Source of the DNA: Bacteroidia bacterium
GTDB taxonomy: Bacteria > Bacteroidota > Bacteroidia > Bacteroidales > VadinHA17
Assembly: GCA_026391215.1 (NCBI GenBank)
Contig: JAPLDX010000065.1
Span: 330-64,329 of the forward strand
DNA: 64,000 nt
Reading direction: 5' to 3'
A program made the translations under genes and the position numbers. Of the stretch, positions 1 through 64,000 are shown piece by piece (positions within the stretch are counted from its first letter, which is position 1; each line of letters opens with the position of its first letter). The notes beneath the pieces are model-generated. The model had not been told where the DNA came from and made no database searches. It saw nothing but the letters and a program-made list of their open reading frames with translations.

Positions 1-664
1 CAGGATTAACTATAAGATATGGTTGTGACGGCGCCTTGCCTGTGCTGAAACCTCCGATGGCAAAGCCTCCTTTCGGTCCCTTGTCACCATCAGATACATA
101 GATCCGTACTCCTTCATTATACACAGCAAATACTGTCTGCCCTGTTTTATTCTTTACCTCAAATAAAGCTTCGGTGTTTGACGCTGTGGCTGGGGCTTTG
201 ACCTTTAAGTTCTTCAGGGGACCTCCAAGGCTGTCTGCCACCATGGCATAGGGTACTGACCACAGCGGTTCTATACCCATGACTGTACTGTTGATCTTAG
301 TCCTGATATATAAAGGTGTCTTTGTCCAGTCTATAAGACTGAAATCACCTGTCTGGGTAAGTCCGCCTCCGACAACTATGTTAAACAATCCCTGGGTATT
401 GGGATAGATATCATCATGCAATTCTTCCCATAACACAACCGGGATTTCCGTGTCATCAGTTGTTATAGCAATATAAATATCTATCGGGCCTTCAAGAGGT
501 CCGTCTCCATCACGGGCAATGGCCTGGTAATTAAATCCCTGAGGGATCTGGCTCAGGGCGGAGGGCGCAGGGCAAAGAGTAAAAAGACACACGACATACG
601 ACACAAGCTTTGCCCACCGAAGCCAGGCGAAGGTGGGACATAAGGGGGAGAGTTTTGTTTTCAT
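1..664 (-). CDS. Tail-fibre-like secreted protein, paralogue 3 (5' part only, runs off window start)
   Basis: ATG at 664-662; absent from the ORF track because the window edge truncates it. My translation MKTKLSPLCPTFAWLRW..SALSQIPQGFNYQAIARDG..LWSVPYAMVA..FEVKNKTGQTVFAVYNEGVRIYVSDGDKGPKGGFAIGGFSTGK is collinear with the N-termini of 930..5720 and 6016..8790. Confidence 0.8.
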   Translation of the reverse strand, partial: MKTKLSPLCPTFAWLRWAKLVSYVVCLFTLCPAPSALSQIPQGFNYQAIARDGDGPLEGPIDIYIAITTDDTEIPVVLWEELHDDIYPNTQGLFNIVVGGGLTQTGDFSLIDWTKTPLYIRTKINSTVMGIEPLWSVPYAMVADSLGGPLKNLKVKAPATASNTEALFEVKNKTGQTVFAVYNEGVRIYVSDGDKGPKGGFAIGGFSTGKAPSQPYLIVNP

Positions 665-780
665 AGCTCAGGATCATAAAGATTTGAATATAGCTAAACT
701 CCTTAATTAATTGTCGAATATTTTAATTTAATATTCAACATTTTGACGAACGGAGGAAAATATGTTATAAACGATTTACA

Positions 781-929
781 ATATACCCCCCTCCCGCAAC
801 GCGGGATCCCCCCCGAAGGGGGGCTAAATCCAGCCCTCATGCATATACTTATTACATACGGGTTTTAGGCCCCCTTCAGGGGGCAGGCCCACGACTTGCG
901 TGGGCCGGGGGTTCTTAGACCGTTGCGAA
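781..929. repeat. Nested-palindrome intergenic element, copy A
   Basis: ACCCCC(785-790) pairs with GGGGGT(907-912). Encloses hairpins TCCCGC-AAC-GCGGGA, C6-7-GAA(G)-G6, GCCCCC-TTCA-GGGGGC and GGCCCACG-ACTTG-CGTGGGCC. Ends with CCGTTGCG next to the stop codon at 930. Confidence 0.85.
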
Positions 930-3900
930 CTATTTTTCTTCTATCAGCTGCTGAACAAGTACTTCGAGTTTCTCAATTTGTCGCTGCTGATCCTGTATAG
1001 CCTTGACAAGTACCGGAACTAGTTTATTATAATTTATACCCCAGAGTTCATGAGATTCGTCTTCAGGTCTGCTTACAACCTCAGGCATAACATCATATAC
1101 CTCCTGTGCTATCAATCCGATATTTTTTTCACCATCACCTAGAATAAGATCATCACCGCTAAATTCAGAAGTGTGCTGAATGTACTGTTTTGGTATGATC
1201 TTCATTATTTCATTCAGCCCGTAGGCCAGGTCCTCCTGTTCAGATTTTACCCGTGTATCTGAATAGGTATCCCAAGCATATCCTTTTGCCTTTTTAACTG
1301 GGTCGTTTGGAAGCTGCAGATAATAATTTGCATCAGGAGGAAGCATACCTATGGTGACCGGTTTGCCGAAATGGTTATACGTGGCGCCATAACCATATGC
1401 AAAATAAGTTCCATTTGACCAGATGGCTTCTAAGCCATTTATTCTCAACGCTATACCCGAAGATATTCCACTATTAAGGTTTGCTAGACCGGCAACATCA
1501 AGTTTATATGAAGCAGGGTTGATACCGATTCCGACATTTCCATTGTTATTGTCAATCCTCATTCGTTCAACAAAACTGGTGCTGAAGTCAGCCTGAGCTA
1601 TACTTGTGGAATAACCAAACACAAGATCATTAGTGGGATCCGTAGTTAAAAACGCAACTCTGGTACCAGAAAGTGCAACCATACCTCCTCTCGACTGACC
1701 AGAATAATGTGCAATCAACGCAGCATTATTGCCCCATGCCTCAACAGAATATTGGGGGTCTTTTGTATAGATACCCACTTTCCCGTTAAATGCAAGTTTT
1801 TCAGATCCATCTGTAAAATCACCCCATATTAAAGGATTAGATGTTGAGTTCTGATCAATATACAATTTGTAATCGCCATCTTCATTCATTCCTGCAGCTC
1901 TTCCGATAAAAACGTTGCGACTGCCATGCGACTGACGGCCAGTCTGCCAACCGACATATGTATTTCCAAAACCCGCCACATTCGAATAGCCTGCATCATA
2001 GCCGAGGAATGTATTTTCATTTGGACCATTTGTAAGAAATCCGGCATAAGATCCGTAAAAAACGTTATGCGTACCTGCTGCCAGCGAGAATCCTGCCTTT
2101 TCCCCTACTAAAGTGTTCAGGTTGTTTGTGGTCAATCCGGCACCAGTAAGCAAGCCAATAGCAACATTTGAATTCCCTTCTGTAATATTATTTCCAGCCT
2201 GGTTACCTATCAGAATATTGTCAAAACCTGATGTTAATTTATTTCCCGTTTGTGAACCAATAATTACATTGTTATAACCTGAAGTTATTTTCCAACCTGC
2301 ATTATAACCCAGAGCCACGTTATTTGCACCAGTCCCAAAGGATATCTCTGATGCCATACCTGCCTGGTACCCAATGTAAGTATTGTAAGATCCGCTGGTA
2401 TAATTTCTTCCTGCTTTATATCCTATAAACGAGTTGAAACTCGAGTTACTTGCACGCCCTGCCTCAAAGCCCAGGAAAGTATTATAGGCACCTGTACTAT
2501 TTTTGTAACCGCTCTCCCTTCCTATAAAAACATTGTAACTTCCTGCAGGGTCAGCGCCTCCGATATTATTAAAGCCCGTACGGTATCCCAGGAAAACATT
2601 ACTGCTCCCGGTGGTATTTTTCATACCTGCCTGGTAACCCATAAAAGAGTTGTACTGACCGGCATTGGTTTTACCACTTCCTTTGCCCAGGAACACGTTG
2701 TAGGAGTTAGTGTTGTCATAACCAGCTGAATCACCAAGAAATACGTTACTGTTCCCGGAAGTGCCTGAGTATCCTGAAAAGTGACCTACAGCAACATTAT
2801 TTGATCCGTCAGAATTTCCATAGCCTGCCATATATCCAAGAAACACATTATCTGAACCTGAGTAAATGTTAAGGCCGGCGCCATTACCAAGAAAAACATT
2901 ATTGGTACTTGAATAGTTATGCCAGCCAGCCTGATTGCCGATCATAACATTGTTTGAAGCAGATGAATTACCTGCCAGTCCACCTCCGGATGCTTCAAAA
3001 CCAAGATAAATATTGTTGCTCCCGTTATAATTTTGAAAGCCCGCCTTATTGCCTAAGAAAACATTATTATTCCCGGAAAAATTATAATAGCCTGCCAGGT
3101 TACCAAATATGAGATTGAATTGTCCACCTTCATTATTTACCCCTGCACTCTGGCCGAGGAAAACATTTGCTCCTCCAACGGTATTCTTTTTACCGGCATA
3201 AGCGCCTATAAAGACATTGTTGTCACCGGTTGTATTTGATGTTCCAGATTGAGATCCCATGAAAACATTATCATATCCTTCATAGTTAGCATAACCTGCA
3301 GAGTCTCCGATAAATACGTTATTCCATGAGTTGCCATTATTATATCCGGCTTTATAACCAAGGAAGACATTTTTATTTCCATTATAATTGTTGAAACCGG
3401 ACTGGAAACCCAGAAAATTATTGAAACGCCCATAAGTATTGGAATATCCTGACTGACTTCCTACGAATACATTATAAGATGCAGTATCATTTGTGAAGCC
3501 GGCCAGATAACCCAGAAAAACATTCCTTGTTCCGCTTTTATTGCTTTTACCGGATTCATAACCCATCATTATATTATATTTCCCGGTTGTAATGTATTTC
3601 CCGACTGATTCTCCTATCAGGACATTTTGCTTCCCATGAGTAGCCAATTCACCTGCCATGCTGCCAATATAGACATTACCTCCTTCTGACAGGTGAGACC
3701 GGCCGGCTTTATAACCAATAAAAGTATTGTCGCTCCCGGTGTTTTTCCAACCAGCCTGATAACCCAGAAATGCATTATATTGTCCTGTATTAATTTTTCC
3801 GCTTCCTGTTCCCAGGAAAACATTATAACTATCTGTGTTATCATATCCTGCCGAATCACCCAGGAACACATTACTGGAACCTATTACTCCCGAATAGCCT

Positions 3901-5720
3901 GATACGTTTCCGATAGCTACATTATTTGATCCGGACTGATTGGAATTTCCAGCCTTAAAGCCTATGAAAACATTATTAATTCCATCCATATTTGCCTTCC
4001 CTGATTCAAAGCCCAGCATGACATTGTAGCTGCCTGTCGAAATATTGGCTCCGACTGACTGGCCTATCAGTACATTCTGTTCTCCATTAGTGGCTTTCTC
4101 TCCTGCCCTGCTGCCTATATATACATTCCCTCCTTGTGACTGGTTTGAACGGCCGGCTAAATAACCTATAAAAGTATTGTCATTTCCGGTATTTGTTAAT
4201 CCAGCCTGATAACCCATGAATGAATTATATTGTCCTGTATTGATTTTACCGCTTCCCTTGCCAAGAAAAACATTAAAACTGTTTGTGTTGCCATATCCTG
4301 CCGAATCACCCAGGAATACATTACTGGAACCAGATGTTCCCAGATAGCCCGATAAGTTCCCAATCGTAACATTATTTGATCCGGTCAGATTCCCCGAACC
4401 TGCTTTGAATCCGAGAAAAACATTGTTGCTCCCGTCAGTGTTATTAAGACCGGTTTCATATCCTACAAATGAATTGTAAAGCCCATCGTTAATATTGGAA
4501 CCACTTTTCTCTCCAATAAAATAGTTTTCGGGAGTCATATCCATGAAGTAAGATGCTTCTCCTTTCCCTGCAGATGTAAAACCACCTATTGCAAATCCTC
4601 CTTTGGGGGATTTAGCTTCAGTATTAACATAAACCCTTGTACTGTCGCGTGTTACACGCAGATACTCTTCATCTATACCTTTGGCCGTCCCATAACCGCC
4701 AATTGCAAATCCTCCCTTTACTCCTTTATCAGAAGGTTCCTTGTCCAGATAGATCCTCACACTGTCGTTGCTCACCATAAACAGATCCTGCGGCTTGCCT
4801 TTTGCTGTACCATAACCTCCGATAGCAAAGCCGCCTTTTACTCCCTTTGTAATATCAGTATCTGCATTGTCAATATATACCCTTACACTGTCGTCACTTA
4901 CGAAAAGGAGATCCTGTGGATCTGACTTGTTTGTACCATATCCCCCTATGGCAAATCCCCCTTTTGCACCTTTACCTGATTGATCAATATAGATTCTTAC
5001 CGTATCAGGTTTTACTATCAGATATGGTTGCGATGGCCCCTTTACCGTACCAAAACCTCCTACTGCAAACCCTCCTTTTGGACCCTTTGACCCATCATCT
5101 ACATATATCCTTACTCCCTCATTATAAACTGCAAATACAATCTGGCCGTCCTTGTTCTTAACCTCAAACAATGATTCATCCATTACTTCTGTTGAACCTG
5201 CCACTTCCAGCTTGCTGAAAGGACCTTCAAGTTTTTCAGCTACCCTGGCAGTATCAGCCACTATTGCATGGTCAGCAACAATCGCATTTTCAGCTACCAT
5301 GGAATAGGGTACTGACCATAATTTCGCATTACCCATATTTTTCCACGATCCCTGGTAATAGAGCTGGACTTTAAGAAATAACGGAGTTGCCGTCCAGTCT
5401 ATATCCGAAAATTCTGCCGCTGCACCCGATAGCCTTGATCCTGTACCTACTACAAGTCCAAAAACACCGGATGCATTTGTTCTGACGGATGAATGAAGCT
5501 CCTCCCATACAATAGCCGGTGTGAGGGTATCGGAGAGGATAGCCATTTTCGCCTGTATTTCAGTATTTGCAACAGGAACTCCATTACTGTTCCGGGCTAC
5601 TGCCTGGTAATTAAATCCCTGCGGGACCTGGCTCAGGGCGGAGGGCGAAGGGCTCAGGGCAAGAAGACACAAGACACAAGACACAAGACACAAGGGGGAG
5701 AGTTTTGGTTTCATGATCAT
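930..5720 (-). CDS. Giant (1596 aa) secreted tail-fibre-like repeat protein with C-terminal S74-type intramolecular chaperone domain
   Basis: Signal peptide. N-domain QVPQGFNYQAVAR..LWSVPYSM is shared with both neighbours. Five ~35-aa repeats VRIYxD..KGxKGGFAIGGYGT, then ~1000 aa of 14-15-aa NxFxGxxAGxxNTxGxxN repeats. C-terminus YSDTRVK..IGLIAQEV..INYNKLVPVLVKAIQ plus a coiled-coil tail fits the SDxRxK / GxIAQE pattern of endosialidase-chaperone (Peptidase_S74) domains. Confidence 0.8.
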   Translation of the reverse strand: MIMKPKLSPLCLVSCVLCLLALSPSPSALSQVPQGFNYQAVARNSNGVPVANTEIQAKMAILSDTLTPAIVWEELHSSVRTNASGVFGLVVGTGSRLSGAAAEFSDIDWTATPLFLKVQLYYQGSWKNMGNAKLWSVPYSMVAENAIVADHAIVADTARVAEKLEGPFSKLEVAGSTEVMDESLFEVKNKDGQIVFAVYNEGVRIYVDDGSKGPKGGFAVGGFGTVKGPSQPYLIVKPDTVRIYIDQSGKGAKGGFAIGGYGTNKSDPQDLLFVSDDSVRVYIDNADTDITKGVKGGFAIGGYGTAKGKPQDLFMVSNDSVRIYLDKEPSDKGVKGGFAIGGYGTAKGIDEEYLRVTRDSTRVYVNTEAKSPKGGFAIGGFTSAGKGEASYFMDMTPENYFIGEKSGSNINDGLYNSFVGYETGLNNTDGSNNVFLGFKAGSGNLTGSNNVTIGNLSGYLGTSGSSNVFLGDSAGYGNTNSFNVFLGKGSGKINTGQYNSFMGYQAGLTNTGNDNTFIGYLAGRSNQSQGGNVYIGSRAGEKATNGEQNVLIGQSVGANISTGSYNVMLGFESGKANMDGINNVFIGFKAGNSNQSGSNNVAIGNVSGYSGVIGSSNVFLGDSAGYDNTDSYNVFLGTGSGKINTGQYNAFLGYQAGWKNTGSDNTFIGYKAGRSHLSEGGNVYIGSMAGELATHGKQNVLIGESVGKYITTGKYNIMMGYESGKSNKSGTRNVFLGYLAGFTNDTASYNVFVGSQSGYSNTYGRFNNFLGFQSGFNNYNGNKNVFLGYKAGYNNGNSWNNVFIGDSAGYANYEGYDNVFMGSQSGTSNTTGDNNVFIGAYAGKKNTVGGANVFLGQSAGVNNEGGQFNLIFGNLAGYYNFSGNNNVFLGNKAGFQNYNGSNNIYLGFEASGGGLAGNSSASNNVMIGNQAGWHNYSSTNNVFLGNGAGLNIYSGSDNVFLGYMAGYGNSDGSNNVAVGHFSGYSGTSGNSNVFLGDSAGYDNTNSYNVFLGKGSGKTNAGQYNSFMGYQAGMKNTTGSSNVFLGYRTGFNNIGGADPAGSYNVFIGRESGYKNSTGAYNTFLGFEAGRASNSSFNSFIGYKAGRNYTSGSYNTYIGYQAGMASEISFGTGANNVALGYNAGWKITSGYNNVIIGSQTGNKLTSGFDNILIGNQAGNNITEGNSNVAIGLLTGAGLTTNNLNTLVGEKAGFSLAAGTHNVFYGSYAGFLTNGPNENTFLGYDAGYSNVAGFGNTYVGWQTGRQSHGSRNVFIGRAAGMNEDGDYKLYIDQNSTSNPLIWGDFTDGSEKLAFNGKVGIYTKDPQYSVEAWGNNAALIAHYSGQSRGGMVALSGTRVAFLTTDPTNDLVFGYSTSIAQADFSTSFVERMRIDNNNGNVGIGINPASYKLDVAGLANLNSGISSGIALRINGLEAIWSNGTYFAYGYGATYNHFGKPVTIGMLPPDANYYLQLPNDPVKKAKGYAWDTYSDTRVKSEQEDLAYGLNEIMKIIPKQYIQHTSEFSGDDLILGDGEKNIGLIAQEVYDVMPEVVSRPEDESHELWGINYNKLVPVLVKAIQDQQRQIEKLEVLVQQLIEEK
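5632..5694 (-). repeat. Heptamer-phased tract inside the signal-peptide coding region, including perfect (AAGACAC)4
   Basis: Plus strand: CTCAGGG CGGAGGG CGAAGGG CTCAGGG CAAGAAG ACACAAG x4. Perfect AAGACAC x4 at 5664-5691. Analogous tracts at 552-607 and 8728-8776 in the paralogues. Confidence 0.9.
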
Positions 5721-5868
5721 ATGGGTATTACGGTTTGACGGTACGATGGTGAGTCATAATAAGGTTGGAATCAAGAATAAAATAGAAAGTTAGTATAAAA
5801 AGGAGATGCAGTCAAATATTTTTGACGAGGGGAAGAGAAAATTCTATTAAAGTATGTTTATGAATGAT

Positions 5869-6015
5869 GTACCCCCTTCCGGCTAAAGCCGGATCCCCCC
5901 TGAAGGGGAGCTAAATCCAGTTCTCAAACAAACTCCTGTAGAAAACAGGTTTTAAGCCCCCTCAAGGGGGCAGGCCTCGCTTCAGCGAGGCCGGGGGTCC
6001 TTTGAGCCGTTGCGC
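5869..6015. repeat. Nested-palindrome intergenic element, copy B
   Basis: Same architecture as 781..929 with stems TCCGGC-TAAA-GCCGGA, CCCCCC-TGAA-GGGGAG, GCCCCC-TCAA-GGGGGC and GGCCTCGC-TTCA-GCGAGGCC; outer ACCCCC/GGGGGT. Confidence 0.85.
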
Positions 6016-8790
6016 CTATTTATTCTTCAGCTCCTCCACTTCTTTTTTAAGCTCATCTATCTGCTTCTGCTGATCCTTGACAGCCTGAACAAGGATGGCA
6101 GTTAAAACACCATAATTAACCGCTTTGTATCCTTTTTCATCAGTTCTGACAGCGTCAGGGAACGCTTTTTCTAAATCCTGAGCTATTACTCCAATATACT
6201 TTGTGTCATCTGGTTCTTCTCCTTTTACGACATCTTTCTTATAATTATACTCTATGACAGCAAGATCCCTTACTTTGTCAATGACCCCATCACCATCTAT
6301 AGACCTTACATTCTGCTTCAAACGAATATCAGAAGGTGTCCAAACTCCAGTGGCATACGCTGACCCTGAAATATATAATCTGTAGATGGATGATGGTGCC
6401 GAATTGATCCCTACATATGCGTTGAATCTGAGGTATTCATTATAAAAGTCACCGTAAATGAGAGCGCCGGTTGAGGAATAACCATAGTTATCGATATATA
6501 ATTTATCAGATCCAGTTTCATAATATCCTGCCCAATGCCCAATGAAAACATTATTTGAACCGGTGGTGTTTGTATAACCTGCCGCGGGACCAATAATGGT
6601 ATTATACTCCCCGGAAATATTATCATGACCCGACTCATGTCCGAAGAATGCATTTCCTTTTCCGGTTGTTGTGGCATAGCCAGCCATGTGTCCAACTATC
6701 GTATTGTAGTTATTAGTAATTACTTTCCCGGCAGCATTACCCACGATTGTGTTGTATGAGCCTGTTGCACTTGTACCTGCAATATTTCCCAGGTAAACGT
6801 TATGCTCGCCTGCCGTACTTGCATACCCGGCTTCTGAGCCTGCATAAAGATTATAACCTCCGGAAATATTTGAACTTCCTGCCAGGTTGCCGATAAAAGT
6901 GTTATAAGTCCCCGTTGTATTATCATACCCTGCATCGCTTCCGAGTATCACATTCTTTTCTCCTGTTGTTGTGGCCTGACCAGCATTATTTCCTATAAGA
7001 ACATTATAATTGCCAAGATTATCATAACCGGCAAAGTTTCCCATGAAGACTCCGGCTTTTCCCATGTTATTGTACCCGGCATCAGTTCCGATAGCCACGT
7101 TGTAGCTTGCAGTGTCATTATAGTATCCGGCGCCCATACCAATGAAAATATTTTGTTTCCCTTTCAGATTGGTGTAACCTGACTCCTGTCCGAGAAAGAC
7201 ATTGAACCTGCCGTTATTATTATATCCTGCAAGGGTACCGATAGCCACGTTATATGATCCTGAACTTGTGGCTGTATGCTTTGCAAGTTCTCCTGCACCA
7301 TTTCCAATAAAAACATTTGATACGCTTGTCTCATTTGATAATCCTGCATTCTTCCCGAGAAAGACATTATAGCTTCCTTCAGTATTATTAAAACCTGTCG
7401 AATCCCCCAAAAATGTATTAGCAGATCCTTCAGTTGTACTATAACCTGACATATAGCCTAGGAATAAGTTGTATAATCCAGTTGTAATTGACTTACCGCT
7501 GTTATGTCCGATGAAATAGTTCTTGGGAGTAAGCTGGAGAAAGCTTTCTGATCCGGCTTTGGCTGTACCGAATCCGCCGATTGCAAAGCCTCCCTTGGGA
7601 CCTTTAACCGGATTCTGGTCCACATAAACCCTTACGCTGTCGCTTGTTACTGTCAGGAAATTCTGCGAAGTACCTTTATCAGTTCCGAAACCGCCGATGG
7701 CAAATCCGCCTTTAGGACCTTTTGCGACTCCGTCATCAACATATACCCTTACACCCTCATTATATACAGCAAAGACTGTCTGCCCGTTTTTATTCTTTAC
7801 CCTGAATAAGGCAGAGTCAGGTGAAGTCTCAACACCTTTTATCACCAGCTTGGATTCCGATCCGACTATATTAGCTGCAATATAGTCAGAGTTTACCTTT
7901 AGCTGTGCGTCTATTTTATTATCTGCATCTTTCAGATTCGAAGCTATTTTGATATAATTCGATGATGAGTTTGCAGTGTAACTGCCATTATCATTCAATC
8001 CTGCACCTGTTTCTATCGCATTGGCTTCAGTTTTCAGATTAGTTATGTCCGTATTGAATCCAGAGGTGCTGGTTTCAACTGTTTTTATCTTCGAGTCGAG
8101 CAAATCATCTGCGTTTTTTAAACTTGTTGCTGATGAAATATAATCTGCTGACGTATTTGCAGTGTAACTGCCATTATCATTCAATCCTGCACCTGTTTCT
8201 AATGCAGAGGTGCTGGATTCAACTGTTTTTACCTTTGAGTCGAGCAAATCATCTGCATTCTTTAAACTTGTGGCTGCTGAAATATAATTCGCTGATGTAT
8301 TCGATGAATAGCTTCCATTTGTATTTAAACCTCCTCCGGTTTTTATTGCATCAATTTCAGTTTGCAAACCTGTTATGCTCCCCCCGTTACCTGAAATCAT
8401 TGAATATGGTACGGACCATAATTTTGAGGAACCCATATACTTCCATGCACCCTGGTAATAGATCTGGATTTTAAGATATAGAGGCGTTTTAGACCAGTCA
8501 ATTACACTGAATGTCGCAGCTGATCCTGATTGTTTTATTCCGGTTCCGATGACGATACCGAATACCCCGGATGCATTCGTTTTGACCGATGAATGTAGCT
8601 CTTCCCATACTACAACAGGTGTTAGCGTATCGGAGAGAATACTCGCTTTTACCTGGAAGGTGGTCGATGCAATTGCCTGACCTGAGCTATTACGAGCTAC
8701 AGCCTGGTAATTAAAGCCTTGCGGCACCTGAGAAGATAAAAGATAAAAGGAAAAAGACAAAAGAAGTGTAAGGAGGAGTTTTGTTTTCAT
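6016..8790 (-). CDS. Tail-fibre-like secreted repeat protein (924 aa) with C-terminal S74-type chaperone domain
   Basis: Same N-domain (QVPQGFNYQAVARNSSG..LWSVPYSM). Three GAGLNDNGSYTANTSADYISSATSLKNADDLLDSK repeats, two KGPKGGFAIGGFGT repeats and NxFxGxxAG repeats. C-terminus PSDIRLKQNV..IGVIAQDLE..VNYGVLTAILVQAVK plus coiled coil. Confidence 0.8.
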   Translation of the reverse strand: MKTKLLLTLLLSFSFYLLSSQVPQGFNYQAVARNSSGQAIASTTFQVKASILSDTLTPVVVWEELHSSVKTNASGVFGIVIGTGIKQSGSAATFSVIDWSKTPLYLKIQIYYQGAWKYMGSSKLWSVPYSMISGNGGSITGLQTEIDAIKTGGGLNTNGSYSSNTSANYISAATSLKNADDLLDSKVKTVESSTSALETGAGLNDNGSYTANTSADYISSATSLKNADDLLDSKIKTVETSTSGFNTDITNLKTEANAIETGAGLNDNGSYTANSSSNYIKIASNLKDADNKIDAQLKVNSDYIAANIVGSESKLVIKGVETSPDSALFRVKNKNGQTVFAVYNEGVRVYVDDGVAKGPKGGFAIGGFGTDKGTSQNFLTVTSDSVRVYVDQNPVKGPKGGFAIGGFGTAKAGSESFLQLTPKNYFIGHNSGKSITTGLYNLFLGYMSGYSTTEGSANTFLGDSTGFNNTEGSYNVFLGKNAGLSNETSVSNVFIGNGAGELAKHTATSSGSYNVAIGTLAGYNNNGRFNVFLGQESGYTNLKGKQNIFIGMGAGYYNDTASYNVAIGTDAGYNNMGKAGVFMGNFAGYDNLGNYNVLIGNNAGQATTTGEKNVILGSDAGYDNTTGTYNTFIGNLAGSSNISGGYNLYAGSEAGYASTAGEHNVYLGNIAGTSATGSYNTIVGNAAGKVITNNYNTIVGHMAGYATTTGKGNAFFGHESGHDNISGEYNTIIGPAAGYTNTTGSNNVFIGHWAGYYETGSDKLYIDNYGYSSTGALIYGDFYNEYLRFNAYVGINSAPSSIYRLYISGSAYATGVWTPSDIRLKQNVRSIDGDGVIDKVRDLAVIEYNYKKDVVKGEEPDDTKYIGVIAQDLEKAFPDAVRTDEKGYKAVNYGVLTAILVQAVKDQQKQIDELKKEVEELKNK

Positions 8791-8882
8791 ATTTATATGA
8801 GTTTAGAATCCTTTTTATCAGAAAAATAATCCGTAAGTTATGCTAAAAATCAACAGAATCAAGTTTTTTTTGCCGAATGTCA

Positions 8883-9146
8883 TGTACTCACCCCCTTCCT
8901 TCGCTCCGCTCAGGCATTCCCCCTCTCTGCTAAAGCAAAGAGGGTGAAGATTACCTTACAAAAACTGAGAAATAAATGAACTTGGTATCAGAATTTTAAG
9001 AATCTAAAATGCAGAATTAAAATATAGAAAAAGCACTTAGATTGATACCCATTTCCTTAGCCTAACTACCAGATAATAAATTATTTATTCAAATTAATCA
9101 CCTCCCTCTTTGCTTTAGCAGAGAGGGGGGCGGGGGGGTGAGTACA
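8883..9146. repeat. MITE-like element: ~50-70-nt terminal inverted repeats flanking an AT-rich core
   Basis: Left arm TGTACTCACCCCC..CCCCCTCTCTGCTAAAGCAAAGAGGGTGAAGATTA (8883-8952). Right arm TAATCACCTCCCTCTTTGCTTTAGCAGAGAGGGGGGCGGGGGGGTGAGTACA (9095-9146) is its reverse complement, apart from a 23-nt insertion in the left arm. Confidence 0.8.
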
Positions 9147-10283
9147 TTAAGATAATCTCCCCTTATAATCCTCATACCCGAACTCCCGGAGAAGTCTGAA
9201 CTTCCCTTCCCTGGTCCATATTCCAATTGAAGGATGGTGTACTCCGTTGAAGGTGGTGGTTTTCACCATTGTATAATGGATCATATCGAGGAAGATGATC
9301 CTATCGCCTGGTTTTAGCTCTTTATCAAATGACCAGTCTCCCACAAAATCACCTGACAGGCAGGAGTTGCCTCCTAACCTGTATGTTGGTTTATCGTCAA
9401 CGGGATCGGTGGCACCAATGATCTTTGGTTTATAAGGCATTTCAAGGCAGTCGGGCATGTGGGCAGTAAAGGATGCATCCAGAATGGCAGTCTTAATACC
9501 CTGATTTTCAACAATATCTTCAACCGTTGCAACCAGCTCTCCTGTTTCCCAGGCAAAAGCGCTGCCCGGCTCCAGGATCACATGCAGCCCTGTCCTTTCC
9601 CTGAAATCCCTGATTATTTTAATAAGATGTATAGTGTTATAATTCTTCCCTGTTATCAGATGTCCGCCGCCCATGTTTATCCATTTCAGTCCGGGAAAGA
9701 ACCTGCCGAATTTAGCTTCAACAACCTTAAGCACCTTTTCAAGCGCATAGGAATCCGCTTCAAAAAGAACATGAAAATGGAGTCCTTCAATTCCTTCCGG
9801 CAATCCGTCAGCAAGATCTCCTGCTGTTATACCAAGCCGTGAACCCGGAGAGCAAGGATTATATAAGCTGTTACTGATCTCTGAAAACTCAGGATTGATC
9901 CTTAATCCAGGGGATATTTTTTTCGAATATATTTTGATAATATTCGAATATTTATTGAATTGTTTAAGTGAATTGAAAGTGATGTGTGAGCTGTATTTAA
10001 GAATGAAACTAAATTCATCCTCTTTATAAACCGGCGAATAGGTATGGGCAGGAGATCCTATTTCTTCAAAGCAGAGCCTTGCTTCATGAAGTGAACTTGC
10101 AGCTGCACCTGAGATATATTCCTTAAGGATATCAAAAACGCCCCACATGGCAAATCCCTTGAATGCAAGGATGATCTCAGCTCCTGATTCATCAGCGACA
10201 CGTTTAATTAAAGAAAGATTATTTCTAAATCTTTCCTCATCAATCACATAGCATGGAGAGGGTATTTTATTATAATCGATCAT
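9147..10283 (-). CDS. nspC: Carboxynorspermidine/carboxyspermidine decarboxylase
   Basis: MIDYNKIPSPCYVIDEERFRNNL..ILAFKGFAMWGVF..SSLHEARL is the typical NspC N-terminus. I place the start at the ATG at 10283 (M12 of the tracked ORF), 1 nt after the upstream stop. Confidence 0.85.
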   Translation of the reverse strand: MIDYNKIPSPCYVIDEERFRNNLSLIKRVADESGAEIILAFKGFAMWGVFDILKEYISGAAASSLHEARLCFEEIGSPAHTYSPVYKEDEFSFILKYSSHITFNSLKQFNKYSNIIKIYSKKISPGLRINPEFSEISNSLYNPCSPGSRLGITAGDLADGLPEGIEGLHFHVLFEADSYALEKVLKVVEAKFGRFFPGLKWINMGGGHLITGKNYNTIHLIKIIRDFRERTGLHVILEPGSAFAWETGELVATVEDIVENQGIKTAILDASFTAHMPDCLEMPYKPKIIGATDPVDDKPTYRLGGNSCLSGDFVGDWSFDKELKPGDRIIFLDMIHYTMVKTTTFNGVHHPSIGIWTREGKFRLLREFGYEDYKGRLS

Positions 10284-10284
10284 T

Positions 10285-11484
10285 TTACACTTCCAGATCA
10301 ACATTATGTAGTTCATTCCAGGGCAGACCCAGAATATTCAGTTGTTCCATGAAAGGATCAGGGTCAAACTCCTCAACATTGTACACACCCGGCTTCTTCC
10401 AAATTCCTTTAAGATACATCATAGTACCTATAGCAGCCGGGACGCCTGTGGTGTAGCTTACAGCCTGCGTTCCCGTTTCCTTATAGGCAGCTTCATGGCT
10501 GCAGTTATTATAAATATAGTATGTCCGTTCCTTTCCGTCTTTAATCCCCCTTATGCGGCAGCCTATTGATGTCCATCCCTTATAGTTCTCTCCCAGTTCC
10601 CCGGGATCCGGGAGTACTGCCTTCAGAAACTGTATGGGTATGATTTCCCTTCCGTCAAACATGACAGGTTCTATTCCTGCCATGCCAATATTCTGAATGA
10701 CACGCAGGTGAGTAAGATACTCCTGTCCGAATGTCATCCAGAACCTGGCTCTTTTAAGGGTTGGGAAATTTTTAACAAGAGATTCAAGTTCTTCATGATA
10801 GATCAGATATGATTCCTTCGGACCTATTTCGGGATAATTCAAAGGCTTATGTATCTGGTGAGGTCTTGTCCATACCCAATTGCCGTTATCCCAGTATTTT
10901 CCCTTTTGTGTTACTTCACGGATATTAATTTCGGGATTGAAATTCGTTGCAAACGGCTTTCCGTGGTCTCCTGCATTACAGTCGACGATATCGAGGTAAT
11001 GCATCTCATCAAAATGATGTTTGGCGGCATATGCTGTATAAACCGATGTAACGCCCGGATCAAAACCGCAGCCGAGGATTGCAGTGATCCCTGCCTTTCT
11101 ATACCTCTCCTGGTATGCCCACTGCCAGCCGTATTCATATTTGGCCTCTTCAAGAGGTTCATAATTTGCCGTATCAAGATAGGCGACTCCGGTCTCAAGG
11201 CAGGCATCCATGATATGAAGGTCCTGGTACGGCAGCGCCACATTTACCACAATGTCAGGATTATACGATCTGATCAGCTTTACAAGCACAGGCACCTTAT
11301 CAGCATCAATCTGTGCTGTCTGTACACGGTTTTTACCGATCTTGGCAGCGATGGCGTCGCACTTTAACTTTGTCCGGCTGGCCAGCATTATTTCACTGAA
11401 TACCTCCGGTATGGAAGCCATTTTATGAACAGCAACCGTACTTACTCCCCCTGCTCCTATGACCAATACTTTTCCCATATGCAC
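10285..11484 (-). CDS. Carboxynorspermidine synthase/dehydrogenase (saccharopine dehydrogenase family)
   Basis: GKVLVIGAGGVSTVAVHK Rossmann N-terminus, ..LASRTKLKCDAIA..VALPYQDLHIMDACLETGVAYLDTANYEP..EYGWQW. Adjacent to nspC. The start may be the third codon (11478). Confidence 0.8.
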   Translation of the reverse strand: MHMGKVLVIGAGGVSTVAVHKMASIPEVFSEIMLASRTKLKCDAIAAKIGKNRVQTAQIDADKVPVLVKLIRSYNPDIVVNVALPYQDLHIMDACLETGVAYLDTANYEPLEEAKYEYGWQWAYQERYRKAGITAILGCGFDPGVTSVYTAYAAKHHFDEMHYLDIVDCNAGDHGKPFATNFNPEINIREVTQKGKYWDNGNWVWTRPHQIHKPLNYPEIGPKESYLIYHEELESLVKNFPTLKRARFWMTFGQEYLTHLRVIQNIGMAGIEPVMFDGREIIPIQFLKAVLPDPGELGENYKGWTSIGCRIRGIKDGKERTYYIYNNCSHEAAYKETGTQAVSYTTGVPAAIGTMMYLKGIWKKPGVYNVEEFDPDPFMEQLNILGLPWNELHNVDLEV

Positions 11485-11521
11485 TGATTTAAACTAATAG
11501 TTCAATAACTGTGGTTTGCAT

Positions 11522-11529
11522 CAAATATA
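11522..11529 (-). promoter_or_regulatory. Candidate Bacteroidota -7 promoter box (TATATTTG) for the CANSDH-nspC operon
   Basis: Matches TAnnTTTG, ~40 nt upstream of the start codon. Confidence 0.45.
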
Positions 11530-11641
11530 AGATTAAAAAATGACCAATCAATGGTTATTTATCACTCAAAATTTAATACTCTTCAATTCATCCAGGGTTA
11601 ATTTTTATAATATTAATTCTGATTATCTTTACGAGTTCTTA

Positions 11642-13096
11642 ATGCCAGGTATGAAGCTTATCAATCCTTTAATTATTCTCAGGATCCTGAGTACAATTCT
11701 TCTGATTGAAAGCATCTGCTTTTTATTTTGCGTTCCTGTTGCCCTGATATACAGGGAACAATCAAATCCTTTCATCTGGTCATCAGTTATTACCGGACTT
11801 ATTTATGCTCTGTTCCGGATCGTCAGCATGAAAACCGATATGGAAAAGATAACGAACAGGGACTCATACATGGCAGTTACCCTGTCATGGCTGGTTTTCA
11901 CCCTGATGGGCTCCTTACCATATCTTCTAAGCGGGACCATCCCTTCATTCATTAATGCATTTTTTGAATCAACGTCAGGATTCAGTACAACAGGAGCATC
12001 CATATTGACGGATGTGGAGACCCTTCCATATTCAATACTTTTCTGGCGAAGTTTTACGCACTGGATCGGCGGGCTTGGAATAATCGTACTGGTAATTATC
12101 ATCCTTCCCTCACTCAAGATAGCGGGATATCAGCTATTCAGTCTGGAATCTTCACTTAAAGAAAAGATACATCCAAAAACAAAAGCTATCGGATTCAGGG
12201 TAATGTTCATTTACATTGGGCTTACGCTTGCCGAGATCCTTCTATTATGGATGGGTGATATGAATCTATTCGACAGTGCATGCCATTCATTCGGAACCAT
12301 AGCTACAGGAGGCTTCTCAACAAAGAACAATAGTCTGCAATTCTATTCTGATTACAGCCAGTATGTTGTTATGATATTTATGTTCCTGGCGGGGACCAGT
12401 CAGGTTGTCTACTATTACCTGTTAAAATTAAATTTCAGGAAAGCAAGACAGAATGAAGAATTGTGGTTTTATATTTTAGTTGTATTTGTTGCGGGAGTAT
12501 TTGCGACAATAATTCTCATTACAAGTTCAAATCGCTCTTTAGAAGAAGCATTCAGGGAGGGGTATTTTCAGGTTATTTCAATAATATCATGTACCGGATT
12601 TGCTTCCGCCGATTTTCTATTCTGGCCGGTATCAGGCTTATTGTTGATCTTTATCCTGATGTTTGCAGGCGGCATGACAGGATCAACAAGCGGCGGAATC
12701 AAGATGGCAAGGCATCTGATTGTCCTTAAGAACATTAAGCATGTTTTTGTCAGGATGAATCATCCTCAGGCCACCGCATCCATTAAACTGAATGGCAAAG
12801 TTGTGAACGAAAGCATAAACACTACAATAATCTCATTCGTTTTTCTTTATATTTTTCTTTTTATTACTGGTACCATAATCGTTGTAATAACAGGTGTGGA
12901 TCCCATTACCTCAGCGACTTCAGTGGCAACATGTATGGCAGGGATAGGCCCGGGCTTAGGTACTGTCGGACCCATGAATAATTTTGCTCACATGCCTGAT
13001 GTAAGCAAGATTGTGCTGAGTCTTCTCATGATCATAGGAAGGCTTGAGATCATAACGGCATTTGCTTTGTTTTCAAAATCGTTCTGGAGGCTTTAA
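11642..13096 (+). CDS. trkH: TrkH/KtrB-family potassium uptake permease
   Basis: Polytopic membrane protein with GFSTTGAS and GGMTGSTSGGIKMAR selectivity-filter-like motifs. The tracked ORF starts at 11540, but the family-like N-terminus begins MPGMKLINPL (11642 or 11651). Confidence 0.8.
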   Translation: MPGMKLINPLIILRILSTILLIESICFLFCVPVALIYREQSNPFIWSSVITGLIYALFRIVSMKTDMEKITNRDSYMAVTLSWLVFTLMGSLPYLLSGTIPSFINAFFESTSGFSTTGASILTDVETLPYSILFWRSFTHWIGGLGIIVLVIIILPSLKIAGYQLFSLESSLKEKIHPKTKAIGFRVMFIYIGLTLAEILLLWMGDMNLFDSACHSFGTIATGGFSTKNNSLQFYSDYSQYVVMIFMFLAGTSQVVYYYLLKLNFRKARQNEELWFYILVVFVAGVFATIILITSSNRSLEEAFREGYFQVISIISCTGFASADFLFWPVSGLLLIFILMFAGGMTGSTSGGIKMARHLIVLKNIKHVFVRMNHPQATASIKLNGKVVNESINTTIISFVFLYIFLFITGTIIVVITGVDPITSATSVATCMAGIGPGLGTVGPMNNFAHMPDVSKIVLSLLMIIGRLEIITAFALFSKSFWRL

Positions 13097-13134
13097 AACG
13101 GTACACGGTACACGGCGCACGGCGTACGGCACAC
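13097..13134 (+). repeat. 7-nt degenerate tandem array (ACGGYRY x5) abutting the trkH stop
   Basis: TAA|A ACGGTAC ACGGTAC ACGGCGC ACGGCGT ACGGCAC AC. Confidence 0.9.
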
Positions 13135-13150
13135 TGTATTAAGAGTTCAG

Positions 13151-13867
13151 CTACACGGTAAATAATTTTCTTGCTTCTTCAAGATTCTCAGGGGTTCCGA
13201 CATTTACCCAGTAACCGCTGTCGTCTCTTAAAGTGAATATTTCATGGCTTGAAGCAAGCTGAAGATAGAGAGCTGTCATTGTGTAAACACCATTGCTCAT
13301 ATAGTCGAATATTTCAGGATTTATGATATGTCTTCCTGAAAAAGCTATCTCGGACAGATTCTCTGTTTCCTCACAGGCAATGATCCTTTCCCCCGTTGAT
13401 TTATTGCACCATCCTTTCAATAAACCCTCCTTATCAACAAGCAGATACCTTGTCCCCTCGCGGTTCCTGACAGCAAGGGTTGCCAGTCCCTTCATTTTAA
13501 GATGGTACCGGTACAATGCAGTAAGATCCAGATTAGTCAGTGTATCAGCATTACATAAAAGAAAAGGGGCGCTGTCAAAAAATCTCCTGGCTTTATATAA
13601 TCCTCCTCCGGTTTCGAGAAGCATATCCCGTTCATCCGAAACAGTGATCTTAAATCCATCCTTTCTAAGTCTTTCCGCCTCCTCCTCGACCATATCTGCA
13701 AGATGGTGGACATTTATTATGATGTCGTCAAATCCTGATGCTGTGCAACTCTCTACAGCCATACGGAGTAAGCTCTTTCCGTTTATATCAAGGAGAGCTT
13801 TGGGAATTGTTTCTGCGATTTTACCGAGCCGTGTGCCTTTTCCGGCTGCAAGGATCATTGCTTTCAT
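13151..13867 (-). CDS. murU: MurNAc-alpha-1-phosphate uridylyltransferase-like nucleotidyltransferase
   Basis: MKAMILAAGKGTRLG..IPKALL sugar-1-P nucleotidyltransferase signature. Sits immediately downstream of an AmgK-like kinase, the known amgK-murU arrangement. Confidence 0.7.
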   Translation of the reverse strand: MKAMILAAGKGTRLGKIAETIPKALLDINGKSLLRMAVESCTASGFDDIIINVHHLADMVEEEAERLRKDGFKITVSDERDMLLETGGGLYKARRFFDSAPFLLCNADTLTNLDLTALYRYHLKMKGLATLAVRNREGTRYLLVDKEGLLKGWCNKSTGERIIACEETENLSEIAFSGRHIINPEIFDYMSNGVYTMTALYLQLASSHEIFTLRDDSGYWVNVGTPENLEEARKLFTV

Positions 13868-13877
13868 TGGCAGAAAA

Positions 13878-14912
13878 TTATTGAGGCTGTGAAGAGAGCT
13901 TTTTGAACAGCTGGGAATCCGGGATTGCCCTTACAGTACTATATAGCTCAGGCAGGGCAACATGGTTTTCAGCCTGGCTTATTATCTGTGTAAGCAGATG
14001 GACACCCGGCACTATGCTTTCCGTAAATGTAGGCTTCTGTTCATACAGTCCCCTGAATCCAAAAGCTCCGAGCGCCTGCATAACCCGTATCATGCTGAAG
14101 CCGGAATAGTAACCTTTGAATTTATTCTTATCCTCATTAGAAACTGAACAGAATTTATCAATAAAATAATCGAGAAGCTCATTCCTGTCAGACTGCAGCA
14201 TTGGGATCTTGGCATCATATAAAAGAGATGCAACATCATACTGGGGCGCTCCCTTCCTGCCGCCCTGATAATCAATGAACCATGGCTCGTTCCCGACTAC
14301 CATTACATTTGCTGTCTGAAAGTCCCTGTAAAGGAAATAGTCCTGGCCAGTTTCAAGCAAATAATCGGCCAGCGAGACAAAATCGTGTTCCAGGTTCCGT
14401 TCATTAAAGGGAACCGCCAGAAGCTTGAGAAGCATGTATTTGAAATAGTTAAGATCCCACATCATTGACTGGCGGTCAAAGCTGCGGTGCGGGTAACAAA
14501 GATCAAGGTTAAGACCTTTAATGCCTTCGATCTGAAAAAGTATCAGCCTATCAAGTATTTTCCGGTAAAGATCCTTTGTCTCCGGATTGAAATCTGTAAT
14601 ATCGGATCTGCTATGGAGCCAGGTATAAAGATTTATATCGCCAAGATCCTTCAGATAATAGACGAACTTATCAGGAAGATATCCGTAAATCTCCGGTACA
14701 GGAAGACCTTTCGCAATGAAATGGTTGGTGAAACCCACAAAAGCTTCATTTTCTTCAAGGTTTGGGTTATAGGCGCCGATAATGCTCTTACCGGATTCAG
14801 TTATCCTGAAATATCTCCTGTCTGAACCTGACCTGGGAAGAGGTGTTATCTTCAGATCAGAACCACCAAACAATTCTTTGTAACCTTCTGATATTATGTC
14901 AATCTCAGTCAT
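13878..14912 (-). CDS. amgK: Anomeric MurNAc/GlcNAc kinase-like phosphotransferase (APH family)
   Basis: Aminoglycoside-phosphotransferase-like fold (..LYRDFQTANVMV..WFIDYQGGRKGAPQYDVASLL) paired with murU. Confidence 0.65.
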   Translation of the reverse strand: MTEIDIISEGYKELFGGSDLKITPLPRSGSDRRYFRITESGKSIIGAYNPNLEENEAFVGFTNHFIAKGLPVPEIYGYLPDKFVYYLKDLGDINLYTWLHSRSDITDFNPETKDLYRKILDRLILFQIEGIKGLNLDLCYPHRSFDRQSMMWDLNYFKYMLLKLLAVPFNERNLEHDFVSLADYLLETGQDYFLYRDFQTANVMVVGNEPWFIDYQGGRKGAPQYDVASLLYDAKIPMLQSDRNELLDYFIDKFCSVSNEDKNKFKGYYSGFSMIRVMQALGAFGFRGLYEQKPTFTESIVPGVHLLTQIISQAENHVALPELYSTVRAIPDSQLFKKLSSQPQ

Positions 14913-14982
14913 GTCTCTTTCTTTTAACCACGGTGTTTCACAGAGTTAAAACGGAGTTACACAGTTTTTTCTCCCCTTCTTC

Positions 14983-15026
14983 CCTTTGTACCCTTGAACC
15001 GTTGAACCATTGCACCTTTGTACCAT
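14983..15026 (-). repeat. 8-nt degenerate tandem array (CAANGG core) abutting the stop of 15026..16135
   Basis: Plus strand CCTTTGTA CCCTTGAA CCGTTGAA CCATTGCA CCTTTGTA CCATTA. In gene sense this reads TAATGG TACAAAGG TGCAATGG TTCAACGG TTCAAGGG TACAAAGG. Confidence 0.9.
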
Positions 15027-16135
15027 TAGAGTTTTATCAGGATCTTCTTTTTATATAAAATTAAAGCAATTAACCATATCAAAAGTACCTGTATTAATGC
15101 AAACATAAGGCTTCCTATCATATTTCCAGCAACAGGGACACAAACATGCGAATAAAACCAGTTATAAAGAGTAACCTTTTCATCTCCGACCGGGATCTTA
15201 ATGAACAACATCAGTCTTGTCCATATACCTGCAAGGAAATAAGAAAACAGGGCATTCATGCCAAATACTGTGAAGAAGGTTCCCCACTTCTGGAATCTGA
15301 GCACATCTGCAAGAAAATATATTGCAGCAAGAACTGCCATTGCCCATCCTGCTGTATAGAGCACATATGAACTCGTCCATATCGGCTTGTTGATCGGGAA
15401 AAGCATACTCCATAAAAGACCAAGTCCTATTGAAGAAGCCCCGAGCAGGAGGAGCTTCAGGACTGTTTTGCCTGAAGGTGTCTCTTTTCCCAGCATTTCT
15501 CCTATGAAATAACCGATAATGACAGTGCATATTGCGGGCAGAGTACTAAGCAGACCCTCGGGATCAAAAGGTCTCCCGAATTCCTTGTACATGTGGTTTG
15601 TTCCCAGTATTGCAGCATCCATTTTCTGCACAAAATTTCCTTCGAGACTAAAGGGATCATATCCTCCGAGAAATGCCAGCAATGCCCAGTAGAGCAACAG
15701 GAGAGCTGCTGCAACTATCCAAAGATACTGACGCCTGACAGTCAGACATATTATAGCGCCCAGACCATAAGCAATGGCGATTCGCTGCAGAACGCCCATT
15801 ATCCTGAGTGTTGAATAGTCCCTGTTGAAATAAGGAAATATTGCAAGGAAAAGGCCAACGGCAAATATGGTCACCATGCGTCTGAATATTCTGAACAGGG
15901 ATCCGGCATTTATTTCATGTCCGTATTTTTTAAAGGAGTACCACATTGAGACGCCCACGATGAAAAGGAAGAACGGGAATACAAGGTCGGTTGGTGTGCA
16001 TCCGTTCCACGCTGCATGACGTAATGGCGGATATACATAAGTCCAGCTTCCGGGAGTGTTCACAATGATCATAAAGGCGATCGTCATACCCCTGAAAATA
16101 TCGAGTGAAACAAGCCGGTTACTGCTTTTTGCCAT
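15026..16135 (-). CDS. DUF5009 / HGSNAT-like polytopic membrane acyltransferase
   Basis: RLVSLDIFRGMTIAFMIIVNTPGSW..HAAWNGCTPTDLVFPFFLFIVGVS resembles heparan-alpha-glucosaminide N-acetyltransferase-type proteins; multiple TM segments. Confidence 0.6.
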   Translation of the reverse strand: MAKSSNRLVSLDIFRGMTIAFMIIVNTPGSWTYVYPPLRHAAWNGCTPTDLVFPFFLFIVGVSMWYSFKKYGHEINAGSLFRIFRRMVTIFAVGLFLAIFPYFNRDYSTLRIMGVLQRIAIAYGLGAIICLTVRRQYLWIVAAALLLLYWALLAFLGGYDPFSLEGNFVQKMDAAILGTNHMYKEFGRPFDPEGLLSTLPAICTVIIGYFIGEMLGKETPSGKTVLKLLLLGASSIGLGLLWSMLFPINKPIWTSSYVLYTAGWAMAVLAAIYFLADVLRFQKWGTFFTVFGMNALFSYFLAGIWTRLMLFIKIPVGDEKVTLYNWFYSHVCVPVAGNMIGSLMFALIQVLLIWLIALILYKKKILIKL

Positions 16136-16183
16136 GACACATTATTATTAAAACGTATAAAAATAACATTATAGGTCTTAAGA

Positions 16184-17341
16184 TCAGTCGCGGAACATTT
16201 TTATTTTTTCGGTTATACCTATTCCCGGTCTTTCATTAAGCGTAATCCTGCCATCGATGACGGTAACACCTTCATAGCAATCATTGCTTATCAGGAGATT
16301 GCCGTCCAGGTCAGCCCAGTGAGCCAGGGGTGAGAGCTGCGCTGCAGCCGATATTGCACAGGAAGTCTCTGTCATACACCCTATCATCACCTTCATTCCC
16401 ATCTCTCTTGCCAAAGTCGCCATCTTGTATGCAGCATTCATTCCTCCGCATTTCATAAGCTTGATGTTTATGGCGGAATAGACACCTTTCATCGGGAGAA
16501 GATCATCTATTGTCTGTAAAGCCTCATCTGCAACAACCGGGATGGGCGAATTTTCTGTAAGCCATGCAATGTCATCGATCATTGTTTTTGGCATCGGCTG
16601 TTCAAGAAAAGCCACATTGTTTTCCTTTAGCCAGTTTGCCATTTCCAGGGCATAATTCCTGTCTTTCCATCCCTGGTTTACATCCACGCATATAGGCTTA
16701 TCGGAAACGCTCCTGATAGTTTCTATCATCTCCCTGTCATTGCCAAGCCCAAGCTTTACTTTAAGGATTTTATATGGTTCTGCTTCAGCAACTTTCTGCC
16801 GGACTACTTCCGGAGTGTCAATGCCGATCGTAAAGCTTGTAAAAGGAGTTTTCCCGGGATCAAGGCCCCAGAGCCTGAACCAGGGCTTTCCTATCAGCTT
16901 TCCGACAAGGTCGTGCAGTGCAATATCAACTGAGGCTTTCGCAGCATAGTTACCGGGTTGGATCCCGTCAAGATACGCAACTATGTCCTCAATGAGGAAA
17001 GGGTCCTTAAACTGCTCCAGATTAACCTGTGAAAGAAATTTTGTTGCGGTATCATAGCTTTCACCAAGATAAGGAGGCATTGAGGCTTCACCGAAGCCTT
17101 TTTTCCCGTCGTACTCAATTTCCGTCAGCACGACAGGTGTGGTTGTCCTTGAACTGGTTGCAAGCGTAAACACATGTTTAAGCTTAAGCTCATACGGTAT
17201 AAACCTGAGCTTCATAGTTGTACTCTTTCTTTTCATCGGAGTTATTGTTTTTACCGGTTCAGCAATCGCAGCAATTGACTTCCCTGAAATCATTGCCCCT
17301 GCAAGCAACGAACAGTATTTAAGAAATTCCCTTTTCTTCAT
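16184..17341 (-). CDS. Dipeptide (L-Ala-D/L-Glu type) epimerase, enolase superfamily, with N-terminal Tat/Sec-like extension
   Basis: KVKLG, DVNQGW, FLEQP and ADEA metal-ligand/catalytic blocks of MLE-subgroup epimerases. N-terminal MKKREFLKYCSLLAGAMISGKSIAAIA precedes the canonical MKLRF start. Confidence 0.75.
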   Translation of the reverse strand: MKKREFLKYCSLLAGAMISGKSIAAIAEPVKTITPMKRKSTTMKLRFIPYELKLKHVFTLATSSRTTTPVVLTEIEYDGKKGFGEASMPPYLGESYDTATKFLSQVNLEQFKDPFLIEDIVAYLDGIQPGNYAAKASVDIALHDLVGKLIGKPWFRLWGLDPGKTPFTSFTIGIDTPEVVRQKVAEAEPYKILKVKLGLGNDREMIETIRSVSDKPICVDVNQGWKDRNYALEMANWLKENNVAFLEQPMPKTMIDDIAWLTENSPIPVVADEALQTIDDLLPMKGVYSAINIKLMKCGGMNAAYKMATLAREMGMKVMIGCMTETSCAISAAAQLSPLAHWADLDGNLLISNDCYEGVTVIDGRITLNERPGIGITEKIKMFRD

Positions 17342-17342
17342 T

Positions 17343-18524
17343 TTACAGATTTATATACCAGCTGTGTAAAGCAACAGACTCTGTTCCCTTATGAGACTCC
17401 TCGCCTATGATCTTTCTTGCTCCCATTATGGTTTTTTTGAGATAACTGTTGAAGTTTGTCCGGGTAGAATCAAGGCTGTTTATCCTGACCATTCCGGAAG
17501 AATGAATTACTTCGGTATCTCCTATATACATTCCGACATGAGTTATTCTTTTTTCCCCATCATCATTAAGATGTCCGAAGAAGATAAGGTCACCCGGTTC
17601 AAGCGGTTCTATAGATGACGAAATATCTACAGGCTGCCCGTACAAAAACTGTTGTGAAGCGTCGCGGGCAAGAATAATGCCGCCTGTGAAATATATTGTC
17701 TTGACAAATCCGCTGCAGTCAGCTGCTTTAGTAGATGTTCCTCCCCACATGTAAGGCGAGCCGTTAAGCGATTTCGCAAATGCTGTGAATTTGTCGGCTT
17801 CAGGTTTTATGGAAGAACACCATTCATTAAATCCGATAGCATCTTTTTTATTTATAATACCGTATCTCCCGTCAGGAATCTCTACTCTAAAGAAGTCCCT
17901 GCCTTCAGAAATAATTTCCAGAATTGCACCTGCAGTAATGTCGGAAACCACGCTTTTTGAGTCTGTTTCAGACAGGATATCGCCTGATTTACAGGTATAT
18001 ATTAATCTGTCTGATTGTTTCCATGCTCTCATTTCAGCTTCATTCATTTCACTGATCCCGCTGTCATTTGTCCAACCCAGGTAATGATCAGGTGTCTGGA
18101 TCAGAAACCAGCCATCGTCTTCTTTAAGGATCTTTACGGGTGTTCCCATTATAGCCTGTGAAACCTGTTCGCTTGAATAGGATGGTTTGCTTTTGATATT
18201 ACAGACACTTACCGTGACCAGCCCCCATGTCTTTTCTATTTCAGAAGTATCAGGAAGCATTTTCAGGCTGTCAATTATTTCCAGTCCCGTATTTCCAAGA
18301 TAGCTGAATATCTCATTTTTTGCTTCCGGCAGATTTGTTTCGCCTTTTATTACAAGGGCATCCTTTGTCAGCATTTTCACAGTGAATCTGCATATTCCCT
18401 CGCGCTTATCCGGGACCCATCTGACCGCAATTGAATTAACATCTTTTCGTACCTGAAGCGGTAGCTCATGGGAATTGCAGCCAGCGAGGCAGAGTAATGA
18501 AATAAAAATAACCTGGAGTCTCAT
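17343..18524 (-). CDS. NlpC/P60 (C40) peptidoglycan peptidase lipoprotein with SH3b-like domains
   Basis: Lipobox LLCLAGC. YMWGGTSTKAADCSGFV catalytic Cys block and HVGMYIGDTEVIHSS His block. YkfC-like pairing with the epimerase. Confidence 0.8.
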   Translation of the reverse strand: MRLQVIFISLLCLAGCNSHELPLQVRKDVNSIAVRWVPDKREGICRFTVKMLTKDALVIKGETNLPEAKNEIFSYLGNTGLEIIDSLKMLPDTSEIEKTWGLVTVSVCNIKSKPSYSSEQVSQAIMGTPVKILKEDDGWFLIQTPDHYLGWTNDSGISEMNEAEMRAWKQSDRLIYTCKSGDILSETDSKSVVSDITAGAILEIISEGRDFFRVEIPDGRYGIINKKDAIGFNEWCSSIKPEADKFTAFAKSLNGSPYMWGGTSTKAADCSGFVKTIYFTGGIILARDASQQFLYGQPVDISSSIEPLEPGDLIFFGHLNDDGEKRITHVGMYIGDTEVIHSSGMVRINSLDSTRTNFNSYLKKTIMGARKIIGEESHKGTESVALHSWYINL

Positions 18525-18553
18525 AATTCTGTCAGGATTTGTGGAACATCATA

Positions 18554-18561
18554 CAAAATTA
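18554..18561 (-). promoter_or_regulatory. Candidate -7 box (TAATTTTG) for the NlpC/P60-epimerase-HGSNAT-amgK-murU operon
   Basis: Matches TAnnTTTG, 30 nt upstream of the ATG at 18524. Confidence 0.45.
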
Positions 18562-18601
18562 TAAATTGCTGCTATATTATAGTGGTTATAATGTGAATCA
18601 A

Positions 18602-19058
18602 ATGAAAAACAGAATTCCTGAATTTATTACTGCTCTTATTATAATACATATCATGGCTGTATCCTGCAGCCGCACGGTGTGAGAGGAGAATTTACAGCAG
18701 GTGAGATCATTGGCTCTATAACTGACCCTGCAACAGGTCTTCCGGTTTTCAGCCGTATTACAGTGTTTCACAGGGTAATATGGTCCATGGGGTACAGATA
18801 CACCTGACCGACGTCAGGAAAGCTCCATTGTCGCTGATCCAGTTTTATATACTACAGGAAGCCCATAAGTTATGGCCGGAGAAGGATATATTTGCCATGA
18901 GTGAAGAATCAAGGCACGAAATGTTTGACAAGGTCTGCGGTACAGACCAGGTAAGAACCGAATTCACGAAGAATTGGACGATAGACTCTATTCCTGATCT
19001 TTGGACTGGAGATATTCCCGGTTTCAGGAAAAAAGTAAAGCCTTATCTCTTGTATTAA
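18602..19058 (+). pseudogene. Decayed DUF1343/NamZ-like (exo-beta-N-acetylmuramidase family) gene remnant
   Basis: Three fragments in three frames. Signal peptide MKNRIPEFITALIIIHIMAVSCSRTV* (18602-18682). GEFTAGEIIGSITDPATGLPVFS (18685 onward), like the ..AGE..D..TGLPVYS block. C-terminal 92 aa GVQIHLTDVRKAPLS..FDKVCGTDQVR..YLLY (18780-19058). About 300 aa of the central part are missing. Confidence 0.6.
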
Positions 19059-19071
19059 AATTTGACCTGAG

Positions 19072-21399
19072 TTATCTCGTCTCTCCCTCCATGCTCTTTT
19101 CAAGCTCTCTTGCATGAGTCAGGAACTCATCAACTTTCATTTCTTTATGAAATATCATTCCATGTGTTGCGCGGATCTTCGGGCTTTCATGCTCATAGAA
19201 GAAATCCTTGCCAAGGACCAGCTGAACCTGTTTGAACTGTTCAACCCATATATGTTGCGAAAGGTCGCTGAATGGTCCGTCAAGCTCAAAACTCGGGAAT
19301 GAGGCATCAACCTGGCTGATGTAGCAATTTTTGAAGGATTTGTCCAGTACCGCCATTGAATTCAGCGATACGGGAGTGAATATATTAGCCTCCGATGGGT
19401 GGAATCTGAACCAGACATTTCTGTAACCAACGACTCTGACAGCGGACAGGTCTTTTTCCTGTTTCCACAGATCTAAAGCATGAGCCAGCGCCTGGAGCAC
19501 CTTATAATGGGTATCAGGTCCCGAGCCTTCAGGATCAAATGCAAGACTTACCACTGTCGGCTGTACACGCCTCAGCATATCCAGGATGGGTTCCACATCT
19601 CTTTTACCCTGAGGCTGTGAAGAAAAAATATCTCCTGAATAAAAGCCCAGCCGAAGGTGTTCTATATCCTTGACCTTAACTCCATAATGGGCCCACACGA
19701 GCTCTTCTTCAAATTCCCTGAGCATACCCTTAAGCTTCTGAATATCAGGAGGATTTTTCTCTCCGCTATAACTGGATTTCAGCAACTCAATATTTTTCTG
19801 AATCTGATCTTTCAGATCCTGAATGGATTTAAGCTTATAGACGTCAACCATTACTCTTATTATCCTGTGGCACACGCCTCTGAGTTTTCCTGCTTCGTCT
19901 TTAGCAGCAATCTTATCCAGGTAATGACTTACATCCTTGTCAAATTTATATTTATATCCCTGTTCGAAGAAATCAGGATATTCAATCATCCGTACCTTGC
20001 CTTGTTCAATGTGGTTCAGTGTTTCCTGCAGCAGGGTCTGTAACATAGTATTGGTAACAGAGTTGAATCCTGATGTAAATACTGCAAAATGAAAATTGTT
20101 GGATGCCACACGCAACTGTGGAATTATGCAAGGGAAAATTCCCAGCATTATATCGTCATGATGGGGTCCGGTATGAAGGAATGTCTGATCTTGTTCTTTC
20201 TTTTCACCGGCAATTATTTTATTTTTTGTCGATTCAATTACCTCTTTCACCCGGTCCATGCTCAGGTTTGGTATCAAACAGGCATACCTGTCATTTTTAA
20301 GGTCATCCGGTACCAGCTTATGAGCGTACTTATCAATATTCTGGCAAAGATCAAAAATTGCTTTTTCAGTCTTTTCAAAGGTCCATTCTCCTTCCTTATA
20401 GTACTTTTCAACGCTGTCATGAAGCAGAACTGCAGCTCCTTCAGTGAGGTAGAAACGTGCATTCTTCTGCCTCTGCAGGACTGTTGCAGGATAAAGGTTG
20501 TCCGGAGGATTTTCAAGGGCGTTTCTCACCACGGGTGCCTTGGCTTCACCTGCAGCAAAGACTATTGTCACGCCATCAGGATTGTATGTTATTGTGCCCA
20601 GTCCGACGGTAATCGCTAACCTGGTCCTTGATACTTCAATTCCTCCCAGATCGCCTGCTGATGCAGCCTGTGATTCGAAGTTGGTTGCAGTAAGACGGGT
20701 AGATGAATTATGATCACTGCCACGGGTGTTGAAAGCTATATGTCCGTCAGGACCCATTCCTCCAAGGAAAAAGCCGATCCCGCCCAGCTCTCTTACCCTG
20801 TTCTCATAGTTTGTGCACCAGTTGTCAATGCTGAAGAGAGAAGCCTGTTGCAGCCTCTCCACATGCGATGATGCTTCCCTGTTCCTTAGTGTCAGGTCAA
20901 TACGGCTGTCAGGAAATACCTCTGAATAATGTTTACCCAGTGGAAGAGTTATTTCATCAGCATTTATCAGCAATGCCCGTGCCGGATCCAGGTCAAATCC
21001 TTTTATATAGTAGTTAATCACAAAGTCATAAAAGCTGTTATGCTGTTTCGGATCAATAGGATAGAATTCATCCAGCTGGACAAAATGCAATCCTCTAAGA
21101 GAAGGCTTCTTGTTTAGCTGGAGTCCGTTTTTCTCCATCAGCAGACGGTTCTCCCTGGTGTTCCAGCCTTCAAGAAGTCTCCGCGTCCATTTTATGAAGT
21201 ACTCCGGGGTTTTTCCCGTGGGAAAACTTATAACTCCTTCAGGATTTTCATCCAGCCATTCGAGGAATCTAAGTGAAGTGAGCAATCCAAGATCGGGGAA
21301 ATTATGTACGATGATATAGGGGATTTTCGTGGAATATCCCTTTCTCCCTGAGCGGTCAAAAAAGGCCTGCTCTACACTTGATAATCCTTTGATCTTCAT
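19072..21399 (-). CDS. Glucosamine-6-phosphate deaminase-like domain fused to LmbE/PIG-L-like deacetylase domain
   Basis: N-terminal half carries GIGFFLGGMGPDGHIAFN (NagB signature). From about aa 405, FLHTGPHHDDIMLG (HxDD motif of PIG-L/LmbE deacetylases). Confidence 0.7.
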   Translation of the reverse strand: MKIKGLSSVEQAFFDRSGRKGYSTKIPYIIVHNFPDLGLLTSLRFLEWLDENPEGVISFPTGKTPEYFIKWTRRLLEGWNTRENRLLMEKNGLQLNKKPSLRGLHFVQLDEFYPIDPKQHNSFYDFVINYYIKGFDLDPARALLINADEITLPLGKHYSEVFPDSRIDLTLRNREASSHVERLQQASLFSIDNWCTNYENRVRELGGIGFFLGGMGPDGHIAFNTRGSDHNSSTRLTATNFESQAASAGDLGGIEVSRTRLAITVGLGTITYNPDGVTIVFAAGEAKAPVVRNALENPPDNLYPATVLQRQKNARFYLTEGAAVLLHDSVEKYYKEGEWTFEKTEKAIFDLCQNIDKYAHKLVPDDLKNDRYACLIPNLSMDRVKEVIESTKNKIIAGEKKEQDQTFLHTGPHHDDIMLGIFPCIIPQLRVASNNFHFAVFTSGFNSVTNTMLQTLLQETLNHIEQGKVRMIEYPDFFEQGYKYKFDKDVSHYLDKIAAKDEAGKLRGVCHRIIRVMVDVYKLKSIQDLKDQIQKNIELLKSSYSGEKNPPDIQKLKGMLREFEEELVWAHYGVKVKDIEHLRLGFYSGDIFSSQPQGKRDVEPILDMLRRVQPTVVSLAFDPEGSGPDTHYKVLQALAHALDLWKQEKDLSAVRVVGYRNVWFRFHPSEANIFTPVSLNSMAVLDKSFKNCYISQVDASFPSFELDGPFSDLSQHIWVEQFKQVQLVLGKDFFYEHESPKIRATHGMIFHKEMKVDEFLTHARELEKSMEGETR

Positions 21400-21426
21400 G
21401 GTTTTATTTTTTTCTTATCATATACT

Positions 21427-24339
21427 TCAATCTTTCAGAACGGCATCATACATGATCTCGGCAGGATGTACGGCAGTTCTACCTGTACCTTCTGATATGT
21501 GATGCCTGCATGATGTTCCGGGGGCAGCAATTATAGTATCATCTGATGCTGATCTTACAGCCGGGAAAAGTACCATCTCTCCTATTTTCATGCTTAGTTC
21601 ATAATGTTCTTTTTCATATCCGAATGCCCCTGCCATACCGCAGCAGCCGCTTGGAATCTCCTCAACACTGTAATTGACCGGTATTGAAAGCATTCTCTTT
21701 GTAAATCCTGTTGAAGATATTGCTTTCTGCTGACAATGCCCATGAAGTTTAATATTTTTATATTCTGACGTGAACTGTCCGGCGGTGATCCTTCCGTTAT
21801 CGAATTCCCTGCAGATAAACTCCTCAAGCAACAATGCCCGTTTGCCAAGTTTTCCTGCATCATCACGTAATTGCCCGGCAGTGATTTCAGGATATTCATC
21901 CCTGAATGTAAGGATTGCTGACGGTTCCAGTCCTATCAGCGGTAAATCTTCAGTAATCAGGTCTTTCAGAAGCAGTACATTGATGTCGGCGATTTTTTTT
22001 GCTCTTTTCAGCATTCCTTTTGAGAGGAAGGTCCGTCCGCTTTCCCTGTGTTCGGGTATCACAACCTGATAACCGAGTTTCTCAAGAAGAAGAATTGCTT
22101 TTATACCTATGTCGCTTTCATTGTAATTTGTAAATTCATCAGCAAAAAGATAAACTCTGCTTTTTGTTTCATGCGCCGGGGAATTATGTCTTCGGTTCCA
22201 TGTTGTCAGAGTTGTTTTTGAAAGTGATGGTATACTACGGTCTTCCTCAAAGCCGATCATTTTTTTAAAGATCCTAAGTCCTGTTATAAAATTAGTTACA
22301 GGTCTGAAAGCCATGCCAAGACGGTTAATCCGTGGCAGCCATCCTATAAGCAAAGTCCGGAAAGGTATACCGTGGATCTCATAATAATGCTGTAGGAATT
22401 CAGCCTTGAACCTTGTCATATCAACATTGGACGGACATTCTGATTTGCATGCCTTGCAGGAGAGACAGAGGTCCATTACACGATAGATCTCCTCATGATC
22501 CCAGGGATGTTTATGTTCAGAACGGGTAAGAAACTCCCGTAGGATATTTGCCCTGCCCCGTGTCGACTTATCCTCATCGCCGGTGGCCATGAAAGTGGGA
22601 CACATTGTTCCACCGATGACTGAGCTTTTCCTGCAATCCCCCGAACCGCTGCACTTTTCAACTGCAAAAAGCAAAGTGCCTTTCTCAGGAAAACTGAAAG
22701 TTGTTTTAAGAGGTTCAGGTTGTTCTCCGGTTTTGTACCTCAGATTCCTATCCATCGGGGGTGTGTCAATTATCTTGCCTGGGTTAAAAATGTTTGCCGG
22801 ATCCCAGGTCATTTTCAGCTTTTTCAGAAGGCTGTAATTGTGTTCTCCGAGCATCAGTGGAATAAATTCACCGCGAAGGCGGCCATCACCATGTTCACCG
22901 CTAAGCGAACCCCTGTACTTCTTTACAAGACGTGAAATTTCTATGGCAAGATCCCGGAATATTTCGATATCTGCAGGATCTTTAAGATTCAGCAGCGGAC
23001 TGAGATGAAGCTCACCGGTAGCCACATGGGCATAATATGCACAGCTGAGATTATGTTTCTTCAGAACCTGTTCAAATTCAGTAATATACTCAGGCAGATA
23101 CTCGGGAAGAACCGAGGTATCCTCAATTACCTGGACGCTTCTTTTTTCTCCCGGAATAATAAGCAGGACACCAAGTCCAGCTTTCCGCAGAGCCCATATT
23201 TTCTGCATTTCCACACTGTCTGTATAAAGTGGAAAATAGTAACCATACCCGGCTTCTTTCAGCTCCCGTTCAATGTTTCCTGCAGTCTTTTCAATTTCCT
23301 CAAATGTGTTTCTTAAAAGCTCAACCAGTAGAATAATTTTGGGTGCACCCTTTATAAAAAAGCGGTTTTTGTTTTGTTCAATATTATCTTTAGTACAGTT
23401 CAGAATGAAATCATCGATAAGTTCGATTGATGCCGGATTATGCTTAAGTATAAGTATGTTAGCCTTCAATGCATCCTGCAGGCCAGCAAAGTGGGCACAG
23501 ATGAGCCCTGTCTTTCCTGAAGGCAAAGGAACAAGGTTCAGCTTCATCCTTGTTGTAAAAGCCAGGGTACCTTCCGAACCGGCCAGAAGCTTGCAGATAT
23601 TTATTTTCCTTCCGTTTCCGCTGAAGGGATCTGTATCCAGCAATGAATCAATGGCATATCCGTTGTTCCGGCGTTTTAAACCTGGATGAGGGAACTGATC
23701 GATAATACCTTTTCTGTTAGCCGGGTCAGATAAAGTATCACGTATATTCCTGTAAATTGACGTTTCAAGAGAAACTGGATCTCCATTACATTTACTTTGA
23801 AATTCTTCTGAAGTCATTTCCCTGAAAGTGACCTCCGAACAATCGGAAAGAATGACATCTGCTTCAAGTATATGATCCCTGACACTGCCGTAAATAAGCG
23901 AATGTGCACCGCACGAATTGTTGCCCAGCATGCCTGCCATGCAGCACCGGTCGGCAGTTGATGTTTCCGGTCCAAACTGCAGTCCATGCGGTGAAAGGAA
24001 TTTATTCAGCTCGGCAAGTATCACTCCCGGCTCAACAACAACCCATTTTTCATCCTGATTATATTCAAGGATGTGGTTCATATATTTCGAGATGTCCACC
24101 ACAATGCCTGATCCAACAACCTGGCCAGCAAGAGAGGTGCCGCCTCCACGAGGGATTACAGAACTTCCGGTAGTTCTTGCGAAGCTGATAATCTTCTTAA
24201 TGTCTTCTTTATCCTTTGGTCTTGTTACAGCCAGGGGCAGCTCCCTGTATGATGATCCGTCAGTGGCATACAGGATCCTCTGAAGATCATCAGTGAACAG
24301 GTCACCTTTCAGTTCCTTCTGTAAATCGGAAAAAGTCAT
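21427..24339 (-). CDS. FAD-binding oxidase fused to Fe-S/CCG domains (GlcD-GlcF-type; Dld-II-like D-lactate dehydrogenase candidate)
   Basis: N-terminal FAD_binding_4-like RGGGTSLAGQ; central CLSCKACKSECP 4Fe-4S motif; C-terminal Cys-rich CCG-like region (HGHCQQKA, CCGMAG). Confidence 0.65.
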   Translation of the reverse strand: MTFSDLQKELKGDLFTDDLQRILYATDGSSYRELPLAVTRPKDKEDIKKIISFARTTGSSVIPRGGGTSLAGQVVGSGIVVDISKYMNHILEYNQDEKWVVVEPGVILAELNKFLSPHGLQFGPETSTADRCCMAGMLGNNSCGAHSLIYGSVRDHILEADVILSDCSEVTFREMTSEEFQSKCNGDPVSLETSIYRNIRDTLSDPANRKGIIDQFPHPGLKRRNNGYAIDSLLDTDPFSGNGRKINICKLLAGSEGTLAFTTRMKLNLVPLPSGKTGLICAHFAGLQDALKANILILKHNPASIELIDDFILNCTKDNIEQNKNRFFIKGAPKIILLVELLRNTFEEIEKTAGNIERELKEAGYGYYFPLYTDSVEMQKIWALRKAGLGVLLIIPGEKRSVQVIEDTSVLPEYLPEYITEFEQVLKKHNLSCAYYAHVATGELHLSPLLNLKDPADIEIFRDLAIEISRLVKKYRGSLSGEHGDGRLRGEFIPLMLGEHNYSLLKKLKMTWDPANIFNPGKIIDTPPMDRNLRYKTGEQPEPLKTTFSFPEKGTLLFAVEKCSGSGDCRKSSVIGGTMCPTFMATGDEDKSTRGRANILREFLTRSEHKHPWDHEEIYRVMDLCLSCKACKSECPSNVDMTRFKAEFLQHYYEIHGIPFRTLLIGWLPRINRLGMAFRPVTNFITGLRIFKKMIGFEEDRSIPSLSKTTLTTWNRRHNSPAHETKSRVYLFADEFTNYNESDIGIKAILLLEKLGYQVVIPEHRESGRTFLSKGMLKRAKKIADINVLLLKDLITEDLPLIGLEPSAILTFRDEYPEITAGQLRDDAGKLGKRALLLEEFICREFDNGRITAGQFTSEYKNIKLHGHCQQKAISSTGFTKRMLSIPVNYSVEEIPSGCCGMAGAFGYEKEHYELSMKIGEMVLFPAVRSASDDTIIAAPGTSCRHHISEGTGRTAVHPAEIMYDAVLKD

Positions 24340-24340
24340 T

Positions 24341-26008
24341 TTAGCTTTCTTTCTTTTTTATCCCGAAGGCAGGATCGATCCTCAGGAATTTAATTGCTAT
24401 AAGTCCTGGTATTGAACAAAGAATCACATAGATAAAGAAATGCTGGTAACCAAAGAGCTCCTTCATGCTACCGGAGATCATTCCCGGGAGCATCATCCCA
24501 AGAGCCATTAATGAGGTTCCAATGGCATATTCAGCCGTTTTGTACTTGCTTTCACCTACGAAATTAAGCATATAGAGCATGTATGCAGTAAACCCGAAGC
24601 CATAGCCGAACTGTTCAAGCGCAATTGCGAGATAAATCGAGATATCACCAGGCATTGGCTGAACAAAAGAAAGATATATATAAACGCTTATTGGTATATT
24701 CATGCACAGAGCCATTAACCAGATCATCTTTTTCAACCCGTATTTTGCAGCTGTTATTCCGCCGAGTATACCTCCAAGGGTCAGACATAACATTCCTATG
24801 GTGCCATAGGCAATTCCATACTGGGCTGATGTAAGACCAATTCCTCCTGAGCTCCTTGAATCAACAAGAAATGGTGTTGCCACCTTTACGAGCTGCGATT
24901 CGCCAAGCCTGTAAAGGAGAAAGAATATAAGGGCGGGCATTATACCGGGTTTAGTAAAAAACGAAACAAAAACTTCCTTGTATACGCTCCATCCCATTTT
25001 TTCCTGAGTGCTTTTTTCGTCTGGATGCGGCAAAAATATCCTGTTGTATATTGCAAGCATTATAAGTACAACTCCAAGAACAATCAGCGAAACCATCCAG
25101 CTGAAAGCGATATTGCCGGCAGTAACAACAAATTCAGAAGAAGCTGTGCCGGTAAGGTTATGATTTACCTTCACTGATGCGGCTACAGGTTTATCCCAGT
25201 TCTCACTGGTGAACTCGAACCTGCCGGTCTGTTTTTTGGAAAGATCAATATCCTTGCTTCCTGATTTGCGTGCAACATTCACAACTACAGTTTCACCTCC
25301 TTCGGGTGGTGCCGACAAGGCTATATATATCACTGCAGAATCAAGTGCCGATTTTCCTTCCTGATATACCGGAACCTGTAGATCACGCGGGAAAAGCAGC
25401 AAAGAGGGTTCTCCTTCAGCCTTTACAATATGTATGTCATCAGGATTGAATGGAGTGTATTCTTCAGGAAGAACGGATTTCGTCTCGAATGCAACGGGTT
25501 CCAGCCCGGTGTTTTTCTGGATTACACCGGCAACTATCGGCATCAGTCCAAGGGCTGTAAGCATGGCAAACCTGTAGAACGTAGATCTTATCCCGACAAA
25601 AAAAGCTTGCTTATGCTGATCAAGTGCGTACATGTAGAAGCCATCTGCTGCTATATCATGGCTTGCAGAGGATATTGCAATAATGGCAAAAATGCCGAGG
25701 GTTATCGGATAGAAGAATGAAACCGGCATTACGATCCCCACGGCAATAAAAGCTACCCCCAGCAAAAGCTGAGTCCATACTACCCAGTTTCGTTTTGTGG
25801 AAACGACATCAATGTAAGGACTCCACAGAGGTTTTATGGCCCATGGCAGGTAGAGGAGGCTTGTCCAGAAAGCGAATGAGGCTATGGATATGCCCATTGT
25901 CTTGTAAATGAGCCCGGATGTTATCATTACAATACTGTAGGGAATACCCTGGAAAAAGTACAGGGTAGGTATCCATGCCCAGGGTGAACGGTCTTTGTGT
26001 TGATTCAT
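24341..26008 (-). CDS. ampG: AmpG-family muropeptide MFS permease with large hydrophilic insertion
   Basis: PWAWIPTLYFFQGIPY..LLYLPWAIKPLWSPYID is the AmpG-type N-terminus. A ~130-aa non-membrane segment (about aa 165-298) splits the transporter. Confidence 0.7.
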   Translation of the reverse strand: MNQHKDRSPWAWIPTLYFFQGIPYSIVMITSGLIYKTMGISIASFAFWTSLLYLPWAIKPLWSPYIDVVSTKRNWVVWTQLLLGVAFIAVGIVMPVSFFYPITLGIFAIIAISSASHDIAADGFYMYALDQHKQAFFVGIRSTFYRFAMLTALGLMPIVAGVIQKNTGLEPVAFETKSVLPEEYTPFNPDDIHIVKAEGEPSLLLFPRDLQVPVYQEGKSALDSAVIYIALSAPPEGGETVVVNVARKSGSKDIDLSKKQTGRFEFTSENWDKPVAASVKVNHNLTGTASSEFVVTAGNIAFSWMVSLIVLGVVLIMLAIYNRIFLPHPDEKSTQEKMGWSVYKEVFVSFFTKPGIMPALIFFLLYRLGESQLVKVATPFLVDSRSSGGIGLTSAQYGIAYGTIGMLCLTLGGILGGITAAKYGLKKMIWLMALCMNIPISVYIYLSFVQPMPGDISIYLAIALEQFGYGFGFTAYMLYMLNFVGESKYKTAEYAIGTSLMALGMMLPGMISGSMKELFGYQHFFIYVILCSIPGLIAIKFLRIDPAFGIKKKES

Positions 26009-26018
26009 AAAGAGATTC

Positions 26019-28490
26019 CTATAACTTTTTAAATGTATATCCTTTTGAAGAAAAATACCTGATCACTTCCTCCAGCTTATAATAAAATTTATCGGTCCGG
26101 TCAGGATGTGTTCCGAGGTGGATGAGAATAAACGCTCCGTTCAGTCCGTTCTGCACTGAGGCTTCAAAATCCTTGAGCTTTCCGAGCAGTTCATCTGATG
26201 ACCTGTAATTCTGCAGATCAGGAGTAGTGTAGTCTGCATTGGTCCCTGTGCCGGGAGTGAAATTTATCAGTTTTGCACCCAGGTCCCCTGTCCATGAAGC
26301 AATTGCGGAATTATACCATTCGTACGGTGCAAGAAAGTATTTTGCGCCTTCTGTTTTTCCTTTAAACCTCTGAAGCTCTTTGTAATTTGCCTTAAGGTCG
26401 GAAATGAAATCATTTTTTGTTACCAGCAATGAATCTCTTTTCTCCCAGGATGCATACAGGAGATGTCTGTCGGAATGAGGAGCAAGGAAATGGCCTTCAG
26501 AGATAATACGTTTTACGACTGCAGAATATTTGGGATTTCTGAAAAAATTGCCCGTCAGGAAAAATGATCCCCCTGCATTGTTTGCTTTCAGAGTATTAAG
26601 TATATGATCTGCCCCTTCTCCGTATTCATCTGCAGAAAAAATGAGATAGATCACTTTTTCATTTATGTTATTTCTGATAAGCGCCCCGTTCTGGTCAGTG
26701 ATGGTCCCCTTAACAATGTTTCCCTGCTTTAAGCCCTCGCTTTCAAGTGATGAAAGGCAGAAGCTCAGGCTTGCTGTCCCGTCCATGGTAGGCTCATTGG
26801 TGCTGTAATCGCCTATGTCATCGTGGTAAACCACTTTTCCGTTCTGAAAGGGTTTGTAATCATCTGGTCGTAAAAGTTCGACACCCAACAGGTTGTTGTA
26901 AATTCGTGAATATACCGGGCCGTCTATCAATCCTCCCTCAGGGATCTTTTTTAGTATGGAGGTGAGCGCAGCATGGGGATACAATGGATAATCTCCTCCG
27001 GCAGGCAAGCCGCTGATCATTGATGTTCCCCACGGATTACATCCGAACAGCCAGTCCCTCAAGGCTGCTTCTGTTTCTCTGAAGCTCATGTCACCGGTCG
27101 CTTCTGAGTACAGCATATGCTGTGTAAGAGCTGCGGCAACATAATTATTTGAACACCAGATAAATGGCACCTTAACCCTGAACGGATCGCTCTTTCTCCT
27201 TTCCTCCATCAGGGCTAGTCCCTTCTTCATGAAAGCCAGATATTTATCTGAGAATTTTGTATTTGATTGTCCTATGTATGCATGGCCAAGGTTGACGAAG
27301 GGATAGTACTGGTAGTGCCGGGCTGTATCTTTTTCTATCCATGGCGTAACCGGTTCGAGAGTGCCCCAGTAGTCAGCCTGGACAAGCCAGGCAGAATCCC
27401 CGGTAAGGCTGAACAGCGACCATGCACCGAGCTCCAGGTCATCAACCCAGTTATCCTCCTCATAGAAATATGGTGATACTGTGCAGGCAGTTTGTGTGTT
27501 GCCAAGGTCCGTAAGCGCGAACTCCCATGCATCTTCTGCTTTTGAGGCAAGCTTTACTGCGAAGGACGGATCGAACTTGCTGAATATCTCAGAACCCAGG
27601 GCAAAAGAAGATGCATACTTGCCTGCAACAGATGAAACACCCGTAGTTCTGTTTTTATATTTTGATAAACCCTGTGATTTGCCGGTAACATAATATACCG
27701 GCCGGTAAAGTCCTTTCCCATAGGATACCTTATCAGTAGTCGGTATCCTGAATCCCCTGTGATCGCGGTCATCAGCCAGCTGGTTGAACATCACACCGCT
27801 GTCGGGATTCATTTTGACCAGCCAGTCAATACCCCACCTTGCCTCATCAAGAATATCAGGGATCCCATTACTTCCCGGATCACCAGATGCTTTAAAGTTG
27901 TCTTTGTAGATCCCCGGATTTTTTGACCAGGCAAACAGCATCTGGTATACTGCATTTGCTGAAGTGGTTACATATTGGAGGTAATCGCTGGCATCATGCC
28001 ACCCGCCGACAGCGTCAATTATCTCGCCGGTCCGTGTGGGATGATCCACGATAAAGCCATCATGAGTATGGCATGAATCAGCATAATAGGGATTATAACC
28101 GCAACGCTGCTGGCGCATATAGCGAAGGATAAAATCTGACGTTCCCTCATAGACATCAGGAGCTATCCTGAATGGTTCGGATTTGATCCCGCTCACGAGA
28201 ATGTAATAACCTCCCGGCGATTCAATACCTGAGAAATCGAGGCGCGCGGCTGACTTCATTCCCCATTCTGATCCGCTGTAAGTAACGGCCTGACCTTTAA
28301 ATATGATCTTATCTGTTATTGCATCACAGACGCTGAAGCTTTTCACATATACAGGTTCGTTCGATATAAAAACCGCAACCTTGACAGAAATAGGGAGATA
28401 CCCAAGTTGATTGATTCTGATCCATCCCTGTCCTGAGACGGAAGAGAGGGACAGTATCATTGAAATTAGTATTGCTGGTATTTTCCGCAT
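26019..28490 (-). CDS. Secreted GH9-family glycoside hydrolase fused to a CE4-like polysaccharide deacetylase domain
   Basis: Signal peptide. GGWHDASDYLQY (GH9 DAxD catalytic block) and YSTNEPTMDG (GH9 NEx acid block). C-terminal ~220 aa with FSADEYG and APHSDRH (CE4 HSxxH metal motif). Confidence 0.65.
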   Translation of the reverse strand: MRKIPAILISMILSLSSVSGQGWIRINQLGYLPISVKVAVFISNEPVYVKSFSVCDAITDKIIFKGQAVTYSGSEWGMKSAARLDFSGIESPGGYYILVSGIKSEPFRIAPDVYEGTSDFILRYMRQQRCGYNPYYADSCHTHDGFIVDHPTRTGEIIDAVGGWHDASDYLQYVTTSANAVYQMLFAWSKNPGIYKDNFKASGDPGSNGIPDILDEARWGIDWLVKMNPDSGVMFNQLADDRDHRGFRIPTTDKVSYGKGLYRPVYYVTGKSQGLSKYKNRTTGVSSVAGKYASSFALGSEIFSKFDPSFAVKLASKAEDAWEFALTDLGNTQTACTVSPYFYEEDNWVDDLELGAWSLFSLTGDSAWLVQADYWGTLEPVTPWIEKDTARHYQYYPFVNLGHAYIGQSNTKFSDKYLAFMKKGLALMEERRKSDPFRVKVPFIWCSNNYVAAALTQHMLYSEATGDMSFRETEAALRDWLFGCNPWGTSMISGLPAGGDYPLYPHAALTSILKKIPEGGLIDGPVYSRIYNNLLGVELLRPDDYKPFQNGKVVYHDDIGDYSTNEPTMDGTASLSFCLSSLESEGLKQGNIVKGTITDQNGALIRNNINEKVIYLIFSADEYGEGADHILNTLKANNAGGSFFLTGNFFRNPKYSAVVKRIISEGHFLAPHSDRHLLYASWEKRDSLLVTKNDFISDLKANYKELQRFKGKTEGAKYFLAPYEWYNSAIASWTGDLGAKLINFTPGTGTNADYTTPDLQNYRSSDELLGKLKDFEASVQNGLNGAFILIHLGTHPDRTDKFYYKLEEVIRYFSSKGYTFKKL

Positions 28491-28499
28491 TTTTTCAGT

Positions 28500-29846
28500 T
28501 TAATATATTTTATTAAGAAGAGCACCCGGGAAGTAATGCCCCAGAATTTCCCTGTATGAATATCCTTTAGCACCCATAACTGCAGCACCGATCTGGCATA
28601 GCCCCACTCCATGTCCCCAGCCTGCTCCGTGAAGAATAAAACCTTTTTCTCCGTCGCTGCCGGTTTTTTCAACAATAAAGCAGGAGCTGTAAAGATGCGA
28701 TTTTGAGAGTGATTTCCTAATCTCCAGCTCCTTGCCTATTATCATAGTTTTCAGAGTCCCCTCAATTCTTAACCTCTTTATTCTGCCTGAGACACCCCTT
28801 TCAAGCGGAATAAGGTCGGTGATGGTTCCGAAGTCAATCCCGGTTCGTGTCTTTACAAGTTCATTGAGTTCTTTCTGAGTATATGTAACCTTCCACCTGA
28901 AGAAATCATTCGTCTCCTGGTCGTAGTCATTCAGTACCTGCGACAGTATTTTTTTTTCTGCCGTATTACAGAAAGCATCAGGATTTCCGATGATCCATTT
29001 CTCTGAAGTCTCCTCTTTGTTCATTTCAAGATTGAAACCTTCAGGAGGAGATGGATTATCAATAACTCTCTGAAGATAAGGATGATTCACAGGCTCCCAT
29101 ACATTTTCAAACAGTTCTGTCATTCCTCCGCAGCATTTGTAATAACGGGTATCGCAGATTGAACCGTCATAAGTCAGTACTTCTCCGAATGTTTTGTCAA
29201 TCACCTTTACTACTGCAGGAGTGGAAGCACGTGTTATTCCCTGATATCTCTGGCAGTGATCATCAGCACATACATCATAATTCCTGTGATCCTCCCTGTC
29301 GTACCAGCGTACAACTTCGGTCCCAGTCCGGGTATGTGCATTGTATTTTTTCCTTGTCTTACTTATTGCCCTGCTTTTTTCGATCTGTGCCAGCAGCCAG
29401 CTTCGTGATATTACTGCATGGGCTTTAAGAAATTCCTCAGAAGAAGTGGCACGCATTTCCGATGAAATAACACTTGTAAGGTAATCCTCTATGGATAGGA
29501 CATTCACTGCTGTGATCTTATCATCCCCGGTAATGAATTTCAGGCTTCCTCTGAAAACCTGGTCCTCCCTGCGCTGCCAGTGAAAATCAACTCCTATTGT
29601 TACAGCATGAAGGGTGAAAGAAGAATCGTTAATATCTTCAGGAGTAAGTAAAAGAGGGCGTCCTGATTCTATTTCATTAGCACCATTCATCAAAAGAATT
29701 TTTCCTCCAGAGTACCTGGCAATACATCCCCCTTTTAATGAACCAGACTTCTTTCCTTCCCTGAATATGGAATTCAGAGTGAAAGATATCTGTTCGCCTG
29801 AACAGATGCCAACCTGTAATTCCGGCGCCTTTCCTTTTTCTTTCAT
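28500..29846 (-). CDS. SpoIID/LytB-domain protein
   Basis: EEFLKAHAVISRSWLLAQ, DVCADDHCQRYQG and HGVGLCQIGA blocks typical of SpoIID/LytB lytic enzymes or amidase enhancers. I see no obvious signal peptide. Confidence 0.75.
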   Translation of the reverse strand: MKEKGKAPELQVGICSGEQISFTLNSIFREGKKSGSLKGGCIARYSGGKILLMNGANEIESGRPLLLTPEDINDSSFTLHAVTIGVDFHWQRREDQVFRGSLKFITGDDKITAVNVLSIEDYLTSVISSEMRATSSEEFLKAHAVISRSWLLAQIEKSRAISKTRKKYNAHTRTGTEVVRWYDREDHRNYDVCADDHCQRYQGITRASTPAVVKVIDKTFGEVLTYDGSICDTRYYKCCGGMTELFENVWEPVNHPYLQRVIDNPSPPEGFNLEMNKEETSEKWIIGNPDAFCNTAEKKILSQVLNDYDQETNDFFRWKVTYTQKELNELVKTRTGIDFGTITDLIPLERGVSGRIKRLRIEGTLKTMIIGKELEIRKSLSKSHLYSSCFIVEKTGSDGEKGFILHGAGWGHGVGLCQIGAAVMGAKGYSYREILGHYFPGALLNKIY

Positions 29847-30754
29847 AACAATTCATTTTCCTTAAAACAAACCTGTCCGAAGATATCCTCAACATCTTCT
29901 TTGGTGATCTTTGTAAAATCCTCCTCCCTGGGAGTTATGATGACACCTCCCAGGTCCACGGCTGCCGGACTTAGCAGAATCTGATCATTTCCTCCATCGA
30001 AAAACTGAGTTGGCCTGTGCTGTTTCCGGGGGATGATATGAATGATCCAGCCTGAGGAAGAATGTCCGGCCAGTATATTGAGCATCGGTTCAGGTCTGTC
30101 TGACTGTACCTCTGCGAACCTGTCATAAATACTGTCAAAAGCCTTAGCCAGCTTTTCCATGTTATAGCCTTTAAGCGTAATTATACCACGCAGATATCGA
30201 GTCCATTTCCAGATTTCAATACCGCGATTTTCTGATAATTGCTGTGCAAGCCTACCATTCCGGAAATCTTTTTCGATCGGCATGAATCCGCTGTTGCCTG
30301 CCTGGAAATGAAAATGATCGGGAGCGGAAGCTCCGCATTGAGGGCCGTTATAGAATATCGTAAATTGAGGCAGCGCTTTTGCAAGAGAAAGCATTGTATT
30401 AAAGTTATTCCTTATCCGCTGATCTGTATGAAGTTCTGAAGGAATGGTAATATGCCTTGTGAAGATCGGGAAGGGATTAACCAGTACCGTAAGATTGTTG
30501 CCGAAAAGGACTCCCCTTTGTTCCGGCGGCCTGTTCTTTTCGCAAAGGAAACATGGTCTTGCTTCTATTGATTTTGTGTCAACATTTGCAGCCGAGGATC
30601 TTATCCTTTCCGGATTGAACTGAACAAAAACCTCAAAATTTCCGAAATCAAGCTTTTTGGTCTTAACCTTTTCAAGCTGACCGTAATTGACTTTCGCCAG
30701 CTCCCATTCACGGAGCTGAGTGGTGAAGAGTCTATTTATTTTGTTTGAAAACAC
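29843..30754 (-). CDS. DUF4922-like HIT/GalT-type nucleotidyl(phospho)transferase-like protein
   Basis: CFLC.. and GASAPDHFHFQAG (HxHxQ histidine-triad-like motif); 4-nt overlap with the SpoIID gene. Confidence 0.5.
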   Translation of the reverse strand: MFSNKINRLFTTQLREWELAKVNYGQLEKVKTKKLDFGNFEVFVQFNPERIRSSAANVDTKSIEARPCFLCEKNRPPEQRGVLFGNNLTVLVNPFPIFTRHITIPSELHTDQRIRNNFNTMLSLAKALPQFTIFYNGPQCGASAPDHFHFQAGNSGFMPIEKDFRNGRLAQQLSENRGIEIWKWTRYLRGIITLKGYNMEKLAKAFDSIYDRFAEVQSDRPEPMLNILAGHSSSGWIIHIIPRKQHRPTQFFDGGNDQILLSPAAVDLGGVIITPREEDFTKITKEDVEDIFGQVCFKENELL

Positions 30755-30791
30755 TCTTAATTAAAATTAGTGATAGGGATTGTTAAGAATC

Positions 30792-30930
30792 ATACCACCT
30801 CCCTCCCGACAAGTCGGGAGTACTCCTCCTCTCAAGAGGAGGAGAAAGTTAAATAAATTTATATTCAAAACTTTCCCCTCCTTTGAAAAGGAGGGGTGTC
30901 ATGCCCGAAGGGCCATGACGGGGTGGTTAT
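30792..30930. repeat. Nested-palindrome element, copy E (five hairpins)
   Basis: CTCCCGAC-AA-GTCGGGAG; CTCCTCCTCT-CAAG-AGAGGAGGAG; GAAAGTT..AACTTTC; CCCCTCCTT-TGAA-AAGGAGGGG; GTCATGCCC-GAA-GGGCCATGAC. Outer ACCACC/GGTGGT. Confidence 0.85.
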
Positions 30931-30956
30931 TACTATTTTTAATAAGTCTATTCATA

Positions 30957-32444
30957 TTATTTATTTTCTGATTCAATATTCAGCCTTTTCCTTGCCAGCA
31001 ACTCGATCGTTCTCAACCTGTCCTTGTACAGGTTATGGGTATTCATTCTGTTTACATCGAGGGCCGCATCAGTGTTTCCCTCCCACCTGCGGCAAAGGTA
31101 CAGAGGTTCATAGATCCGTCCGATCTGGTAGTTACGGCAGATTGCAAGTCCCACAGCATAATCTTCGCCATAGCTGACATTAGGCACCCTGATATCTCTC
31201 AGGACAAGAGTATAGAATGCCCTTGGAGCGCCTAAACCGTTAATCCTCAATGCATTATTTCTTCCATTTTCAGGGGTCCATTCTTTATGATCGATAAGTC
31301 CGGGAGGCAGATCATCAAGATTGAAATTGACCATTTTATATGATCCTACGACCATGGCACATTTCTGGTTATAAAATGCATCTACCACCCTGCTTATTAC
31401 AGTATTGTCAATATAGAGGTCGTCGCTGTCAAGCTGGATTGCGAATTTTCCGCACTTCTGATGAAATACTCCCTCATTCCAGCATCCCCCGATACCCAGG
31501 TCTTTCCGTTCGGGAATGATGTGAACTACCCTGTCATCCACTTTAGTAAAGGCCTTGATCAGATCAGTTGTACCGTCACTTGAATAATTATCGATCACTA
31601 TCAGATTAAACTTGAATTTTGCCTCCTGGCTCAGAACTGACTTTATAGCATCGCGTATTGTCTTTACCCTGTTCTTTACAGGTATGATCACTGAAGCTTC
31701 ATATTCAAATCCTTCAGCATTGAAGCTTATCGATTTAAATTCCGGTTTCAGCCAGCCTTTCATCTTTTTGAGGTGATCAGTGCAGGCTGCTTCCATTTCT
31801 ATCTGAACCGCCCTGTTCCGTGGATCAACATAATCGAATTGCTTTTCGCCTGATTTACGTGTATCACGTTCAATATCGGTGTAAAGCATCTCCGGAATAT
31901 GAACAAGGGAATGCTTCTGTGAAACTTTAAGTCTGAGGTCGTATAATCCCGCAAAAACATACTCCTGGTTCATACTTTTACAAGCTTCTTTAAATGCTGA
32001 TGACCTGTAAAGCATGAGTGATCCGAAATTGAAGTCATCCCGCAGGCTTCCTTCCTGGTAATCGATTACAGGATAGGGTGAAAGCTGGTTGTTCCTGTTC
32101 TCGAAATAATCGGAATATACCATTCCTGCACTTGTGTTTTCACAAACCTGTACCATTCTCTTAAGGGCAAATTTGCCAAGGTCGAGAGAAAATGATTTGG
32201 TATAGATCAGGACAAATTCAGTCTGGACCAGATCAGCTATCTTCTTCAGGGATGCAGTGGTAGTAAATCCATCCGATTCAAGGACTGAAACACCTGTATC
32301 TGAAAAGTCCGTACCGGAACCTTTCCGTGAAACAACAACAATTTTTGCAACCTCCCCCGAGTCTTTTAATGATCGCACTGTAAATTGTGCAGCTTCATTA
32401 TCGGATAATGGCAATAAGCAAGTGATTTTCTTTTCCATGGTCAT
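30957..32444 (-). CDS. Glycosyltransferase family 2 protein with extra N-terminal GT-A-like half
   Basis: C-terminal half [42 protein letters not shown] (GT2 DxD). The N-terminal ~240 aa look like a degenerate second GT-A domain (..[23 protein letters not shown]). Confidence 0.7.
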
Positions 32445-32447
32445 GGT

Positions 32448-35400
32448 CTATTTTTCAAAATAGTTCAATATCTGCTTCATCAGCTGCTCCCGCTGCTTTT
32501 CATACAGGATAGTTTCAAACGGGAATCCCAATATTATTGTCTTATAGCTTCCCTTATACGCCACGCCTGCAGAGGCATTATTTTCAGAATAACGGAAAGA
32601 GCACACGGCTCCCTTTCCTGCAGGCTCAATTGCATCAGGTGCTTCAGCAGTATAAAGCGATGAAGAATAACCTGTATTAATTGTGATTTTCCCTGAAAAA
32701 TTACTCTTTGCATAATCGGTAGGATACACATCCCCCTCTTTGACCGAGTGGCCTGTCCGGTGCTGAAAATGAAGAGTATTTCCTGCAAATTTTATAGCAG
32801 TTGAGTCATTGGGTATGAACAGGTCGGATCCAATATAAGATCCTGACATAAAGATATTTGTACCGGAATTAGTCAATTCAACAATCTTTTGAATGAATTC
32901 TGGTGTATATATCCTGAAATCGTAACGGGAGGTGTCGTTGAAAAAAGGTGTGGTCCTTTCCTCGCCAAAGATCAGGTCGACCATATTGAAAGATGAGGCT
33001 GTTGAACCTGGTGATGTGAAATATTCATCTGAAACAGAATAAAATGAGTATCCTGCCGCCATGATGGCTTTACCATGAATATATGGAAAATCGAAACTGT
33101 TTCCCGGGATCACCTTTCCAGCCATGTCAGCATAGGACGCTCCCCAGCCCGGTGAGTCATCGTCAATCCATGGATTTTGCCTGTCAAAATCATACTGGTC
33201 TCCAAGGGTGATCATATCAAAATGATCTGCAACACCGAGATCATCCCACCAGGCAATGCCTGCCATTTTTCCCTCATCAAACCAGGCCGGTCCTGAGATA
33301 CGGTCAAATCCGTTCACAATGAGAACATTGCCCGACCCCCCTGAGCTGATGCCTGTAGAGAGTATCTCTGAATCAAAGCTTTCACCACCTTCATTGATTG
33401 CAGTTACTTTAAAACTGTAGATTGAATCATAAGAAACAAGCTCTATTTCTGCTGATGTGCCTTCCACTAAAAGTCCATTATCGAAGCCATTATCACCGAG
33501 CCTCGTATATATTTTATATCTGTCGGGGACTGAGGTGGTTTCACTCCCTTCAATAACTGGTTCCCATGAGAGCCTGACTGATTTTCCCTGCAGCGGATTA
33601 ATTGCCATGTGAGTGACAGGCAGAGGCTGAACCTTATAATCTCTCTTTTCGACATATGAGAGATATTTAAGGATGCCTTTATAAACGGAACGGCTGACTT
33701 CAAATCTGAATCTGGGATCGATCCAGAATCGCATATCTGCCAGGTTTTGGTGCGAAAGAAGCTCAAGAAGCATGGCAGGTACATTTGGTCTTCTTGCTTC
33801 TGAATAAGGTCTGTCCCATATTCCTCTTCCTGTCCAGTCCGGATTATATACTCTCCTGATATCATCAATGATCTGTGTCTGGACAATATCTGACAGATCC
33901 CTGCTTGCCATTCTGGAGGTACTATCAGGGAATTTACCATCATCGGCAGAGGTATAGCAAATTGCGAGCGTTCCGATTATTGAATCACCTGGTGTGATAC
34001 CAGCATCAGTATGGAAAGCAAGCGACAGATCGACCGGCAATCCAAGTCCCCGTGGCTGCTGTTCATTTCCGGGCTTATAGGGATCCCCCATCAGGTAATT
34101 CACCCAGAAACCCCTTGACTGGTAATCATCGTTATAATCATTTTTATAGGTATTCGGGCTGTAAACAAGTGTATCGGGCATGCCTGCATACTGAAGCCAG
34201 TATCTTGCCGCTTCAAGGAATCTTGGTTTCCCGCTTAGCTTCCAGCTGAAATCATCACTTTTCAGGAATTCCTGCTTTACAGTATCTGCGCTGTTTTCCT
34301 TAACAGACTGCTGGTTTTTCAATAGCTCCTGTGAGGGCCGTCGGGCTACATTGCCCATTCCTCCTCCGAATCTTACTGCATCCAGCGCAATAAGACCATT
34401 ACCCGTTTCAGATCCTTTCACAGTAACTGATCCGGTGCCCGCATTCTTACCTTTATTAAATCTGAAAGTCCCCAGATAGATCCATGTTTCACCACCTATT
34501 GCCTGATTTACAATATATTCTGTTTTTCCTCCTGTATGATTGACAATATATCTCACTGATTTATTATTATCCCGGAGCAATGGATATGATATACAGACAG
34601 CATAATCACCCTTTTCGGGAATTTCAGGGATGAAGACAGCAGAATCACAGGAAATACGGAGGGAAGTACCATGCTTAAACGGATTGAAACCAGGGAACAG
34701 GGTATCTGTAAGCAGAAATCCCTTAAATACTTCCTTCGCACTATCATTAAGATGTATTACAACTTCAGAATTACCAGTTGACCTGTCATTGTCTACAATA
34801 ACCTCATTTAACTGTGTGTCACGTTCCCGCGGCAGGTAAACAGCAGCGCCTGAATTCTCGAGCATCCTTGTCAGGTAAGGGACAACAAATCCTGTATTAG
34901 AAATGTCCTCGACAGTACCGAACAGTTTTGCACGCTGGTACTCCCACCGGTCAAGGCTCATTTCAAAATAATAGCCATGGCTGTTCCACAAAGCTATTGA
35001 ATTGCCTGTCAATCCTTTCTGAAATTCTTCTCCCTCTTTTTTTCTGACGAGAACAGGTTTTTCTTCCCTGGTGACAGGGAAGCGTGATGAATCAGTCAGT
35101 ATCTCTCTGCGATAGTAATTCGGGATAAGCTGGTCGAGGGAATAATTATTTGTAATGACTTCAATACTGTATTCCCGGAATTTTTTCCCTAGAGGTTTTC
35201 TGAAGGATTGCAAAAAAAGGTTATAGCTATCTTCCCTGAAAGGGTAATAAGATAATCCCGGTTTAAAGAAGAGTGTAATTTTTTCCGGATCCCTTGTGAC
35301 TAAAATTGAATCAATCTCAGGTTTGGCGATGTGCTGCCACTGTGTCAGGGGATTCTTCCAGCTTCTGAGTTTGTCCGTAACTGTCTGATTGAGCTTATCA

Positions 35401-35483
35401 CCAGACTGTGAATAAACGGTATTAAAACTTATCAGCAACAAAAAGAAAATGACTGAGAGGCAGCTTTTAAAGGTATTGCTCAT
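32448..35483 (-). CDS. Large secreted Amidase_3-like (MurNAc-L-Ala amidase family) protein with FN3 domain
   Basis: Signal peptide. The blocks ALWNSHGYY, VEDISNTGFVVPYLTRMLENSGAAVYLPRERD, LSLAFHTDAG and MLLELLSHQN parallel the HGG / E..N / SIHANA / VELGFxSN blocks of Amidase_3. FN3-like segment VRLSWEP..YKIYTR..FKVTAINEGGES. Confidence 0.5.
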   Translation of the reverse strand: MSNTFKSCLSVIFFLLLISFNTVYSQSGDKLNQTVTDKLRSWKNPLTQWQHIAKPEIDSILVTRDPEKITLFFKPGLSYYPFREDSYNLFLQSFRKPLGKKFREYSIEVITNNYSLDQLIPNYYRREILTDSSRFPVTREEKPVLVRKKEGEEFQKGLTGNSIALWNSHGYYFEMSLDRWEYQRAKLFGTVEDISNTGFVVPYLTRMLENSGAAVYLPRERDTQLNEVIVDNDRSTGNSEVVIHLNDSAKEVFKGFLLTDTLFPGFNPFKHGTSLRISCDSAVFIPEIPEKGDYAVCISYPLLRDNNKSVRYIVNHTGGKTEYIVNQAIGGETWIYLGTFRFNKGKNAGTGSVTVKGSETGNGLIALDAVRFGGGMGNVARRPSQELLKNQQSVKENSADTVKQEFLKSDDFSWKLSGKPRFLEAARYWLQYAGMPDTLVYSPNTYKNDYNDDYQSRGFWVNYLMGDPYKPGNEQQPRGLGLPVDLSLAFHTDAGITPGDSIIGTLAICYTSADDGKFPDSTSRMASRDLSDIVQTQIIDDIRRVYNPDWTGRGIWDRPYSEARRPNVPAMLLELLSHQNLADMRFWIDPRFRFEVSRSVYKGILKYLSYVEKRDYKVQPLPVTHMAINPLQGKSVRLSWEPVIEGSETTSVPDRYKIYTRLGDNGFDNGLLVEGTSAEIELVSYDSIYSFKVTAINEGGESFDSEILSTGISSGGSGNVLIVNGFDRISGPAWFDEGKMAGIAWWDDLGVADHFDMITLGDQYDFDRQNPWIDDDSPGWGASYADMAGKVIPGNSFDFPYIHGKAIMAAGYSFYSVSDEYFTSPGSTASSFNMVDLIFGEERTTPFFNDTSRYDFRIYTPEFIQKIVELTNSGTNIFMSGSYIGSDLFIPNDSTAIKFAGNTLHFQHRTGHSVKEGDVYPTDYAKSNFSGKITINTGYSSSLYTAEAPDAIEPAGKGAVCSFRYSENNASAGVAYKGSYKTIILGFPFETILYEKQREQLMKQILNYFEK

Positions 35484-35569
35484 CGGAGGTATATAAGGGT
35501 TGAAATTTAACTAATATTTATCAAATTTCTCAAGTTTATAAATTTGCATACGTCTTACGAATTTTCACC

Positions 35570-35577
35570 TATTTTTG
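35570..35577 (+). promoter_or_regulatory. Candidate -7 box (TATTTTTG) for murK-murQ-GH3 fusion; second match TAAATTTG at 35539-35546
   Basis: TAnnTTTG matches in the divergent 172-nt intergenic region. Confidence 0.4.
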
Positions 35578-35655
35578 TACTGAAAGATCCGGTTAAAAAA
35601 AATTGTGCGATATTAACGCACCTAAGTACAACAAAATAGTTAAGCATAATAATAT

Positions 35656-36510
35656 ATGATTCTCGTAGCCGATAGTGGTTCAACAAAAACTGAATGGAAA
35701 ACAATAACGGATGGCAAGCCTCAGGAGTCCCTTTTTTCCGGAGGCATCAATCCATATTTTCTTGCTGTTGATGACATCTATCTTCTATTAGAAAAAGAGG
35801 TTCCCGAATTCTCAGGACACCAATTTGATAAGATCTATTTTTATGGTACTGGCTGTAACAGTGAAGCAAAAAACGATATTGTGAGGAAAGCGATAAAACG
35901 TTTTTGCGCTGCCGGAGAAATTCATATAGATTCGGATCTTTTGGGTGCTGCCCGCTCACTGTGTCAGAATGACCGGGGCATTGCCTGTATCATGGGGACG
36001 GGTTCCAATTCATGTTATTATGACGGGAAGTCCATCGCAGCAAATGTATCTCCACTGGGGTACATACTCGGAGATGAAGGCGGAGGGGCGGTCATCGGGA
36101 GAAAACTGGTTTCGGCAGTACTGAAAAAACAGGTTCCTGACGATATAATTGAATTGTTCTTCAATACTTACCACATAACACCTGCAGAGATTCTTGAGAA
36201 AGTTTATATGAAACCTTTTCCCAACAGGTTTCTCGGACAGTTTGCCAAATTCATCTCGGCTAATATACATATAGCGGAACTACGGGATATCATCAGAACA
36301 AGTTTCGATGAATTCATAATTAGAAATATCCTCCAGTACCCTGAATCGGCTTCATTGCCAGTTCATTTTACAGGAAGCATATCCATCCATTTCAAATCTT
36401 TTCTTGAAGAATCACTGAAAAACCATAACCTCAGGCTGGGCAAGGTAACGTTATCTCCGATGGCTGACCTGATAAGTTACCACATCAATAATCTTGATCC
36501 TGCGAAATAA
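35656..36510 (+). CDS. murK: BadF/BadG/BcrA/BcrD-type sugar kinase (MurNAc/GlcNAc kinase-like)
   Basis: MILVADSGSTKTEWK N-terminus and GTGSNS block. Stop overlaps the murQ start (TAATG), as in the Tannerella murK-murQ pair. Confidence 0.6.
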   Translation: MILVADSGSTKTEWKTITDGKPQESLFSGGINPYFLAVDDIYLLLEKEVPEFSGHQFDKIYFYGTGCNSEAKNDIVRKAIKRFCAAGEIHIDSDLLGAARSLCQNDRGIACIMGTGSNSCYYDGKSIAANVSPLGYILGDEGGGAVIGRKLVSAVLKKQVPDDIIELFFNTYHITPAEILEKVYMKPFPNRFLGQFAKFISANIHIAELRDIIRTSFDEFIIRNILQYPESASLPVHFTGSISIHFKSFLEESLKNHNLRLGKVTLSPMADLISYHINNLDPAK

Positions 36511-37352
36511 TGGCTAAACCCGAAAAAAATCAACGACAGGTCAGCATTACAGAATCATCTTCAAATTTCGATAATCTTGAGAAGATGAGCGTAAATGAAT
36601 TGCTGAAGAATATCAACCAGGAAGATTCAAAAGTGCATATTGCGGTCAGGAAAGTGATTCCCCAGATTGAGAAGCTGATATCCAGGATTGTCGGAAGGAT
36701 GAAGAAAGGCGGGCGTATATTTTACCTGGGTGCCGGCACCAGCGGGAGGCTTGGCGTTCTTGATGCATCAGAGATCCCTCCTACTTTCGGGATTCCGGGC
36801 ACAATGGTCATTGGATTGATTGCCGGGGGAGAAACTGCCCTGCGTCATGCAGTGGAAGCTGCTGAGGATGATCTCAGTAAAGCATGGAAAGAACTGGAGA
36901 TCTTCAATATCAATAAAAAGGACACTGTTATAGGCATTGCCGCATCAGGCACTACTCCATACGTCTTAGGAGGAGTAATGAAAGCAAGAGAAAATGGTAT
37001 ACTCACAGGATGCATAACCTGCAATCCTGGAAGCCAGCTGGCAAAAGCAGCGGAAGTACCTATAGTAGTTGTTGTGGGACCGGAATTTGTCACCGGAAGC
37101 ACCCGGATGAAAGCAGGCACCGCCCAGAAGATGATACTGAACATGATCACAACTACAGTTATGATAAAGCTTGGCAGGGTCAAAGGCAACAAAATGGTCA
37201 ATATGCAGCTGACGAACAGGAAACTCATTGACCGTGGCACGCGGATGATAGTTGAGGAGTTGAATATACAGAGAGAGGCAGCAAGGCTGCTGCTGCTTCA
37301 GAATGGTTCAGTAAAAAAAGCGCTTGAATCTTACCGAAAGAATGCCCGGTAG
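36510..37352 (+). CDS. murQ: N-acetylmuramic acid 6-phosphate etherase
   Basis: SIS domain GAGTSGRLGVLDASEIPPTFG..GIAASGTTPYV..TGSTRMKAGTAQK. Confidence 0.9.
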   Translation: MAKPEKNQRQVSITESSSNFDNLEKMSVNELLKNINQEDSKVHIAVRKVIPQIEKLISRIVGRMKKGGRIFYLGAGTSGRLGVLDASEIPPTFGIPGTMVIGLIAGGETALRHAVEAAEDDLSKAWKELEIFNINKKDTVIGIAASGTTPYVLGGVMKARENGILTGCITCNPGSQLAKAAEVPIVVVVGPEFVTGSTRMKAGTAQKMILNMITTTVMIKLGRVKGNKMVNMQLTNRKLIDRGTRMIVEELNIQREAARLLLLQNGSVKKALESYRKNAR

Positions 37353-37387
37353 ACAGATGGAAGACACGTTTTGTAATAATTAAGATA

Positions 37388-40375
37388 ATGTACCGTAAGT
37401 CATCTAAAAACATATTGCTCTTTCTTCTTTTCATGTCAGCCAACGGGCTTCATGCCCAGAAAACTGATCCTCCTTTTTTAAAGTATTTGAATCATCCCTG
37501 GGTTGATTCCGTTTATAATACTCTTTCACAGGAAGAGCGGATTGCACAACTTATCTGGATTGATGCTTATTCAAACCGGGAGATCGGCCACGAGGTGTAC
37601 CTTGCAAATGTCATCAGAAAAATTGGTGTTGGAGGAGTGATCTTTTTTGAGGGATATACCTCTAAGCAGACGGAAATGCTTAATTATTTCCAGAAGATCT
37701 CAAGGGTGCCGCTGATATTTGCAGAAGACGGTGAATGGGGTCTGGGAATGAGGCTGGAGGGGGTTGTAAAGTTCCCTTACCAGATGACTCTTGGCGCCAT
37801 ACGGGATGATTCACTTATCTACAGAATGGGGAAAGCTGTTGCCGGTCAATTTAAAAGAGCAGGCGTTCATATAAATCTGGCGCCTGTGGCTGATGTAAAT
37901 ATCAATCCGCATAATCCTGTGATAAACTACAGATCATTCGGTGAAGATCCTGAAAATGTAAGCAAAAAAACACTCATGTATATGAATGGCTTGCAGGATA
38001 ATGGAATAATCGCGACAGCAAAGCATTTTCCGGGACATGGCGATACAGAAACTGATTCCCATCTCAGCCTACCCGTCATCAGGCAGACAAGAGCAAGAAT
38101 TGATACAGTGGAACTGGTTCCTTTCAGGTCACTGATTGATGCAGGTGTGACATGTATCATGCCGGGTCATCTGAACATCCCGTCCCTCGACTCAACTCCG
38201 GGACTTCCTTCCACATTATCATTTCCGATGCTTACCCAACTGCTCAGAAACGAGTTATCGTTCAAAGGACTGATAATTTCGGATGCAATGAATATGGCAG
38301 GCATTACAAATTATCCTGCCAGGGAAGGGGCTGGTGTAGTGTCATTAAAAGCCGGTATGGATATACTAGAATATGTGGAGGATCCTGAACGTACGCTGAA
38401 AGAAATTACAGAAGCCATTAAGAAAGGATTGATATCACAGGATTTAATAAATGAAAAATGCCGTAAGGTGATTGCAGCTAAATTCTGGGCCGGACTGAAC
38501 CTTCCGGGGTATGTAAATGAAGAAAAACTGCAGGAGGATCTTTCTGGTCCGGAAACAAAAGCTCTGATAAGGGAATTGTACGCCAGTGCGATGACGGTGT
38601 TAAGGAATGAAAATAATATCCTTCCTGTAAAGAATCTGGACAAGATCAGAATAGCATCAGTTTCAATAAATAAAAACAGAACCACAGTATTTCAAAGCAG
38701 GATCTCAGAATATAATCCTGCAGATAATTTTACAATTGATCCTGCAAATAGTGCGGCTGCTGATGAACTGCTCAAAAAGCTGTCAGGTTATGATCTGGTA
38801 ATTGCAGGGATTTACGGAATTGATCAGCGTCCGCAGACAGGCTTTGGCATTACACCCGAACTGACCAGTTTCGTAAGTAAACTGATTGATAATCACCGGA
38901 CTATAATTACCTGGTTTGGAAATCCCTATGCTGTTGAGAGGATCAAATCGCTGAAAGATGCTGAAGGACTCGTACTTGCGTACCAGGAAAATGAATTCAC
39001 AGAAGATCTGTCTGCACAGCTCATCTTCGGAGGTATAGGTGCCAGAGGCTCGCTTCCGGTTACAATAAATGAATTGTGGCCATACGATTTCGGCATAATA
39101 ACCCCGGGCAATATCAGGATGCAGTACGGACTCCCGGAAAATGCAGGAATGTCATCTTTATTTCTTGAAGAAAAAATCGATTCAGTAGTGAATATCGGAC
39201 TTACAGCCAAAGCATTTCCCGGCTGTGAGGTGATGGTTGCCAGAAAAGGGATGGTTGTTTTCCACAAGACTTATGGTTACCATGATTATGACAACAGGAT
39301 AAGTGTAAGTGAGGACGATCTTTTTGACCTGGCATCTGTTACGAAAGTCTCCTCTACCCTCGCAGGCCTGATGCTTCTTGACACCGAAGATAAGTTCTCA
39401 CCTGATGAGACCCTTGGCAGCTATCTGCCTTTTTACAAAAACTCCAATAAGGAAGATCTTCTGATGGCAGATATCCTTACTCACCAGGCCGGACTTATAT
39501 CATGGATACCATTCTGGAAGGAAACTGTAAAAAAAAACGGGGAGTTTAAGAAGACTATCTACAGCTACAAATCCTCTGAAAAGTATCCGCTGGAAGTTGC
39601 ACAGTGGCTCTTTATAAATGACAACTACAGGAAGAAGATCTTCAATGAAATAAAGAAATCACCGCTTGGTGAAAAGAAGTATCTCTACTCAGATCTTGCC
39701 TTTATTATTTCACCGGAGATAATAGAAAAACTAACAGGCGAAAAATGGTACGAATATGTTACCTCCAATATCTATCACAAGCTTGGAGCCTATGACATCT
39801 GCTTCAATCCATGGATGAAATATCCTCTGAGCCGGATAGTACCTACAGAATATGATTCACTTTTCCGTAAGCAGCAGTTGCATGGCACAGTGCATGATGA
39901 GGGAGCTGCCATGCTGGGCGGCATATCCGGACATGCAGGATTGTTTGCTACTGCCAACGACCTGATGAAACTGATGGAGCTTTATCGCAGGATGGGATCT
40001 TATGGAGGCGAACAGATAATAGGAAAAGACGTTCTTGAAAAATATACATCTGTACAGTTCCCGGAAAATGATAACAAGCGCGGGCTGGGATTTGACAAGC
40101 CTCCTCTGAATAATGCTGAATTACCTGCGGAAGATGCCTATCCGGCAAAAGATGCTTCACCTTCAAGTTTCGGACATTCAGGATATACTGGGACATTCGT
40201 GTGGATGGATCCTGAATATGAAATAAGCTATATCTTCCTGAGCAACAGGGTAAATCCAACCAGAAACAATAATCTTTTATCCGAGCTTAACATAAGAGGG
40301 AAGATACTTCAGACGATTTATGATTCAATAATAGATAGAAAAGGCCGGACTGAAAATATCAATCCGGCTTTCTAA
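37388..40375 (+). CDS. Secreted GH3 beta-N-acetylglucosaminidase (NagZ-like) fused to a class C beta-lactamase/serine-hydrolase domain
   Basis: Signal peptide. GH3 blocks ..KHFPGHGDTETDSH.. and ..IISDAMNMAG. C-terminal half with ASVTKV (SxxK), YSD and GHSGYTG (KTG-like) motifs. Confidence 0.75.
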   Translation: MYRKSSKNILLFLLFMSANGLHAQKTDPPFLKYLNHPWVDSVYNTLSQEERIAQLIWIDAYSNREIGHEVYLANVIRKIGVGGVIFFEGYTSKQTEMLNYFQKISRVPLIFAEDGEWGLGMRLEGVVKFPYQMTLGAIRDDSLIYRMGKAVAGQFKRAGVHINLAPVADVNINPHNPVINYRSFGEDPENVSKKTLMYMNGLQDNGIIATAKHFPGHGDTETDSHLSLPVIRQTRARIDTVELVPFRSLIDAGVTCIMPGHLNIPSLDSTPGLPSTLSFPMLTQLLRNELSFKGLIISDAMNMAGITNYPAREGAGVVSLKAGMDILEYVEDPERTLKEITEAIKKGLISQDLINEKCRKVIAAKFWAGLNLPGYVNEEKLQEDLSGPETKALIRELYASAMTVLRNENNILPVKNLDKIRIASVSINKNRTTVFQSRISEYNPADNFTIDPANSAAADELLKKLSGYDLVIAGIYGIDQRPQTGFGITPELTSFVSKLIDNHRTIITWFGNPYAVERIKSLKDAEGLVLAYQENEFTEDLSAQLIFGGIGARGSLPVTINELWPYDFGIITPGNIRMQYGLPENAGMSSLFLEEKIDSVVNIGLTAKAFPGCEVMVARKGMVVFHKTYGYHDYDNRISVSEDDLFDLASVTKVSSTLAGLMLLDTEDKFSPDETLGSYLPFYKNSNKEDLLMADILTHQAGLISWIPFWKETVKKNGEFKKTIYSYKSSEKYPLEVAQWLFINDNYRKKIFNEIKKSPLGEKKYLYSDLAFIISPEIIEKLTGEKWYEYVTSNIYHKLGAYDICFNPWMKYPLSRIVPTEYDSLFRKQQLHGTVHDEGAAMLGGISGHAGLFATANDLMKLMELYRRMGSYGGEQIIGKDVLEKYTSVQFPENDNKRGLGFDKPPLNNAELPAEDAYPAKDASPSSFGHSGYTGTFVWMDPEYEISYIFLSNRVNPTRNNNLLSELNIRGKILQTIYDSIIDRKGRTENINPAF

Positions 40376-40376
40376 G

Positions 40377-40460
40377 TGCCCAGAACAAGACTCGAACTTG
40401 CACACCTTTGCAGGCACCAGCCCCTCAAGCTGGCGTGTCTACCAATTTCACCATCTGGGC
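40377..40460 (-). tRNA. tRNA-Leu (anticodon GAG), class II
   Basis: Reverse complement GCCCAGA-TG-GTGAAATTGGTAGACAC-G-CCAGC-TTGAGGG-GCTGG-long variable arm-GCAAGTTCGAGTCTTGT-TCTGGGC-A folds as a cloverleaf; CCA not encoded. Confidence 0.9.
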
Positions 40461-40464
40461 GACA

Positions 40465-40577
40465 AACGGCTCAACGGCTCAATGGCGCAATGGCACAAAG
40501 GTGTTAAGCCTGATAATATCTGATCACCAAAGAACTTTTCCGTTGCGCCGTTGTACCGTTGTACCTTTGCGCCGTTA
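40465..40577. repeat. Two inverted 8-nt tandem arrays in the tRNA-Leu/tRNA-Leu spacer
   Basis: 40465-40503: AACGGCTC AACGGCTC AATGGCGC AATGGCAC AAAGGTG. 40540-40577: CCGTTGCG CCGTTGTA CCGTTGTA CCTTTGCG CCGTTA. Confidence 0.9.
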
Positions 40578-40581
40578 GTTG

Positions 40582-40665
40582 TGCCCAGAACAGGACTCGA
40601 ACCTGCACATCATCACTGACACTAGTCCCTGAAACTAGCGCGTCTACCAATTTCGCCATCTGGGC
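40582..40665 (-). tRNA. tRNA-Leu (anticodon CAG), class II
   Basis: Reverse complement GCCCAGA-TG-GCGAAATTGGTAGACGC-G-CTAGT-TTCAGGG-ACTAG-variable arm-GCAGGTTCGAGTCCTGT-TCTGGGC-A. Confidence 0.9.
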
Positions 40666-40684
40666 ATGAAAAAAGTTGAGGGTG

Positions 40685-40692
40685 CAAATCTA
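40685..40692 (-). promoter_or_regulatory. Candidate -7 box (TAGATTTG) for the tRNA-Leu pair
   Basis: TAnnTTTG match 20 nt upstream of the mature 5' end of tRNA-Leu(CAG). Confidence 0.45.
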
Positions 40693-40745
40693 ATAAAAAA
40701 ATCAAAAAATTATAAACAATTAAGATCGTATAATATATAAAAGTA

Positions 40746-40753
40746 TATTTTTG
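40746..40753 (+). promoter_or_regulatory. Candidate -7 box (TATTTTTG) for the lysC leader
   Basis: TAnnTTTG match ~150 nt upstream of lysC. Confidence 0.4.
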
Positions 40754-40862
40754 CTCCCTGATTGTAAACTAATGAGCAGGCAGAATAAAAAATCACTGTG
40801 GCTGATCATGCATCCTTTTTGAGGTCCGCATCATTTTCACATATGATTTTTATGATGCTGTG

Positions 40863-40888
40863 ACCTGCCTGATGTGCAGGTTTTTTTA
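40863..40888 (+). terminator. Intrinsic terminator/attenuator hairpin in the lysC leader
   Basis: ACCTGC-CTGATGT-GCAGGT followed by T7, ending 18 nt before the lysC ATG. An alternative pairing GGTCCGCATCAT (40823-34) with ATGATGCTGTGACC (40852-65) overlaps its 5' arm. Confidence 0.6.
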
Positions 40889-40905
40889 TAAACAATAAAA
40901 GAAAA

Positions 40906-42228
40906 ATGGACATAGTTAAAATCATGAAATTCGGAGGGACTTCAGTAGGAAATCCCGACAGGATGAGAGCGCTTATCCCGTTAGTGACCGATAAAGACAG
41001 AAAAATTGTTGTTCTTTCTGCCATGTCCGGGACAACTAACAACCTTGTGGAGATCACTGACCTGTTGTATCCCGGGAATGTCAATGAGGCATCATCAAAA
41101 ATTGAATCCCTTCGCGCAGCATATCACCAGGTAGTTCACGATCTGTTTGCAACTGATCCCTTCCGTAAGACAGGACATGAACTTATTGACTCACATTTTG
41201 ACTATATAAATAATTTTACCCTCAGGGTTTTTACAAAGCTCCAGGAAAAAGCTATCATTGCCCAGGGGGAGCTTCTCTCAACATCGTTATTTCATCAGCT
41301 GCTCCAGGAAAGGGAAATTAAATCAGTTCTTCTCCCCGCTTTGAATTTCATGAGGATTGATAAAGACGGCGAACCGGACTATTTCTATATTGAAGAGAAC
41401 GTCAGCAGGGAGCTGAGAAAACATAAATCAGAAACAATAATTATTACCCAGGGATTTATTTGCCGCAATGTCTACGGTGAGATTGATAACCTGAAACGGG
41501 GTGGCAGTGATTATTCTGCATCAATAATCGGTGCAGCATTAAAAGTAAAGGAAATCCAGATATGGACCGATATAAGCGGTTTTCGCAATAACGACCCCAG
41601 ACATGTGGAAAATACTAAAATAATACGTGAATTATCCTTTGATGAAGCTGCTGAACTGGCATATTTCGGGGCAAAGATACTTCACCCTGCCAGCGTCAAC
41701 CCGGCCAGGGAAAAGAACATTCCTGTCAGGCTCAAGAATACCATGGATCCGGAAGATGAGGGCACCCTTGTAACTTCAACCAGCAAACTGGTAGATTATA
41801 AGGCTGTTGCTGCAAAAGACGGGATATCAGTATTGAGGATAAGATCAGACAGGATGTTAATGGCGTATGGCTTCCTTCGTAAAGTATTCGAAATATTTGA
41901 AGCCTACAGAACACCGATAGATATGATCACAACATCTGAGGTCGCAGTATCACTTACTATCGATAATCCCCAGTACCTGAATCAGATTGCGCAGGATCTC
42001 CGGGAGCTTGGTACTGTGGAAGTGGAAAAGAACCAGACAATTATCTGCATTGTAGGCGATTTCCGTACAGAACGCGTTGGCTCAGCTCCGGAAATATTCC
42101 TGGCTCTCAATACCATACCGCTTAAGATGATATCCTATGGAGGAAGTCCGAACAGCTTATCGCTGCTTGTCGACTCTTCAGACAAAATTCAGGCCCTGAA
42201 ACTTTTAAGCAAACATCTTTTTAGTTAG
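40906..42228 (+). CDS. lysC: Aspartate kinase
   Basis: KFGGTSVGNPDRM N-terminal kinase motif and C-terminal ACT-like regions; followed by lysA. The start could be 40924. Confidence 0.9.
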   Translation: MDIVKIMKFGGTSVGNPDRMRALIPLVTDKDRKIVVLSAMSGTTNNLVEITDLLYPGNVNEASSKIESLRAAYHQVVHDLFATDPFRKTGHELIDSHFDYINNFTLRVFTKLQEKAIIAQGELLSTSLFHQLLQEREIKSVLLPALNFMRIDKDGEPDYFYIEENVSRELRKHKSETIIITQGFICRNVYGEIDNLKRGGSDYSASIIGAALKVKEIQIWTDISGFRNNDPRHVENTKIIRELSFDEAAELAYFGAKILHPASVNPAREKNIPVRLKNTMDPEDEGTLVTSTSKLVDYKAVAAKDGISVLRIRSDRMLMAYGFLRKVFEIFEAYRTPIDMITTSEVAVSLTIDNPQYLNQIAQDLRELGTVEVEKNQTIICIVGDFRTERVGSAPEIFLALNTIPLKMISYGGSPNSLSLLVDSSDKIQALKLLSKHLFS

Positions 42229-42232
42229 AAAA

Positions 42233-43381
42233 ATGATTGATAGAAATATTATAGAAAAATTCCGGGATCTTCCCACTCCCTTTTATTATTATGATCTCGA
42301 TGTCCTTAATTCAAATCTGAATGCTCTTAAGAACGAGTCAGTAAATTCAGGATACAAAATTCATTATGCTGTAAAAGCCAATTCAAATCCGAAAATATTA
42401 AAGATCATTTCTTCCTATGGATTTGGAGCAGATTGTGTCAGCTGGAATGAAATAGCGGCTGCGATGGCAGCAGGATTCAATCCGGGAGAGATCGCCTTTG
42501 CTGGTGTTGGAAAAACCGATAAGGACATAGAGGCAGCTATCAGGGCAGAAATATTTTGTTTCAACTGCGAATCAATCCCTGAGATCGAAGTAATTAATCA
42601 GCTTGCCTTGCAGCACAATCAAACTGTCAGAATTGCACTCAGGATCAATCCGTTAATTGATGCCTATACCCATAAATATATTACCACCGGCATTGAGGAG
42701 AGCAAGTTCGGAATTCAAACATGGGAACTTGATGAAGTACTCAGAAGATTAAGCGAAATGAGGAACGTTAATCTGACGGGCATGCACTTTCACATTGGTT
42801 CGCAGATAACGAGGATGTCGGTCTTCCAGAGTCTGTGTACGCATATCAATGAGCTGCAGGACTGGTTTATTTCGCGCAACGTTGACCTGAAAGTGATAAA
42901 TGTCGGGGGAGGTCTGGGTATCGATTATGAGAATCCGGATAAATCTCCGGGATTTGCAGAATATTTTACCCTGCTCAATGATTTCATTGATCTGAGGTCA
43001 GGTCAGGAGCTTCACCTTGAGCCCGGCAGAGCCGTGATCGGACAATGCGGATCGCTTATCTCTAAAGTGCTGTTTATCAAAAATGGCAGCAATACATTGT
43101 TCGCCATCATTGATGCAGGCATGACTGACCTTATACGTCCTGCCCTCTACCAGGCGCATCATAAAATAGAAAATCTCACTTCGGAAGGAAATGTTTACCG
43201 CTATGATGTGGTAGGACCGGTTTGCGAATCGGCTGATACATTCGCAAAATTCTACGAACTGCCTGAAACCAGGAGGGGGGATATTATAGCTATCAGATCC
43301 GTCGGAGCTTACGGTGAAGTCATGGCTTCACGGTACAATATGAGAGATCTGCCGGGATCGGTGTTTTCGGACGAAATATAA
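42233..43381 (+). CDS. lysA: Diaminopimelate decarboxylase
   Basis: PLP-dependent group IV decarboxylase blocks YAVKANSN, HFHIGSQ, GGGLGI, EPGRA, CESAD. Confidence 0.9.
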   Translation: MIDRNIIEKFRDLPTPFYYYDLDVLNSNLNALKNESVNSGYKIHYAVKANSNPKILKIISSYGFGADCVSWNEIAAAMAAGFNPGEIAFAGVGKTDKDIEAAIRAEIFCFNCESIPEIEVINQLALQHNQTVRIALRINPLIDAYTHKYITTGIEESKFGIQTWELDEVLRRLSEMRNVNLTGMHFHIGSQITRMSVFQSLCTHINELQDWFISRNVDLKVINVGGGLGIDYENPDKSPGFAEYFTLLNDFIDLRSGQELHLEPGRAVIGQCGSLISKVLFIKNGSNTLFAIIDAGMTDLIRPALYQAHHKIENLTSEGNVYRYDVVGPVCESADTFAKFYELPETRRGDIIAIRSVGAYGEVMASRYNMRDLPGSVFSDEI

Positions 43382-43489
43382 CCCCTTGTCGCTACGCGAC
43401 ACCTCCCTGAAGGGGGATTAACTTCAGACATAACTTAATCTCCTGAATAACTGTGAATTAGCTCCCCTTTAGGGGGGATGGGGGGTTTA
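43379..43489. repeat. Nested-palindrome element, copy F
   Basis: Outer TAACCCC / GGGGTTA arms coincide with the two convergent TAA stop codons. Inner GTCGC-TAC-GCGAC, CTCCC-TGAA-GGGGG and CTCCCC-TTTA-GGGGGG. Confidence 0.8.
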
Positions 43490-45073
43490 GTTATTCTGTC
43501 TTGCTTTGCTGTGCTTTACCCCGTAGAAGAAATAAATACACAATCCTATTGCCATCCATATAATGAGCCTCAGCCATGTATCAAGTGGTAATGCAGCCAT
43601 TTGAATGAAACAGATAATTGCACCTGCAATCGGGACAAAAGGTACCCATGGTGTTTTGAACGGACGGTGAATATCAGGCTTTCTCTTTCTCAGGAGAAGA
43701 ACACTAATACAGACAATAATAAAGGCAAAAAGAGTGCCTATTGATACAAGCTGACCAAGAATGCTTATCGGTAATATTCCGGCAATTATCATGGCAACAC
43801 AGCCTGTAACAATGGTACTGATATAAGGAGTCTTGAATTTTGGATGAACTTTGGAAAATACCGGAGGAAGCAATCCATCTTTGGCCATGGTAAAAAAGAT
43901 CCTGGGCTGCCCGAGGAGCATGACAAGGATAACTGAGCTTAGTCCCGCAATTGCTGCAACTTTTACTATAGGACGGAGCCAGAACATTCCCTTTCCCATC
44001 GCATTAACAGCAACTGCAACCGGGTCTGCAACATTTAAAGCTGTATAACTTACAATTCCGGTCATAACAATCGCAACCAGTATATAGAGAACAGTTGAAA
44101 TGCCAAGTGATCCGAGAATTCCTACCGGCATATCCTTTTGAGGATTCTTTGCTTCCTGGGCTGCCGTTGAAACGGCATCAAATCCGATATATGCAAAGAA
44201 GATCACTCCTGCTCCGCGCAGGATCCCGCTGATCCCATATTTACCAAATTCCTGGCCGTATGCTTTCAGCCATGCCCAAAAAGATCCATACTCTGAGATC
44301 GGAGTCGCTTCAACTTTATTCGCTGGAATGAACGGATGCCAGTTAGCTGCTTTAACAAACATGAAACCCAGGACAATGAACAAAATGATAACTGATACCT
44401 TGGTGATTACCATAACGTTATTAAAGTTGGCAGATTCCTTTATTCCAATTACAAGCAGTGTAGTCAATAATGCTACAATGAACATAGCCGGTAAATTCAG
44501 AATGCAAGTGACATGGGCAAGGGAATCAACATTTATGCCTGAAGCTGCAAGTGTTTCCGCATATGCTTTGGTAAGAGACATCCATCCCATCTCCGGCACA
44601 TCGACAAGAACAGAACCTGTAGCTCCTATAAACTGTGCCGGTATATTAATATTAAAATCCCTAAGAAAACTTACAACATAACCCGACCAGCCAACTGATA
44701 CTGTAGAAGCCGCAAAAAGGTACTCAAGAATAAGATCCCAGCCGATTATCCATGCAAAAAATTCACCGAGGGTGGCATAAGAATAAGTATAGGCGCTTCC
44801 GGCAATCGGTATCATGGATGCGAATTCAGCATAGCACAAGCCGGCAAAACCGCATGCTAATCCTGAAATGATAAATGATAACACAATTCCAGGGCCCGCA
44901 TACTGCGCAGCAGCCTGACCTGACAGAACAAATATCCCGGCTCCGATTATAGCGCCGATACCTAATGTTGTAAGATTGAGAGCTGTCAGGGTTCTCTTTA
45001 AGCCACCAGTTTCTTTTGATTCTTTCATCAACTGATCCAGAGGCTTTGTAATAAACAACTGGCTTTTTGACAT
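43487..45073 (-). CDS. APC-superfamily amino acid permease (cationic amino acid transporter-like)
   Basis: About 12-14 TM segments; LTALNLTTLGIGAIIGAGIFVLSG and FAYIGFDAVSTAAQEAKNPQKDMP blocks. Confidence 0.8.
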   Translation of the reverse strand: MSKSQLFITKPLDQLMKESKETGGLKRTLTALNLTTLGIGAIIGAGIFVLSGQAAAQYAGPGIVLSFIISGLACGFAGLCYAEFASMIPIAGSAYTYSYATLGEFFAWIIGWDLILEYLFAASTVSVGWSGYVVSFLRDFNINIPAQFIGATGSVLVDVPEMGWMSLTKAYAETLAASGINVDSLAHVTCILNLPAMFIVALLTTLLVIGIKESANFNNVMVITKVSVIILFIVLGFMFVKAANWHPFIPANKVEATPISEYGSFWAWLKAYGQEFGKYGISGILRGAGVIFFAYIGFDAVSTAAQEAKNPQKDMPVGILGSLGISTVLYILVAIVMTGIVSYTALNVADPVAVAVNAMGKGMFWLRPIVKVAAIAGLSSVILVMLLGQPRIFFTMAKDGLLPPVFSKVHPKFKTPYISTIVTGCVAMIIAGILPISILGQLVSIGTLFAFIIVCISVLLLRKRKPDIHRPFKTPWVPFVPIAGAIICFIQMAALPLDTWLRLIIWMAIGLCIYFFYGVKHSKARQNN

Positions 45074-45193
45074 AGATTTATATTAATTCCTACAAACCTA
45101 ACTTTTTTTTCATAAAAACCTTGCTTGTCAAAACTTAAAATTTATTAAATGCTGTTATTTTAGTCTTACCTTTATCTCATAAAGAAAATCTTC

Positions 45194-45427
45194 TTGCAGT
45201 TCATTCGTAAAATAATAATTCTTCTGCTCCTTACGCTGCCTGCCTGTTCACCACTGAAGAAATATGAGCAGCTTCCGGAAGTTATAGCATGGCAACCGGA
45301 AATTGCCAGATTTGAGAACCTCGACAAAACCGAAATCTATCCTGATGATGCCATAATTTTTGCCGGCAGTTCAAGCATAAGGCTGTGGTCGACACTGGCT
45401 AAGGATATGGACAAAGATAATACGTGA
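45194..45427 (+). pseudogene. Truncated SGNH/GDSL-hydrolase N-terminal fragment
   Basis: TTG start, lipoprotein-like signal LTLPAC, block I IIFAGSSSIRLW, then a stop after 77 aa. Blocks II-V of the family are absent downstream. Confidence 0.45.
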
Positions 45428-45481
45428 AGAAATGGATAAAGTCCTGAAAAACAAATGACCACATTGTAATGCACATTTAAG

Positions 45482-45646
45482 ATGAGAAACATATTGTTCA
45501 TATTTCTGCTTTCATTTGCAGTACCAGGCTGCAAATTCAGCAAGTCGGCTGAAAAGGACCTTCTTTCCGGGCTGATATCCACCGGAAGTGATCTCTCGTG
45601 CAAAGATGTACGGCTTTCTGTCAATAGCGAAAAAACAACACTGTAA
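45482..45646 (+). CDS. Small (54 aa) putative lipoprotein or gene fragment
   Basis: ATG at 45482, MRNILFIFLLSFAVPGCKFSK.. (lipobox), stop at 45644-45646. Below the ORF-track size cutoff; no recognisable family. Confidence 0.3.
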   Translation: MRNILFIFLLSFAVPGCKFSKSAEKDLLSGLISTGSDLSCKDVRLSVNSEKTTL

Positions 45647-45687
45647 AATAATTATTGTCTTACATTAATAACTAATAATCTCATACC

Positions 45688-46764
45688 ATGAAGAATGCTA
45701 TTTCGCGCCGCAAATTTTTTTACAAAACGGTAGGGATCAGTGCTGGTGCATTGGTTCTTCCCACTATTGCCGGATTTAAATTCCAGGAAAAATCCGGTGG
45801 AATTAAACCCATGATAATCACCAGTCATGCAAATGATCTTGGCCAGAAGGCGATGGAAACCGGCTGGGAAATATTAAGGAACGGAGGCTCTGCAGTTGAT
45901 GCAATTGAAAAGGCAGCAAATGTCATTGAACTCGATCCTGAAGATACAAGCGTGGGATACGGAGGGCTGCCAAATGAAAGAGGTGTCGTACAGCTGGATG
46001 CTTCCTACATGGATGGGAAAACCTATTCAGCAGGTGCAGTTGCATGTCTGGAAAATATCAAGACGCCGGCTTCAGTAGCAAAGCTCGTAATGCAGCATAC
46101 AGATCATGTATTGCTTGTGGGTGCAGGCGCCCTTGAATTTGCAAAAGCCTGGGGATTTCAGGAGGAAAACATTCTTACAGAAAAAGCCCGTAAGATTTGG
46201 CTCCGCTGGAAAGAAGAGATGAGTCCCACAGATGACTGGGGCGCCCCGGAGCACATCCAGAACCTGCAGAAAAAGGAATCATACTGGAGAGATTTCCCTG
46301 ATATTGAACATCATTATGGCACAACCAATGTTCTGGCCATTGACATGAACGGAGATATTGCAGGTTGCACCACGACCAGCGGACTGAGCTTCAAGCTAAA
46401 CGGCAGGGTTGGCGACTCTCCGATTATAGGTGCAGGTTTATATGTCGACAATGAAGTGGGTGCTGCCGGAGCTACAGGCCGGGGCGAAGACGTCATAAAA
46501 TCGTGTGCCTCATATTATATGGTTCTCAAAATGAAGGAAGGAAGGGCGCCCCAGCAAGCGTGTGAAGATGCACTTAAAATGATCATTGAACATTATAAAA
46601 TTGTAAATCCTGATTATTACCCAAGTGAAAAGTTTGTTGCCATAAATAAATATGGTGAAACAGGCTGTGCAACAATGAAGGGCAACCGTAATCCGCAGAT
46701 GTCGGTAATGACATCCAAAGGCTATTCGAGGTATGAGGGAATAATTGCATTCCAGGGGAAATAA
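45688..46764 (+). CDS. Glycosylasparaginase / isoaspartyl peptidase (Ntn-hydrolase), Tat-signal
   Basis: SRRKFFYKTVGISAGAL twin-arginine signal. HYGTTNVLAID..TTTSGLSFKLNGRVGDSPIIGAGLYVD..GAAGATGRGED matches the asparaginase_2 autoprocessing Thr region. Confidence 0.8.
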   Translation: MKNAISRRKFFYKTVGISAGALVLPTIAGFKFQEKSGGIKPMIITSHANDLGQKAMETGWEILRNGGSAVDAIEKAANVIELDPEDTSVGYGGLPNERGVVQLDASYMDGKTYSAGAVACLENIKTPASVAKLVMQHTDHVLLVGAGALEFAKAWGFQEENILTEKARKIWLRWKEEMSPTDDWGAPEHIQNLQKKESYWRDFPDIEHHYGTTNVLAIDMNGDIAGCTTTSGLSFKLNGRVGDSPIIGAGLYVDNEVGAAGATGRGEDVIKSCASYYMVLKMKEGRAPQQACEDALKMIIEHYKIVNPDYYPSEKFVAINKYGETGCATMKGNRNPQMSVMTSKGYSRYEGIIAFQGK

Positions 46765-46794
46765 TACAAGATACAAGAAGAAAAATATAAGGGA

Positions 46795-46824
46795 CAAACA
46801 AAAAAGCAACCCTTTTAAGGTTGC
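46795..46824 (-). terminator. Intrinsic terminator for the PKD lipoprotein gene (weakly bidirectional)
   Basis: GCAACC-7 nt loop-GGTTGC (46806-46824), followed on the minus strand by TTTTTTGTTTG. Confidence 0.6.
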
Positions 46825-46836
46825 CTCTTTGTTATG

Positions 46837-46875
46837 TGCCGCAAGCCGTGTACCGTGTACCTCGCGCCGTGCCCT
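46837..46875 (-). repeat. 7-nt degenerate tandem array abutting the stop of the PKD lipoprotein gene
   Basis: In gene sense: TAAAGG GCACGG CGCGAGG TACACGG TACACGG CTTGCGG CAC. Confidence 0.8.
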
Positions 46876-47622
46876 TTATTTCACTTTAATGCTCTTTTCA
46901 TATAGAGCTTTCCAGTCTTCGGTATCATTGCTGATCATTGACTTGTCTGAACTCTTCCTTTCAAGCTTTTTGATAACCATCGTCCTGTCGTGTTTCCCAT
47001 CACCCTTGGTAGTGTGTTCCACATAATCGACCCAGGCTGTGAACCTGTTTATCTTGTGGGGCATTATCTCAGATGTCCTGATAAACCCTACATCCTCGGC
47101 TGCTAAATCATAATTATCGTGGTTTTGCTCCCACACATCTACATAATATACATATGGTCCAAGGTTTGAAAATACAACCAGCCCATCTTCATCAGTGAAT
47201 CCTTCCGATTCCATGTTATCCTCTCCTTCCCAATCAACCAGGGTCGGATATAATCTTACACTCGCTCCCTCCACTACATATTCATCGTACCATTCAACAA
47301 CTTCTATCTCCAGAAGTGTCGGGATCTGTACATCTATTGTTATTGAAGCCTCGTCTGAGATGCCGGATCTCGAGAAAGCCGTAAGCACTGCCTCAAAAGA
47401 GCCTGATGCGGTATAATAATGTACAGGATTTGCTTCTGATGAAACAAAGCCATCGCCAAAATCCCATTCAAATTTTGTTGCATTGTGTGAATCGTTTGTG
47501 AACAAAACATCCTGTCCTACTTCCGGGTCTAAAGTATCGGTAAAGAAATGTGCCTCTGGTGTTGATTCACAGGAAAAGACTATAAACGGAAGAACCAGAA
47601 ACAGATAGATTATCCTTTTCAT
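46876..47622 (-). CDS. PKD-domain lipoprotein
   Basis: MKRIIYLFLVLPFIVFSC lipoprotein signal (start moved to 47622). PKD block VLFTNDSHNATKFEWDFGDG..NPVHYYTASGSFEAVLTA. Confidence 0.7.
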   Translation of the reverse strand: MKRIIYLFLVLPFIVFSCESTPEAHFFTDTLDPEVGQDVLFTNDSHNATKFEWDFGDGFVSSEANPVHYYTASGSFEAVLTAFSRSGISDEASITIDVQIPTLLEIEVVEWYDEYVVEGASVRLYPTLVDWEGEDNMESEGFTDEDGLVVFSNLGPYVYYVDVWEQNHDNYDLAAEDVGFIRTSEIMPHKINRFTAWVDYVEHTTKGDGKHDRTMVIKKLERKSSDKSMISNDTEDWKALYEKSIKVK

Positions 47623-47796
47623 CTTAAAATCAACTGACTTTAAAAGGCTGGAAGGAACCTGCATGTTTTTGCTTTCATGCTTATCAGCCTTGTTTATGGA
47701 ATTAGCTGGTTTCATTGCTTTAAGTATTGGTATCTGTAATGATAAAATCAAAATGTGTGCCATGTTTTAAATTATACCTCAGTAAAAAAATATAAT

Positions 47797-47804
47797 TAAC
47801 TTTG
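47797..47804 (+). promoter_or_regulatory. Candidate -7 box (TAACTTTG) for thrS
   Basis: TAnnTTTG match 26 nt upstream of the ATG. Confidence 0.5.
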
Positions 47805-47829
47805 CACTCCGATAAAAAGAAGCTTCATA

Positions 47830-49770
47830 ATGATAAAGATAACATTTCCTGACGGATCAGTAAAGGAGTACAAAAGCGGGATAAGCAGCCTTGAAATAGC
47901 TGAACTGATAAGTACAAAGCTTGCAAAAGAGGTTTATGCTGCCACAGTCAACGGAGAGGTATGGGATCTGACTCGTCCAATAACCAAAGATGTTACCCTT
48001 AAGCTTCATAAATGGGAAGAAGAAGCAGCGAAACATGCATTCTGGCACTCATCCGCACATTTAATGGCTGGTGCGCTTGAATTGCTATACCCCGGAATAA
48101 AATTCGGGATAGGCCCTGCCATTGAGATGGGATTTTATTATGATGTTGATCCCGGAGATGGAAAAGTAATTACTGAAGCCGATCTGAAGGCTATTGAAGA
48201 TAAAATGAAGGAGCTTGCCGAAAAAAACCTATTGTATACAAGAAAGGATGTCAGTAAAAAGGAAGCTCTTGAGATTTTCACCAAGAAGGGTGATGAATAC
48301 AAAACAGAGCTCATCAGCGACCTTGAGGATGGTACAATTTCATTATATACCCAGGGCGATTTCACAGATCTGTGCCGCGGTCCGCACCTTCCGTCGACTG
48401 AACCGATAAAGGCTATTAAGCTGACCAGTGTTGCCGGAGCATACTGGAGAGGAGACGAAAAACGCAAGATGCTTACAAGGATCTATGGTATAACTTTCCC
48501 TAAGCAGAAGATGCTTGATGAATACCTGATATTTCTTGAACAGGCAAAAATAAGGGATCACAGACGCATCGGCAAAGAGCTGGAGCTTTTCACGTTTTCC
48601 CCTAAGGTTGGGATGGGTCTTCCTCTCTGGCTCCCGAAAGGATCTGATGTAAGACAAAAGCTGATAGACTTTCTGACCGTTATTTTAAGGAAAAGAGGTT
48701 ATAAGATAGTTACTACCCCTCATATAGGAAATGTCAATCTTTATAAGACATCAGGCCATTATGAAAAGTACGGTAAGGATTCATTCCAGCCTATGTCAAC
48801 ACCCCAGGAAGGTGAGCAGTTCATGCTGAAACCCATGAACTGTCCACATCATTGTGAGATATATAACGCAACACCTCATTCATACAAAGAGCTGCCGCTG
48901 AGGATGGCTGAATTCGGCACTGTTTACAGGTACGAACAGAGCGGTGAGCTTCACGGACTCACAAGGGTAAGGAGCTTTACACAGGACGATGCCCACCATT
49001 TTTGCAGACCTGATCAGCTGATGGAGGAATTCAAAAGCATTATAGACCTGATACTGTATATCTATAAAATGTTGAATTTCAACGATTTCACAGCACAGAT
49101 ATCCCTGAGGGATCCCAATAACAAACAAAAATATATTGGTTCTGATGAAAACTGGGAAAGAGCCCAGAAGGAAATAATCAAGGCTGCTGCTGAAAAAAAT
49201 CTTGTAACTACAGTAGTTGAGGGTGAAGCCGCATTTTACGGACCCAAGCTTGATTTCATGGTCAAGGATGCCATTGGACGTAAATGGCAGCTTGGTACCA
49301 TACAGGTAGACTATAACCTTCCTGAAAGATTTGACCTTACATATAATGGAAGTGATAATAAGAAGCACAGGCCTTTAATGATCCACAGAACAATTTTCGG
49401 ATCGCTGGAAAGGTTTGTGGCTGTTCTCATCGAAAACACAACAGGAAAATTTCCTCTCTGGCTCGCGCCAGAAAAAGCAGTCCTTCTCCCTATAAGTGAA
49501 AAATTCAATGATTATGCTGGAAATGTTTTGGAAATTCTAAATAATTCCGATATTTGCACACTGATTGATGACAGGAGTGAAAAGATAGGTAAGAAGATCA
49601 GGGATAATGAATTAAAGAGGATCCCATACCTTCTGATAATAGGAGAAAAAGAGGTTGAAAGCGGAACCGTTGCCGTCAGGAAACAGGGTGAAGGAGACAA
49701 GGGCAGTATGAAAATTGACGAATTTGTGAGTTTCATTCATGCGGAGATCAACAAGGAAATTACATTGTGA
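47830..49770 (+). CDS. thrS: Threonyl-tRNA synthetase
   Basis: TGS N-terminus [10 protein letters not shown], editing-domain HSSAHLMA, class II motifs [24 protein letters not shown] and [13 protein letters not shown]. Confidence 0.95.
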
Positions 49771-49821
49771 ATACACATATAAAGTAGATTTAGTATTAAC
49801 AAAAATTAGGAGGAAATAGCT

Positions 49822-50370
49822 ATAACCGGCCCAATACGAAGAAATCCCGGCAGGATCACCCAGCCTGCTCATAAGATTAACAACAGGATCGCTGCAAAAG
49901 TGGTCAGGGTTGTAGGTGATGAAATTGAAGCAGAAGTCATGAACATCCAGGATGCCTTAAGGCTGGCAGACAAGCTGGAGCTGGATCTTGTAGAAATTTC
50001 CCCGAATGCGGATCCCCCTGTATGTAAGATCATTGATTATCAGAAGTTCCTTTATCAGCAGAAAAAGAAACAGAAAGAGATCAAGGCTAAAGCAGCTAAG
50101 GTAGTAGTGAAGGAGATAAGGTTCGGCCCCAATACGGATGATCACGACTATAACTTTAAGCTCCGGCATGCAATAAGGTTTCTTGAAGAGGGTGCAAAAG
50201 TAAGAGCATATGTATTCTTCAAGGGACGGTCAATATTATTCAAGGAACAGGGTGAGGTGCTGTTGCTACGGTTTGCCAACGACCTTGAGGAATACGGGAA
50301 GGTTGAACAGCTCCCAAGACTTGAAGGGAAAAGGATGATCATCTCCTTCTCTCCAAAAAAGAAGAAGTAG
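49822..50370 (+). CDS. infC: Translation initiation factor IF-3 (non-AUG start, exact start uncertain)
   Basis: [42 protein letters not shown]. The frame is open back to a TAG at 49807-49809 with no in-frame ATG. Candidate starts ATA 49816/49822/49834, ATC 49855, ATT 49876; GGAGG at 49809-49813. Confidence 0.8.
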
Positions 50371-50394
50371 TTTAAATAAATTGAATACAAGGAA

Positions 50395-50592
50395 ATGCCA
50401 AAAATGAAAACAAATCCCGGCGCCAAGAAAAGATTTTCTCTCACCGGAACAGGTAAAATCAAACGTAAACATGCATATAAGAGTCACATTCTGACTAAGA
50501 AAGCTACAAAACGCAAAAGAAATCTTTCATATTTCGGACAGGTCTCCAAGGCTGATGATAAAAATGTGAAGCTTCTGCTTGCAAGCAAATAA
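50395..50592 (+). CDS. rpmI: 50S ribosomal protein L35
   Basis: [31 protein letters not shown]. Confidence 0.95.
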
Positions 50593-50693
50593 ATGTTAAC
50601 GGATTGATAAATTAAATTAATAGTACTAACCGATTGCTCAGCAGATAAGAGTCCGGTAAAAGACGGAACGCTGACTTTCAAAAAAAATGAGTT

Positions 50694-51038
50694 ATGCCAA
50701 GATCAGTAAATCATGTAGCAGCAAGAGCCAGGAAAAAGAAGGTTCTTAAACAGACAAAAGGTAACTTCCTTTCAAGAAGAAATGTATTCACAGTAGCAAA
50801 GAACACCCTCGACAAAGGGCTGGGCTATCAATACCGTGACAGGAGGAAAAAGAAGGGAGAATTCAGATCGTTATGGATCCAGAGGATCAATGCAGGTGTT
50901 CGTCAGTATGATATGAGCTATTCGGAGTTTATTGGAAAACTTGAGAATAAAGGAATCACACTCAACAGGAAAACACTTGCCGACCTGGTAATGAACAACC
51001 CGGAAGCCTTTAAGGCTGTAGTGGAAAAGGTGAAATAA
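50694..51038 (+). CDS. rplT: 50S ribosomal protein L20
   Basis: [44 protein letters not shown]. Confidence 0.95.
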
Positions 51039-51049
51039 AAAGATTATAC

Positions 51050-51189
51050 GTACTCACCCCCTTAATCCCCCTCTCTGCTAAAGCAAAGAGGGGGAAACTA
51101 TTGTTATACAGCACATTAGCTCCCCCTCCTTGCGAAGCAGGGAGGGGGTTGGGGGGTGGGTACATGTAATGAAGGAAGGGGGTAAGTAC
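51050..51189. repeat. Nested-palindrome element, copy D (same termini as 8883..9146)
   Basis: GTACTCACCCCC..CCCCCTCTCTGC-TAAA-GCAAAGAGGGGG..CTCCCCCTCCTTGC-GAA-GCAGGGAGGGGG..GGGGGGTGGGTAC, plus a second right-end-like GGGGGTAAGTAC at 51178-51189. Confidence 0.8.
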
Positions 51190-51200
51190 GTGTGGTGAGG

Positions 51201-52586
51201 TTACCTGACTCTCTTACAGAATCTTTCAAATCTTATCTTCTTCAGTCCTTCCGCTTCTTTATTAATTGAAAGCCAGATGAACCTGGGCTTGCCAATGATG
51301 TGATCTTCCGGGACAAAACCCCAGTATCTCGAATCAGCAGAGTTATGCCGGTTATCTCCCATCATGAAATAATAGTCCATCCTGAATGTATATGTGTCGG
51401 CCGGTGTACCATTAATATATATTGTACTGCCTTCAACCCTGAGATCATTCTCCTCGTAGATATCAATAACATGATCATACAGATGAAGGCTCGAAGTATC
51501 AAGCTTCACAGTAGTTCCTTTAACCGGTATCCAGAGAGGCCCGTAATTGTCCTGGTTCCATTTCAGAGTCGGATCATAGGGAAACATTTTGGGATCGTAC
51601 TCGCCTTCTCTTTCAAACAACGGCTGAACACTCTTTACATTCACAAACTTTGATATAGCTTCGACGTTTTGTTTTGTCAATGGCAAATAATAAGTTGACC
51701 CGGAAATATACTGGTCCGATTTTGCAATTTTGAGTCTTTCAAATGCCTTGGGATTAATTGTGTTCCCATCTGTTATCACACCATAGGTTGTCTGTTGCCC
51801 TTCATTTACCGGAGCAGGATCACTGTTCACGTAAAGAACACCAGATCTGACAGAAATTGTATCCCCGGGCAGTCCCACGCATCTTTTTACGTAATTGTCC
51901 CTCCTGTCCACCGGCCGGTAAATAATATTGAATCTCTCCCACAGTTCCTTGCGTGCTGCCGTAAGATAATAGCTTGCCGGTTTTGAAGAGAGAGTGACAT
52001 AATTGTCCCTCTGACGCATTTCCCTGGCATTTCTTCTGATGATCTCATAATAGCTTACGGCTGTTTCTTCAAGAACAACAGTGTCTCCTTCTGGAAAGTT
52101 GAAGACCACAGGGTCAAATCTTTTTACTCTACCGGTTCCTTTAAGACGTTTATAGGGCCAGTATACAAGATTTGACCATGATTTCGTTTTTATTATTGGT
52201 ATAGTATGCTGCGTGAATGGGAAAGCGATTGGTGTGTTAGGCATTCTCGGGCCATATGCCAGCTTGCTGACAAATAAATGATCACCCACGAGCAGTGATT
52301 TCTCCATTGATGGTGTAGGAATACGGTAATTCTGAAAAAAGAAGATATTGATAAGCGTAACAGCTATTATGGCAAAAATAAGAGCGTCGAGCCATTCAAT
52401 AAAAGAGCTGTTAGGACCATTCCTTCTCTTCCAGAATGTCCAGTTTACCTTCTCTGTAATATACATATCAAAAATTATCGGCAGTCCAAGCAGAAGCCAG
52501 TAATTGCCGATCCAAATCACAACCAGGATATAAATAATGGCAACTATTGCAAACCTTATGTATTTCTTTGGGATTTTAGGAGTCAT
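51201..52586 (-). CDS. lepB: Signal peptidase I (long Bacteroidota type)
   Basis: IPTPSMEKSLLVGDHLFVSK (catalytic Ser box), YVKRCVGLPGD, GDNRHNSADSRYWGFVP. Confidence 0.9.
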   Translation of the reverse strand: MTPKIPKKYIRFAIVAIIYILVVIWIGNYWLLLGLPIIFDMYITEKVNWTFWKRRNGPNSSFIEWLDALIFAIIAVTLINIFFFQNYRIPTPSMEKSLLVGDHLFVSKLAYGPRMPNTPIAFPFTQHTIPIIKTKSWSNLVYWPYKRLKGTGRVKRFDPVVFNFPEGDTVVLEETAVSYYEIIRRNAREMRQRDNYVTLSSKPASYYLTAARKELWERFNIIYRPVDRRDNYVKRCVGLPGDTISVRSGVLYVNSDPAPVNEGQQTTYGVITDGNTINPKAFERLKIAKSDQYISGSTYYLPLTKQNVEAISKFVNVKSVQPLFEREGEYDPKMFPYDPTLKWNQDNYGPLWIPVKGTTVKLDTSSLHLYDHVIDIYEENDLRVEGSTIYINGTPADTYTFRMDYYFMMGDNRHNSADSRYWGFVPEDHIIGKPRFIWLSINKEAEGLKKIRFERFCKRVR

Positions 52587-52627
52587 TTCAAAATAGATTT
52601 CTTGAGCGGTAAAAGTAAATAAATTAA

Positions 52628-53344
52628 TCAGAATCCAAGTATATCGTTCATTGTGAAAACACCTTTTCGGGTATAGATGAATTCAGCAGCAATAACGGTA
52701 CCCACTGCAAAACCTTTCCTGTTCTTAGCTTCATGCTTAAGGCTCAGAGTGTCAACCGTCGAATCCCACGAAATTGTGTGCGTGCCCGGGACTACACCTT
52801 CTCGTACCGAGCGGACAGGAATTAAGTTGTCTTTAATATCATTTTCAAAACGCCACCCCGTATACCCCGGATGCTGTTTCGTAATCCCTTCAGCAAGAGT
52901 AATTGCAGTTCCGCTTGGGGCATCCATCTTTTTTGTATGATGGATCTCTTCAATAAATACCGAGTAATCCTTATAATTTGACATTTGTTTTGCCAGTTCA
53001 GCATTAAGCCTGAAAAGCAGGTTGACACCGATGCTGAAGTTGGATGAATGAATGAATGATGTATTGTTTTTCCTGCATATCTCTGCGGCTTTATCATAAT
53101 CCTTCAGCCATCCCGTTGTTCCTGATACCACCGGGACTTTCATGCCGAGGCATTTTGAAATGTTTTCAAATGCCGCTTCAGGAGAGGAAAATTCGATGGC
53201 AACATCGATACCTTTAAGGTTCTCCTTATTAAGATCTGAAATGTTATCCTTGTCAATAATAATTTTAACCGCATGCCCCCTGGCAACTGCTATCTCTTCT
53301 ATTTCATGGCCCATCCTGCCATAACCGATAAGTGCTATGTTCAT
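52628..53344 (-). CDS. dapB: 4-hydroxy-tetrahydrodipicolinate reductase
   Basis: MNIALIGYGRMG Rossmann N-terminus; EEIHHTKKMDAPSGTA signature. Confidence 0.9.
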   Translation of the reverse strand: MNIALIGYGRMGHEIEEIAVARGHAVKIIIDKDNISDLNKENLKGIDVAIEFSSPEAAFENISKCLGMKVPVVSGTTGWLKDYDKAAEICRKNNTSFIHSSNFSIGVNLLFRLNAELAKQMSNYKDYSVFIEEIHHTKKMDAPSGTAITLAEGITKQHPGYTGWRFENDIKDNLIPVRSVREGVVPGTHTISWDSTVDTLSLKHEAKNRKGFAVGTVIAAEFIYTRKGVFTMNDILGF

Positions 53345-53460
53345 TCCTTTGATTTTCTGCTAATTTATCCTTTTTAAGATATGCGTTATCCTAATTATAT
53401 CATAAAATTCTTAACAAGAAGTTAATTTTCATATATTTCACCATTGAAAAGCCTATATCC

Positions 53461-55149
53461 ATGAAAGAAGCATTTTTCTTATTAACACTAATAACCATTA
53501 TTATGTCACCTTCATGCGGCACAAAGGAAAAAGCCGACCTTGTCATAATCAACGGGAAGGTTCTGACTGTTGATCAGGAGAATCCTTCAGCTGAAGCAAT
53601 TGCGGTTAAAGGAGAAACCATCATTGCAGTCGGTACCACGAAAAAAATTAACTCATTTATTGAAGCTGGTAAAACAAAAATAATTGATGCTTCGGGAAGG
53701 CTGGTAATTCCCGGTTTTAATGATGCACATCTTCATTTCGGACCACTGGATCCTGATTTCATAGAGCTTCGCTATACCACTGATCCTTCAATAATTACTG
53801 AAAAGGTAAAGGCCCAGGTCGCCAGGTCAACACCCGGTGAGCTGATACGGGGCGGACACTGGGTACATGAGTTGTTCCCTGATAAAAAATGGCCCTCAAA
53901 AGAGCTGATTGACAAGGTCTCTCCTGACAATCCTGTCCTGCTTGAACGTGCGGATGGCCATTCCGTGCTGGTTAACAGCTATGTTCTTAAAAAATCAGCA
54001 ATCACAAAGAATACTCCTGATCCTTTTGGCGGCGAAATCCAGAAGGATATTGTGACAGGTGAGCCGACTGGTATCCTTAAGGATGCAGCCATGGGACTGA
54101 TAAAAACCGGAGATATCAAAATTGAAAGAAGTGCTGACGAGGAAAAGGAGAGAACCAGGCATGGATATCTTCTAGCAATGAAAGAGGCCCGCGAACTTGG
54201 AGTTACCAGCATCCAGAATGCAGGATGGGGTGAATTCAAAGCCTATGAAATGCTTCAGAGTGAGGGTGAGCTGACAAGCAGGATCGATATAGGGGCACCT
54301 TTGACTGGTGACTCATCCAAACTTATGCAGTACATGGAACTAGAGAAGAAATATCCCAAAGAGGGGAACTGGATCAGGTTCGGGTACCTTAAAGCCTTTG
54401 CTGACGGGTCAATCGGCTCGTCAACAGCCCTGATGTTTGAACCTTATACTGACAATCCGGCTACCTCAGGACTAGCAATGTGGTCTTATGAAGATCTTGA
54501 AAAAATGGTCCTGGCAGCCGATAAAATGGGTTTTCAGATCGGCATACATGCAATAGGCGATAAAGCCAACAACTGGATACTGAATTCATTTGAAAAGGCT
54601 GTCAAGGTAAATGGAAAGCGCGACAGCCGGCATCGCGATGAACATACACAGACAGTTCTGCTGTCAGATATCCCAAGGTTTGCACAGCTTGGAGTAATTC
54701 CATCAATGCAGCCAACACATTGCATTTCAGATAAACTGTTCTATGAAAAAAGAGTTGGATTTGAAAGGTGCAAGGGCACTTATGCATGGCGAAGTCTCAT
54801 TGATGCAGGTTCACTGCTCGCTTTCGGAACCGATTACCAGGTGGAACCGCTGAATCCGATAGAAGGCCTTTATGCTGCTGTCACAAGAAAAGACAGGCTT
54901 GGCGAGGAAGGCGAAGGATGGTTTCCCGGACAGAAGCTTACAATGGAAGAAGCAATAAAATATTACACCTTCGGCTCCGCATATGCACAGTTCATGGATG
55001 ACAGAAAGGGCATGATCAAACCGGGATACCTGGCTGATATAGTAATTGTTGACAAAGATCTCCTGACAATCCCCGAATCGGAGATTATGAAGACAAAGGT
55101 AGATTATACGATTGTCGGAGGTAAAATTGTCTATAATTCTGATAAATGA
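53461..55149 (+). CDS. Amidohydrolase_3-family metal-dependent hydrolase, lipoprotein-like signal
   Basis: IIMSPSC lipobox; VIPGFNDAHLH metal-binding HxH; GIHAIGD; AFGTDY. Confidence 0.7.
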   Translation: MKEAFFLLTLITIIMSPSCGTKEKADLVIINGKVLTVDQENPSAEAIAVKGETIIAVGTTKKINSFIEAGKTKIIDASGRLVIPGFNDAHLHFGPLDPDFIELRYTTDPSIITEKVKAQVARSTPGELIRGGHWVHELFPDKKWPSKELIDKVSPDNPVLLERADGHSVLVNSYVLKKSAITKNTPDPFGGEIQKDIVTGEPTGILKDAAMGLIKTGDIKIERSADEEKERTRHGYLLAMKEARELGVTSIQNAGWGEFKAYEMLQSEGELTSRIDIGAPLTGDSSKLMQYMELEKKYPKEGNWIRFGYLKAFADGSIGSSTALMFEPYTDNPATSGLAMWSYEDLEKMVLAADKMGFQIGIHAIGDKANNWILNSFEKAVKVNGKRDSRHRDEHTQTVLLSDIPRFAQLGVIPSMQPTHCISDKLFYEKRVGFERCKGTYAWRSLIDAGSLLAFGTDYQVEPLNPIEGLYAAVTRKDRLGEEGEGWFPGQKLTMEEAIKYYTFGSAYAQFMDDRKGMIKPGYLADIVIVDKDLLTIPESEIMKTKVDYTIVGGKIVYNSDK

Positions 55150-55294
55150 CCCCCGTCCATGCTGAAGCATGGCCTGCCCCCTAAAGGGGGCTCAAAACCA
55201 TTTACCTATTTTGATTAGTGGTGGGTTTTAGACCCCCTTCAGGGGGTGCTGCGAAGCAGCGGGGGTTCTTACCTTCAGGGGGGGTGGGGGGTCA
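55147..55294. repeat. Nested-palindrome element, copy G
   Basis: Outer TGACCCCC / GGGGGTCA. Inner CCATGC-TGAA-GCATGG, GCCCCC-TAAA-GGGGGC, ACCCCC-TTCA-GGGGGT and GCTGC-GAA-GCAGC. The left arm contains the TGA stop of 53461..55149. Confidence 0.8.
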
Positions 55295-55533
55295 TCAGAC
55301 AGGGAAGTAAGTATCCTTAGTGCCTCCTCTCTTGAATTTCCGCAAAATTCTGGTTCCGGCTTGAAGTTAACACATACTTTTGGTCTTATACGATCTCCGT
55401 ACAGTGCACATTTATTATCATCAAGCAGATGAATGCATTTTAGCCCTGCCGGCTTGCCCTCAGGCATTCCGGGAATCGGTGAAGATATAGATATCGCGAT
55501 ACAGCAAGCACCGCAGTCTTCTCTGCAATCCAT
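55228..55533 (-). CDS. YkgJ-family Cys-cluster (zinc/iron-chelating) protein
   Basis: MDCREDCGACCI..KCIHL..NKCALY..VCVNF CxxCxxCC-type pattern. The last ~22 codons lie inside repeat element 55147..55294. Confidence 0.6.
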   Translation of the reverse strand: MDCREDCGACCIAISISSPIPGMPEGKPAGLKCIHLLDDNKCALYGDRIRPKVCVNFKPEPEFCGNSREEALRILTSLSDDPPPPLKVRTPAASQHPLKGV

Positions 55534-55538
55534 TGAGG

Positions 55539-55625
55539 AAAGATAAAAGATAAAAGTAAAAAGATAAAAGTAAATAGGGAAATATTCAGATTTTAACCGT
55601 TGAACCTTGGTACCGTTGAGCCTTA
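55539..55625 (-). repeat. A-rich 7-nt array (55539-55575) plus 8-nt CAANGG array (55595-55625)
   Basis: AAAGATA AAAGATA AAAGTAA AAAGATA AAAGTAA. Then AACCGTTG AACCTTGG TACCGTTG AGCCTTA, which is CAACGG/CAAGG units in the sense of the FtsX permease gene whose stop is at 55636. Confidence 0.8.
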
Positions 55626-55635
55626 TTACTAAAAT

Positions 55636-58017
55636 TCATTCATTCCTGATAGTATCTACCGGATTGAGTTTGAATATCTTGTAGGTCTCCAGGCTAATCG
55701 TTATAAACGTGATAGCAAGAACAATCATTCCGGGAAACACAAAAATCCATATCGAAAGGTTGGTACGATAAGGGAATTGCATCAACCACTTTGTTCCAGC
55801 AAAATAAATTACCGGAGATACTATAACGAATGCCACGCCTATCCAAATCATAAACTCTTTCAGAACATCAAGGTAAATTCTTTTTGAGGATGCCCCGTTA
55901 ACCTTCATAATACTGTAAATATGTTGTTTACTTTCCAGGGTATATGCAGTCATCCCATACAGACCCAGACAGGCAATAAGTACAGCGAATATTGTAAAGA
56001 TCAGCACAAGATTGCCGGTTGTCTGTTCCTTTTCATATTGCCTGTTAAAATCATCGTCAAGGAAGAAATAATCTTCAGCTGAATCAGGGAATAATTCTTT
56101 GTATTTTTTTCTGGCTTCTTTTAGAACATCCGAAGCCATGCTTTCACTGAATACTAATGTTATATACCTATAGTCTTCACCCATGAGGAAGAATCCCATA
56201 GGTCCGATTTCCTGATTTTTCCCCCTGAAGTGGTAATCTTTAAAAACCCCCCTGATCCGTAAATCCCTGTCAAAGAATGTTTTTGTCAAAGCTTCTTCAG
56301 GAGAATTCCATCCGAATTCTTTAATCGCTGCCTCATTAATAATCATTCCGGTGTTTTCCTGCTGGCTTAGTTCCGGATCTAATGGCTCTCCTGCGATCAT
56401 CTCAAGCCCATAAAGCCGTATAAAGTCATAATCAGCCTGCATACAATTAATTATATGCGAGTTGGTGGCTTTTTCACCAGAAGGCCAGTATTGCCAGCCG
56501 TACATCCACCGACCGGGGACACTGGATGATACTGTAGTTTCAATAACTGAAGGATTCTCTTCAAATGTGGACTTCACTCTTTCATAATTGTCCGGAGTAA
56601 CTTTTCCCTCAGGCAGCCGGAATACAAGCTTCTGCTCCTTTATAAACCCTAACGGAGAATTCTTCATATAATTTAATTGCCTGGATATCAGAAATGTAGC
56701 TATGACCAGAAAAATGCTTATCATAAACTGGCATATTACCAGTACTCTTCTGAAAGAATGGCTGCCTTTACCCGGGGTTTTTGAACCTTTCATTACAGCA
56801 ACTGGATTTACGGATGAGAGCATGAAGGCAGGATATGAACCCGCTACAAGACCGGTAACAATAATGATTGATATGAGGAACAAAGCAAATTTGGGATCCA
56901 GGTATGGAACTTTAAGTTGTACCTGGACAATATTGTTTATGAATATTAGTCCTGTCTCAACAAGTGCCATAGCAATAAAATGAGCAATGAAGACAGTGAA
57001 AAGTGATTCCCCGAGAAACTGAATTCCAAGCTGTCTTTCCCCGGCACCAAATGTCTTTCTTACACCAAGTTCCTTTGTACGGTTTATGAACCTTGCTGTT
57101 GAAAGGTTCATATAATTGAAACATGTTGTTATAAGGACCAGAATTCCGATTGCGGAGATCAGATAGAGGAAGCTCTTATTTCCGTGCGTTCCAAAATCAT
57201 CAATGACTTCTGAGTTCAGATGTATATTTCTAACTGGATCAAGGAAACAGCTAATCGTCTCACCTGATTCTTTAAGTATGTCTCCGGCTATCTGTGCAGG
57301 AATGTTCCTGATCTTATTATCAAAGAGCAGAGGATCAACATTGGGCTTTAACTTGATATAGGTATAGATGCTCATTCCATATGTCATCATATTATAGGGC
57401 ATTTCTTCTGCCGACACCCTGGTTGAGTACGATATCATTAAATCTGGCCGGAAATGCGAATTTGAAGGAATATCTTCCACTACTCCTACTACTTCAAAAA
57501 GGGCTGTGTCTATCTTCACTATCTTTCTGAGGGCTGTACTATCACCAAAATAACGTCGTCTTAAAGTCTCGGTTAAAACAACAGTATTGGGCCTGGATAT
57601 TTCTGTTGAGGGATTCCCTTCAATCACATTGAAGGTAAAAACATTAAATATTCCCGGTGAAACCATGCATATTTTATCTTCCTTGTAAGCTATATCTTCA
57701 AATCTGACTGTCGATGCGCGCCATGTATTAATCCTTCCTACAGCTTCGGATTCATCCATCTCTTCAAGGGCTACTCCAATGAAATGTGTACACCGGGCAC
57801 GCCTGGCTCCGTTTGAATGTTGATTGGATTCCTCTTCAACCCTGAAAATACGATCATTATCATTATGAAACCTGTCATAGCTTGTTTCGAATCTGACATA
57901 TATGAAAATAATCATACATATTGCTAAACCAATAGATAATCCAAGTATGTTAATGATTGATATGCTTCCGGCTTTTCTTGAAATTCTGAAAGCTATTTTT
58001 AGATAATGCTTTATCAT
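55636..58017 (-). CDS. FtsX/MacB-type ABC transporter permease (793 aa, two FtsX modules)
   Basis: N-terminal TM, large periplasmic MacB-like domains and two 4-TM FtsX bundles (..FGAGERQLGIQFLGESL.., ..MKVNGASSKRIYLDVLKEF..). Confidence 0.75.
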   Translation of the reverse strand: MIKHYLKIAFRISRKAGSISIINILGLSIGLAICMIIFIYVRFETSYDRFHNDNDRIFRVEEESNQHSNGARRARCTHFIGVALEEMDESEAVGRINTWRASTVRFEDIAYKEDKICMVSPGIFNVFTFNVIEGNPSTEISRPNTVVLTETLRRRYFGDSTALRKIVKIDTALFEVVGVVEDIPSNSHFRPDLMISYSTRVSAEEMPYNMMTYGMSIYTYIKLKPNVDPLLFDNKIRNIPAQIAGDILKESGETISCFLDPVRNIHLNSEVIDDFGTHGNKSFLYLISAIGILVLITTCFNYMNLSTARFINRTKELGVRKTFGAGERQLGIQFLGESLFTVFIAHFIAMALVETGLIFINNIVQVQLKVPYLDPKFALFLISIIIVTGLVAGSYPAFMLSSVNPVAVMKGSKTPGKGSHSFRRVLVICQFMISIFLVIATFLISRQLNYMKNSPLGFIKEQKLVFRLPEGKVTPDNYERVKSTFEENPSVIETTVSSSVPGRWMYGWQYWPSGEKATNSHIINCMQADYDFIRLYGLEMIAGEPLDPELSQQENTGMIINEAAIKEFGWNSPEEALTKTFFDRDLRIRGVFKDYHFRGKNQEIGPMGFFLMGEDYRYITLVFSESMASDVLKEARKKYKELFPDSAEDYFFLDDDFNRQYEKEQTTGNLVLIFTIFAVLIACLGLYGMTAYTLESKQHIYSIMKVNGASSKRIYLDVLKEFMIWIGVAFVIVSPVIYFAGTKWLMQFPYRTNLSIWIFVFPGMIVLAITFITISLETYKIFKLNPVDTIRNE

Positions 58018-58049
58018 AGGTCAAATTTATTTGTTTTGCACTTCCCTAA

Positions 58050-58065
58050 TGCAACTATAATACCA
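58050..58065 (-). promoter_or_regulatory. Candidate sigma-54 (-24/-12) promoter for the FtsX-type permease gene
   Basis: Minus strand reads TGGTATTATAGTTGCA. GG and GC have exactly the consensus TGGCACG-N4-TTGCW spacing. The -12 element is ~33 nt upstream of the ATG at 58017, and a sigma54-dependent regulator is encoded divergently. Confidence 0.5.
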
Positions 58066-58138
58066 AATTTGCTATATTGTTGTTTATCTGATTTATGCAA
58101 GATTACTAATGAAGGTTTATTAAGAAATTTGTACATTT

Positions 58139-58156
58139 TACGACATATATGTCGTA
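58139..58156. promoter_or_regulatory. Perfect 18-bp palindrome TACGACATATATGTCGTA (candidate enhancer-binding-protein site)
   Basis: Perfect dyad, centred ~97 bp upstream of the putative -12 element and just upstream of the regulator's own TATCTTTG box (58174-58181). Confidence 0.45.
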
Positions 58157-58173
58157 TATTGAACAATAATAAT

Positions 58174-58181
58174 TATCTTTG
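58174..58181 (+). promoter_or_regulatory. Candidate -7 box (TATCTTTG) for the response regulator-kinase operon
   Basis: TAnnTTTG match 17 nt upstream of the ATG at 58198. Confidence 0.45.
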
Positions 58182-58197
58182 AAGAAACAGACAGTAA

Positions 58198-59562
58198 ATG
58201 AAAGAAGATGGTCATATATTGATTATTGATGATAACGAAGACCTGCTGAAATCAATGGTACAACTTCTTAAGAATGAGTTTAAGAAAATAGATACCCTGA
58301 AAAATCCGAATATAATTCCGGAATACCTTATTAATAACAATCCGGATGTTATTCTTCTTGATATGAATTTCTCTGCCGGTCAGCAGACAGGTAATGAAGG
58401 GATCTTCTGGCTGAGAGAGATACTAAAGACTAATAGATCTGCAATAGTTTATCTGATAACTGCATTCGGAGATACTGAACTGGCTGTAAAAGCAATAAAA
58501 GAAGGCGGAACGGACTTCATTGTTAAACCATGGGATCCTGCAAAGCTGATAGTCTCTTTAAAAGCAGGAATAAAGCTTCGCAGATCACAGACCCAGCTGG
58601 AAAAACTGGAAAGTACAAAATGCTTCCTGCTGAATGATCTTGACAATCAGTATGATCCTTTGCTCGGTTCTTCCCCGGCTATGAAACGGATTTATGATAT
58701 TATTAATAAAGTAGCTGCCACTGATGCCAATGTCTTGATAACAGGGGAAAACGGAACAGGGAAAGAACTTGTAGCCAGGGAAATTCACAGGAAGTCAGAA
58801 AGGGCAGATATGATTTTTATTCATGTTGATCTGGGCTCCATAACAACCACACTTTTTGAAAGTGAATTGTTCGGGTACATAAAAGGAGCTTTTACTGATG
58901 CCAGGTCTGACAGACAGGGCAGATTTGAGATTGCTTCAGGTGGTACGCTTTTTCTCGATGAAGTAGGGAATCTTCCATACGATATGCAATCGAAGATACT
59001 TACATCAATACAGAAAAAGGCTATTACAAGGGTGGGAAGCAACCAGGAGATCTCTCTGGATTTCAGGCTGATATCGGCAACAAATCACAACCTCCATTCA
59101 TTGATAGAAAAGAATCTGTTCCGTGAGGATCTGTACTTCAGACTAAAAACAATCGAAATAGACATACCTCCGTTAAGGGAAAGAACAGGTGACATTAATA
59201 TAATTGCAGATTATTTCTTCAGTAAATTTGGAGTAAAATACAGAAAGGATCCTCTGAAAATTGAGAATGATGTTTATATTCTTCTGAATAATTATAGATG
59301 GCCCGGCAATATCCGCGAACTCAGGAACACTATTGAAAGCACTGTCATTATGTGCGATAACAATACAATTAAGCCTGCAGATATAAATCTGAATTATTCT
59401 CATAAAAGTAAGGATGAGACACTGATTCCCCTTGACGCAATTGAGAAAGAAGCAGTAAGAAAAGCGCTTGAAAGAGCAAATGGTAATATATCCGGGGCTG
59501 CAAAATTGCTCGATATCTCAAGAACCACTCTTTATTCAAAAATAAAGAAACATGATCTATAA
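58198..59562 (+). CDS. Sigma-54-dependent response regulator (NtrC/AtoC family)
   Basis: REC domain (ILLDMNF), AAA+ GENGTGKELVAREIH, GAFTDA (GAFTGA sigma54-contact loop), C-terminal HTH ..AAKLLDISRTTLYSKIKK. Confidence 0.9.
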   Translation: MKEDGHILIIDDNEDLLKSMVQLLKNEFKKIDTLKNPNIIPEYLINNNPDVILLDMNFSAGQQTGNEGIFWLREILKTNRSAIVYLITAFGDTELAVKAIKEGGTDFIVKPWDPAKLIVSLKAGIKLRRSQTQLEKLESTKCFLLNDLDNQYDPLLGSSPAMKRIYDIINKVAATDANVLITGENGTGKELVAREIHRKSERADMIFIHVDLGSITTTLFESELFGYIKGAFTDARSDRQGRFEIASGGTLFLDEVGNLPYDMQSKILTSIQKKAITRVGSNQEISLDFRLISATNHNLHSLIEKNLFREDLYFRLKTIEIDIPPLRERTGDINIIADYFFSKFGVKYRKDPLKIENDVYILLNNYRWPGNIRELRNTIESTVIMCDNNTIKPADINLNYSHKSKDETLIPLDAIEKEAVRKALERANGNISGAAKLLDISRTTLYSKIKKHDL

Positions 59563-60895
59563 AAGCTACTATTTTAATTTAGTGGTCAGAATAACACTAA
59601 TTGTTCTGACCAGTTTGCTGCTTGCTTTCATATGGCAATTCAATGATAAACCCTATACAGTCATTGTGATCTCTTTCCTGATTGTCCTTCAGACATATCT
59701 ACTTATCAGGTATAACAACAAAACTAACACTGAATTAGGGAAGTTTTTCAATGCTCTTAAAGACAGTGATAATACATTGAATCTTACTGAAAATAGCAAC
59801 AGCTCTTTCCGTGAGCTAACAAAAGCTCTTAATGAAACTTTCTCAGCTCTTAAGGATGCCAGGCTTGAGAAGGAGAAGCAGTTCCAGTTTCTGAAATTTA
59901 TATCTAACCAGGTTGGCATCGGATTGCTGGTACTTGACAGTGACAGTAACACAGTCCTTTATAATAATGAAATAAGCAATCTATTAGGAATCAATCAGCC
60001 AACATCTCTAAAGATAATCGGGAAAATGATTCCTGAATTGCCGCCATTCTTAAATAATCTTAAGCATGGTGAAAATCAGGTTTTTAAAACCACGGTATCG
60101 CAAAAGTATTTTCTTCTTGTCCGGTCAACGCAGTATACACCTGCCGGTGAATCACTGAGGCTTTTTATATTCCAGGACATGAAAAAAGAGATGGAGGACA
60201 CTGAAATCCAAACCTGGCAAAAAATGATAAGGATCCTCTCCCATGAAATAATGAATTCTGTGACTCCAGTAATTAATCTGGCAACTGCCAGCAGAAATAG
60301 TCTTGAAAAAATTAAATCTTCAGCATCATTCGACAAAGAGACTATTGACAACTTAAATGATGTTATTGTGAATAATGAAATTGTTGAAGAAAGGATAAAG
60401 GGTTTATCCGACTTTGTCATAAGATATAAGAATGCTTCGGCCATACCTGTTCCCGAAACAGGATTTATTGATGTCGCCGAGCTTATCTCTCAGGTTATCA
60501 ATTTACAAAAGAACGAGATAGAAAGGCTGCATATTGAAATTCTTGTCAATATAGATCATAAAAGGATGACAATCGATGGAGATAAGAATCTGATTGAACA
60601 AGTCCTGATCAACCTGCTGAAAAACTCTGTTGAAGCTCTGGAAAAATCCGAAAAGAAAAGGGTAGAAATTAATTGTTATAAAAAGGATCAAAAAACAATA
60701 ATTGTCATATCGGATAACGGAGAAGGCATTTCAAAAGAGAATATGGAAAGAGTGTTTCTTCCGTTTTTTACAACAAGGGAAAAAGGTTCCGGTATAGGTT
60801 TAAGTCTTTCGCGGCAGATCATCAGGATGCACGGAGGCACTCTTGATATATGGTCTGAACCCGGTGAGGGAACTAAGGTGGAAATAGTACTGTAA
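59552..60895 (+). CDS. Sensor histidine kinase
   Basis: Two N-terminal TM segments, H-box [14 protein letters not shown] and G boxes ..LLKNSVEAL.., [15 protein letters not shown]. 11-nt overlap with the regulator gene. Confidence 0.85.
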
Positions 60896-60990
60896 AAAGA
60901 ATAAACACAGTTGGTATATTGACGGCTTTTTTAATAAGCTATGATGTCTTACTTATCTATTCTATATACTTTTGTATAAATTGGAAAAAG

Positions 60991-61668
60991 ATGCGAATAG
61001 ATATTATTACAGTCTGCCCTGAATTGATAGAAAGCCCGCTGAATTATTCAATTGTTAAAAGAGCAAAGGATAAAGGTCTCGTTGAGATCAATGTAGTCAA
61101 CCTGCACGATTTTGCCAGCGATAAATATAAAAGCGTCGATGATTATGCGTTTGGCGGAGGTGCAGGCATGGTGATGATGATAGAGCCGGTATGGAAAGCT
61201 ATTGAAAAGCTGAAGAGTGAAAGAGAATATGATGAAATAATATACACCTCACCCGATGGTGAAAAATTCACCCAGAAAATAGCTAATAACCTTTCGCTGC
61301 TGAACAACATAATTATACTTTCCGGCCACTATAAAGGCATTGATCAAAGGATACGAGATAACCTGGTCACCAGGGAAATATCTGTCGGCGACTATGTACT
61401 CTCGGGAGGCGAATTACCCGCTGCTATGATCACCGATGCTGTCGTCAGGCTAATCCCGGGAGCCATTTCCGATGAACAGTCCGCCCTCTCCGACTCCTTC
61501 CAGGACGATCTCCTCGCACCTCCTGTTTATACCAGACCGGCAGATTTTAAAGGCTGGAAAGTGCCGGATGTTCTACTTTCCGGACATGCCGCTGAAATTG
61601 AAAAATGGAGGCATGAACAGGCAGAGGAAAGAACCAGTAAATTAAGACCGGATCTGCTCCGGGAATAA
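60991..61668 (+). CDS. trmD: tRNA (guanine37-N1)-methyltransferase
   Basis: [47 protein letters not shown]. Start moved to 60991 (a TACTTTTG box sits at 60967-60974). Confidence 0.9.
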
Positions 61669-61855
61669 GGTCGTGCAGGTCATGCAGGTCGTGCAGGTCG
61701 TGCAGGTCATGCAGGTCATGCAGGTCATGCAGGTCATGCAGGTTATGCAGGTTATGCAGGCTGTGGATGACTTGCAGGACTGGCAAGACCGGCAAGACCG
61801 GCAAGACTTGCAGGACTGACAAGACTGGCAAGACCGGCAAGACTTGCAGGACTTA
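61669..61855 (+). repeat. About 21 units of a 9-nt tandem repeat starting at the trmD stop codon
   Basis: TAA|GGTCGTGCA GGTCATGCA GGTCGTGCA GGTCGTGCA GGTCATGCA x4 GGTTATGCA x2 GGCTGTGGA TGACTTGCA GGACTGGCA AGACCGGCA x2 AGACTTGCA GGACTGACA AGACTGGCA AGACCGGCA AGACTTGCA GGACTTA. Confidence 0.95.
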
Positions 61856-61932
61856 ATTTTGGAAATGATAAAAACCTTTATTAAACTTGTGACTTACAAC
61901 TATGAATATATAACTAATTAACAATCAACAAG

Positions 61933-63144
61933 ATGAAACCACAGGATTATATTAAGAAGGAAGACAAGTATGGTGCACATAATTATCATCCTCTTCCTAT
62001 CGTTCTTGAAAGAGGTAAAGGTCCGTTTGTATGGGATGTTGAGGGAAAAAGGTATTTTGATTTCCTGTCAGCCTATTCAGCAGTGAACCAGGGCCATTGT
62101 CATCCTAAAATAGTAAAAGCGCTTACTGAACAGGCAAAGAGGCTCACTCTTACTTCTAGGGCATTTTACAATTCTGTTCTCGGCGAATATGAAGAGTATA
62201 TAACAAAGTATTTCGGCTACGATAAGGTTCTTCCGATGAATTCCGGTGCAGAAGCTGATGAAACAGCTCTGAAGCTTTGCCGTAAATGGGCATATAAGAA
62301 AAAAGGCATTAAGCAGAACAAAGCCAAGATCATCTGCTGCGAGGGAAATTTTCATGGCCGCACCATTACAATAATTTCAATGTCGACTGATCCGGATGCA
62401 CGTAATGATTACGGTCCTTTTACACCTGGTTTCATTATTATTCCCTATAATGATATCAAAGCGCTTGATAAAGCACTGAAGGACCCTGATGTGGCAGGAT
62501 TTCTTGTTGAACCGATACAGGGTGAAGCAGGCGTGTTTGTTCCGGATGAAGGCTACCTGAAAAAATCTTATGCTCTCTGTAAGAAACACAATGTTCTCTT
62601 TATTGCTGACGAAGTGCAGACAGGTCTTGCCAGAACAGGTAAGCTGCTGGCATGCGACCATGAAGGAGTTCGTCCCGACATCCTGATCCTGGGGAAAGCC
62701 CTTTCAGGAGGTGTGATGCCCATCTCTGTCGTGCTTGCTGATGATGAAATCATGCTGACTATCAAGCCGGGAGAACATGGCTCAACATTTGGAGGTAATC
62801 CTATTGCCGCAAAAGTGGCAATAGCTGCTCTGGAAGTAATTAAAGACGAAAAGCTTGCTCAAAATGCAGAACGCCTGGGAAAGATCTTCCGTGAAGAATT
62901 CAGAAGCATAAAATCAGATATGATACAGCTGGTTCGCGGTAAAGGCCTTTTAAATGCTGTAGTAATAAGACCCAAAAAAGGCAAAACAGCGTGGGATGTA
63001 TGCCTGGCAATGAAAGACAAAGGTGTCATTGCAAAACCGACCCACGAACATATAATCAGGTTTGCTCCTCCCCTTGTGATTACCGAAAAACAATTGAGGG
63101 AGGCTATAAAACTTATAAAGGAGGCATTTAAGCTGTTTGAATAA
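61933..63144 (+). CDS. rocD: Ornithine aminotransferase (class III aminotransferase)
   Basis: [62 protein letters not shown]. Confidence 0.85.
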
Positions 63145-63145
63145 G

Positions 63146-64000
63146 GTGAAAAAGACACTTCTCTGGCTTCTGGCATTTGTCATTACTGCTGTTGCAGCAT
63201 ATTACCAGAGGAAAACCGGTCCAACCTACCCCAAACGGATCGATGTTTCTCTCAATGGTACTGCATATGAGCTGAAACTTGTCCGAAGCATCGGGCTCGA
63301 TGAACGGCCGGAGGTAAAGCTGAATATCAAAGATACTTCGGTAAAAGCTATCCTATATTATAAAAGGTTCAGAACAGAAGATGAATACAGTAGTACCGGA
63401 TTTTCATATAAAGTGTATCCGGTACATTCATTTCTCATGAATAAGATCTTTAAAGTAACTGAAGAGACAGGTCTTTTTGCTTATGTCCCGCAATTGCCTG
63501 AAGCCGGAAAGCTGCAATATTATGTTGAGCTGACTGATAAGGAGGGAACCAGGGCGATAATGAAAGAATCTCCGGTCATCATCCGTTTCAAGGGCAGTGT
63601 TCCAGGGTTTGTTCTGCTTCCCCACATATTATTAATGTTTATTGCAATGCTTTTCTCGACCCTGACAGGATTGATGAGCATTTTCAAAATCCCCGGATTC
63701 AAAAAATATGGCTTATGGACATTGATCCTGCTGGTTGCAGGAGGTTTGATACTCGGGCCTATAGTGCAGAAATTCGCATTCGGAGATTTATGGACTGGCG
63801 TTCCATTCGGCTGGGATCTTACTGATAATAAAACACTTATTGCAATCCTGTTCTGGCTGATTGCGGTTATCATGAATCATAAGAAAGAGAGACCTGTGTA
63901 CATGGTGCTGGCTGCAGTTGTGCTCCTGGTTGTATTTTCCATCCCTCACAGTCTTTTCGGTTCGGAGCTGGATTACGGCACAGGACAAGTTGTCCAGGGC
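63146..64000 (+). CDS. Hypothetical membrane protein (5' part, runs off window end)
   Basis: GTG at 63146, 1 nt after the rocD stop. The frame stays open for all 285 codons to the window end. N-terminal TM VKKTLLWLLAFVITAVAAYY and three or more C-terminal TM segments. Not in the ORF track because it has no stop. Confidence 0.5.
   Translation, partial: MKKTLLWLLAFVITAVAAYYQRKTGPTYPKRIDVSLNGTAYELKLVRSIGLDERPEVKLNIKDTSVKAILYYKRFRTEDEYSSTGFSYKVYPVHSFLMNKIFKVTEETGLFAYVPQLPEAGKLQYYVELTDKEGTRAIMKESPVIIRFKGSVPGFVLLPHILLMFIAMLFSTLTGLMSIFKIPGFKKYGLWTLILLVAGGLILGPIVQKFAFGDLWTGVPFGWDLTDNKTLIAILFWLIAVIMNHKKERPVYMVLAAVVLLVVFSIPHSLFGSELDYGTGQVVQG

What the first reader, a model, noticed from the sequence alone, without database searches (positions are those of the whole stretch)
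1..8790. Three tandem paralogues of giant tail-fibre-like surface proteins with phage-type self-cleaving chaperone ends, in a non-phage context
Three consecutive minus-strand genes (partial, 1596 aa, 924 aa) share a signal peptide, a ~110-aa N-domain (QxPQGFNYQA(V/I)AR..LWSVPY(S/A)M) and KGPKGGFAIGGFGT repeats. They then diverge into different repeat bodies: ~1000 aa of NxFxGxxAG units in one, GAGLNDNGSYTANTS..SLKNADDLLDSK units in the other. Both complete copies end in SD(T/I)R(V/L)K..GxIAQ(E/D)..coiled coil, the pattern of the endosialidase/tail-spike intramolecular chaperone (Peptidase_S74) that cleaves itself off at the Ser. The predicted Ser codon is at 1260-1262 (110-aa module) and the module spans 6019-6333 in the shorter gene. 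No phage structural, lysis or integrase genes are visible nearby, and there is no T9SS-type C-terminal domain. How such fibres are exported and anchored by the cell is unclear. The variable middles suggest an adhesin or receptor-binding repertoire.
Basis: partly seen in the sequence, partly recalled or inferred. Interest (0 to 1): 0.6.

Follow-up and report, generated by a model that had tools for sequence, protein, structure and literature searches.

The report
Bacteroidales MAT-like self-cleaving surface fibres
Three neighbouring chromosomal genes of an uncultured sediment Bacteroidales bacterium encode exported, phage-tail-fibre-like proteins with a self-cleaving end; they are ordinary members of a very large family whose closest studied relatives are the 'mosaic adhesive trimer' fibres described in Bdellovibrio in 2024.

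Summary
There are three tandem minus-strand genes: one cut by the contig end, one of 1596 aa and one of 924 aa. All share a signal peptide, a ~115-aa N-domain and KGGFAIGG modules. The two complete ones end in a Peptidase_S74 domain (Pfam above cut-off; Ser/Lys dyad S1487/K1492 and S820/K825).

One correction: both complete proteins contain the 17-residue NxxxGxxAG body (about 50 versus 19 units).

The design is already described. It matches the MAT (mosaic adhesive trimer) fibres of Bdellovibrio (Caulton 2024), whose supplement lists Bacteroidota members. The N-domain matches NCBIfam Bdello_MAT_N significantly, but below its cut-off.

The family is very large:
- 18 N-domain frames in this genome, with S74, FISUMP, C1q and other tips.
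- Present in 100 of 151 genomes sampled across the order.
- About 27,800 50%-identity clusters.

The context is housekeeping and syntenic, not prophage.

Three further results:
- A small T9SS-tagged partner protein co-occurs with the family and often sits directly upstream. This genome has two copies, neither beside the window genes.
- A conserved GTCAA-N6-TTGAC palindrome lies at the promoters.
- 7-nt tandem arrays lie inside the signal-peptide codons.

Verdict: real, a new member of a known kind, moderate interest.

The parts
2..664 (-). 5' part of fibre gene 3 (P0003, 221 aa in the window). It has a signal peptide, the N-domain, an ALFEVKNK module and the first KGGFAIGG unit. It continues to the contig end (332-aa open frame).
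930..5720 (-). Fibre gene 2 (P0001, 1596 aa).
5631..5720 (-). P0001 signal peptide (residues 1-30; predicted cleavage ALS|Q31). It is encoded largely by two 7-nt tandem arrays.
   Evidence: Read from the sequence; TRF. No signal-peptide predictor was available.
5286..5630 (-). P0001 conserved N-domain (residues 31-145), a beta-sandwich.
4536..5183 (-). P0001 LFEVKNK module plus five ~40-aa KGGFAIGG units.
1935..4526 (-). P0001 body: about 50 units of the 17-residue NxxxGxxAG repeat. It contains a 450-nt internal duplication at 3601-4424.
1263..1934 (-). P0001 tip region (residues 1263-1486) with KLYID..GDF and two VGI..P capping-loop-like motifs.
933..1262 (-). P0001 S74 intramolecular chaperone/protease module (S1487-K1596) with a coiled-coil end. 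The Ser codon is at 1260-1262.
6016..8790 (-). Fibre gene 1 (P0002, 924 aa).
8386..8730 (-). P0002 N-domain (residues 21-135). The signal peptide is at 8731-8790.
7831..8373 (-). P0002 insert of three GxGLN...SLKNADDLLDSK units.
6505..7521 (-). P0002 body: 19 units of the 17-residue repeat.
6019..6333 (-). P0002 S74 module (S820-K924).
5811..5826 (-). GTCAAAAATATTTGAC palindrome upstream of P0001. About 20 nt further on lies a TAACTTT -7-like box (5786-5792). Degenerate copies lie upstream of P0002 (~8858-8874) and P0003 (~734-747).
5630..5694 (-). Two heptanucleotide arrays: GCCCTNN x4.4 at 5630-5660 and CTTGTGT x4.4 (100% match) at 5664-5694. Both lie inside the P0001 signal-peptide codons. 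Equivalent arrays are at 8733-8764 (P0002) and at 550-573 and 586-605 (P0003).

Best explanation
The three genes are chromosomal paralogues of a very large Bacteroidota family of Sec-exported, probably trimeric fibre proteins. The family is built like the MAT (mosaic adhesive trimer) fibres of Bdellovibrio.

Proposed mechanism, step by step:
1. A signal peptide is cleaved before a nearly invariant Gln. (Read from the sequence.)
2. A constant ~115-aa beta-sandwich N-domain is the cell-proximal mounting end. (The fold is shown by prediction. The role is inferred, as it is in Bdellovibrio.)
3. The shaft is made of KGGFAIGG modules and 17-residue NxxxGxxAG repeats, and differs in length between the paralogues. 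(The repeats are shown. The trimeric beta-helix is inferred.)
4. The distal tip differs between paralogues.
5. The C-terminal Peptidase_S74 module trimerises through its coiled coil and templates folding of the fibre. It then cuts itself off at S1487 or S820 using K1492 or K825, exposing the binding tip. (The domain and dyad are shown. Cleavage is inferred from K1F endosialidase, T5 pb1, MyRF and Bd3182.)

The genome keeps 18 such N-domain frames with S74, FISUMP, C1q and other tips. This amounts to a repertoire of binding specificities.

The most likely mounting route is indirect. A small protein made of a conserved ~50-aa head plus a type A T9SS sorting domain co-occurs with the family and is often encoded directly upstream of a fibre gene. 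It would be exported and A-LPS-anchored by the T9SS and would hold, or carry, the fibre through its N-domain. This genome has two such genes, acting in trans for the window genes. This step is inferred from gene linkage only.
For: S74 domain:
- Pfam hits above cut-off.
- PDB sequence matches to the phage S16 long tail fibre (6f45) and the MyRF ICA domain (7dc3), with the Ser and Lys aligned.
- S, D, R and K are invariant in 16 tip homologues.
- The AF2 model of the S74 part has pLDDT 75-92.
- The best Foldseek hits are MyRF ICA, six Bdellovibrio MAT fibre entries and the K1F chaperone.

N-domain:
- NCBIfam Bdello_MAT_N at E 9e-11, 8e-10 and 7e-5.
- 17 hits in this genome, one at 60.7 bits, against 0 of 14 control genomes.
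- A confident 7-strand beta-sandwich (pLDDT 86) with no PDB relative, as Caulton et al. report for MAT.

Architecture and mosaic tips. MAT definition and FCB-group members.

Size of the family: more than 2000 full-length hits named 'tail fiber domain-containing protein [Bacteroidales]'; 100 of 151 genomes in the order, 1-26 copies each; 27,843 representative clusters.

Non-phage context: housekeeping neighbours. The same neighbours recur beside family members in related genomes: carboxynorspermidine decarboxylase in 9 loci, a saccharopine-dehydrogenase-like gene in 8 and TrkH in 5.

Partner:
- A 170-aa T9SS-tailed ORF lies directly upstream of paralogue C61.
- The head is found in 75 of 151 genomes. 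The 2x2 table is 74/26/1/50, Fisher p = 3e-19, Spearman 0.80.
- 34 same-strand head-to-N-domain pairs lie 470-650 bp apart in 24 genomes.
- 9 of 10 head ORFs carry PF18962/TIGR04183.
- SprA is present in 147 of 151 genomes, so T9SS presence alone does not explain the link.
Against: - The N-domain scores are below NCBIfam's curated cut-off (42, 39 and 23 bits against 60) and cover only the first half of that model for most copies.
- Trimer formation, cleavage and surface location are all untested.
- The monomer model of the tip is poor (pLDDT below 50) and the Foldseek E-values are weak (1e-3 to 0.1).
- The three window genes have no adjacent partner.
- Only 2 partner genes serve 18 fibres in this genome.
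- 26 of 100 N-domain-positive genomes show no partner head.
- The co-occurrence statistics ignore phylogeny.
- No known mechanism lets a Sec-exported trimer cross the outer membrane by piggy-back.
- The lifestyle of the organism is unknown, so 'adhesin' is a generic guess.
Confidence: 0.8

Rival explanations
1. An ordinary prophage, tailocin or contractile-injection-system tail-fibre module whose remaining genes lie beyond the contig end.
For: The S74 domain and the tail-fibre-like repeats are typical of phage fibres. The contig ends 329 bp beyond the window start, so that side is unseen.
Against: - All three proteins, and essentially all relatives (98 of 103), carry N-terminal signal peptides. 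Phage and tailocin fibres assemble in the cytoplasm.
- The visible side is housekeeping.
- The same neighbours recur next to family members in other genomes.
- There are 18 dispersed copies in this genome, and no phage genes appear among the recurrent neighbours.
Confidence: 0.03
2. Trimeric autotransporter adhesins (type Vc secretion), as some JGI annotations of homologues say.
For: The repeats are glycine- and asparagine-rich and resemble the YadA head. Some homologues carry Pfam YadA_head and the name 'trimeric autotransporter adhesin'.
Against: There is no YadA-type C-terminal membrane anchor in either complete protein. The C-terminus is an S74 chaperone that is expected to be cut off. The conserved end is the N-terminus, not the C-terminus.
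Confidence: 0.02
3. The fibres are real and self-processing, but they are not mounted by the T9SS-tagged partner. They could be released, carried on outer-membrane vesicles, held by another surface component bound by the N-domain, or remain periplasmic.
For: - The window genes have no adjacent partner.
- 26 of 100 N-domain-positive genomes show no detectable head.
- Bdellovibrio MATs work without any T9SS.
- A 'tail fiber domain-containing protein' was detected in Tannerella forsythia vesicle preparations. Whether it belongs to this family was not checked.
Against: The co-occurrence is strong, and head-to-fibre gene pairs recur in 24 genomes.
Confidence: 0.3
4. The fibre genes are phase-variable contingency loci. 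Gain or loss of one 7-nt unit in the signal-peptide arrays would switch a paralogue on or off, as CTCTT repeats do in Neisseria opa genes.
For: - 5 of the 6 period-7 arrays in 1-9300 lie in the three signal-peptide regions.
- The same is seen in other paralogues.
- Lag-7 self-similarity is raised in relatives: 0.41 against 0.31-0.35 at other lags.
- 7 is not a multiple of 3.
Against: - All 17 own copies and at least 98 of 103 related copies are in frame. Real contingency loci usually show many OFF alleles.
- The arrays have only 3-5 units.
- This genome has many 7-9-nt arrays at gene ends anyway (earlier finding e1-2837054).
Confidence: 0.1

Closest known systems
Bdellovibrio bacteriovorus MAT (mosaic adhesive trimer) fibres, S74 subgroup, e.g. 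Bd3182 (Caulton et al. 2024, PMC10769870; PDB 8onc/8onb/8ojn)
   Same: - Signal peptide, then a constant beta-rich N-domain with no PDB relative.
- A long repeat shaft and exchangeable tips.
- An S74 end with an SDxxxK motif.
- Many paralogues per genome (21 there, 18 here).
- TNF/C1q-like tips also occur here (paralogue C61).
- The paper's Table S3 already lists Bacteroidota (FCB group) members.
   Different: - The N-domain scores below the NCBIfam Bdello_MAT_N cut-off and aligns mainly to its first half.
- The host is an uncultured sediment Bacteroidales with no evidence of predation.
- FISUMP tips are common here.
- A T9SS-tagged small partner and a GTCAA-N6-TTGAC promoter palindrome accompany the family here. 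Neither is mentioned in the passages of the Caulton paper that I read. I did not search Bdellovibrio genomes for either.
Phage tail spikes and fibres with a C-terminal intramolecular chaperone (Peptidase_S74): K1F endosialidase (3gw6), T5 pb1 (4uw8), S16 gp37 (6f45)
   Same: A C-terminal S74 module with a Ser-Lys dyad and a coiled coil. A VGI..P neck motif before the cleavage site.
   Different: These proteins have a signal peptide and a cell-type N-domain in place of a virion-attachment domain. The context is chromosomal housekeeping genes.
Myelin regulatory factor (MyRF) ICA domain (7dc3)
   Same: It is the best structural match to the modelled C-terminus and also a sequence match. The auto-cleaving trimerisation module is the same.
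   Different: A eukaryotic membrane-bound transcription factor. Only the S74 module is shared.
Neisseria opa genes (pentameric CTCTT repeats in the signal-peptide coding region)
   Same: Short tandem repeats whose length is not a multiple of three lie inside the hydrophobic signal-peptide codons of a paralogous surface-protein family.
   Different: Here the arrays have only 3-5 units and no out-of-frame alleles were seen. The resemblance is positional only. The comparison rests on my own knowledge and was not tested.

Membership tests
Peptidase_S74 (PF13884) intramolecular chaperone | Profile match above the curated cut-off at the C-terminus | tested here: met
   28.8 and 55.4 bits against a cut-off of 22. 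There are seven such hits in the genome.
Peptidase_S74 (PF13884) intramolecular chaperone | Catalytic Ser-Lys dyad in an SDxxxK motif | tested here: met
   SDTRVK (S1487/K1492) and SDIRLK (S820/K825). These residues are invariant in 16 homologues and align with the motif in 6f45 and 7dc3.
Peptidase_S74 (PF13884) intramolecular chaperone | Autoproteolytic release after trimer folding | not testable with these tools
   This needs expression of the wild type and a Ser-to-Ala mutant.
MAT (mosaic adhesive trimer) fibre family | Conserved beta-rich ~130-aa domain directly after the signal peptide, homologous to the Bdellovibrio MAT N-domain | tested here: inconclusive
   NF053851 matches at E 9e-11 to 7e-5, but 23-42 bits against a cut-off of 60, over model positions ~2-88 of 162. 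One paralogue reaches 60.7 bits and another covers positions 3-147. The model is a beta-sandwich with no PDB relative. Homology is likely, but this is not the curated Bdellovibrio subfamily.
MAT (mosaic adhesive trimer) fibre family | One constant base with exchangeable C-terminal tip domains among paralogues | tested here: met
   18 N-domain frames with S74 (7), Fib_succ_major, C1q, Phage_fiber_2 plus an unknown tip, and other tips.
MAT (mosaic adhesive trimer) fibre family | Trimeric beta-helical fibre | not testable with these tools
   Only monomer prediction is available. There are weak Foldseek hits to Bd3182, Bd2133, Bd1334 and Bd2439.
MAT (mosaic adhesive trimer) fibre family | Cell-surface location and binding of a target cell or ligand | not testable with these tools
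   The genome comes from an uncultured organism.
T9SS cargo (type A/B C-terminal sorting domain) | Por_Secre_tail / TIGR04183 domain at the C-terminus | tested here: not met
   No hit in P0001-P0003. None of the 25 genomic CTD hits lies in these genes.
Trimeric autotransporter adhesin | C-terminal YadA-type membrane anchor | tested here: not met
   Pfam finds only S74 at the C-terminus.
Prophage or tailocin tail-fibre module | Neighbouring phage structural, lysis or integration genes, and cytoplasmic assembly (no signal peptide) | tested here: not met
   Housekeeping neighbours, syntenic neighbours in relatives and signal peptides. The side beyond the contig end cannot be seen.

The most novel reading that the evidence does not exclude
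In Bacteroidales, MAT-type fibres may form a phylum-scale two-component surface display system that is not described in the literature I could search.
- A tiny T9SS type A cargo, consisting of a conserved ~50-aa 'TQGFQQ' head plus the sorting domain, would be exported and A-LPS-anchored. It would serve as the socket or carrier for the fibres' constant N-domain.
- One or two partner genes would then mount a whole repertoire of tail-less fibres (2 partners for 18 fibres here).
- The repertoire would be a regulon, controlled through a GTCAA-N6-TTGAC operator that overlaps the -33 promoter element.
- Individual genes might be tuned by heptanucleotide arrays in their signal-peptide codons.
Probability: 0.3. 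Interest if true: 0.7.

Novelty: new member of a known kind. Interest (0 to 1): 0.35.

Why it matters
MAT fibres were presented in 2024 as prey-recognition devices of a predatory bacterium. This locus shows the same design as a routine, highly expanded part of the surface-protein inventory of free-living, uncultured Bacteroidales. It is found in two thirds of the sampled genomes of the order and in tens of thousands of sequence clusters. Even so, the base domain has no Pfam model and only a Bdellovibrio-specific NCBIfam model.

How any MAT fibre is held on the cell is an acknowledged open question. The gene-linked T9SS-tagged partner makes that question testable in Bacteroidota. For this particular window, however, the finding adds members to a known kind. 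It is not a new kind.

Tried and rejected
- A secretion or anchoring gene recurring next to the 18 paralogues in this genome. Only FISUMP-domain proteins recur.
- Recurrent neighbours in 77 related loci. They are housekeeping genes, which shows synteny but no dedicated machinery.
- Whether the precomputed Pfam family PF26696 is the N-domain. It is absent from the local Pfam copy, and a protein that carries it does not match the N-domain profile. It appears in no paper.
- Foldseek search with the N-domain model. Only weak, generic Ig-like hits; none at E <= 1e-3.
- Phase variation. The heptamer arrays are real, but no out-of-frame alleles were found.
- T9SS presence as the explanation for the link between partner and fibre. 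SprA is in 147 of 151 genomes, so it does not discriminate.
- The sigma-70 promoter and terminator consensus scan was uninformative: 26 sites found against 23 expected.
- A literature search for S74 in Bacteroidetes returned nothing.
- Direct profile-profile comparison with a Bdellovibrio MAT N-domain was not possible, because no Bdellovibrio sequence could be fetched with these tools.

Full report
**Observation**

The window begins at base 330 of a 66,147-bp contig in a 3.39-Mb, 135-contig, 98.9%-complete genome. The third frame stays open to contig base 1, so gene 3 is cut by an assembly break and nothing can be read upstream of it.

The translations show the stated signal peptides, the QVPQGFNYQA...LWSVPY(S/A)M N-domain, KGGFAIGG units, and the SDTRVK / SDIRLK ... 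GxIAQ(E/D) ... coiled-coil ends. P0001 and P0002 are 71% identical over the N-domain and about 40% identical over the repeats.

Motif positions:
- KGGFAIGG units: 5, 2 and at least 1 copies, with a 38-42-aa period.
- 17-residue NxxxGxx[AST]G units: about 50 at residues 399-1262 of P0001 and 19 at residues 424-762 of P0002.
- Three GxGLN units, found only in P0002.
- SDxRxK at residues 1487 and 820.

The only correction is that both proteins share the NxxxGxxAG body. They differ in its length, in the GxGLN insert of P0002, and in a ~225-aa tip region of P0001.

**Domains**

Pfam finds Peptidase_S74 above cut-off in both complete proteins and nothing for the N-domain. NCBIfam finds one family for all three N-termini: NF053851 Bdello_MAT_N ('mosaic adhesive trimer family chimeric fiber protein'). 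The E-values are 9e-11, 8e-10 and 7e-5, but the scores are below the 60-bit cut-off.

A six-frame search of the genome with that model gives 17 hits. One reaches 60.7 bits and one covers model positions 3-147. There are no hits in 14 control genomes.

P0002's C-terminus matches the phage S16 long tail fibre (6f45) and the MyRF ICA domain (7dc3) by sequence, with the Ser and Lys aligned. In an alignment of 16 tip homologues of P0001, the invariant columns include S1487, D1488, R1490 and K1492.

**Structure**

With a 78-sequence alignment, the N-domain folds as a confident seven-strand beta-sandwich (pLDDT 85.9). It has no PDB match at E <= 1e-3. This agrees with the statement in Caulton et al. 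that the MAT N-domain has no structural homologue.

The monomer model of P0001 residues 1240-1596 is good only in the S74 part (pLDDT 75-92) and is below 50 in the tip. Its Foldseek list is nevertheless telling. The top 24 hits are MyRF ICA (probability 1.0), the Bdellovibrio MAT fibres Bd1334, Bd2133, Bd3182 and Bd2439, and the K1F intramolecular chaperone. The E-values are weak, from 1e-3 to 0.1.

**What is known**

Caulton et al. 2024 (PMC10769870) define MAT fibres as follows:
- a signal peptide;
- a conserved ~130-aa beta-rich domain;
- a long trimeric fibre;
- variable tips.

In that paper, 13 of 21 members end in an S74 domain with SDxxxK. Cleavage was shown for Bd3182 and abolished by S782A. 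The authors state that the surface element bound by the N-domain is unknown. Their Table S3 lists members from Saprospiraceae, Salinivirga, Kordia and Dokdonia, among others. The architecture, including its presence in Bacteroidota, is therefore published.

**Size and spread of the family**

- P0002 has more than 2000 full-length relatives. Where named, they are 'tail fiber domain-containing protein [Bacteroidales bacterium]' or 'trimeric autotransporter adhesin'. Some carry alternative tips: Fib_succ_major, collagen, End_tail_spike or Phage_fiber_2.
- A profile of 16 N-domains from this genome (A1) finds 27,843 50%-identity clusters at E <= 1e-3. The domain almost always lies at residues ~20-140.
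- In GTDB species genomes, the best 80 loci are all from uncultured Bacteroidales, Rikenellaceae or Bacteroidia MAGs from fens, sediments and reactors, often several per genome.
- In 151 genomes drawn evenly across the order, 100 (98 of 148 genera) have the domain, with 1-26 copies and a median of 2.5. This genome's 18 copies is near the top.

**The repertoire in this genome**

The 18 N-domain frames end in the following tips:
- S74: 7 copies.
- Fib_succ_major/FISUMP: for example C134 32049-33905 and C42 1220-2923.
- C1q: C61, 25.5 bits against a cut-off of 23.7.
- A Phage_fiber_2 repeat plus an unknown tip: C75.
- Cys- or Gly-rich ends: C26.

Several copies sit at contig ends or look frame-broken (C42 5878-6516 with 3732-5918; C134 29526-30215 with 30205-31863).

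**Context**

Downstream of the array, from 9 to 40 kb, the genes are housekeeping:
- a carboxynorspermidine-decarboxylase-like gene, a saccharopine-dehydrogenase-like gene and TrkH;
- a sugar nucleotidyltransferase and a kinase;
- NlpC/P60 with an L-Ala-D/L-Glu-epimerase-like enzyme;
- an FAD oxidase, a GH9 enzyme and SpoIID;
- MurQ-like and NagZ-like peptidoglycan-recycling genes.

Among 77 related loci, the recurrent neighbours of family members include the same decarboxylase (9 loci), the saccharopine-dehydrogenase-like gene (8 loci) and TrkH (5 loci). No phage genes recur. This is a syntenic chromosomal site. Together with the signal peptides, it excludes an ordinary prophage or tailocin fibre module for practical purposes.

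**Export and anchoring**

The proteins have no T9SS domain. Earlier notes of this scan, written on other genomes, mention a small T9SS-tagged partner of such fibres. I tested that lead here.

- One of the 25 Por_Secre_tail hits in the genome is a 170-aa ORF (C61:8186-8695), 10 bp upstream of the C1q-tipped paralogue. A second, orphan copy lies at C100:44637-45110.
- Their mature ~50-aa heads (...S.S.T.GE...TQGFQQ) align with a third head upstream of an N-domain gene in locus L065.
- A profile of the three heads finds the module in 75 of the same 151 genomes.
- Against N-domain presence, the table is 74 both, 26 N-domain only, 1 head only and 50 neither. Fisher p = 2.6e-19. Spearman 0.80 on copy numbers.
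- At least 35 of 145 head hits, in 24 genomes, lie within 1.5 kb of one of the listed N-domain hits. In 34 of them the N-domain follows on the same strand, 470-650 bp after the head. That spacing means a ~170-codon partner gene immediately followed by a fibre gene. This is a lower bound, because only 133 of about 420 non-own N-domain hits were listed.
- Nine of ten head ORFs end in PF18962/TIGR04183 type A sorting domains. The head itself has no Pfam or NCBIfam family.
- SprA is present in 147 of 151 genomes, so the link does not simply reflect T9SS presence.

I therefore consider a T9SS-exported, surface-anchored partner that binds the N-domain to be the best current hypothesis for mounting. 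It rests on gene linkage only, and the window genes would have to use the partner in trans.

**Regulation**

Many paralogues share a promoter block: a GTCAA-N6-8-TTGAC palindrome, then about 20 nt, then a TAACTTT box. The right arm of the palindrome can serve as the -33 element and the TAACTTT box as the -7 element. My reading of these as Bacteroidetes-type promoter elements rests on general knowledge.

For P0001 the palindrome is GTCAAAAATATTTGAC at 5811-5826. In related genomes, 44 of 101 upstream regions contain the palindrome with at most one mismatch, most often as GTCAAAAAAACTTGAC. The background is 0.085 sites per 280 nt. This independently reproduces a note made on another genome and suggests family-wide control.

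**Heptamer arrays**

TRF finds six period-7 arrays in 1-9300. Five of them lie inside the three signal-peptide coding regions; for example, CTTGTGT x4.4 at 5664-5694 is 100% matched. Other paralogues show the same arrangement. Relatives show raised lag-7 self-similarity in that segment.

The arrangement recalls phase-variable opa genes. However, all 17 copies in this genome and at least 98 of 103 related copies are in frame. The arrays are short, and reads could not be checked. I rate phase variation at about 10%.

**Verdict**

It is a new member of a known kind: MAT-like, S74-terminated fibres in an abundant but uncurated Bacteroidota branch.

- Confidence in the structural and homology reading: about 0.8.
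- Confidence in surface-adhesin function: lower.
- Confidence in the T9SS-partner mounting model: about 0.3.

Noticed in passing
window 5630-5694, 8733-8764, 550-605: Heptanucleotide tandem arrays (3-5 units, one 100% perfect) make up the hydrophobic core codons of all three signal peptides. Paralogues on contigs C102, C42, C71, C69 and C134 show the same arrangement.
   Followed up: partly
window 5811-5826 (also ~8858-8874 and ~734-747): A GTCAA-N6-TTGAC palindrome overlaps the -33 region of the fibre promoters. It is found upstream of 44 of 101 family genes in other genomes, against 0.085 expected per region.
   Followed up: yes
G000 C61:8186-8695 and C100:44637-45110; L065:5354-5911: Small proteins made of a conserved ~50-aa head (TQGFQQ motif) plus a type A T9SS sorting domain. 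They are strongly linked to the N-domain family in both presence and position across the order. The head has no Pfam or NCBIfam model.
   Followed up: yes
window 665-929 and 5721-6015: The two intergenic regions behind the fibre genes are homologous. Each carries four GC-rich hairpins in series, with compensatory stem changes (for example GGCCCACG..CGTGGGCC against GGCCTCGC..GCGAGGCC). They may be terminator or REP-like cassettes duplicated along with the genes.
   Followed up: no
window ~612-640 (P0003 signal peptide); G000 C42 and C69 paralogues: Small palindromic inserts (CCCACC..GGTGGG; CCCGAG..CTCGGG) sit in frame inside unusually long (38-50 aa) signal-peptide regions of some paralogues.
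   Followed up: no
window 3601-4424: A 450-nt (150-aa) internal tandem duplication, 1.8 copies at 78% identity, within the P0001 repeat body.
   Followed up: no
protein P0123: A 916-aa metagenomic protein with six tandem stretches of the N-domain. This is unlike the usual single N-terminal copy.
   Followed up: no
proteins P0275, P0276 and others: Many S74-ended relatives of the P0001 tip carry a different N-terminal family, PF26696, from a newer Pfam release that is absent from the local library. They do not match this N-domain. The same tips are therefore combined with at least two kinds of base.
   Followed up: partly
G000 C42:3732-6516 and C134:29526-31863: Two paralogues appear split into two overlapping frames. 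This could be a frameshift, a pseudogene or an assembly error. At least four N-domain frames touch a contig end (C128, C91, C17, C69), which suggests the family breaks the assembly.
   Followed up: no
window 13000-40400: A dense set of cell-wall turnover genes: NlpC/P60 with SH3 domains next to an enolase-superfamily epimerase, SpoIID, an amidase-containing 1011-aa protein, MurQ-like SIS and BadF-type kinase genes, and a GH3 (NagZ-like)-beta-lactamase fusion. ORF 15026-16135 has no Pfam family.
   Followed up: no

Follow-up and report, generated by a model that had tools for sequence, protein, structure and literature searches.

What is the long structured sequence that follows the stop codons of two neighboring genes in this stretch of DNA, 64 kb in length and referred to here as the window, and does its conserved pairing denote an RNA gene? 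A sequence-only reading had described a multi-hairpin element behind each of two "fibre" genes, in which bases on both arms of the stems differ between the copies while complementarity is kept, and had proposed a selected RNA or a cruciform DNA structure. The window is ordinary chromosome, with thrS-infC-rplT, trmD, lysC, dapB and glycoside hydrolase genes.

The elements behind the fibre genes

Three fibre-gene paralogues lie in tandem on the minus strand (2-664, 930-5720 and 6016-8790). Their products are large, repetitive surface proteins whose signal peptides are similar and whose N-terminal regions are conserved. A C-terminal Peptidase_S74 (intramolecular chaperone) domain is present in both complete paralogues, ORF 930..5720 (1596 amino acids) and ORF 6016..8790 (924 amino acids). 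The motif TCGTCAAAA is common to the upstream spacers of two of the paralogues, ∼100 nt before the start codon, and may be a shared promoter or regulatory site.

The structured elements, copies A and B, start 16 nt past the stop codons of the two complete minus-strand genes. Their location and module order are as originally described, with a mean column identity of 81%. The features are as follows.

784-913, minus strand: copy A, whole element (covariance model 56.2 bits, E 1.8e-13)
907-912, minus strand: copy A, outer arm ACCCCC
886-906, minus strand: copy A, variable hairpin hp1, GGCCCACG-CAAGT-CGTGGGCC
869-884, minus strand: copy A, 5' C5/G5 palindrome
861-868, minus strand: copy A, CTAAAACC module
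834-860, minus strand: copy A, AT-rich spacer
824-833, minus strand: copy A, GGATTTAG module
808-824, minus strand: copy A, 3' C6/G6 palindrome
792-806, minus strand: copy A, second variable hairpin hp4, TCCCGC-GTT-GCGGGA
785-791, minus strand: copy A, outer arm GGGGGGT
914-929, minus strand: 16-nt linker TTCGCAACGGTCTAAG from the stop codon of ORF 930..5720 to copy A
5870-5999, minus strand: copy B, whole element (covariance model 55.8 bits)
5993-5998 and 5871-5876, minus strand: copy B, outer arms
5973-5992, minus strand: copy B, hp1, GGCCTCGC-TGAA-GCGAGGCC
5956-5971, minus strand: copy B, 5' palindrome
5921-5947, minus strand: copy B, spacer
5895-5910, minus strand: copy B, 3' palindrome
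5878-5893, minus strand: copy B, hp4, TCCGGC-TTTA-GCCGGA
6000-6015, minus strand: linker from copy B to the stop codon of ORF 6016..8790

Read in the sense of the genes, the plan of both copies is ACCCCC, hp1, CUGCCCCCUGAAGGGGGC-NU-AAAACC, the AT-rich spacer, GGAUUUAG-CCCCCCUUCGGGGGG, hp4 and GGGGGGU. The five base pairs reported to differ on both arms are exact, four of them between GGCCCACG/CGTGGGCC and GGCCTCGC/GCGAGGCC and one between TCCCGC/GCGGGA and TCCGGC/GCCGGA. The "..CCGTTGCG.." segment, which had been counted as a module of the element, is actually two units of a separate 8-nt periodic repeat: the linker at 914-929 consists of two TTGNRCCN-type units and lies outside copy A. The 16 nt that connect each copy to the stop codon are common to both, and the most likely origin of the pair is therefore a tandem duplication that took in a fibre gene and the element behind it; the hp1 and hp4 hairpins would have diverged or been exchanged afterward.

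The TTGNRCCN units, which also make up the linker at 6000-6015, occur as arrays at the 3' ends of other genes (14986-15024, 40468-40498 on the minus strand, 40543-40573 and 55592-55622). A two-unit pattern has 15 matches in the window versus 1.06 expected, and two inverted arrays between two tRNA-Leu genes form a long hairpin.

Additional copies and related mosaics in the window

Besides copies A and B, the window contains two more copies, C and D, and three related mosaics. The search employed a covariance model built from a five-seed alignment of copies from other genomes with a hand-specified structure. A MAFFT alignment of 24 copies was set aside, as the variable hairpin was out of register and RNAalifold gave only 13 pairs. 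The covariance model, with no seed from the window, recovered all four window copies at 54-70 bits, and the mosaics at 30795-30926 and 51056-51155 more weakly.

55148-55293, plus strand: copy C, 3' of the amidohydrolase gene 53461..55149 (69.8 bits)
55148-55267: core of copy C, hp1 GTCCATGC-TGAA-GCATGG and hp4 GCTGC-GAAG-CAGC, followed by an extra G-rich tail module to 55293
43382-43486, plus strand: copy D, more degenerate, 3' of a lysA-like gene (54.2 bits)
30795-30926: related mosaic with outer ACCACC/GGTGGT and four hairpins around an AT-rich spacer (38.7 bits)
51056-51155: short form (∼100 bp) of a second family, with GTACTCACCCCC...GGGGGGTGGGTAC terminal inverted repeats and two hairpins (18.6 bits)
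8885-9146: long form (∼260 bp) of the second family, with perfect 12-bp terminal inverted repeats GTACTCACCCCC/GGGGGTGAGTAC

The ACCCCC start of copy C overlaps the TGA stop codon of the amidohydrolase gene. The lysA-like gene (42233..43381) and a convergent amino-acid permease gene (43487..45073) have 105 nt between their stop codons, and copy D occupies precisely this gap. The mosaic at 30795-30926, 3' of the glycosyltransferase gene 30957..32444, has the architecture of the family with different sequences, and that at 51056-51155 is placed between rplT and a convergent signal peptidase gene. In all, mosaics occupy 7 of the 20 tandem or convergent intergenic spacers of the window versus none of the seven divergent (promoter) spacers, and the family thus explains a good share of the structured intergenic DNA. 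No transposase, integrase or recombinase was found among the 40 window ORFs scanned against Pfam.

Copy C also bears on an adjacent reading frame. The last 25 codons (…DDPPPPLKVRTPAASQHPLKGV) of a convergent CxxCxxCC-domain ORF (55228-55533, minus strand) are encoded by copy C and its G-rich tail. These codons are unconserved in the homologues at L014 and L020, and therefore the repeat replaced or extended the C-terminus and stop codon of this ORF.

The second family, with GTACTCACCCCC ends, inner hairpins TCCCCCTCTCTGC-TAAA-GCAAAGAGGGGGA and, in the long form, an AT-rich middle, looks like a true MITE; a member occurs as well at one of the lysA loci described below (L103). Other spacers of the window have contents of their own. 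After trmD, approximately 11 tandem copies of the 9-nt unit AGGTCRTGC are followed by a CTTGCAGGAC/TGGCAAGAC-like array (61669-61860), and the 264-nt spacer folds to -113 kcal/mol. The spacers at 18525-19071 (547 nt) and 63145-63519 (375 nt) are unremarkable in GC content; the gene list has no ORF of at least 100 amino acids there, and they may hold short or unannotated genes.

Distribution among genomes

A 24-nt pattern, GCCCCCTNNAGGGGGCNNAAAACC, was scanned against one genome per species for 185,579 species and matched 33 loci. Thirty-one of these are in 13 Bacteroidales MAGs, with up to six per MAG, labelled "uncultured Rikenellaceae", Bacteroidales, Bacteroidia or Paludibacter. These motif loci, like copies C and D, lie beside unrelated genes, and the idea of a 3' element private to the fibre genes is thereby abandoned. 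The remaining two loci are in Gemmatales/Gemmataceae (Planctomycetes) MAGs and appear unrelated. One Gemmatales MAG nevertheless contains its own tandem repeat (L028, 2635-2848), in which a CCCGGCCGTAAACGACCGGGC hairpin is paired with a GCCCCCTGAAGGGGGC hairpin; this repeat may represent a REP-like family of separate origin that has converged on a C5-TGAA-G5 unit. The family motif was absent from a scan of viral contigs, and the motif strings had no occurrence in the searchable literature.

With the covariance model, ∼49 distinct sites were located in ∼650 kb of DNA. Almost no copies outside the lysA site were present in 363 kb of more distant relatives, and therefore the family is abundant only in a sub-clade. 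The copies have a common frame with optional parts: hp1 is missing from L022, L008b and L015b, and hp4 from most copies, a hairpin is inserted within the 3' palindrome in L008, L010, L011 and L030, and L004, L025 and L089 are half-elements.

Predicted fold, covariation and strand symmetry

The minimum-energy RNA folds of copies A and B have predicted energies of -83.4 and -83.7 kcal/mol (z = -4.6 and -5.9, respectively), and none of 200 shuffled sequences was as good. In both, the outer ACCCCC/GGGGGT arms close a multi-branch fold, as had been suggested. The hairpin modules that had been described are all present, but the two C5/G5 palindromes do not form two local hairpins in the predicted fold. 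Rather, they pair with one another in a long central stem, along with the AAAACC/GGTTT arms across the spacer, giving a four-way junction with linkers of only 0-1 nt. Selection for the long central stem was tested through covariation between the loops of the two palindromes. A hand count of the loop-loop combinations gave 4 G-C, 10 A-T, 10 G-T and 8 A-C, that is, no association, so covariation favors neither the long stem nor the local hairpins.

In an alignment of the 32 best copies, standard pairs make up 95% of 937 pair cells, 19 of the 31 pairs show both-sided changes, and all seven modelled pairs of hp1 covary, with 99% pairing. None of 500 shuffles reached the observed values, and when the partners were slid by one to three columns the pairing dropped to 42-72%. 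Note that the alignment was fitted to the model and is hence biased toward the structure; the margin over the controls is large. The assertion that pairing is kept while sequence is not holds well beyond the original two copies, with the 32 copies far exceeding both the shuffled and the slid controls.

Covariation statistics of this strength argue for a dedicated structured RNA, either a 3'-UTR-derived small RNA or a cis-regulatory 3' element, with the four-way junction selected as RNA and the covariation true. All four window copies read in the same sense as the gene upstream, and as RNA that strand folds 1.5-9.7 kcal/mol better than its complement, which also favors such an RNA. In addition, two base pairs of hp1 have undergone transitions on both arms between the close orthologues L013 and L017, with a single T.G pair retained by both, which indicates that stepwise compensation under selection also occurs.

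The wobble pairs, however, speak against this explanation. An RNA selected on one strand is expected to tolerate G.U pairs and not A.C pairs. The 937 pair cells comprise 871 Watson-Crick pairs, 19 G.U pairs and 18 A.C pairs, a parity that arises although the covariance model itself favors G.U, and the lack of a G.U excess counts against selection on one particular RNA. When split by gene context, the counts are four G.U and three A.C for tandem sense copies, six and three for tandem antisense copies, and 17 and 16 for convergent copies, with no bias toward the transcribed strand. Both single strands of all four window copies fold, and equally well (z = -4.0 to -7.6), and over 49 sites the difference between sense and antisense RNA folding energies was of mixed sign, with no strand preference. 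Across the copies, all of the helices are evidently kept as Watson-Crick palindromes that can be read on either strand. The lesson is that clean covariation statistics can stem from palindromic repeat DNA rather than from an RNA gene; the G.U versus A.C strand test and the comparison of orthologous loci distinguish the two.

No Rfam family was matched by the element, in agreement with the sequence-only reading. At the gathering threshold, the only Rfam matches in the window were two tRNA-Leu genes, and a relaxed search added only generic long-hairpin (miRNA precursor) matches far below threshold. A tRNA-like identity was likewise rejected: ARAGORN calls only the two tRNA-Leu genes, and the arm lengths and loops of the elements are unlike those of tRNA.

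Strand symmetry and a four-way geometry with linkers of 0-1 nt would also suit a DNA-level site for protein binding or recombination, be it attC-like, a Holliday-junction-like substrate, or a site for a nucleoid protein or gyrase (as proposed for BIMEs). In one hp1 type, GGCCATCAGCCAATTGGCTGATGGCC, even the loop belongs to a perfect palindrome of 26 bp; among the copies compared, most hairpins lack a palindromic loop. The attC sites are imperfect palindromes located 3' of genes, and their fold is conserved while the sequence varies, as is the case here. They are accompanied by an integron integrase and cassette arrays, however, and they have a conserved R/L core and require extrahelical bases. 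Neither an integrase nor a recombinase is encoded by the scanned window ORFs, there is no cassette array, no GTTRRRY-type core is visible in the copies, and these are scattered among housekeeping genes. We regard a dedicated DNA site as most unlikely. Of the two alternatives offered originally, an RNA specific to the fibre genes is unsupported, and the cruciform DNA lies closer to the data.

Exchange of hairpins and turnover at orthologous sites

Orthologues of copy C are found at L014 and L020, where the flanking amidohydrolase is 85% and 79% identical, respectively. At 20 of 23 positions the AT-rich spacer of copy C matches that of L014, and the two copies also have both C5/G5 palindromes and the G-rich tail in common. 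Their hp1 hairpins are nonetheless unrelated, GTCCATGC-TGAA-GCATGG in copy C versus GGCCATCAGCC-AGCT-GGCTGATGGCC in L014, as are their hp4 hairpins, and the lengths of both differ. L026 has exactly the hp4 of copy C, combined with a different spacer and with an hp1 resembling that of L014. A retained spacer combined with unrelated hairpins signifies that the hairpins were swapped as modules.

A similar picture emerges from the copies on three contigs of one MAG (L007, L018 and L019b). Between the start of the 5' palindrome and the end of the tail, AT-rich spacer included, these copies are 95-97% identical, and their flanks are unrelated. L019b has the same body as the other two with a different hp1. 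Hairpin types such as G-TCCCGnn-loop-nnCGGGA-C recur at hp1, at hp4, inside other outer repeats and across genomes. The simple swapping of modules between copies, which the sequence-only reading had named as evidence against its own proposal, thus describes several cases (copy C with L014 and L026, and L019b), so that much of the "conserved pairing, different sequence" would appear to be swapping among a pool of ready-made palindromes.

The lysA site was compared in 80 orthologous metagenome loci in which the lysA-like protein is 73-87% identical. Among these loci the 3' spacer is hypervariable. Ten of the 80 contain a family member, with various hairpins, and in L078 it is inverted: five tandem half-units with a 65-nt period (3670-4040) lie in the orientation opposite to that of the copies on other contigs. 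Each half-unit is composed of GGCCCCCC, the hairpin GTCCCGCTGAGGCGGGAC and a C5-TAAA-G5 palindrome with a short AT spacer. Only remnants are found in L049 (TAACCCCCTG), L057 and L042, the stop codons of both genes overlap in L035, and many loci contain unrelated short tandem repeats instead. The latter, with units of 7-9 nt similar in kind to the TTGNRCCN arrays and of other sequence, fill the spacer in L034, L044-L046, L052, L075, L082, L090, L099 and L113. No filled and empty pair was seen between near-identical genomes, and mobility is therefore deduced from the similarity of the copies and the patchy occupancy.

From these comparisons it is clear that the family is multi-copy and evidently spreads to new loci within genomes, that it has apparently been gained, lost and inverted at orthologous sites, and that its extra hairpins have evidently been exchanged between copies as whole modules. 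Such behavior is difficult to reconcile with the structured RNA introduced above. Dozens of copies lie beside unrelated genes, some of them antisense behind those genes and one inverted at an orthologous site; hairpins are replaced wholesale while a neutral spacer is retained; and some copies lack hp1, hp4 or a whole half. In light of these features and the wobble counts, the dedicated RNA is, in our estimation, decidedly unlikely.

We consider it fairly probable that the elements constitute a dispersed, modular, GC-rich palindromic repeat family of an uncultured Bacteroidales clade, similar to REP/BIME, REPIN and small MITE sequences. The plan of the family is a terminal inverted repeat, (T)GACCCCC...GGGGGGTC(A), around two inverted C5-loop-G5 palindromes that are separated by 25-45 nt of AT-rich spacer, with one or two extra hairpins (hp1 and hp4) at fixed junctions beside the terminal repeats. 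The "compensatory" differences between copies A and B would then reflect module exchange and symmetric maintenance of palindromes, and not selection on one particular RNA. Maintenance may proceed by arm-to-arm correction or by selection for the folding of both strands.

Position at gene ends

All of the copies are intergenic, and the C5/G5 palindromes, hp1 and hp4 are 16-26 nt each. The distance from the elements to stop codons in tandem and convergent spacers is 0-20 nt, and promoter spacers are avoided. From crude ORF calls, the gene contexts are convergent in 16 cases, tandem in 12 and divergent in four. In the tandem contexts, the hp1 side faces the upstream gene in eight cases and the opposite way in four, which is not significant (two-sided binomial p ∼0.39).

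The ends of the element, the inverted repeat (T)GACCCCC...GGGGGGTC(A), are conserved, 6-8 bp in length and 93% paired. Stop codons overlap them, on either side, in at least 15 loci: in at least nine, that of the upstream gene extends into the opening bases of the element, and in at least six, that of a convergent gene extends into the final bases. No flanking direct repeat that would represent a target-site duplication was present in the 41 copies examined. The flanks of these copies are A-rich on the left and T-rich on the right, extending the inverted repeat. Through these stop codons, and in one instance through a C-terminal extension, the family alters gene ends, and it is bound to mislead gene callers, RNA-motif screens and assemblers.

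Such positions raise the possibility that the elements are ordinary or bidirectional terminators that evolved in place and came to resemble one another by convergent selection for GC hairpins. Their siting at gene and operon ends, including that after rplT, is in keeping with this idea, as are the exact fill of convergent spacers and the strand symmetry, which a bidirectional terminator requires. An identical 24-nt motif at more than 30 loci, and bodies that are 95-97% identical at unlinked loci, AT-rich spacers included, signify copying and not convergence. Identity as an intrinsic terminator was rejected because the GC hairpins are without a following U-tract. In the terminator scan, neither copy A nor copy B ended in a U-tract or terminator-like site, and the elements are not called, the sequences downstream of the window copies being TATATTG, TACATCA, TCATCAG and TTTAGTT, whereas at least one canonical hairpin and T-run site exists elsewhere in the window (46765-46875). 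The element is also missing from most of the lysA-site orthologues. Terminators evolved in place are, accordingly, a very unlikely explanation.

A repeat family may still act where it lies. From its position, the element is probably co-transcribed with the upstream gene, from either side. In the transcript, the 3' end would be predicted to fold into a highly stable three- or four-way junction, which could block 3' exonucleases and/or stop transcription without a U-tract. REPs of E. coli located close to stop codons modulate translation termination. In view of the position at gene ends (including that after the rplT operon) and the stability, it is plausible that the element hinders exonucleases, terminates transcription independently of a U-tract or modulates translation termination. 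If the elements do terminate or stabilize transcripts, they would represent gene-end signals that are spread by repeat propagation in a phylum whose terminators have been little studied.

A bolder version of the repeat-family reading, which we think unlikely, is that of a mobile "gene-end module". Its inverted ends would provide stop codons for the genes on both sides, its body would serve as a U-tract-independent bidirectional terminator or an RNA-protecting junction, and its junction hairpins, at two fixed sites after CCCCC and before GGGGG, would be swapped as cassettes. Were this true, a site-specific single-strand cut-and-paste or templated-repair activity undescribed in Bacteroidales would be implied.

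Comparison with known repeat families

REPs are short GC-rich palindromes present in many copies and arranged in mosaics, often as inverted dimers, with heterogeneous stems and loops (Di Nocera et al. 2013, PMC3733652). They occupy the spaces that separate unidirectional or convergent ORFs, usually at a distance of less than 20 bp from a 3' end, and in some cases a stop codon is furnished by the REP terminus (PMC3733652). The family described here resembles REP/BIME sequences, which are short imperfect palindromes of 20-40 bp, in that it too consists of multi-copy short palindromes, intergenic, 3'-proximal and stop-supplying. In the tagged REP super-families, one end of the palindrome bears an unpaired GTAG or CGTC tetranucleotide (PMC3733652); no such unpaired tag is present here. 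Membership among the CGTC-tagged REPs was entertained, since CGTC occurs at the foot of ∼12 hp1 hairpins, and rejected, since the GTC pairs with GAC in the stem; among the copies compared, GTAG flanks no module and the other hp1 types are without CGTC. The family further differs from REPs in that an outer closing inverted repeat encloses the unit and the stems are C5/G5 runs rather than AT-started. We know of no RAYT gene for this family.

In REPINs, two conserved inverted palindromes and a less conserved spacer form a long hairpin (Bertels and Rainey 2011, PMC3116915). Tandem arrays and single decayed halves occur, and compensatory changes are common (PMC3116915), such that compensation alone does not indicate an RNA gene. 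Here too there are two inverted palindromes and a spacer as one predicted long hairpin, tandem arrays and halves. REPINs are linked to a RAYT transposase that flanks them in single copy, and to invariant 16-mers (PMC3116915), whereas the present family has no known transposase and carries extra, exchangeable junction hairpins. Neither a transposase, a RAYT nor a parent insertion sequence was found within the 64 kb of this genome and the fragments of others. A tblastn search of ∼650 kb with an E. coli RAYT query gave no match, which is a weak test.

Pneumococcal BOX elements are modular, with modules that vary in number and choice between fixed end modules, and have extensive secondary structure (Croucher et al. 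2011, PMC3049150). They are co-transcribed with their neighbors, have a narrow host range and a low current rate of transposition, and sometimes modify gene ends (PMC3049150). The modular build, narrow host range and altered gene ends of the present family are similar to those of BOX and small MITEs; the module sequences are unrelated. Correia/NEMIS and ERIC are other small MITEs with a modular and structured build like that of BOX, and Correia elements duplicate TA. In comparison with small MITEs, the terminal repeats here are much shorter (6-8 bp) and no target-site duplication was seen; MITE terminal inverted repeats are usually 15-30 bp (PMC3733652). Occupancy of 10 of the 80 lysA loci, once in inverted orientation, and near-identical copies at unlinked loci are MITE traits.

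Within the same order, BrickBuilt of Porphyromonas gingivalis is a composite intergenic MITE that ends in small inverted repeats and contains repeated subunits in its interior (Klein et al. 2015, PMC4596501). It has a 23-nt minisatellite with a leader and a tail, is situated 49-591 nt from genes and carries promoters (PMC4596501). The present family is likewise a composite intergenic Bacteroidales repeat but, unlike BrickBuilt, is built of nested hairpins that abut stop codons.

The multi-copy, mosaic and inverted-dimer character, the location at 3' ends, the supply of stop codons, the narrow host range and the symmetric Watson-Crick pairing all argue for kinship with REP/BIME, REPIN and BOX-like MITE sequences. 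The element is thus best read as a new family of a known kind of repeat, set apart by a predicted four-way-junction architecture, by cassette-like hairpins and by stop codons in both of its ends.

Follow-up and report, generated by a model that had tools for sequence, protein, structure and literature searches.

Does a perfect tandem repeat of seven nucleotides, placed directly behind the start codon of a large fibre gene, serve as an ON/OFF switch, or is it only the visible trace of how the encoded signal peptide is built? The question is raised by a stretch of DNA of 64,000 nucleotides (the window; all coordinates are window positions) from a Bacteroidia bacterium (Bacteroidales; VadinHA17; GCA_026391215.1, contig JAPLDX010000065.1, positions 330 to 64,329 of the forward strand), for which a sequence-only reading had proposed slipped-strand phase variation.

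The fibre gene and the anatomy of its signal peptide

The 1596-aa fibre protein consists of a signal peptide, a conserved N-domain (~110 aa), KGPKGGFAIGGFGT repeats, a long body of NxFxGxxAG repeats and a C-terminal Peptidase_S74 intramolecular chaperone; its PF13884 match scores 28.8 bits (P0001; gathering cut-off 22), and P0002 reaches 55.4 bits. The fibre protein has hundreds of homologues, annotated as "tail fiber domain-containing protein". The start had initially been placed at the first ATG (5720); the family consensus moves it to the second (5714-5712, MKPKL...), with the other in-frame ATG at 5718-5720, 6 nt upstream. A short array with an 8-nt period lies directly 5' of the gene start, and the relatives L091, L093 and L178 have more units of it at the same position.

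Table 1. Features of the fibre locus and its paralogues in the window
Feature	Position	Strand	Basis
Fibre gene, 1596-aa product	930..5720	-	Peptidase_S74 profile match and homologue names
Start codon, family consensus (ATG of MKPKL)	5712..5714	-	family 5' ends begin ATGAAA(A/C)CAAAA
Short 8-nt-period array, ACCGTCAA-like units	5721..5751	-	directly 5' of fibre-gene start
Array 1, perfect heptanucleotide tract, coding strand C-(TTGTGTC)x4-TT	5664..5694	-	TRF
Transitional unit TTCTTGC and array 2 (four degenerate CCTNNGC units)	5631..5665	-	TRF, heptad layout
CAG (Gln), predicted mature residue 1 (ALS/QVPQGFNYQ)	5628..5630	-	sequence inspection; family-conserved Q-x-P-Q-G-F-N-Y-Q
Paralogue A signal peptide, degenerate 7-nt arrays; gene 2..664, runs off the window	550..605	-	TRF 550-573 and 586-605
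Paralogue C signal peptide, degenerate (CTTTTAT-type) array; gene 6016..8790, 924 aa	8733..8764	-	TRF

From the ATG at 5714 to the Gln codon at 5630-5628 there are 84 nt, equal to 12 phased heptads, and the heptad phase is anchored on its 3' side by this Gln codon of the cleavage site. The nine in-phase units previously noticed at 5632-5694 are readily recognised: four TTGTGTC, one transitional TTCTTGC and four CCTNNGC. TRF likewise recovers the fourfold AAGACAC as array 1 (5664-5694, 31 nt; period 7, 4.4 copies, match rate 100%). Its unit is CTTGTGT when read on the coding strand and AAGACAC on the + strand; the array makes up codons 8-17 and encodes the hydrophobic core of the signal peptide, LCLVSCVLCL. 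Array 2, which can also be written as (GCCCTNN)x4, is degenerate (TRF: 5630-5660, period 7, 79% matches) and positionally conserved between genes; together with the transitional unit it encodes LALSPSPSALS, which completes the h-region and forms the c-region.

In Bacteroidota, Gln is typically found at +1 after signal peptidase I cleavage of Sec signal peptides. Inspection of the fibre-gene 5' end (MKPK / LSPLCLVSCVLCLLAL / SPSPSALS, followed by QVPQGFNYQ) suggests a putative Sec signal peptide of the signal-peptidase-I type with Gln at +1: the n-region is basic, the h-region hydrophobic and the residues at -3/-1 are small. A Gln-first mature end is conserved throughout the family members. LVSC resembles a lipobox, but a lipoprotein was rejected: paralogues with other units lack the Cys and all share the ALS/Q site.

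A seven-nucleotide period throughout the family

The 7-nt phasing is common to the paralogues and to hundreds of homologues, with differing unit sequences. The degenerate arrays that had been suspected in two paralogues of the window are detected by TRF in both (Table 1), with lag-7 matches of the signal-peptide DNA of 0.46 for paralogue A and 0.52 for paralogue C (4.6 copies, 84% matches). For 162 non-redundant signal-peptide DNAs of the family the matches are 0.49, 0.43 and 0.39 at lags 7, 14 and 21; 506 other signal-peptide-like genes of the same genome reach 0.27 at lag 7 (Mann-Whitney p = 4e-54) and show a lag-3 signal only. A heptamer array at the 5' end is present in 7/15 family genes versus 4/2666 other genes (G000; Fisher p = 1e-14): tracts are not equally frequent in cytoplasmic genes, which would have spoken against the sequence-only reading. 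No other long ORF of the 3.39-Mb assembly has a perfect tract of at least four units at its 5' end.

Between MK(T/P)KL and the cleavage-site Gln, the family signal peptides have a common layout: a T-rich array 1 (TTNTNTC) adjoining a C-rich array 2 (CCTNNGC). The signal-peptide DNAs fall into two series of length classes, 63/84 and 66/87/108 nt, with neighbouring classes 21 nt apart; in the 87-nt class, which has 12 phased heptads, the two arrays exchange units (4+4 or 6+2) while the total remains constant. Array 1 shows concerted evolution: its units are 0.746 identical within a gene versus 0.651 between genes at the same position, while array 2 has the opposite pattern (between genes higher than within a gene). 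Since units are homogenised inside each gene, slippage is likely to be ongoing. There are between 10 and 21 paralogues per genome, with near-identical MKTKL and SQVPQGFNYQ flanks.

Arrays of 7-9 nt are also found in excess elsewhere in the source genome, where they are positioned at gene starts and ends; some of these reuse the signal-peptide units CTTTTAT, CTTTTGT and GCCCTGA.

Unit number, reading frame and allele length

Array 1 has the structure of a translational phase-variation locus, a perfect tandem repeat at the 5' end of an ORF with a unit length not divisible by 3, and gain or loss of one unit removes the full-length product. This mechanical part of the phase-variation claim is borne out by translation of the variants: with three units the frame stops after 19 codons (ending in FLP), with five units after 38 codons, and it stays open with 1, 4 or 7 units. 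One of the wrong frames is terminated by the TGA in the first GCCCTGA unit of array 2.

Alleles shifted by one heptamer exist in nature, but are rare. Among ~180 unbiased sampled 5' ends there is a single unit-type frameshift, L082, where precisely one heptamer's length separates the start codon from the correct frame. A second allele, L177, was found by a targeted look: it is exactly 7 nt longer than the 95%-identical allele L176, which puts its ATG out of frame, and has an intact body of 1147 aa. Other candidates for OFF alleles were discarded. The defect of L176 itself is a 1-nt deletion just past the signal peptide and no unit slip; the proteins P0019, P0022, P0039 and P0060 have no N-terminus, but in-frame upstream ATGs are present in their DNA, indicating start choices of the gene caller.

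Actual phase variation, the other part of the claim, is unsupported by the tests made. The longest tract among the 162 family signal peptides has 4.7 units (the top lengths in relatives are 33 nt in L087, 32 nt in L150 and 31 nt in L122), and with 4.4 units the tract studied here too is below the lengths shown experimentally to be hypermutable. About 98-99% of the sampled 5' ends are in frame (96/~98 in one sample, 79/80 in another), including 14/14 of those with perfect tracts of at least 24 nt; with one unit-type frameshift in ~180 5' ends, the genomes are no ON/OFF mixture. The best homologue of the 1596-aa protein is 64-66% identical. Within the family, no change in tract length was found in 11 groups of 98-100% identical alleles from different samples, nor in 19/20 protein clusters at 90% identity. 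The comparison with relatives that the sequence-only reading had suggested gave an unchanged unit number: the two closest ones (64% and 62% identity) also have 4+1+4 units, with an imperfect array 1. For the target itself, exact-protein look-ups with both start variants gave no match, and an exact-flank, variable-gap search of metagenome contigs found no allele of the tract. All these data are from consensus assemblies, which hide minority variants; even if switching cells made up some tens of percent of the population, they would go unseen. In total, the evidence for a working high-frequency switch is weak.

Origin and maintenance of the array

We consider it somewhat probable that the tract represents, at present, the most homogeneous copy of a family-typical signal peptide that is built from a microsatellite and maintained by slippage, with a low switching rate; any ON/OFF capacity would be latent and of low frequency at most. 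The family would then be one of secreted tail-fibre-like proteins of uncultured Bacteroidales, characterised by microsatellite-built signal peptides. With a unit of 7 nt, each of the three reading frames comes up once per 21 nt, and the heptad units code for small or hydrophobic residues whichever frame is read; any in-frame array could thus provide a usable h-region, and its sequence would be only weakly constrained. Replication slippage would continually duplicate and delete units, homogenising array 1 inside each gene and maintaining the 7-nt period over long times, and selection would retain only those versions that have a frame-restoring total length and a signal peptide of workable length. 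Single-unit slips would be null alleles that arise and are occasionally seen; with only ~4 units the slip rate is probably low and consensus sequences would nearly always be ON. Both slippage as the generating process and the low switching rate are what we infer from these data. Some observations fit this explanation less well: L082 and L177 are natural alleles exactly one heptamer off, the gene class resembles classical contingency loci (a multi-copy, tandem, variable-bodied fibre/adhesin-like family), and the period persists over saturated divergence, which requires a slippage rate at least roughly equal to that of point mutation and hence a steady supply of OFF alleles.

The tract could instead be a true contingency locus, where selection for mutability keeps the heptanucleotide repeat and the paralogues switch stochastically and reversibly by slipped-strand mispairing; we regard this as possible but unlikely, and the same holds for the corresponding details, namely that a gene is ON at 1, 4 or 7 units and that the set of expressed fibres differs from cell to cell, which might serve attachment or defence against phage or grazers. 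The position of a perfect tract directly 3' of the start codon, with a unit length not divisible by 3 and truncation of the product by a one-unit change, is what such a locus would need; the feature is confined to a large surface-fibre-like paralogue family, the gene-specific homogenised units imply recent slippage, and both L082 and L177 (the latter with its intact 1147-aa body) have an ATG exactly 7 nt out of frame. Heptanucleotide coding repeats are able to switch, as demonstrated for neuO (PMC3046976), and the tract exceeds the 3-unit threshold used in a survey of heptanucleotide repeats of H. influenzae (PMC2651432). However, proven heptanucleotide switches are usually far longer than the at most 4.7 units of the 162 signal peptides, only ~1% of the unbiased 5' ends are OFF, and all 14 long tracts are ON, which under random phases has a probability of ~(1/3)^14; near-identical alleles from different samples show no length polymorphism and the unit number is unchanged in the closest relatives. 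A similarly doubtful proposal is that the family signal peptides evolved as contingency switches with a design not described before and a low switching frequency, the whole h/c-region consisting of two adjacent heptanucleotide arrays with units that code for hydrophobic residues in any frame. Array 1 would then slip freely, with ON states at 1, 4 or 7 units, array 2 would both stop the wrong frames and be able to compensate, and alternative in-frame starts could rescue shifted alleles, as a GTG might in L177; the fibres on a given cell would be a stochastic selection from its 10-20 paralogues.

It is improbable that the period comes from recombination or gene conversion among the 5' ends of paralogues or from copying of intergenic arrays, with the perfect tract as a by-product without special mutability. 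The 10-21 paralogues with near-identical flanks offer the material for such exchange, and CTTTTAT, CTTTTGT and GCCCTGA are also present as intergenic arrays; but units are homogenised within genes and yet differ between neighbouring paralogues of one genome, which is the opposite of what conversion between paralogues is expected to cause, and slippage is consistent with the observed length steps of 7 and 21 nt. Very improbable, and largely refuted, is a functional nucleic-acid element (hairpin arm, structured 5' mRNA element or protein-binding site) with coding as a secondary property. A pyrimidine-rich, unstructured stretch behind the start could aid initiation, but the array has no inverted partner within 340 nt (5560-5900), which also eliminates a hairpin-arm heptamer cassette, the 181-nt 5' region folds like its shuffles (z = 0.08), and the completely different unit sequences of the paralogues argue against a shared binding site. 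Chance, a composition bias of hydrophobic codons and an assembly artefact are refuted. Signal peptides are T-rich and of low complexity, but control signal peptides of the same genome have no lag-7 signal, and five simulated genomes with the same dinucleotide statistics contained no period-7 tract of at least 21 nt versus 11 observed, 7 of these with at least 28 nt; the 31-nt tract is shorter than one read and the same architecture is present in independent assemblies.

Comparison with known repeat systems

The opa genes of Neisseria, which encode a multi-copy family of surface proteins, have (CTCTT)n tracts of ~7-28 units in the part that codes for the signal peptide, and frameshifts there cause ON/OFF switching; in any one genome the majority of copies are OFF, and lengths vary between isolates. 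The fibre family shares with opa a coding repeat that has a unit length not divisible by 3 and that encodes the hydrophobic core of the signal peptide in a multi-copy surface-protein family, but differs in its tracts of at most 4.7 units, ~99% ON state and equal lengths of near-identical alleles.

The gene neuO, for the polysialate O-acetyltransferase of the CUS-3 prophage of E. coli K1, has a heptanucleotide VNTR (poly-psi) of 2-93 copies and demonstrated high-frequency switching (PMC3046976). As in the fibre gene, the heptanucleotide repeat of neuO is in the 5' coding region right after the start, keeps the frame at every third copy number and codes for one heptad of residues per three units (PMC3046976). 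Unlike the fibre gene, neuO is a single prophage gene with repeats that encode a hydrophilic cytoplasmic N-terminal extension (RLKTQDS) (PMC3046976); the fibre gene has 4.4 copies, two adjacent arrays and a signal peptide predicted to be cleaved, and belongs to a family of hundreds of genes. The hmw1A/hmw2A genes of Haemophilus influenzae likewise tie heptanucleotide repeats to large adhesin genes, but these are mostly in the promoter, where 13-38 copies modulate transcription, and, with (AATTTTG)14 in one strain, inside the hmw ORF with a frameshift (PMC2651432); they are never in a signal peptide, where the fibre array is. Genome-wide intergenic tandem arrays of 7-9 nt are known as cyanobacterial STRR and as the GGGNATC heptamers of Xanthomonas and Nostoc (PMC4692102). 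The source genome resembles these in that period 7-9 arrays are over-represented and located where genes start and end, some sharing signal-peptide units, but the fibre arrays are pyrimidine-rich, translated and confined to the signal peptides of one protein family. A G-quadruplex heptamer repeat of the GGGNATC type, which has G-tract units and is mostly intergenic, was rejected: neither CTTGTGT nor GCCCTNN contains a G-tract, and both are translated.

Significance

Coding repeats in signal peptides are a textbook switch of a few host-adapted pathogens. Here, the same logic, with a 7-nt unit, is a conserved plan that hundreds of fibre genes share for their signal peptides. These genes belong to free-living, non-pathogenic environmental Bacteroidales from sediments and digesters, all of them uncultured. 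Should the arrays switch, phase-variable surface fibres would also be a trait of environmental bacteria, and the arrays would be a simple metagenome marker for variable surface proteins. If they do not switch, the family would still be a clear natural case of a signal peptide that is made and constantly rewritten by microsatellite slippage and constrained only in frame and length, with a bearing on the origin and the fast divergence of signal peptides.

Heptanucleotide units in the signal peptide of the fibre gene

The gene at 930..5720 (minus strand) starts with ATGATCATGAAACCAAAACTCTCCCCC, followed by four TTGTGTC units (array 1), one transitional TTCTTGC unit and the units CCTGAGC, CCTTCGC, CCTCCGC and CCTGAGC (array 2); next comes CAG GTC CCG CAG GGA TTT AAT TAC CAG, and the N-terminus of the product is MIMKPKLSPLCLVSCVLCLLALSPSPSALSQVPQGFNYQ. 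The nine in-phase 7-nt units that the sequence-only reading had described in this signal peptide are borne out by the sequence and by TRF, which also confirms degenerate 7-nt arrays in two neighbouring paralogues. When unit-number variants were translated, the frame was kept with 1, 4 or 7 units, while 3 units led to a stop after 19 codons and 5 units to a stop after 38: gain or loss of one unit does, as proposed, cause early termination. Neither an inverted partner nor an RNA structure was found at this locus, and a hairpin cassette is thereby excluded as a reading of the array.

Repeat arrays and palindromic insertions (window positions unless a contig or relative is named; G000, genome of the window; C64 and C69, contigs of G000; L numbers, sequences of family relatives)
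Feature	Position	Strand	Description
Array 1	5664-5694	minus	TRF: period 7, 4.4 copies, 100% matches
Second array	5630-5660	minus	TRF: 79% matches
8-nt-period arrays	5721-5751; L178:4440-4500; L091 and L093 upstream regions		immediately upstream of fibre start codons
Palindromic insertions	~608-642 (signal peptide of the neighbouring paralogue A); G000 C69:2930-3000; L092, L095, L155-L159		in-frame, ~30-80 nt
Intergenic array	55539-55574		(CTTTTAT/CTTTTTA)x5, ends 5 nt upstream of the ATG at 55533
Array outside the window	G000 C64:4402-4455		(GCCCTGA)x7.7

At its C-terminus the protein has a Peptidase_S74 intramolecular-chaperone domain. Its family, which comes from uncultured Bacteroidales, is very large (646 matches, many annotated as tail fiber domain-containing protein), with ~15 copies in the window's genome and up to 21 in related genomes. 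Family members have in common the signal peptide, the N-domain and KGPKGGFAIGGFGT repeats; the bodies fused to this N-terminal part vary, YadA-head repeats, Fib_succ_major and FN3 among them.

7-nt phasing is a family trait

Family 5' ends were gathered regardless of start codon, with a DNA pattern for the conserved start of the mature protein (metagenome and GTDB contigs) and from genomes of the same family. Mean matches at lags 7, 14 and 21 were 0.49, 0.43 and 0.39 for 162 non-redundant signal-peptide DNAs; a comparison set of 506 other genes with signal-peptide-like starts, all from the same genome, had a lag-7 match of 0.27, with the codon period only (Mann-Whitney p = 4e-54). Equally frequent tracts in cytoplasmic genes, which the sequence-only reading had named as evidence against it, were not seen: within the first 200 nt, TRF found a period-7 array in 7/15 family genes versus 4/2666 others of the window's genome (Fisher p = 1e-14). 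The heptad phase is constant even though units differ from gene to gene (TTGTGTC, GTGTGTC, TTGCGTC, TTGTATC, TTTTATC, TTTTGTC, CCTTTCT, TCTTTGG). Lengths group at 63/84 and 66/87/108 nt, which are three-unit steps, the common 87-nt signal peptide being exactly 12 heptads counted from the ATG, and the two arrays exchange units (4+4 or 6+2) with the total unchanged.

No 7-nt period can result from selection on the protein, since a unit is read differently in each of the three frames; the signal thus originates in the DNA itself. Array 1 units are more alike within a gene (identity 0.746) than at the same position between genes (0.651), and slippage in this array appears to be ongoing on an evolutionary time scale. 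Array 2 has the pattern of ordinary conserved sequence (0.687 within versus 0.763 between genes), values partly biased by the search pattern, which fixed its last unit.

Short tandem arrays in the genome

The 3.39-Mb assembly (135 contigs, 41% GC) has 11 perfect period-7 tracts of at least three units, seven of them with at least four; five simulated genomes had no period-7 tract of at least 21 nt. Among the tracts with at least four units, only the target lies at the 5' end of a long ORF. Arrays of 7-9 nt are in general excess, chiefly at gene boundaries: perfect tracts of at least three units number 19 for period 8 and 7 for period 9, and periods 5, 6 and 10-12 are much rarer (3, 5 and 0).

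Some arrays outside fibre genes share units with the signal-peptide arrays. The intergenic array, whose CTTTTAT-type unit is that of several fibre signal peptides, precedes a small, Cys-rich, unrelated gene (55228..55533, minus strand); T-rich heptamer arrays that stand at gene starts might thus supply the material from which signal peptides arise. The C64 array, with the unit of array 2, is close to the 3' end of a small ORF for a membrane protein.

Many family signal peptides also carry palindromic insertions, encoding PTFAWLRWAK, K(K/T)FGSNVS or TGLRPV. For the C69 paralogue, the insertion matches hairpin elements dispersed over other parts of G000 (contigs C89 and C109), so REP/MITE-like elements enter signal-peptide codons, where they are tolerated and lengthen the n-region. 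The 8-nt-period arrays are of ACCGTCAA or CATACCGT type, and relatives differ in unit number (~3 in the target, ~6 for L178, at least 7 for L088), which could alter 5' UTR length.

Slippage or switching

The tract resembles known coding-repeat switches; switching itself is putative here. As in neuO, a heptanucleotide coding repeat follows the start and is in frame at every third copy number; as in opa, a surface family, the repeat encodes the signal-peptide core of a multi-copy family. Most proven heptanucleotide switches, however, carry many more units (13-38 in hmw, PMC2651432; 2-93 in neuO, PMC3046976) than the longest perfect family tract (33 nt, 4.7 units).

A true contingency switch is, in our judgement, rather unlikely, and keeps what likelihood it has because minority variants are hidden in consensus assemblies and because the class of gene suits such a switch. 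Two alleles are indeed shifted by exactly one heptamer. In L082 the distance from the ATG to the predicted first mature residue (Gln) is 91 nt (84+7), array 2 has an extra 14-nt duplication, array 1 is one unit shorter and the ATG frame stops after 36 codons. In L177, which came from a search for anomalies and is left out of the unbiased rate, the signal peptide measures 115 nt versus 108 nt in L176, an allele 95% identical to it; the L177 body is intact (1147 aa), and an in-frame GTG inside its palindromic insert could be an alternative start giving an alternative signal peptide. The 5' end of L176, an allele of the same fibre gene, is disrupted too, by a 1-nt deletion in CAGACCCC(G)CAGGG right after the signal peptide. 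Against switching, 96 of ~98 5' ends in the metagenome/GTDB set and 79/80 in same-family genomes are in frame, as are all 14 signal peptides with perfect tracts of at least 24 nt; besides the unit shift, the exceptions are contig-edge or masked cases and one ATT-for-ATG start (L088, minus strand, ~5343, same locus as L117; ATTAAAACAAAAC). This ATT follows a (ACCGTAAT)x7 array; it is a rare start codon, or else the copy is inactivated.

Of the phase variation proposed earlier, the frame logic stands, with L082 and L177 as exact 7-nt shifts. Length variation among near-identical family alleles was not seen: in 11 groups of alleles that come from different samples and are 98-100% identical, signal peptides did not differ, tracts of 17-26 nt included, and the single 7-nt difference (L177/L176) is at 95% identity. 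No gain or loss of units was seen in 19/20 protein clusters at 90% identity, and the target's closest relatives (L178; 64% and 62% identity) keep the 4+1+4 layout, with array 1 imperfect. Two features of contingency loci, long tracts and a mixture of in-frame and out-of-frame states, are not seen in the family, where nearly all sampled 5' ends are in frame.

We lean towards a signal peptide that is a slippage-maintained microsatellite under weak constraint, with null alleles at a low rate. Constraint on its sequence would be weak because each frame of the unit is hydrophobic; frame and total length would be the chief targets of selection, and single-unit null alleles would arise at a low rate. 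The fibre-like proteins (window 930-8790 and homologues) begin with a signal peptide of the signal peptidase I type and end in the self-cleaving S74 chaperone, and neither a T9SS C-terminal domain nor a lipobox was obvious in them; their route to the cell surface, if any, matters for any phase-variation rationale.

Follow-up and report, generated by a model that had tools for sequence, protein, structure and literature searches.

Within the window, a 64,000-nt stretch of DNA from an uncultured soil or sediment member of the Bacteroidales, positions 13151-40375 hold a 27-kb block predicted to serve the dismantling, import, catabolism and re-use of cell-wall fragments. The ORF listing confirms a real cluster at these coordinates, with 16 intact ORFs of 238-1011 aa, and a 17th element that is a deletion pseudogene of namZ. 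The initial annotation had counted 18 genes in three transcription units: the gene count was too high, but the three units, as defined by orientation, stand. Unit 1 (35483->19072, minus strand) is made of eight genes with gaps of at most 27 nt, apart from one of 202 nt. Unit 2 (18524->13151, minus strand) contains five genes separated by 1, 48, 113, and 10 nt, and unit 3 (35656->40375, plus strand) has three. The 172-nt divergent intergenic region (35484..35655) presumably carries the promoters of both operons. Two plus-strand TAnnTTTG motifs are found there upstream of murK, at 35539 and 35570; over the whole window the motif count is not above chance. Families were called by Pfam, NCBIfam, and PDB searches, with NCBIfam scores judged against curated equivalog cut-offs. 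Nearly all of the earlier domain calls are backed in this way, and HMM results, PDB matches, and motifs agree with the division into four stages: breakdown, uptake, catabolism, and anabolic bypass.

The enzymes of wall breakdown are headed by a giant exported multidomain protein of 1011 aa (32448..35483, minus), described by Pfam matches, an AF2 model (pLDDT 75, pTM 0.77) and Foldseek. It includes an Amidase_3 fold, a CBM-like Golvesin_C domain, FN3, and a C-terminal alpha/beta domain, and residues H491, D493, E574, and H578 are invariant. By sequence, its sole PDB match is the carbohydrate-binding-like region at the C-terminus of xanthan lyase 6f2p, and Foldseek retrieves 6f2p, FN3 domains, and the Amidase_3 structures 4rn7 and 7rag_B. 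The protein is a homologue of the Tannerella forsythia “xanthan lyase” Tanf_08345. On the plus strand (37388..40375), a 995-aa exported fusion recognized by Pfam and motifs joins a NagZ-type GH3 domain (Glyco_hydro_3, E 6e-77) to a beta-lactamase-fold, AmiE-like domain (Beta-lactamase, E 2.5e-42), with both the KHFPGHGDTETDSH and SVTK motifs. This architecture also occurs in RmNag3, a characterized enzyme (PMC6987092), and Bacillus subtilis AmiE is a PF00144 protein (PMC10653849). A GH9 glycosidase-CE4 deacetylase fusion, exported and 823 aa long (26019..28490, minus; CelD_N, Glyco_hydro_9, and Polysacc_deac_1 matches), has only GH9 endoglucanases as PDB neighbors.

Two further exported proteins are predicted by homology to handle peptides. 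The first is an SH3b-NlpC/P60 lipoprotein of the YkfC-type gamma-D-Glu-diamino-acid endopeptidase family (17343..18524, minus; NLPC_P60, SH3_3, SH3_16, and YkfC SH3b2 matches), whose signal ends in a lipoprotein-like LAGC and whose catalytic Cys lies within a DCSGF motif. The second is a YkfB-like L-Ala-D/L-Glu-type dipeptide epimerase with MR_MLE domains (16184..17341, minus), which in the PDB search matches the B. thetaiotaomicron dipeptide epimerase 3iji from residue 43 with 505 bits. Its N-terminal Tat-like signal is kept in relatives, reading TRRKFLK in one of them (L046). Signal peptides are thus carried by the giant protein, GH9-CE4, the GH3 fusion, NlpC/P60, and the epimerase, a pattern kept in relatives. 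They are of the ordinary signal, lipoprotein, or Tat-like kind, and no secretion domain was detected on these enzymes. Most simply, they would be periplasmic or surface-bound, and the initial label “extracellular” for the breakdown is not supported. Three other members of the cluster are devoid of any signal.

These three are a soluble GT2 glycosyltransferase, a DUF4922 protein, and a SpoIID/LytB-like protein. The 495-aa GT2 enzyme (30957..32444, minus) has its Glycos_transf_2 domain at residues 251-385, and domain searches with residues 1-245 gave no match. The cytoplasmic DUF4922 protein (303 aa; 29843..30754, minus; PF16269, E 1.6e-63) is a HIT enzyme of the GalT/GDP-hexose-phosphorylase type with an HFHFQ motif at residue 147; its domain is present in the VTC2/GDPGP1 NDP-hexose phosphorylases (PMC7041677, PMC11047344). 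The 448-aa SpoIID-like protein (28500..29846, minus; SpoIID domain, TIGR02669 at 172 bits, above cut-off) has a start that overlaps the DUF4922 stop by 4 nt. No export signal was found on any of the three or on their relatives, and for the SpoIID-like protein this holds in every relative examined, from Bacteroidales to Neomarinimicrobiota. The trio is conserved together with AmpG, and probably acts on the imported disaccharide. A GT2 next to a nucleotide-sugar HIT enzyme is also typical of biosynthesis, and the T. forsythia operon was termed “glycosylation-related,” its gene functions unassigned (PMC5388701; bioRxiv 10.1101/2021.12.02.470905). The giant, GT2, and DUF4922 genes could then form a surface-glycan or protein glycosylation module merely co-transcribed with salvage genes. 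This is quite unlikely: in 30-32 of the 33 fully flanked loci, the three are collinear and translationally coupled with the SpoIID-like gene and AmpG, an arrangement that crosses families and reaches Neomarinimicrobiota; flippase, polymerase, and lipid-carrier genes are absent nearby; and the “xanthan lyase” label reflects only the CBM-like domain of a protein that has an amidase fold.

Uptake is represented by two membrane proteins. The AmpG-family muropeptide/disaccharide permease (555 aa; 24341..26008, minus; MFS_1 match) scores 153 bits against an NCBIfam AmpG subfamily cut-off of 350, and is syntenic, in a Barnesiella locus (L063), with the AmpG of a T. forsythia-type operon. TfAmpG has GlcNAc-MurNAc and GlcNAc-anhMurNAc as substrates (PMC7670621). 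The second is a polytopic protein of the DUF5009/NagX family (369 aa; 15026..16135, minus; NCBIfam NagX, 152 bits against a cut-off of 480), whose relatives carry DUF5009 (PF16401). A 40%-identical homologue lies directly upstream of murK-murQ, in the murT position, in the Barnesiella locus. The protein may import MurNAc in the manner of MurT, or else be a transmembrane N-acetyltransferase. There is no outer-membrane importer within the cluster, and no cytoplasmic enzyme splitting GlcNAc-MurNAc was identified. The pseudogene of namZ, a GH171 exo-muramidase (18602..19058, plus), retains residues 1-23, 85-111, and 310-416 of the 416-aa orthologues, each in a different frame. In the DNA alignment, gene nt 333 is joined cleanly to nt 946, the junction falling at position 18753 of the window, and two intact paralogues are found elsewhere in the genome. 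The in-cluster copy is dead; in T. forsythia, NamZ makes the AmpG substrate.

Both fates of MurNAc, catabolism and re-use, are encoded within the one block, as initially proposed. On the catabolic side, a 284-aa MurNAc 6-kinase of the MurK/K1058 family (35656..36510, plus) matches the T. forsythia structures (E 1e-73), with PDB scores of 249 bits for K1058 (8oqw/8ow9), 223 for MurK (8oqk), and 267 for PG1100. It is followed by MurQ, the MurNAc-6-phosphate etherase (280 aa; 36510..37352, plus), which passes the cut-offs of the NCBIfam models PRK05441 (374 bits) and TIGR00274 (313 bits). A two-domain NagB-like protein of 775 aa (19072..21399, minus) matches NCBIfam PRK02122 (185 bits), nagB (87 bits), and NagB structures in the PDB. 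Its N-terminal half has the NagB (GlcN-6-P deaminase) fold by Foldseek, its C-terminal half matches positions 421-592 of PRK02122 (E 1e-19), and a GPHHDD motif is invariant over 23 orthologues. Of the “NagB-LmbE fusion” first described, the NagB domain is borne out; Pfam PIG-L was not detected in the protein, and its C-terminal domain is possibly a putative LmbE-type deacetylase. The adjacent 970-aa protein (21427..24339, minus) combines an FAD-linked oxidase with an Fe-S/CCG module (FAD_binding_4, FAD-oxidase_C, and Fer4 matches); YdiJ is its best NCBIfam family (583 bits against a cut-off of 1350), and a 54%-identical paralogue sits on another contig (C85). From its context only, namely the product of MurQ, we infer that it is a D-lactate (2-hydroxy-acid) dehydrogenase.

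On the re-use side, a cytoplasmic MurU-like MurNAc-alpha-1-phosphate uridylyltransferase (238 aa; 13151..13867, minus; NTP_transferase match) has MurU as its best NCBIfam family, at 128 bits against a cut-off of 250. Its best PDB match is P. putida MurU 4y7t (E 1e-24), and the next, 8hhd, is also a MurU. Across a gap of 10 nt lies an AmgK-like anomeric MurNAc/GlcNAc kinase with an APH fold (344 aa; 13878..14912, minus; PF01636). Its sole specific NCBIfam matches are the two AmgK models, whose cut-offs lie far above the scores obtained (46 and 34 bits); its best PDB match is the APH-fold structure 3csv, and the YRDFQTAN and IDYQ motifs are kept. No other assignment in the cluster is as weak. 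MurK is supported by its PDB matches; AmgK, MurU, AmpG, and NagX are best matches that fall below the NCBIfam equivalog cut-offs.

The block is an enlarged version of the T. forsythia salvage operon. In that species a single nine-gene transcript, Tanf_08345-08385, runs “xanthan lyase,” gtf, gtf, lytB, ampG, namZ1, murT, murK, murQ, and a second kinase, K1058, is encoded immediately before it (PMC5388701, PMC7670621, PMC10465942, bioRxiv 10.1101/2021.12.02.470905). The modules are thus not split over several loci there, contrary to the initial annotation, and the genes it listed as being of unknown role already belong to this operon. The core order is the same (giant “xanthan lyase”-like gene, GT2, DUF4922 (“gtf”), LytB/SpoIID, AmpG, and NamZ), the giant gene has a MurK-family kinase as its neighbor, MurQ is again included, and the Barnesiella locus reproduces the published order and provides the intermediate in which the membrane protein takes the murT-type position. 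Unlike in T. forsythia, MurK and MurQ are divergent and grouped with the GH3 fusion instead of closing the operon, namZ is a pseudogene, and GH9-CE4, the FAD/Fe-S oxidoreductase, the NagB fusion, the YkfC/YkfB pair, and AmgK-MurU are added. No GppX-type regulator was found among the genes immediately flanking the cluster (window 9147-47763).

In B. subtilis the operon is murQ-murR-murP-amiE-nagZ-namZ (PMC8054146, PMC10653849). The logic is alike, with an exported exo-acting NagZ, a beta-lactamase-fold AmiE-type domain, NamZ, and a cytoplasmic MurQ. Peptides are handled in B. subtilis by ykfABCD, and the window likewise has a YkfC-type endopeptidase and a YkfB-type epimerase, the latter differing by its Tat-like signal. 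The window also differs in that uptake relies on AmpG and DUF5009 rather than on a PTS, and in the fusion of NagZ to the AmiE-like domain, as in Rhodothermus RmNag3 (PMC6987092).

The Pseudomonas anabolic recycling shortcut consists of AmgK-MurU, with AnmK and MupP (Gisin 2013 and Borisova 2017, cited in PMC5790795 and PMC8054146). Here too the gene for an APH-fold kinase adjoins that for a minimal sugar-1-P uridylyltransferase whose nearest structure is P. putida MurU 4y7t, but the matches are far below the equivalog cut-offs and AnmK is absent from the genome. Pseudomonas is not known to have MurQ catabolism, which here shares the block. According to PMC8054146, NamZ is for the most part absent when the anabolic route is present; in contrast, relatives of the window genome carry both in one cluster.

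Does the host depend on exogenous wall material? T. forsythia is an auxotroph (PMC5388701), and the resemblance of the two loci and the unusually complete gene set would speak for a MurNAc auxotroph or obligate necrotroph, the stronger form of the initial reading. This is highly improbable: the genome, 98.9% complete, has intact copies of murA (452 bits), murB (252 bits), and glmS (809 bits), each scoring higher than its curated cut-off, so the host is not a MurNAc auxotroph, and the cluster is accessory in the genus, with its namZ decayed. The cluster genes are single-copy save for paralogues of the FAD/Fe-S oxidoreductase, DUF5009, and NamZ; further genome matches, to NlpC/P60, SpoIID, and GH3, are weak and partial (<=30% identity).

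This gene order is met again in 70 loci of uncultured Bacteroidales, in dozens of species-level genomes, far beyond chance. Among the 37 species genomes of the genus, AmgK is universal (37/37), MurQ is present in 19, and the cluster-type AmpG in 13, always 5-19 kb from AmgK. AmgK adjoins the cluster in close relatives, lies elsewhere in more distant ones, and is missing from the Barnesiella genome. The block is a mosaic within the genus, and this patchy distribution argues for an accessory trait rather than an obligate lifestyle. The host may still be a specialist on exogenous wall material, or a necrotroph. The consolidation in one block of AmgK-MurU, the periplasmic YkfC/YkfB-type pair, the NagZ+AmiE-like fusion, GH9-CE4, the NagB fusion, and the D-lactate-type oxidoreductase is a lineage-specific feature. 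The same distribution bears on a housekeeping role, in which the cell would recycle products of its own wall turnover, in the manner of the AmpG pathway of E. coli or Pseudomonas, and would not feed on foreign peptidoglycan. AmpG, NagZ, MurQ, AmgK, and MurU are indeed classical recycling components, in an organism that makes its own wall and a genus in which AmgK is universal. Yet such a pathway should not be so dispensable, and the cluster-type AmpG is missing from 24/37 genomes, including nearly complete ones in few contigs, and MurQ from 18/37. Recycling of anhydro-muropeptides would also need the absent AnmK, and the degradative enzymes are mostly exported exo-acting types, accompanied by a complete catabolic route to fructose-6-P and pyruvate, which makes this explanation unlikely.

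Directly observed are the content, order, and conservation of the genes, their signal-like N-termini, the host's murA/murB/glmS, and the mosaic pattern across the genus. The locus is probably accessory and modular, an enlarged counterpart of the T. forsythia operon that serves the use of peptidoglycan fragments, in a host that can make its own wall precursors. With functions assigned by homology, the giant Amidase_3-fold protein would strip stem peptides off the glycan in the periplasm or at the surface, the GH3(NagZ)+AmiE-like fusion and the two surviving NamZ paralogues would trim it from the non-reducing end, and GH9-CE4 would process some modified glycan. The YkfC-like lipoprotein would cut free stem peptides to L-Ala-D-Glu, for conversion to L-Ala-L-Glu by the Tat-exported epimerase. 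At the inner membrane, AmpG would bring in GlcNAc-MurNAc-type disaccharides and the DUF5009 protein probably MurNAc. In the cytoplasm MurNAc would then face two competing fates: MurK and MurQ would yield GlcNAc-6-P and D-lactate, taken on to fructose-6-P and pyruvate by the NagB fusion and the FAD/Fe-S oxidoreductase, or AmgK and MurU would return it to UDP-MurNAc. Since the two fates are encoded in different transcription units, they could be regulated separately; in T. forsythia, deletion of murK moves MurNAc towards wall synthesis (PMC5790795).

The peptidoglycan salvage cluster at 13151-40375 falls into three units, delimited by gene orientation and spacing. The initial annotation had counted 18 genes in them; the three units stand, and the ORF listing reduces the genes to 16 intact ORFs plus one pseudogene. 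Unit 1 runs from 35483 to 19072 on the minus strand and encodes an exported 1011-aa protein (here “the giant”), a GT2 glycosyltransferase, a DUF4922 protein, a SpoIID-like protein, a GH9-CE4 protein, AmpG, an FAD/Fe-S oxidoreductase and a NagB fusion. Its intergenic gaps measure −4 to 27 nt, with a single exception of 202 nt (30755-30956), the sole sizeable break in this 16-kb string of minus-strand genes. Unit 2, also on the minus strand (18524 to 13151), encodes an NlpC/P60 protein, an epimerase, a DUF5009 protein and AmgK-like and MurU-like proteins, while unit 3 (35656 to 40375, plus strand) encodes a MurK-like kinase, MurQ and a GH3 fusion. The host assembly comprises 3.39 Mb in 135 contigs and is 98.9% complete, the window corresponding to C128:330-64329. 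What was observed here is which genes the cluster holds and in what order, how they are conserved, which N-termini resemble signals, and which genes the genome as a whole has or lacks.

The closest published counterpart comes from Tannerella forsythia, in which a single GppX-regulated mRNA carries “xanthan lyase,” gtf, gtf, lytB, ampG, namZ1, murT, murK, and murQ, with a second MurNAc kinase gene directly upstream of the operon (PMC5388701, PMC7670621, PMC10465942). As in that operon, the genes for the giant, GT2, DUF4922, LytB/SpoIID and AmpG are collinear in the window, and a Barnesiella locus (L063) bridges the window to the published T. forsythia order (PMC5388701). Since the same core is found in the same order on one T. 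forsythia mRNA, the initial view that the species keeps these modules at several separate loci is wrong for uptake, for catabolism and for the genes said to be of unknown role. The two arrangements nevertheless differ in several ways. In the window, the GH9-CE4 gene is inserted between those for SpoIID and AmpG; ampG is followed by a deletion remnant instead of a functional NamZ1 gene; murK and murQ do not form the 3′ end but are transcribed from the other strand, away from the giant gene; and the DUF5009 gene (a candidate murT counterpart) belongs to the second minus-strand unit. What the window has in addition to the T. forsythia set is GH9-CE4, the oxidoreductase, the NagB fusion, a YkfC/YkfB pair, the divergent murK-murQ-GH3 unit, and AmgK-MurU. 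The salvage system itself is known, and what is new in this locus is the way its genes are organised; it is no new kind of system. The initial observation stands, with corrections, and its interpretation finds partial support.

The sugar-processing enzymes are assigned with unequal firmness, and the salvage flow proposed for them would proceed by steps modelled on characterised homologues. MurQ is well founded, passing two curated cut-offs (374 bits against 168 and 313 bits against 302). So is the kinase encoded at 35656: over residues 1-277 it matches T. forsythia K1058 (8oqw, E ~8e-73) and MurK (8oqk, E ~5e-65), both known from crystal structures (PMC10465942), and by this full-length similarity it is the predicted MurNAc 6-kinase of MurK/K1058 type. 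AmpG, a predicted MFS muropeptide permease, is matched at subfamily level (TIGR00901, 153 bits; cut-off 350), and its neighbourhood with SpoIID and NamZ is the same, via the Barnesiella locus, as that of the experimentally characterised TfAmpG (PMC7670621). The MurU-like protein scores 128 bits where the cut-off is 250, with Pseudomonas putida MurU (4y7t) as its top PDB match; its gene adjoins that of the AmgK-like protein across a 10-nt gap. The AmgK-like call is the weakest of the cluster assignments: the best and only specific NCBIfam matches are to AmgK models, whose cut-off of 550 bits is far above the 46 bits reached. Kinase catalytic motifs are kept, and a homologue occurs in all 37 genus genomes. 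Beyond the genus, in other families of the order, the AmgK homologues have open frames of 470-508 aa as against 344 aa in the window, and therefore carry an extra domain of ~140 aa.

In the NagB-LmbE fusion of the initial annotation, the NagB half is supported by both PDB and Foldseek matches. For the possible LmbE half, Pfam gave no PIG-L/LmbE match in the C-terminal half at E<=1, and the AF2 model is poor (pLDDT 57) and gives in Foldseek the NagB fold only, with no LmbE/PIG-L. Two observations speak for it: this C-terminal half matches positions 421-592 of PRK02122, which places it in the PRK02122 two-domain family, and it has an invariant GPHHDD motif. A NagA-like gene lies elsewhere in the genome (222.6 bits, just under its cut-off).

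A further group of products is exported. Signal peptides are present in the giant, the GH9-CE4 protein and the GH3 fusion, the NlpC/P60 protein has a lipoprotein signal, and the epimerase has a Tat-like N-terminus. The stage to which they were first assigned had been called extracellular; judging by these N-termini the proteins would most simply be periplasmic or surface-bound. The giant (32448-35483, minus strand) had been described as Amidase_3-like, and it is indeed a predicted amidase. It has a Pfam Amidase_3 match (28.9 bits), and a model built from 30 orthologues (pLDDT 75, pTM 0.77) recovers in Foldseek an FN3 domain, the Amidase_3 structures 4rn7 and 7rag_B, and a CBM-like domain in common with xanthan lyase. 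All 30 orthologues keep the predicted metal and catalytic residues H491, D493, E574, and H578 unchanged, along with the motifs AFHTDAG and LLELLSHQN. An identity as “xanthan lyase” is ruled out, only the CBM-like domain of ~100 aa matching 6f2p, and it is apparently this domain that earned the homologous T. forsythia protein Tanf_08345 its label. A SusC/SusD pair was also considered for the two large ORFs at 30957-35483 (minus strand) and is ruled out: they encode GT2 and this amidase-fold multidomain protein.

The PDB neighbours of the GH9-CE4 protein are endoglucanases only. In the GH3 fusion, Pfam matches both domains; the first bears the NagZ signature KHFPGHGDTETDSH and the second, of family PF00144, the motif SVTK. 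The same GH3 plus PF00144 architecture is found in the characterised RmNag3 (PMC6987092), and the Bacillus subtilis exo-MurNAc-L-Ala amidase AmiE likewise belongs to PF00144 (PMC10653849). On the strength of these two precedents we infer that it is a NagZ plus AmiE-like fusion, the AmiE link being made through the Pfam family (PMC10653849); the PDB matches of the beta-lactamase-fold domain are esterases only. For peptide handling, the NlpC/P60 protein matches NLPC_P60 and the YkfC SH3b2 domain, and the epimerase, an enolase-superfamily member, matches the Bacteroides thetaiotaomicron dipeptide epimerase 3iji at 505 bits. Their genes are 1 nt apart and form a YkfB/YkfC peptide module. The epimerase (16184-17341, minus strand) starts with a Tat-like signal (KREFLK), 42 codons ahead of the conserved body. 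This N-terminus is kept in relatives (TRRKFLK in the locus L046), and its conservation suggests that L-Ala-D-Glu would be epimerised in the periplasm.

The genes listed at first as unknown have identifiable relatives (GT2, DUF4922, DUF5009/NagX, namZ). GT2 and DUF4922 are the two “gtf” genes of the T. forsythia operon, whose function is stated there as unknown (bioRxiv 10.1101/2021.12.02.470905). DUF4922 is a domain of VTC2/GDPGP1 NDP-hexose phosphorylases (PMC7041677, PMC11047344), and the window protein has a HIT-type motif, HFHFQ. The DUF5009/NagX-family membrane protein is 40% identical to a homologue in the Barnesiella locus whose gene immediately precedes murK-murQ, in the position of murT; the names returned by its search are only “DUF5009” and “predicted acyltransferase,” with no MurT name. 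The in-cluster namZ (18602-19058, plus strand) is a dead pseudogene. All that is left of it, spread over three frames, corresponds to residues 1-23, 85-111, and 310-416 of the 416-aa orthologues, and in the DNA alignment gene nt 333 is joined to nt 946 at window 18753, giving a clean deletion of ~612 nt next to a degraded 5′ part. Orthologues are intact in the closest relatives, and two namZ paralogues are found in the host genome, on contigs C122 and C120, the latter copy without a signal peptide.

GT2, DUF4922 and the SpoIID-like protein (28500-32444, minus strand) form a cytoplasmic trio whose genes are tightly linked to that of AmpG. All three lack a signal in every relative examined across a range from Bacteroidales to Neomarinimicrobiota; in the Saprospiraceae relatives examined, too, the SpoIID/LytB-like protein is without a signal peptide. 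A SpoIID homologue in the cytoplasm is unexpected. Its gene is translationally coupled to that of DUF4922 by a 4-nt overlap. The trio is of interest because no cytoplasmic enzyme splitting GlcNAc-MurNAc was identified here and no AnmK was found: the host genome has no PF03702 match, as is also the case for the B. thetaiotaomicron control genome. Strict linkage to AmpG makes the soluble inverting GT2, DUF4922 and the signal-less SpoIID-like protein the best candidates for the missing cytoplasmic steps. As a long shot, the three, with DUF4922 acting as a HIT-type NDP-sugar phosphorylase/transferase, might split imported GlcNAc-MurNAc or open GlcNAc-anhMurNAc non-hydrolytically, and so supply the missing cytoplasmic salvage step of Bacteroidota. 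If true, this would explain how AmpG substrates are used without AnmK or a cytoplasmic NagZ. The chemistry is speculation: reverse GT2 action followed by NDP-sugar phosphorolysis could amount to a net energy-conserving phosphorolysis of the disaccharide. An outer-membrane importer is absent from the cluster.

Is the organism then dependent on foreign walls? The MurNAc auxotrophy initially considered possible is ruled out by the genome search: murA (452 bits), murB (252 bits), and glmS (809 bits) are open frames above their curated cut-offs, and with these genes intact the organism is therefore no MurNAc auxotroph. Uncultured Bacteroidales of soils, sediments, and lakes gave 70 loci in a scan with AmpG; 33 of these extend at least 9 kb to either side of AmpG, and in 30-32 of the 33 it is accompanied by the giant, GT2, DUF4922 and SpoIID. 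Close relatives have two layouts, a long one as in the window and a short one without GH9-CE4, the oxidoreductase, NlpC/P60, the epimerase and in-cluster murK-murQ. The AmgK gene lies beside the cluster in the closest genomes, 930 kb off or on other contigs in more distant ones, and was not found in one Barnesiella genome examined. In 37 sampled species of the genus (host genome counted), AmgK occurs in 37/37, MurQ in 19/37, and window-type AmpG in 13/37; several 98-100%-complete congener genomes in few contigs lack AmpG, and three carry MurQ 5-12 kb from AmgK without AmpG. Because of this distribution, the locus is a mosaic in which the AmgK-MurU pair is the core that anchors the rest, with the window near its fullest state. 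Such a pattern favours an accessory trait serving nutrition or salvage; it speaks against an essential housekeeping pathway, and also against an obligate need for foreign wall material.

The locus reveals no new lifestyle. An AmpG-centred salvage operon is carried by free-living soil and sediment Bacteroidales besides the oral auxotroph T. forsythia, and in one genus uptake, sugar catabolism, peptide handling, and the UDP-MurNAc shortcut are joined in a single mosaic locus. The within-genus variation of AmgK, MurQ and AmpG is a natural experiment on what each module contributes. In two congeners, G041 (C19:752-8488) and G031 (C12), the AmpG and AmgK genes have many stops or are fragmented, which could alternatively come from long-read assembly errors, and suggests that the locus is decaying there.

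Neither flank is related to the cluster. TrkH and polyamine-type genes occupy the left one; in the right one, two tRNA-Leu genes are followed by aspartokinase and a PLP decarboxylase. The tRNA-Leu genes (GAG and CAG, 40376-40665, minus strand) begin right after the GH3 fusion stop and mark the right-hand boundary. No regulator gene is found among the immediate flanks (window 9147-47763), and scans for sigma-70 promoters, terminators and the Bacteroidetes TAnnTTTG element gave no enrichment over shuffled sequence, only weak positional hints. Farther left (930-8790, minus strand), two very large ORFs of 1596 and 924 aa have as sole Pfam match a C-terminal Peptidase_S74, the intramolecular-chaperone domain of tailspikes and endosialidases, and both are seemingly unrelated to the cluster.
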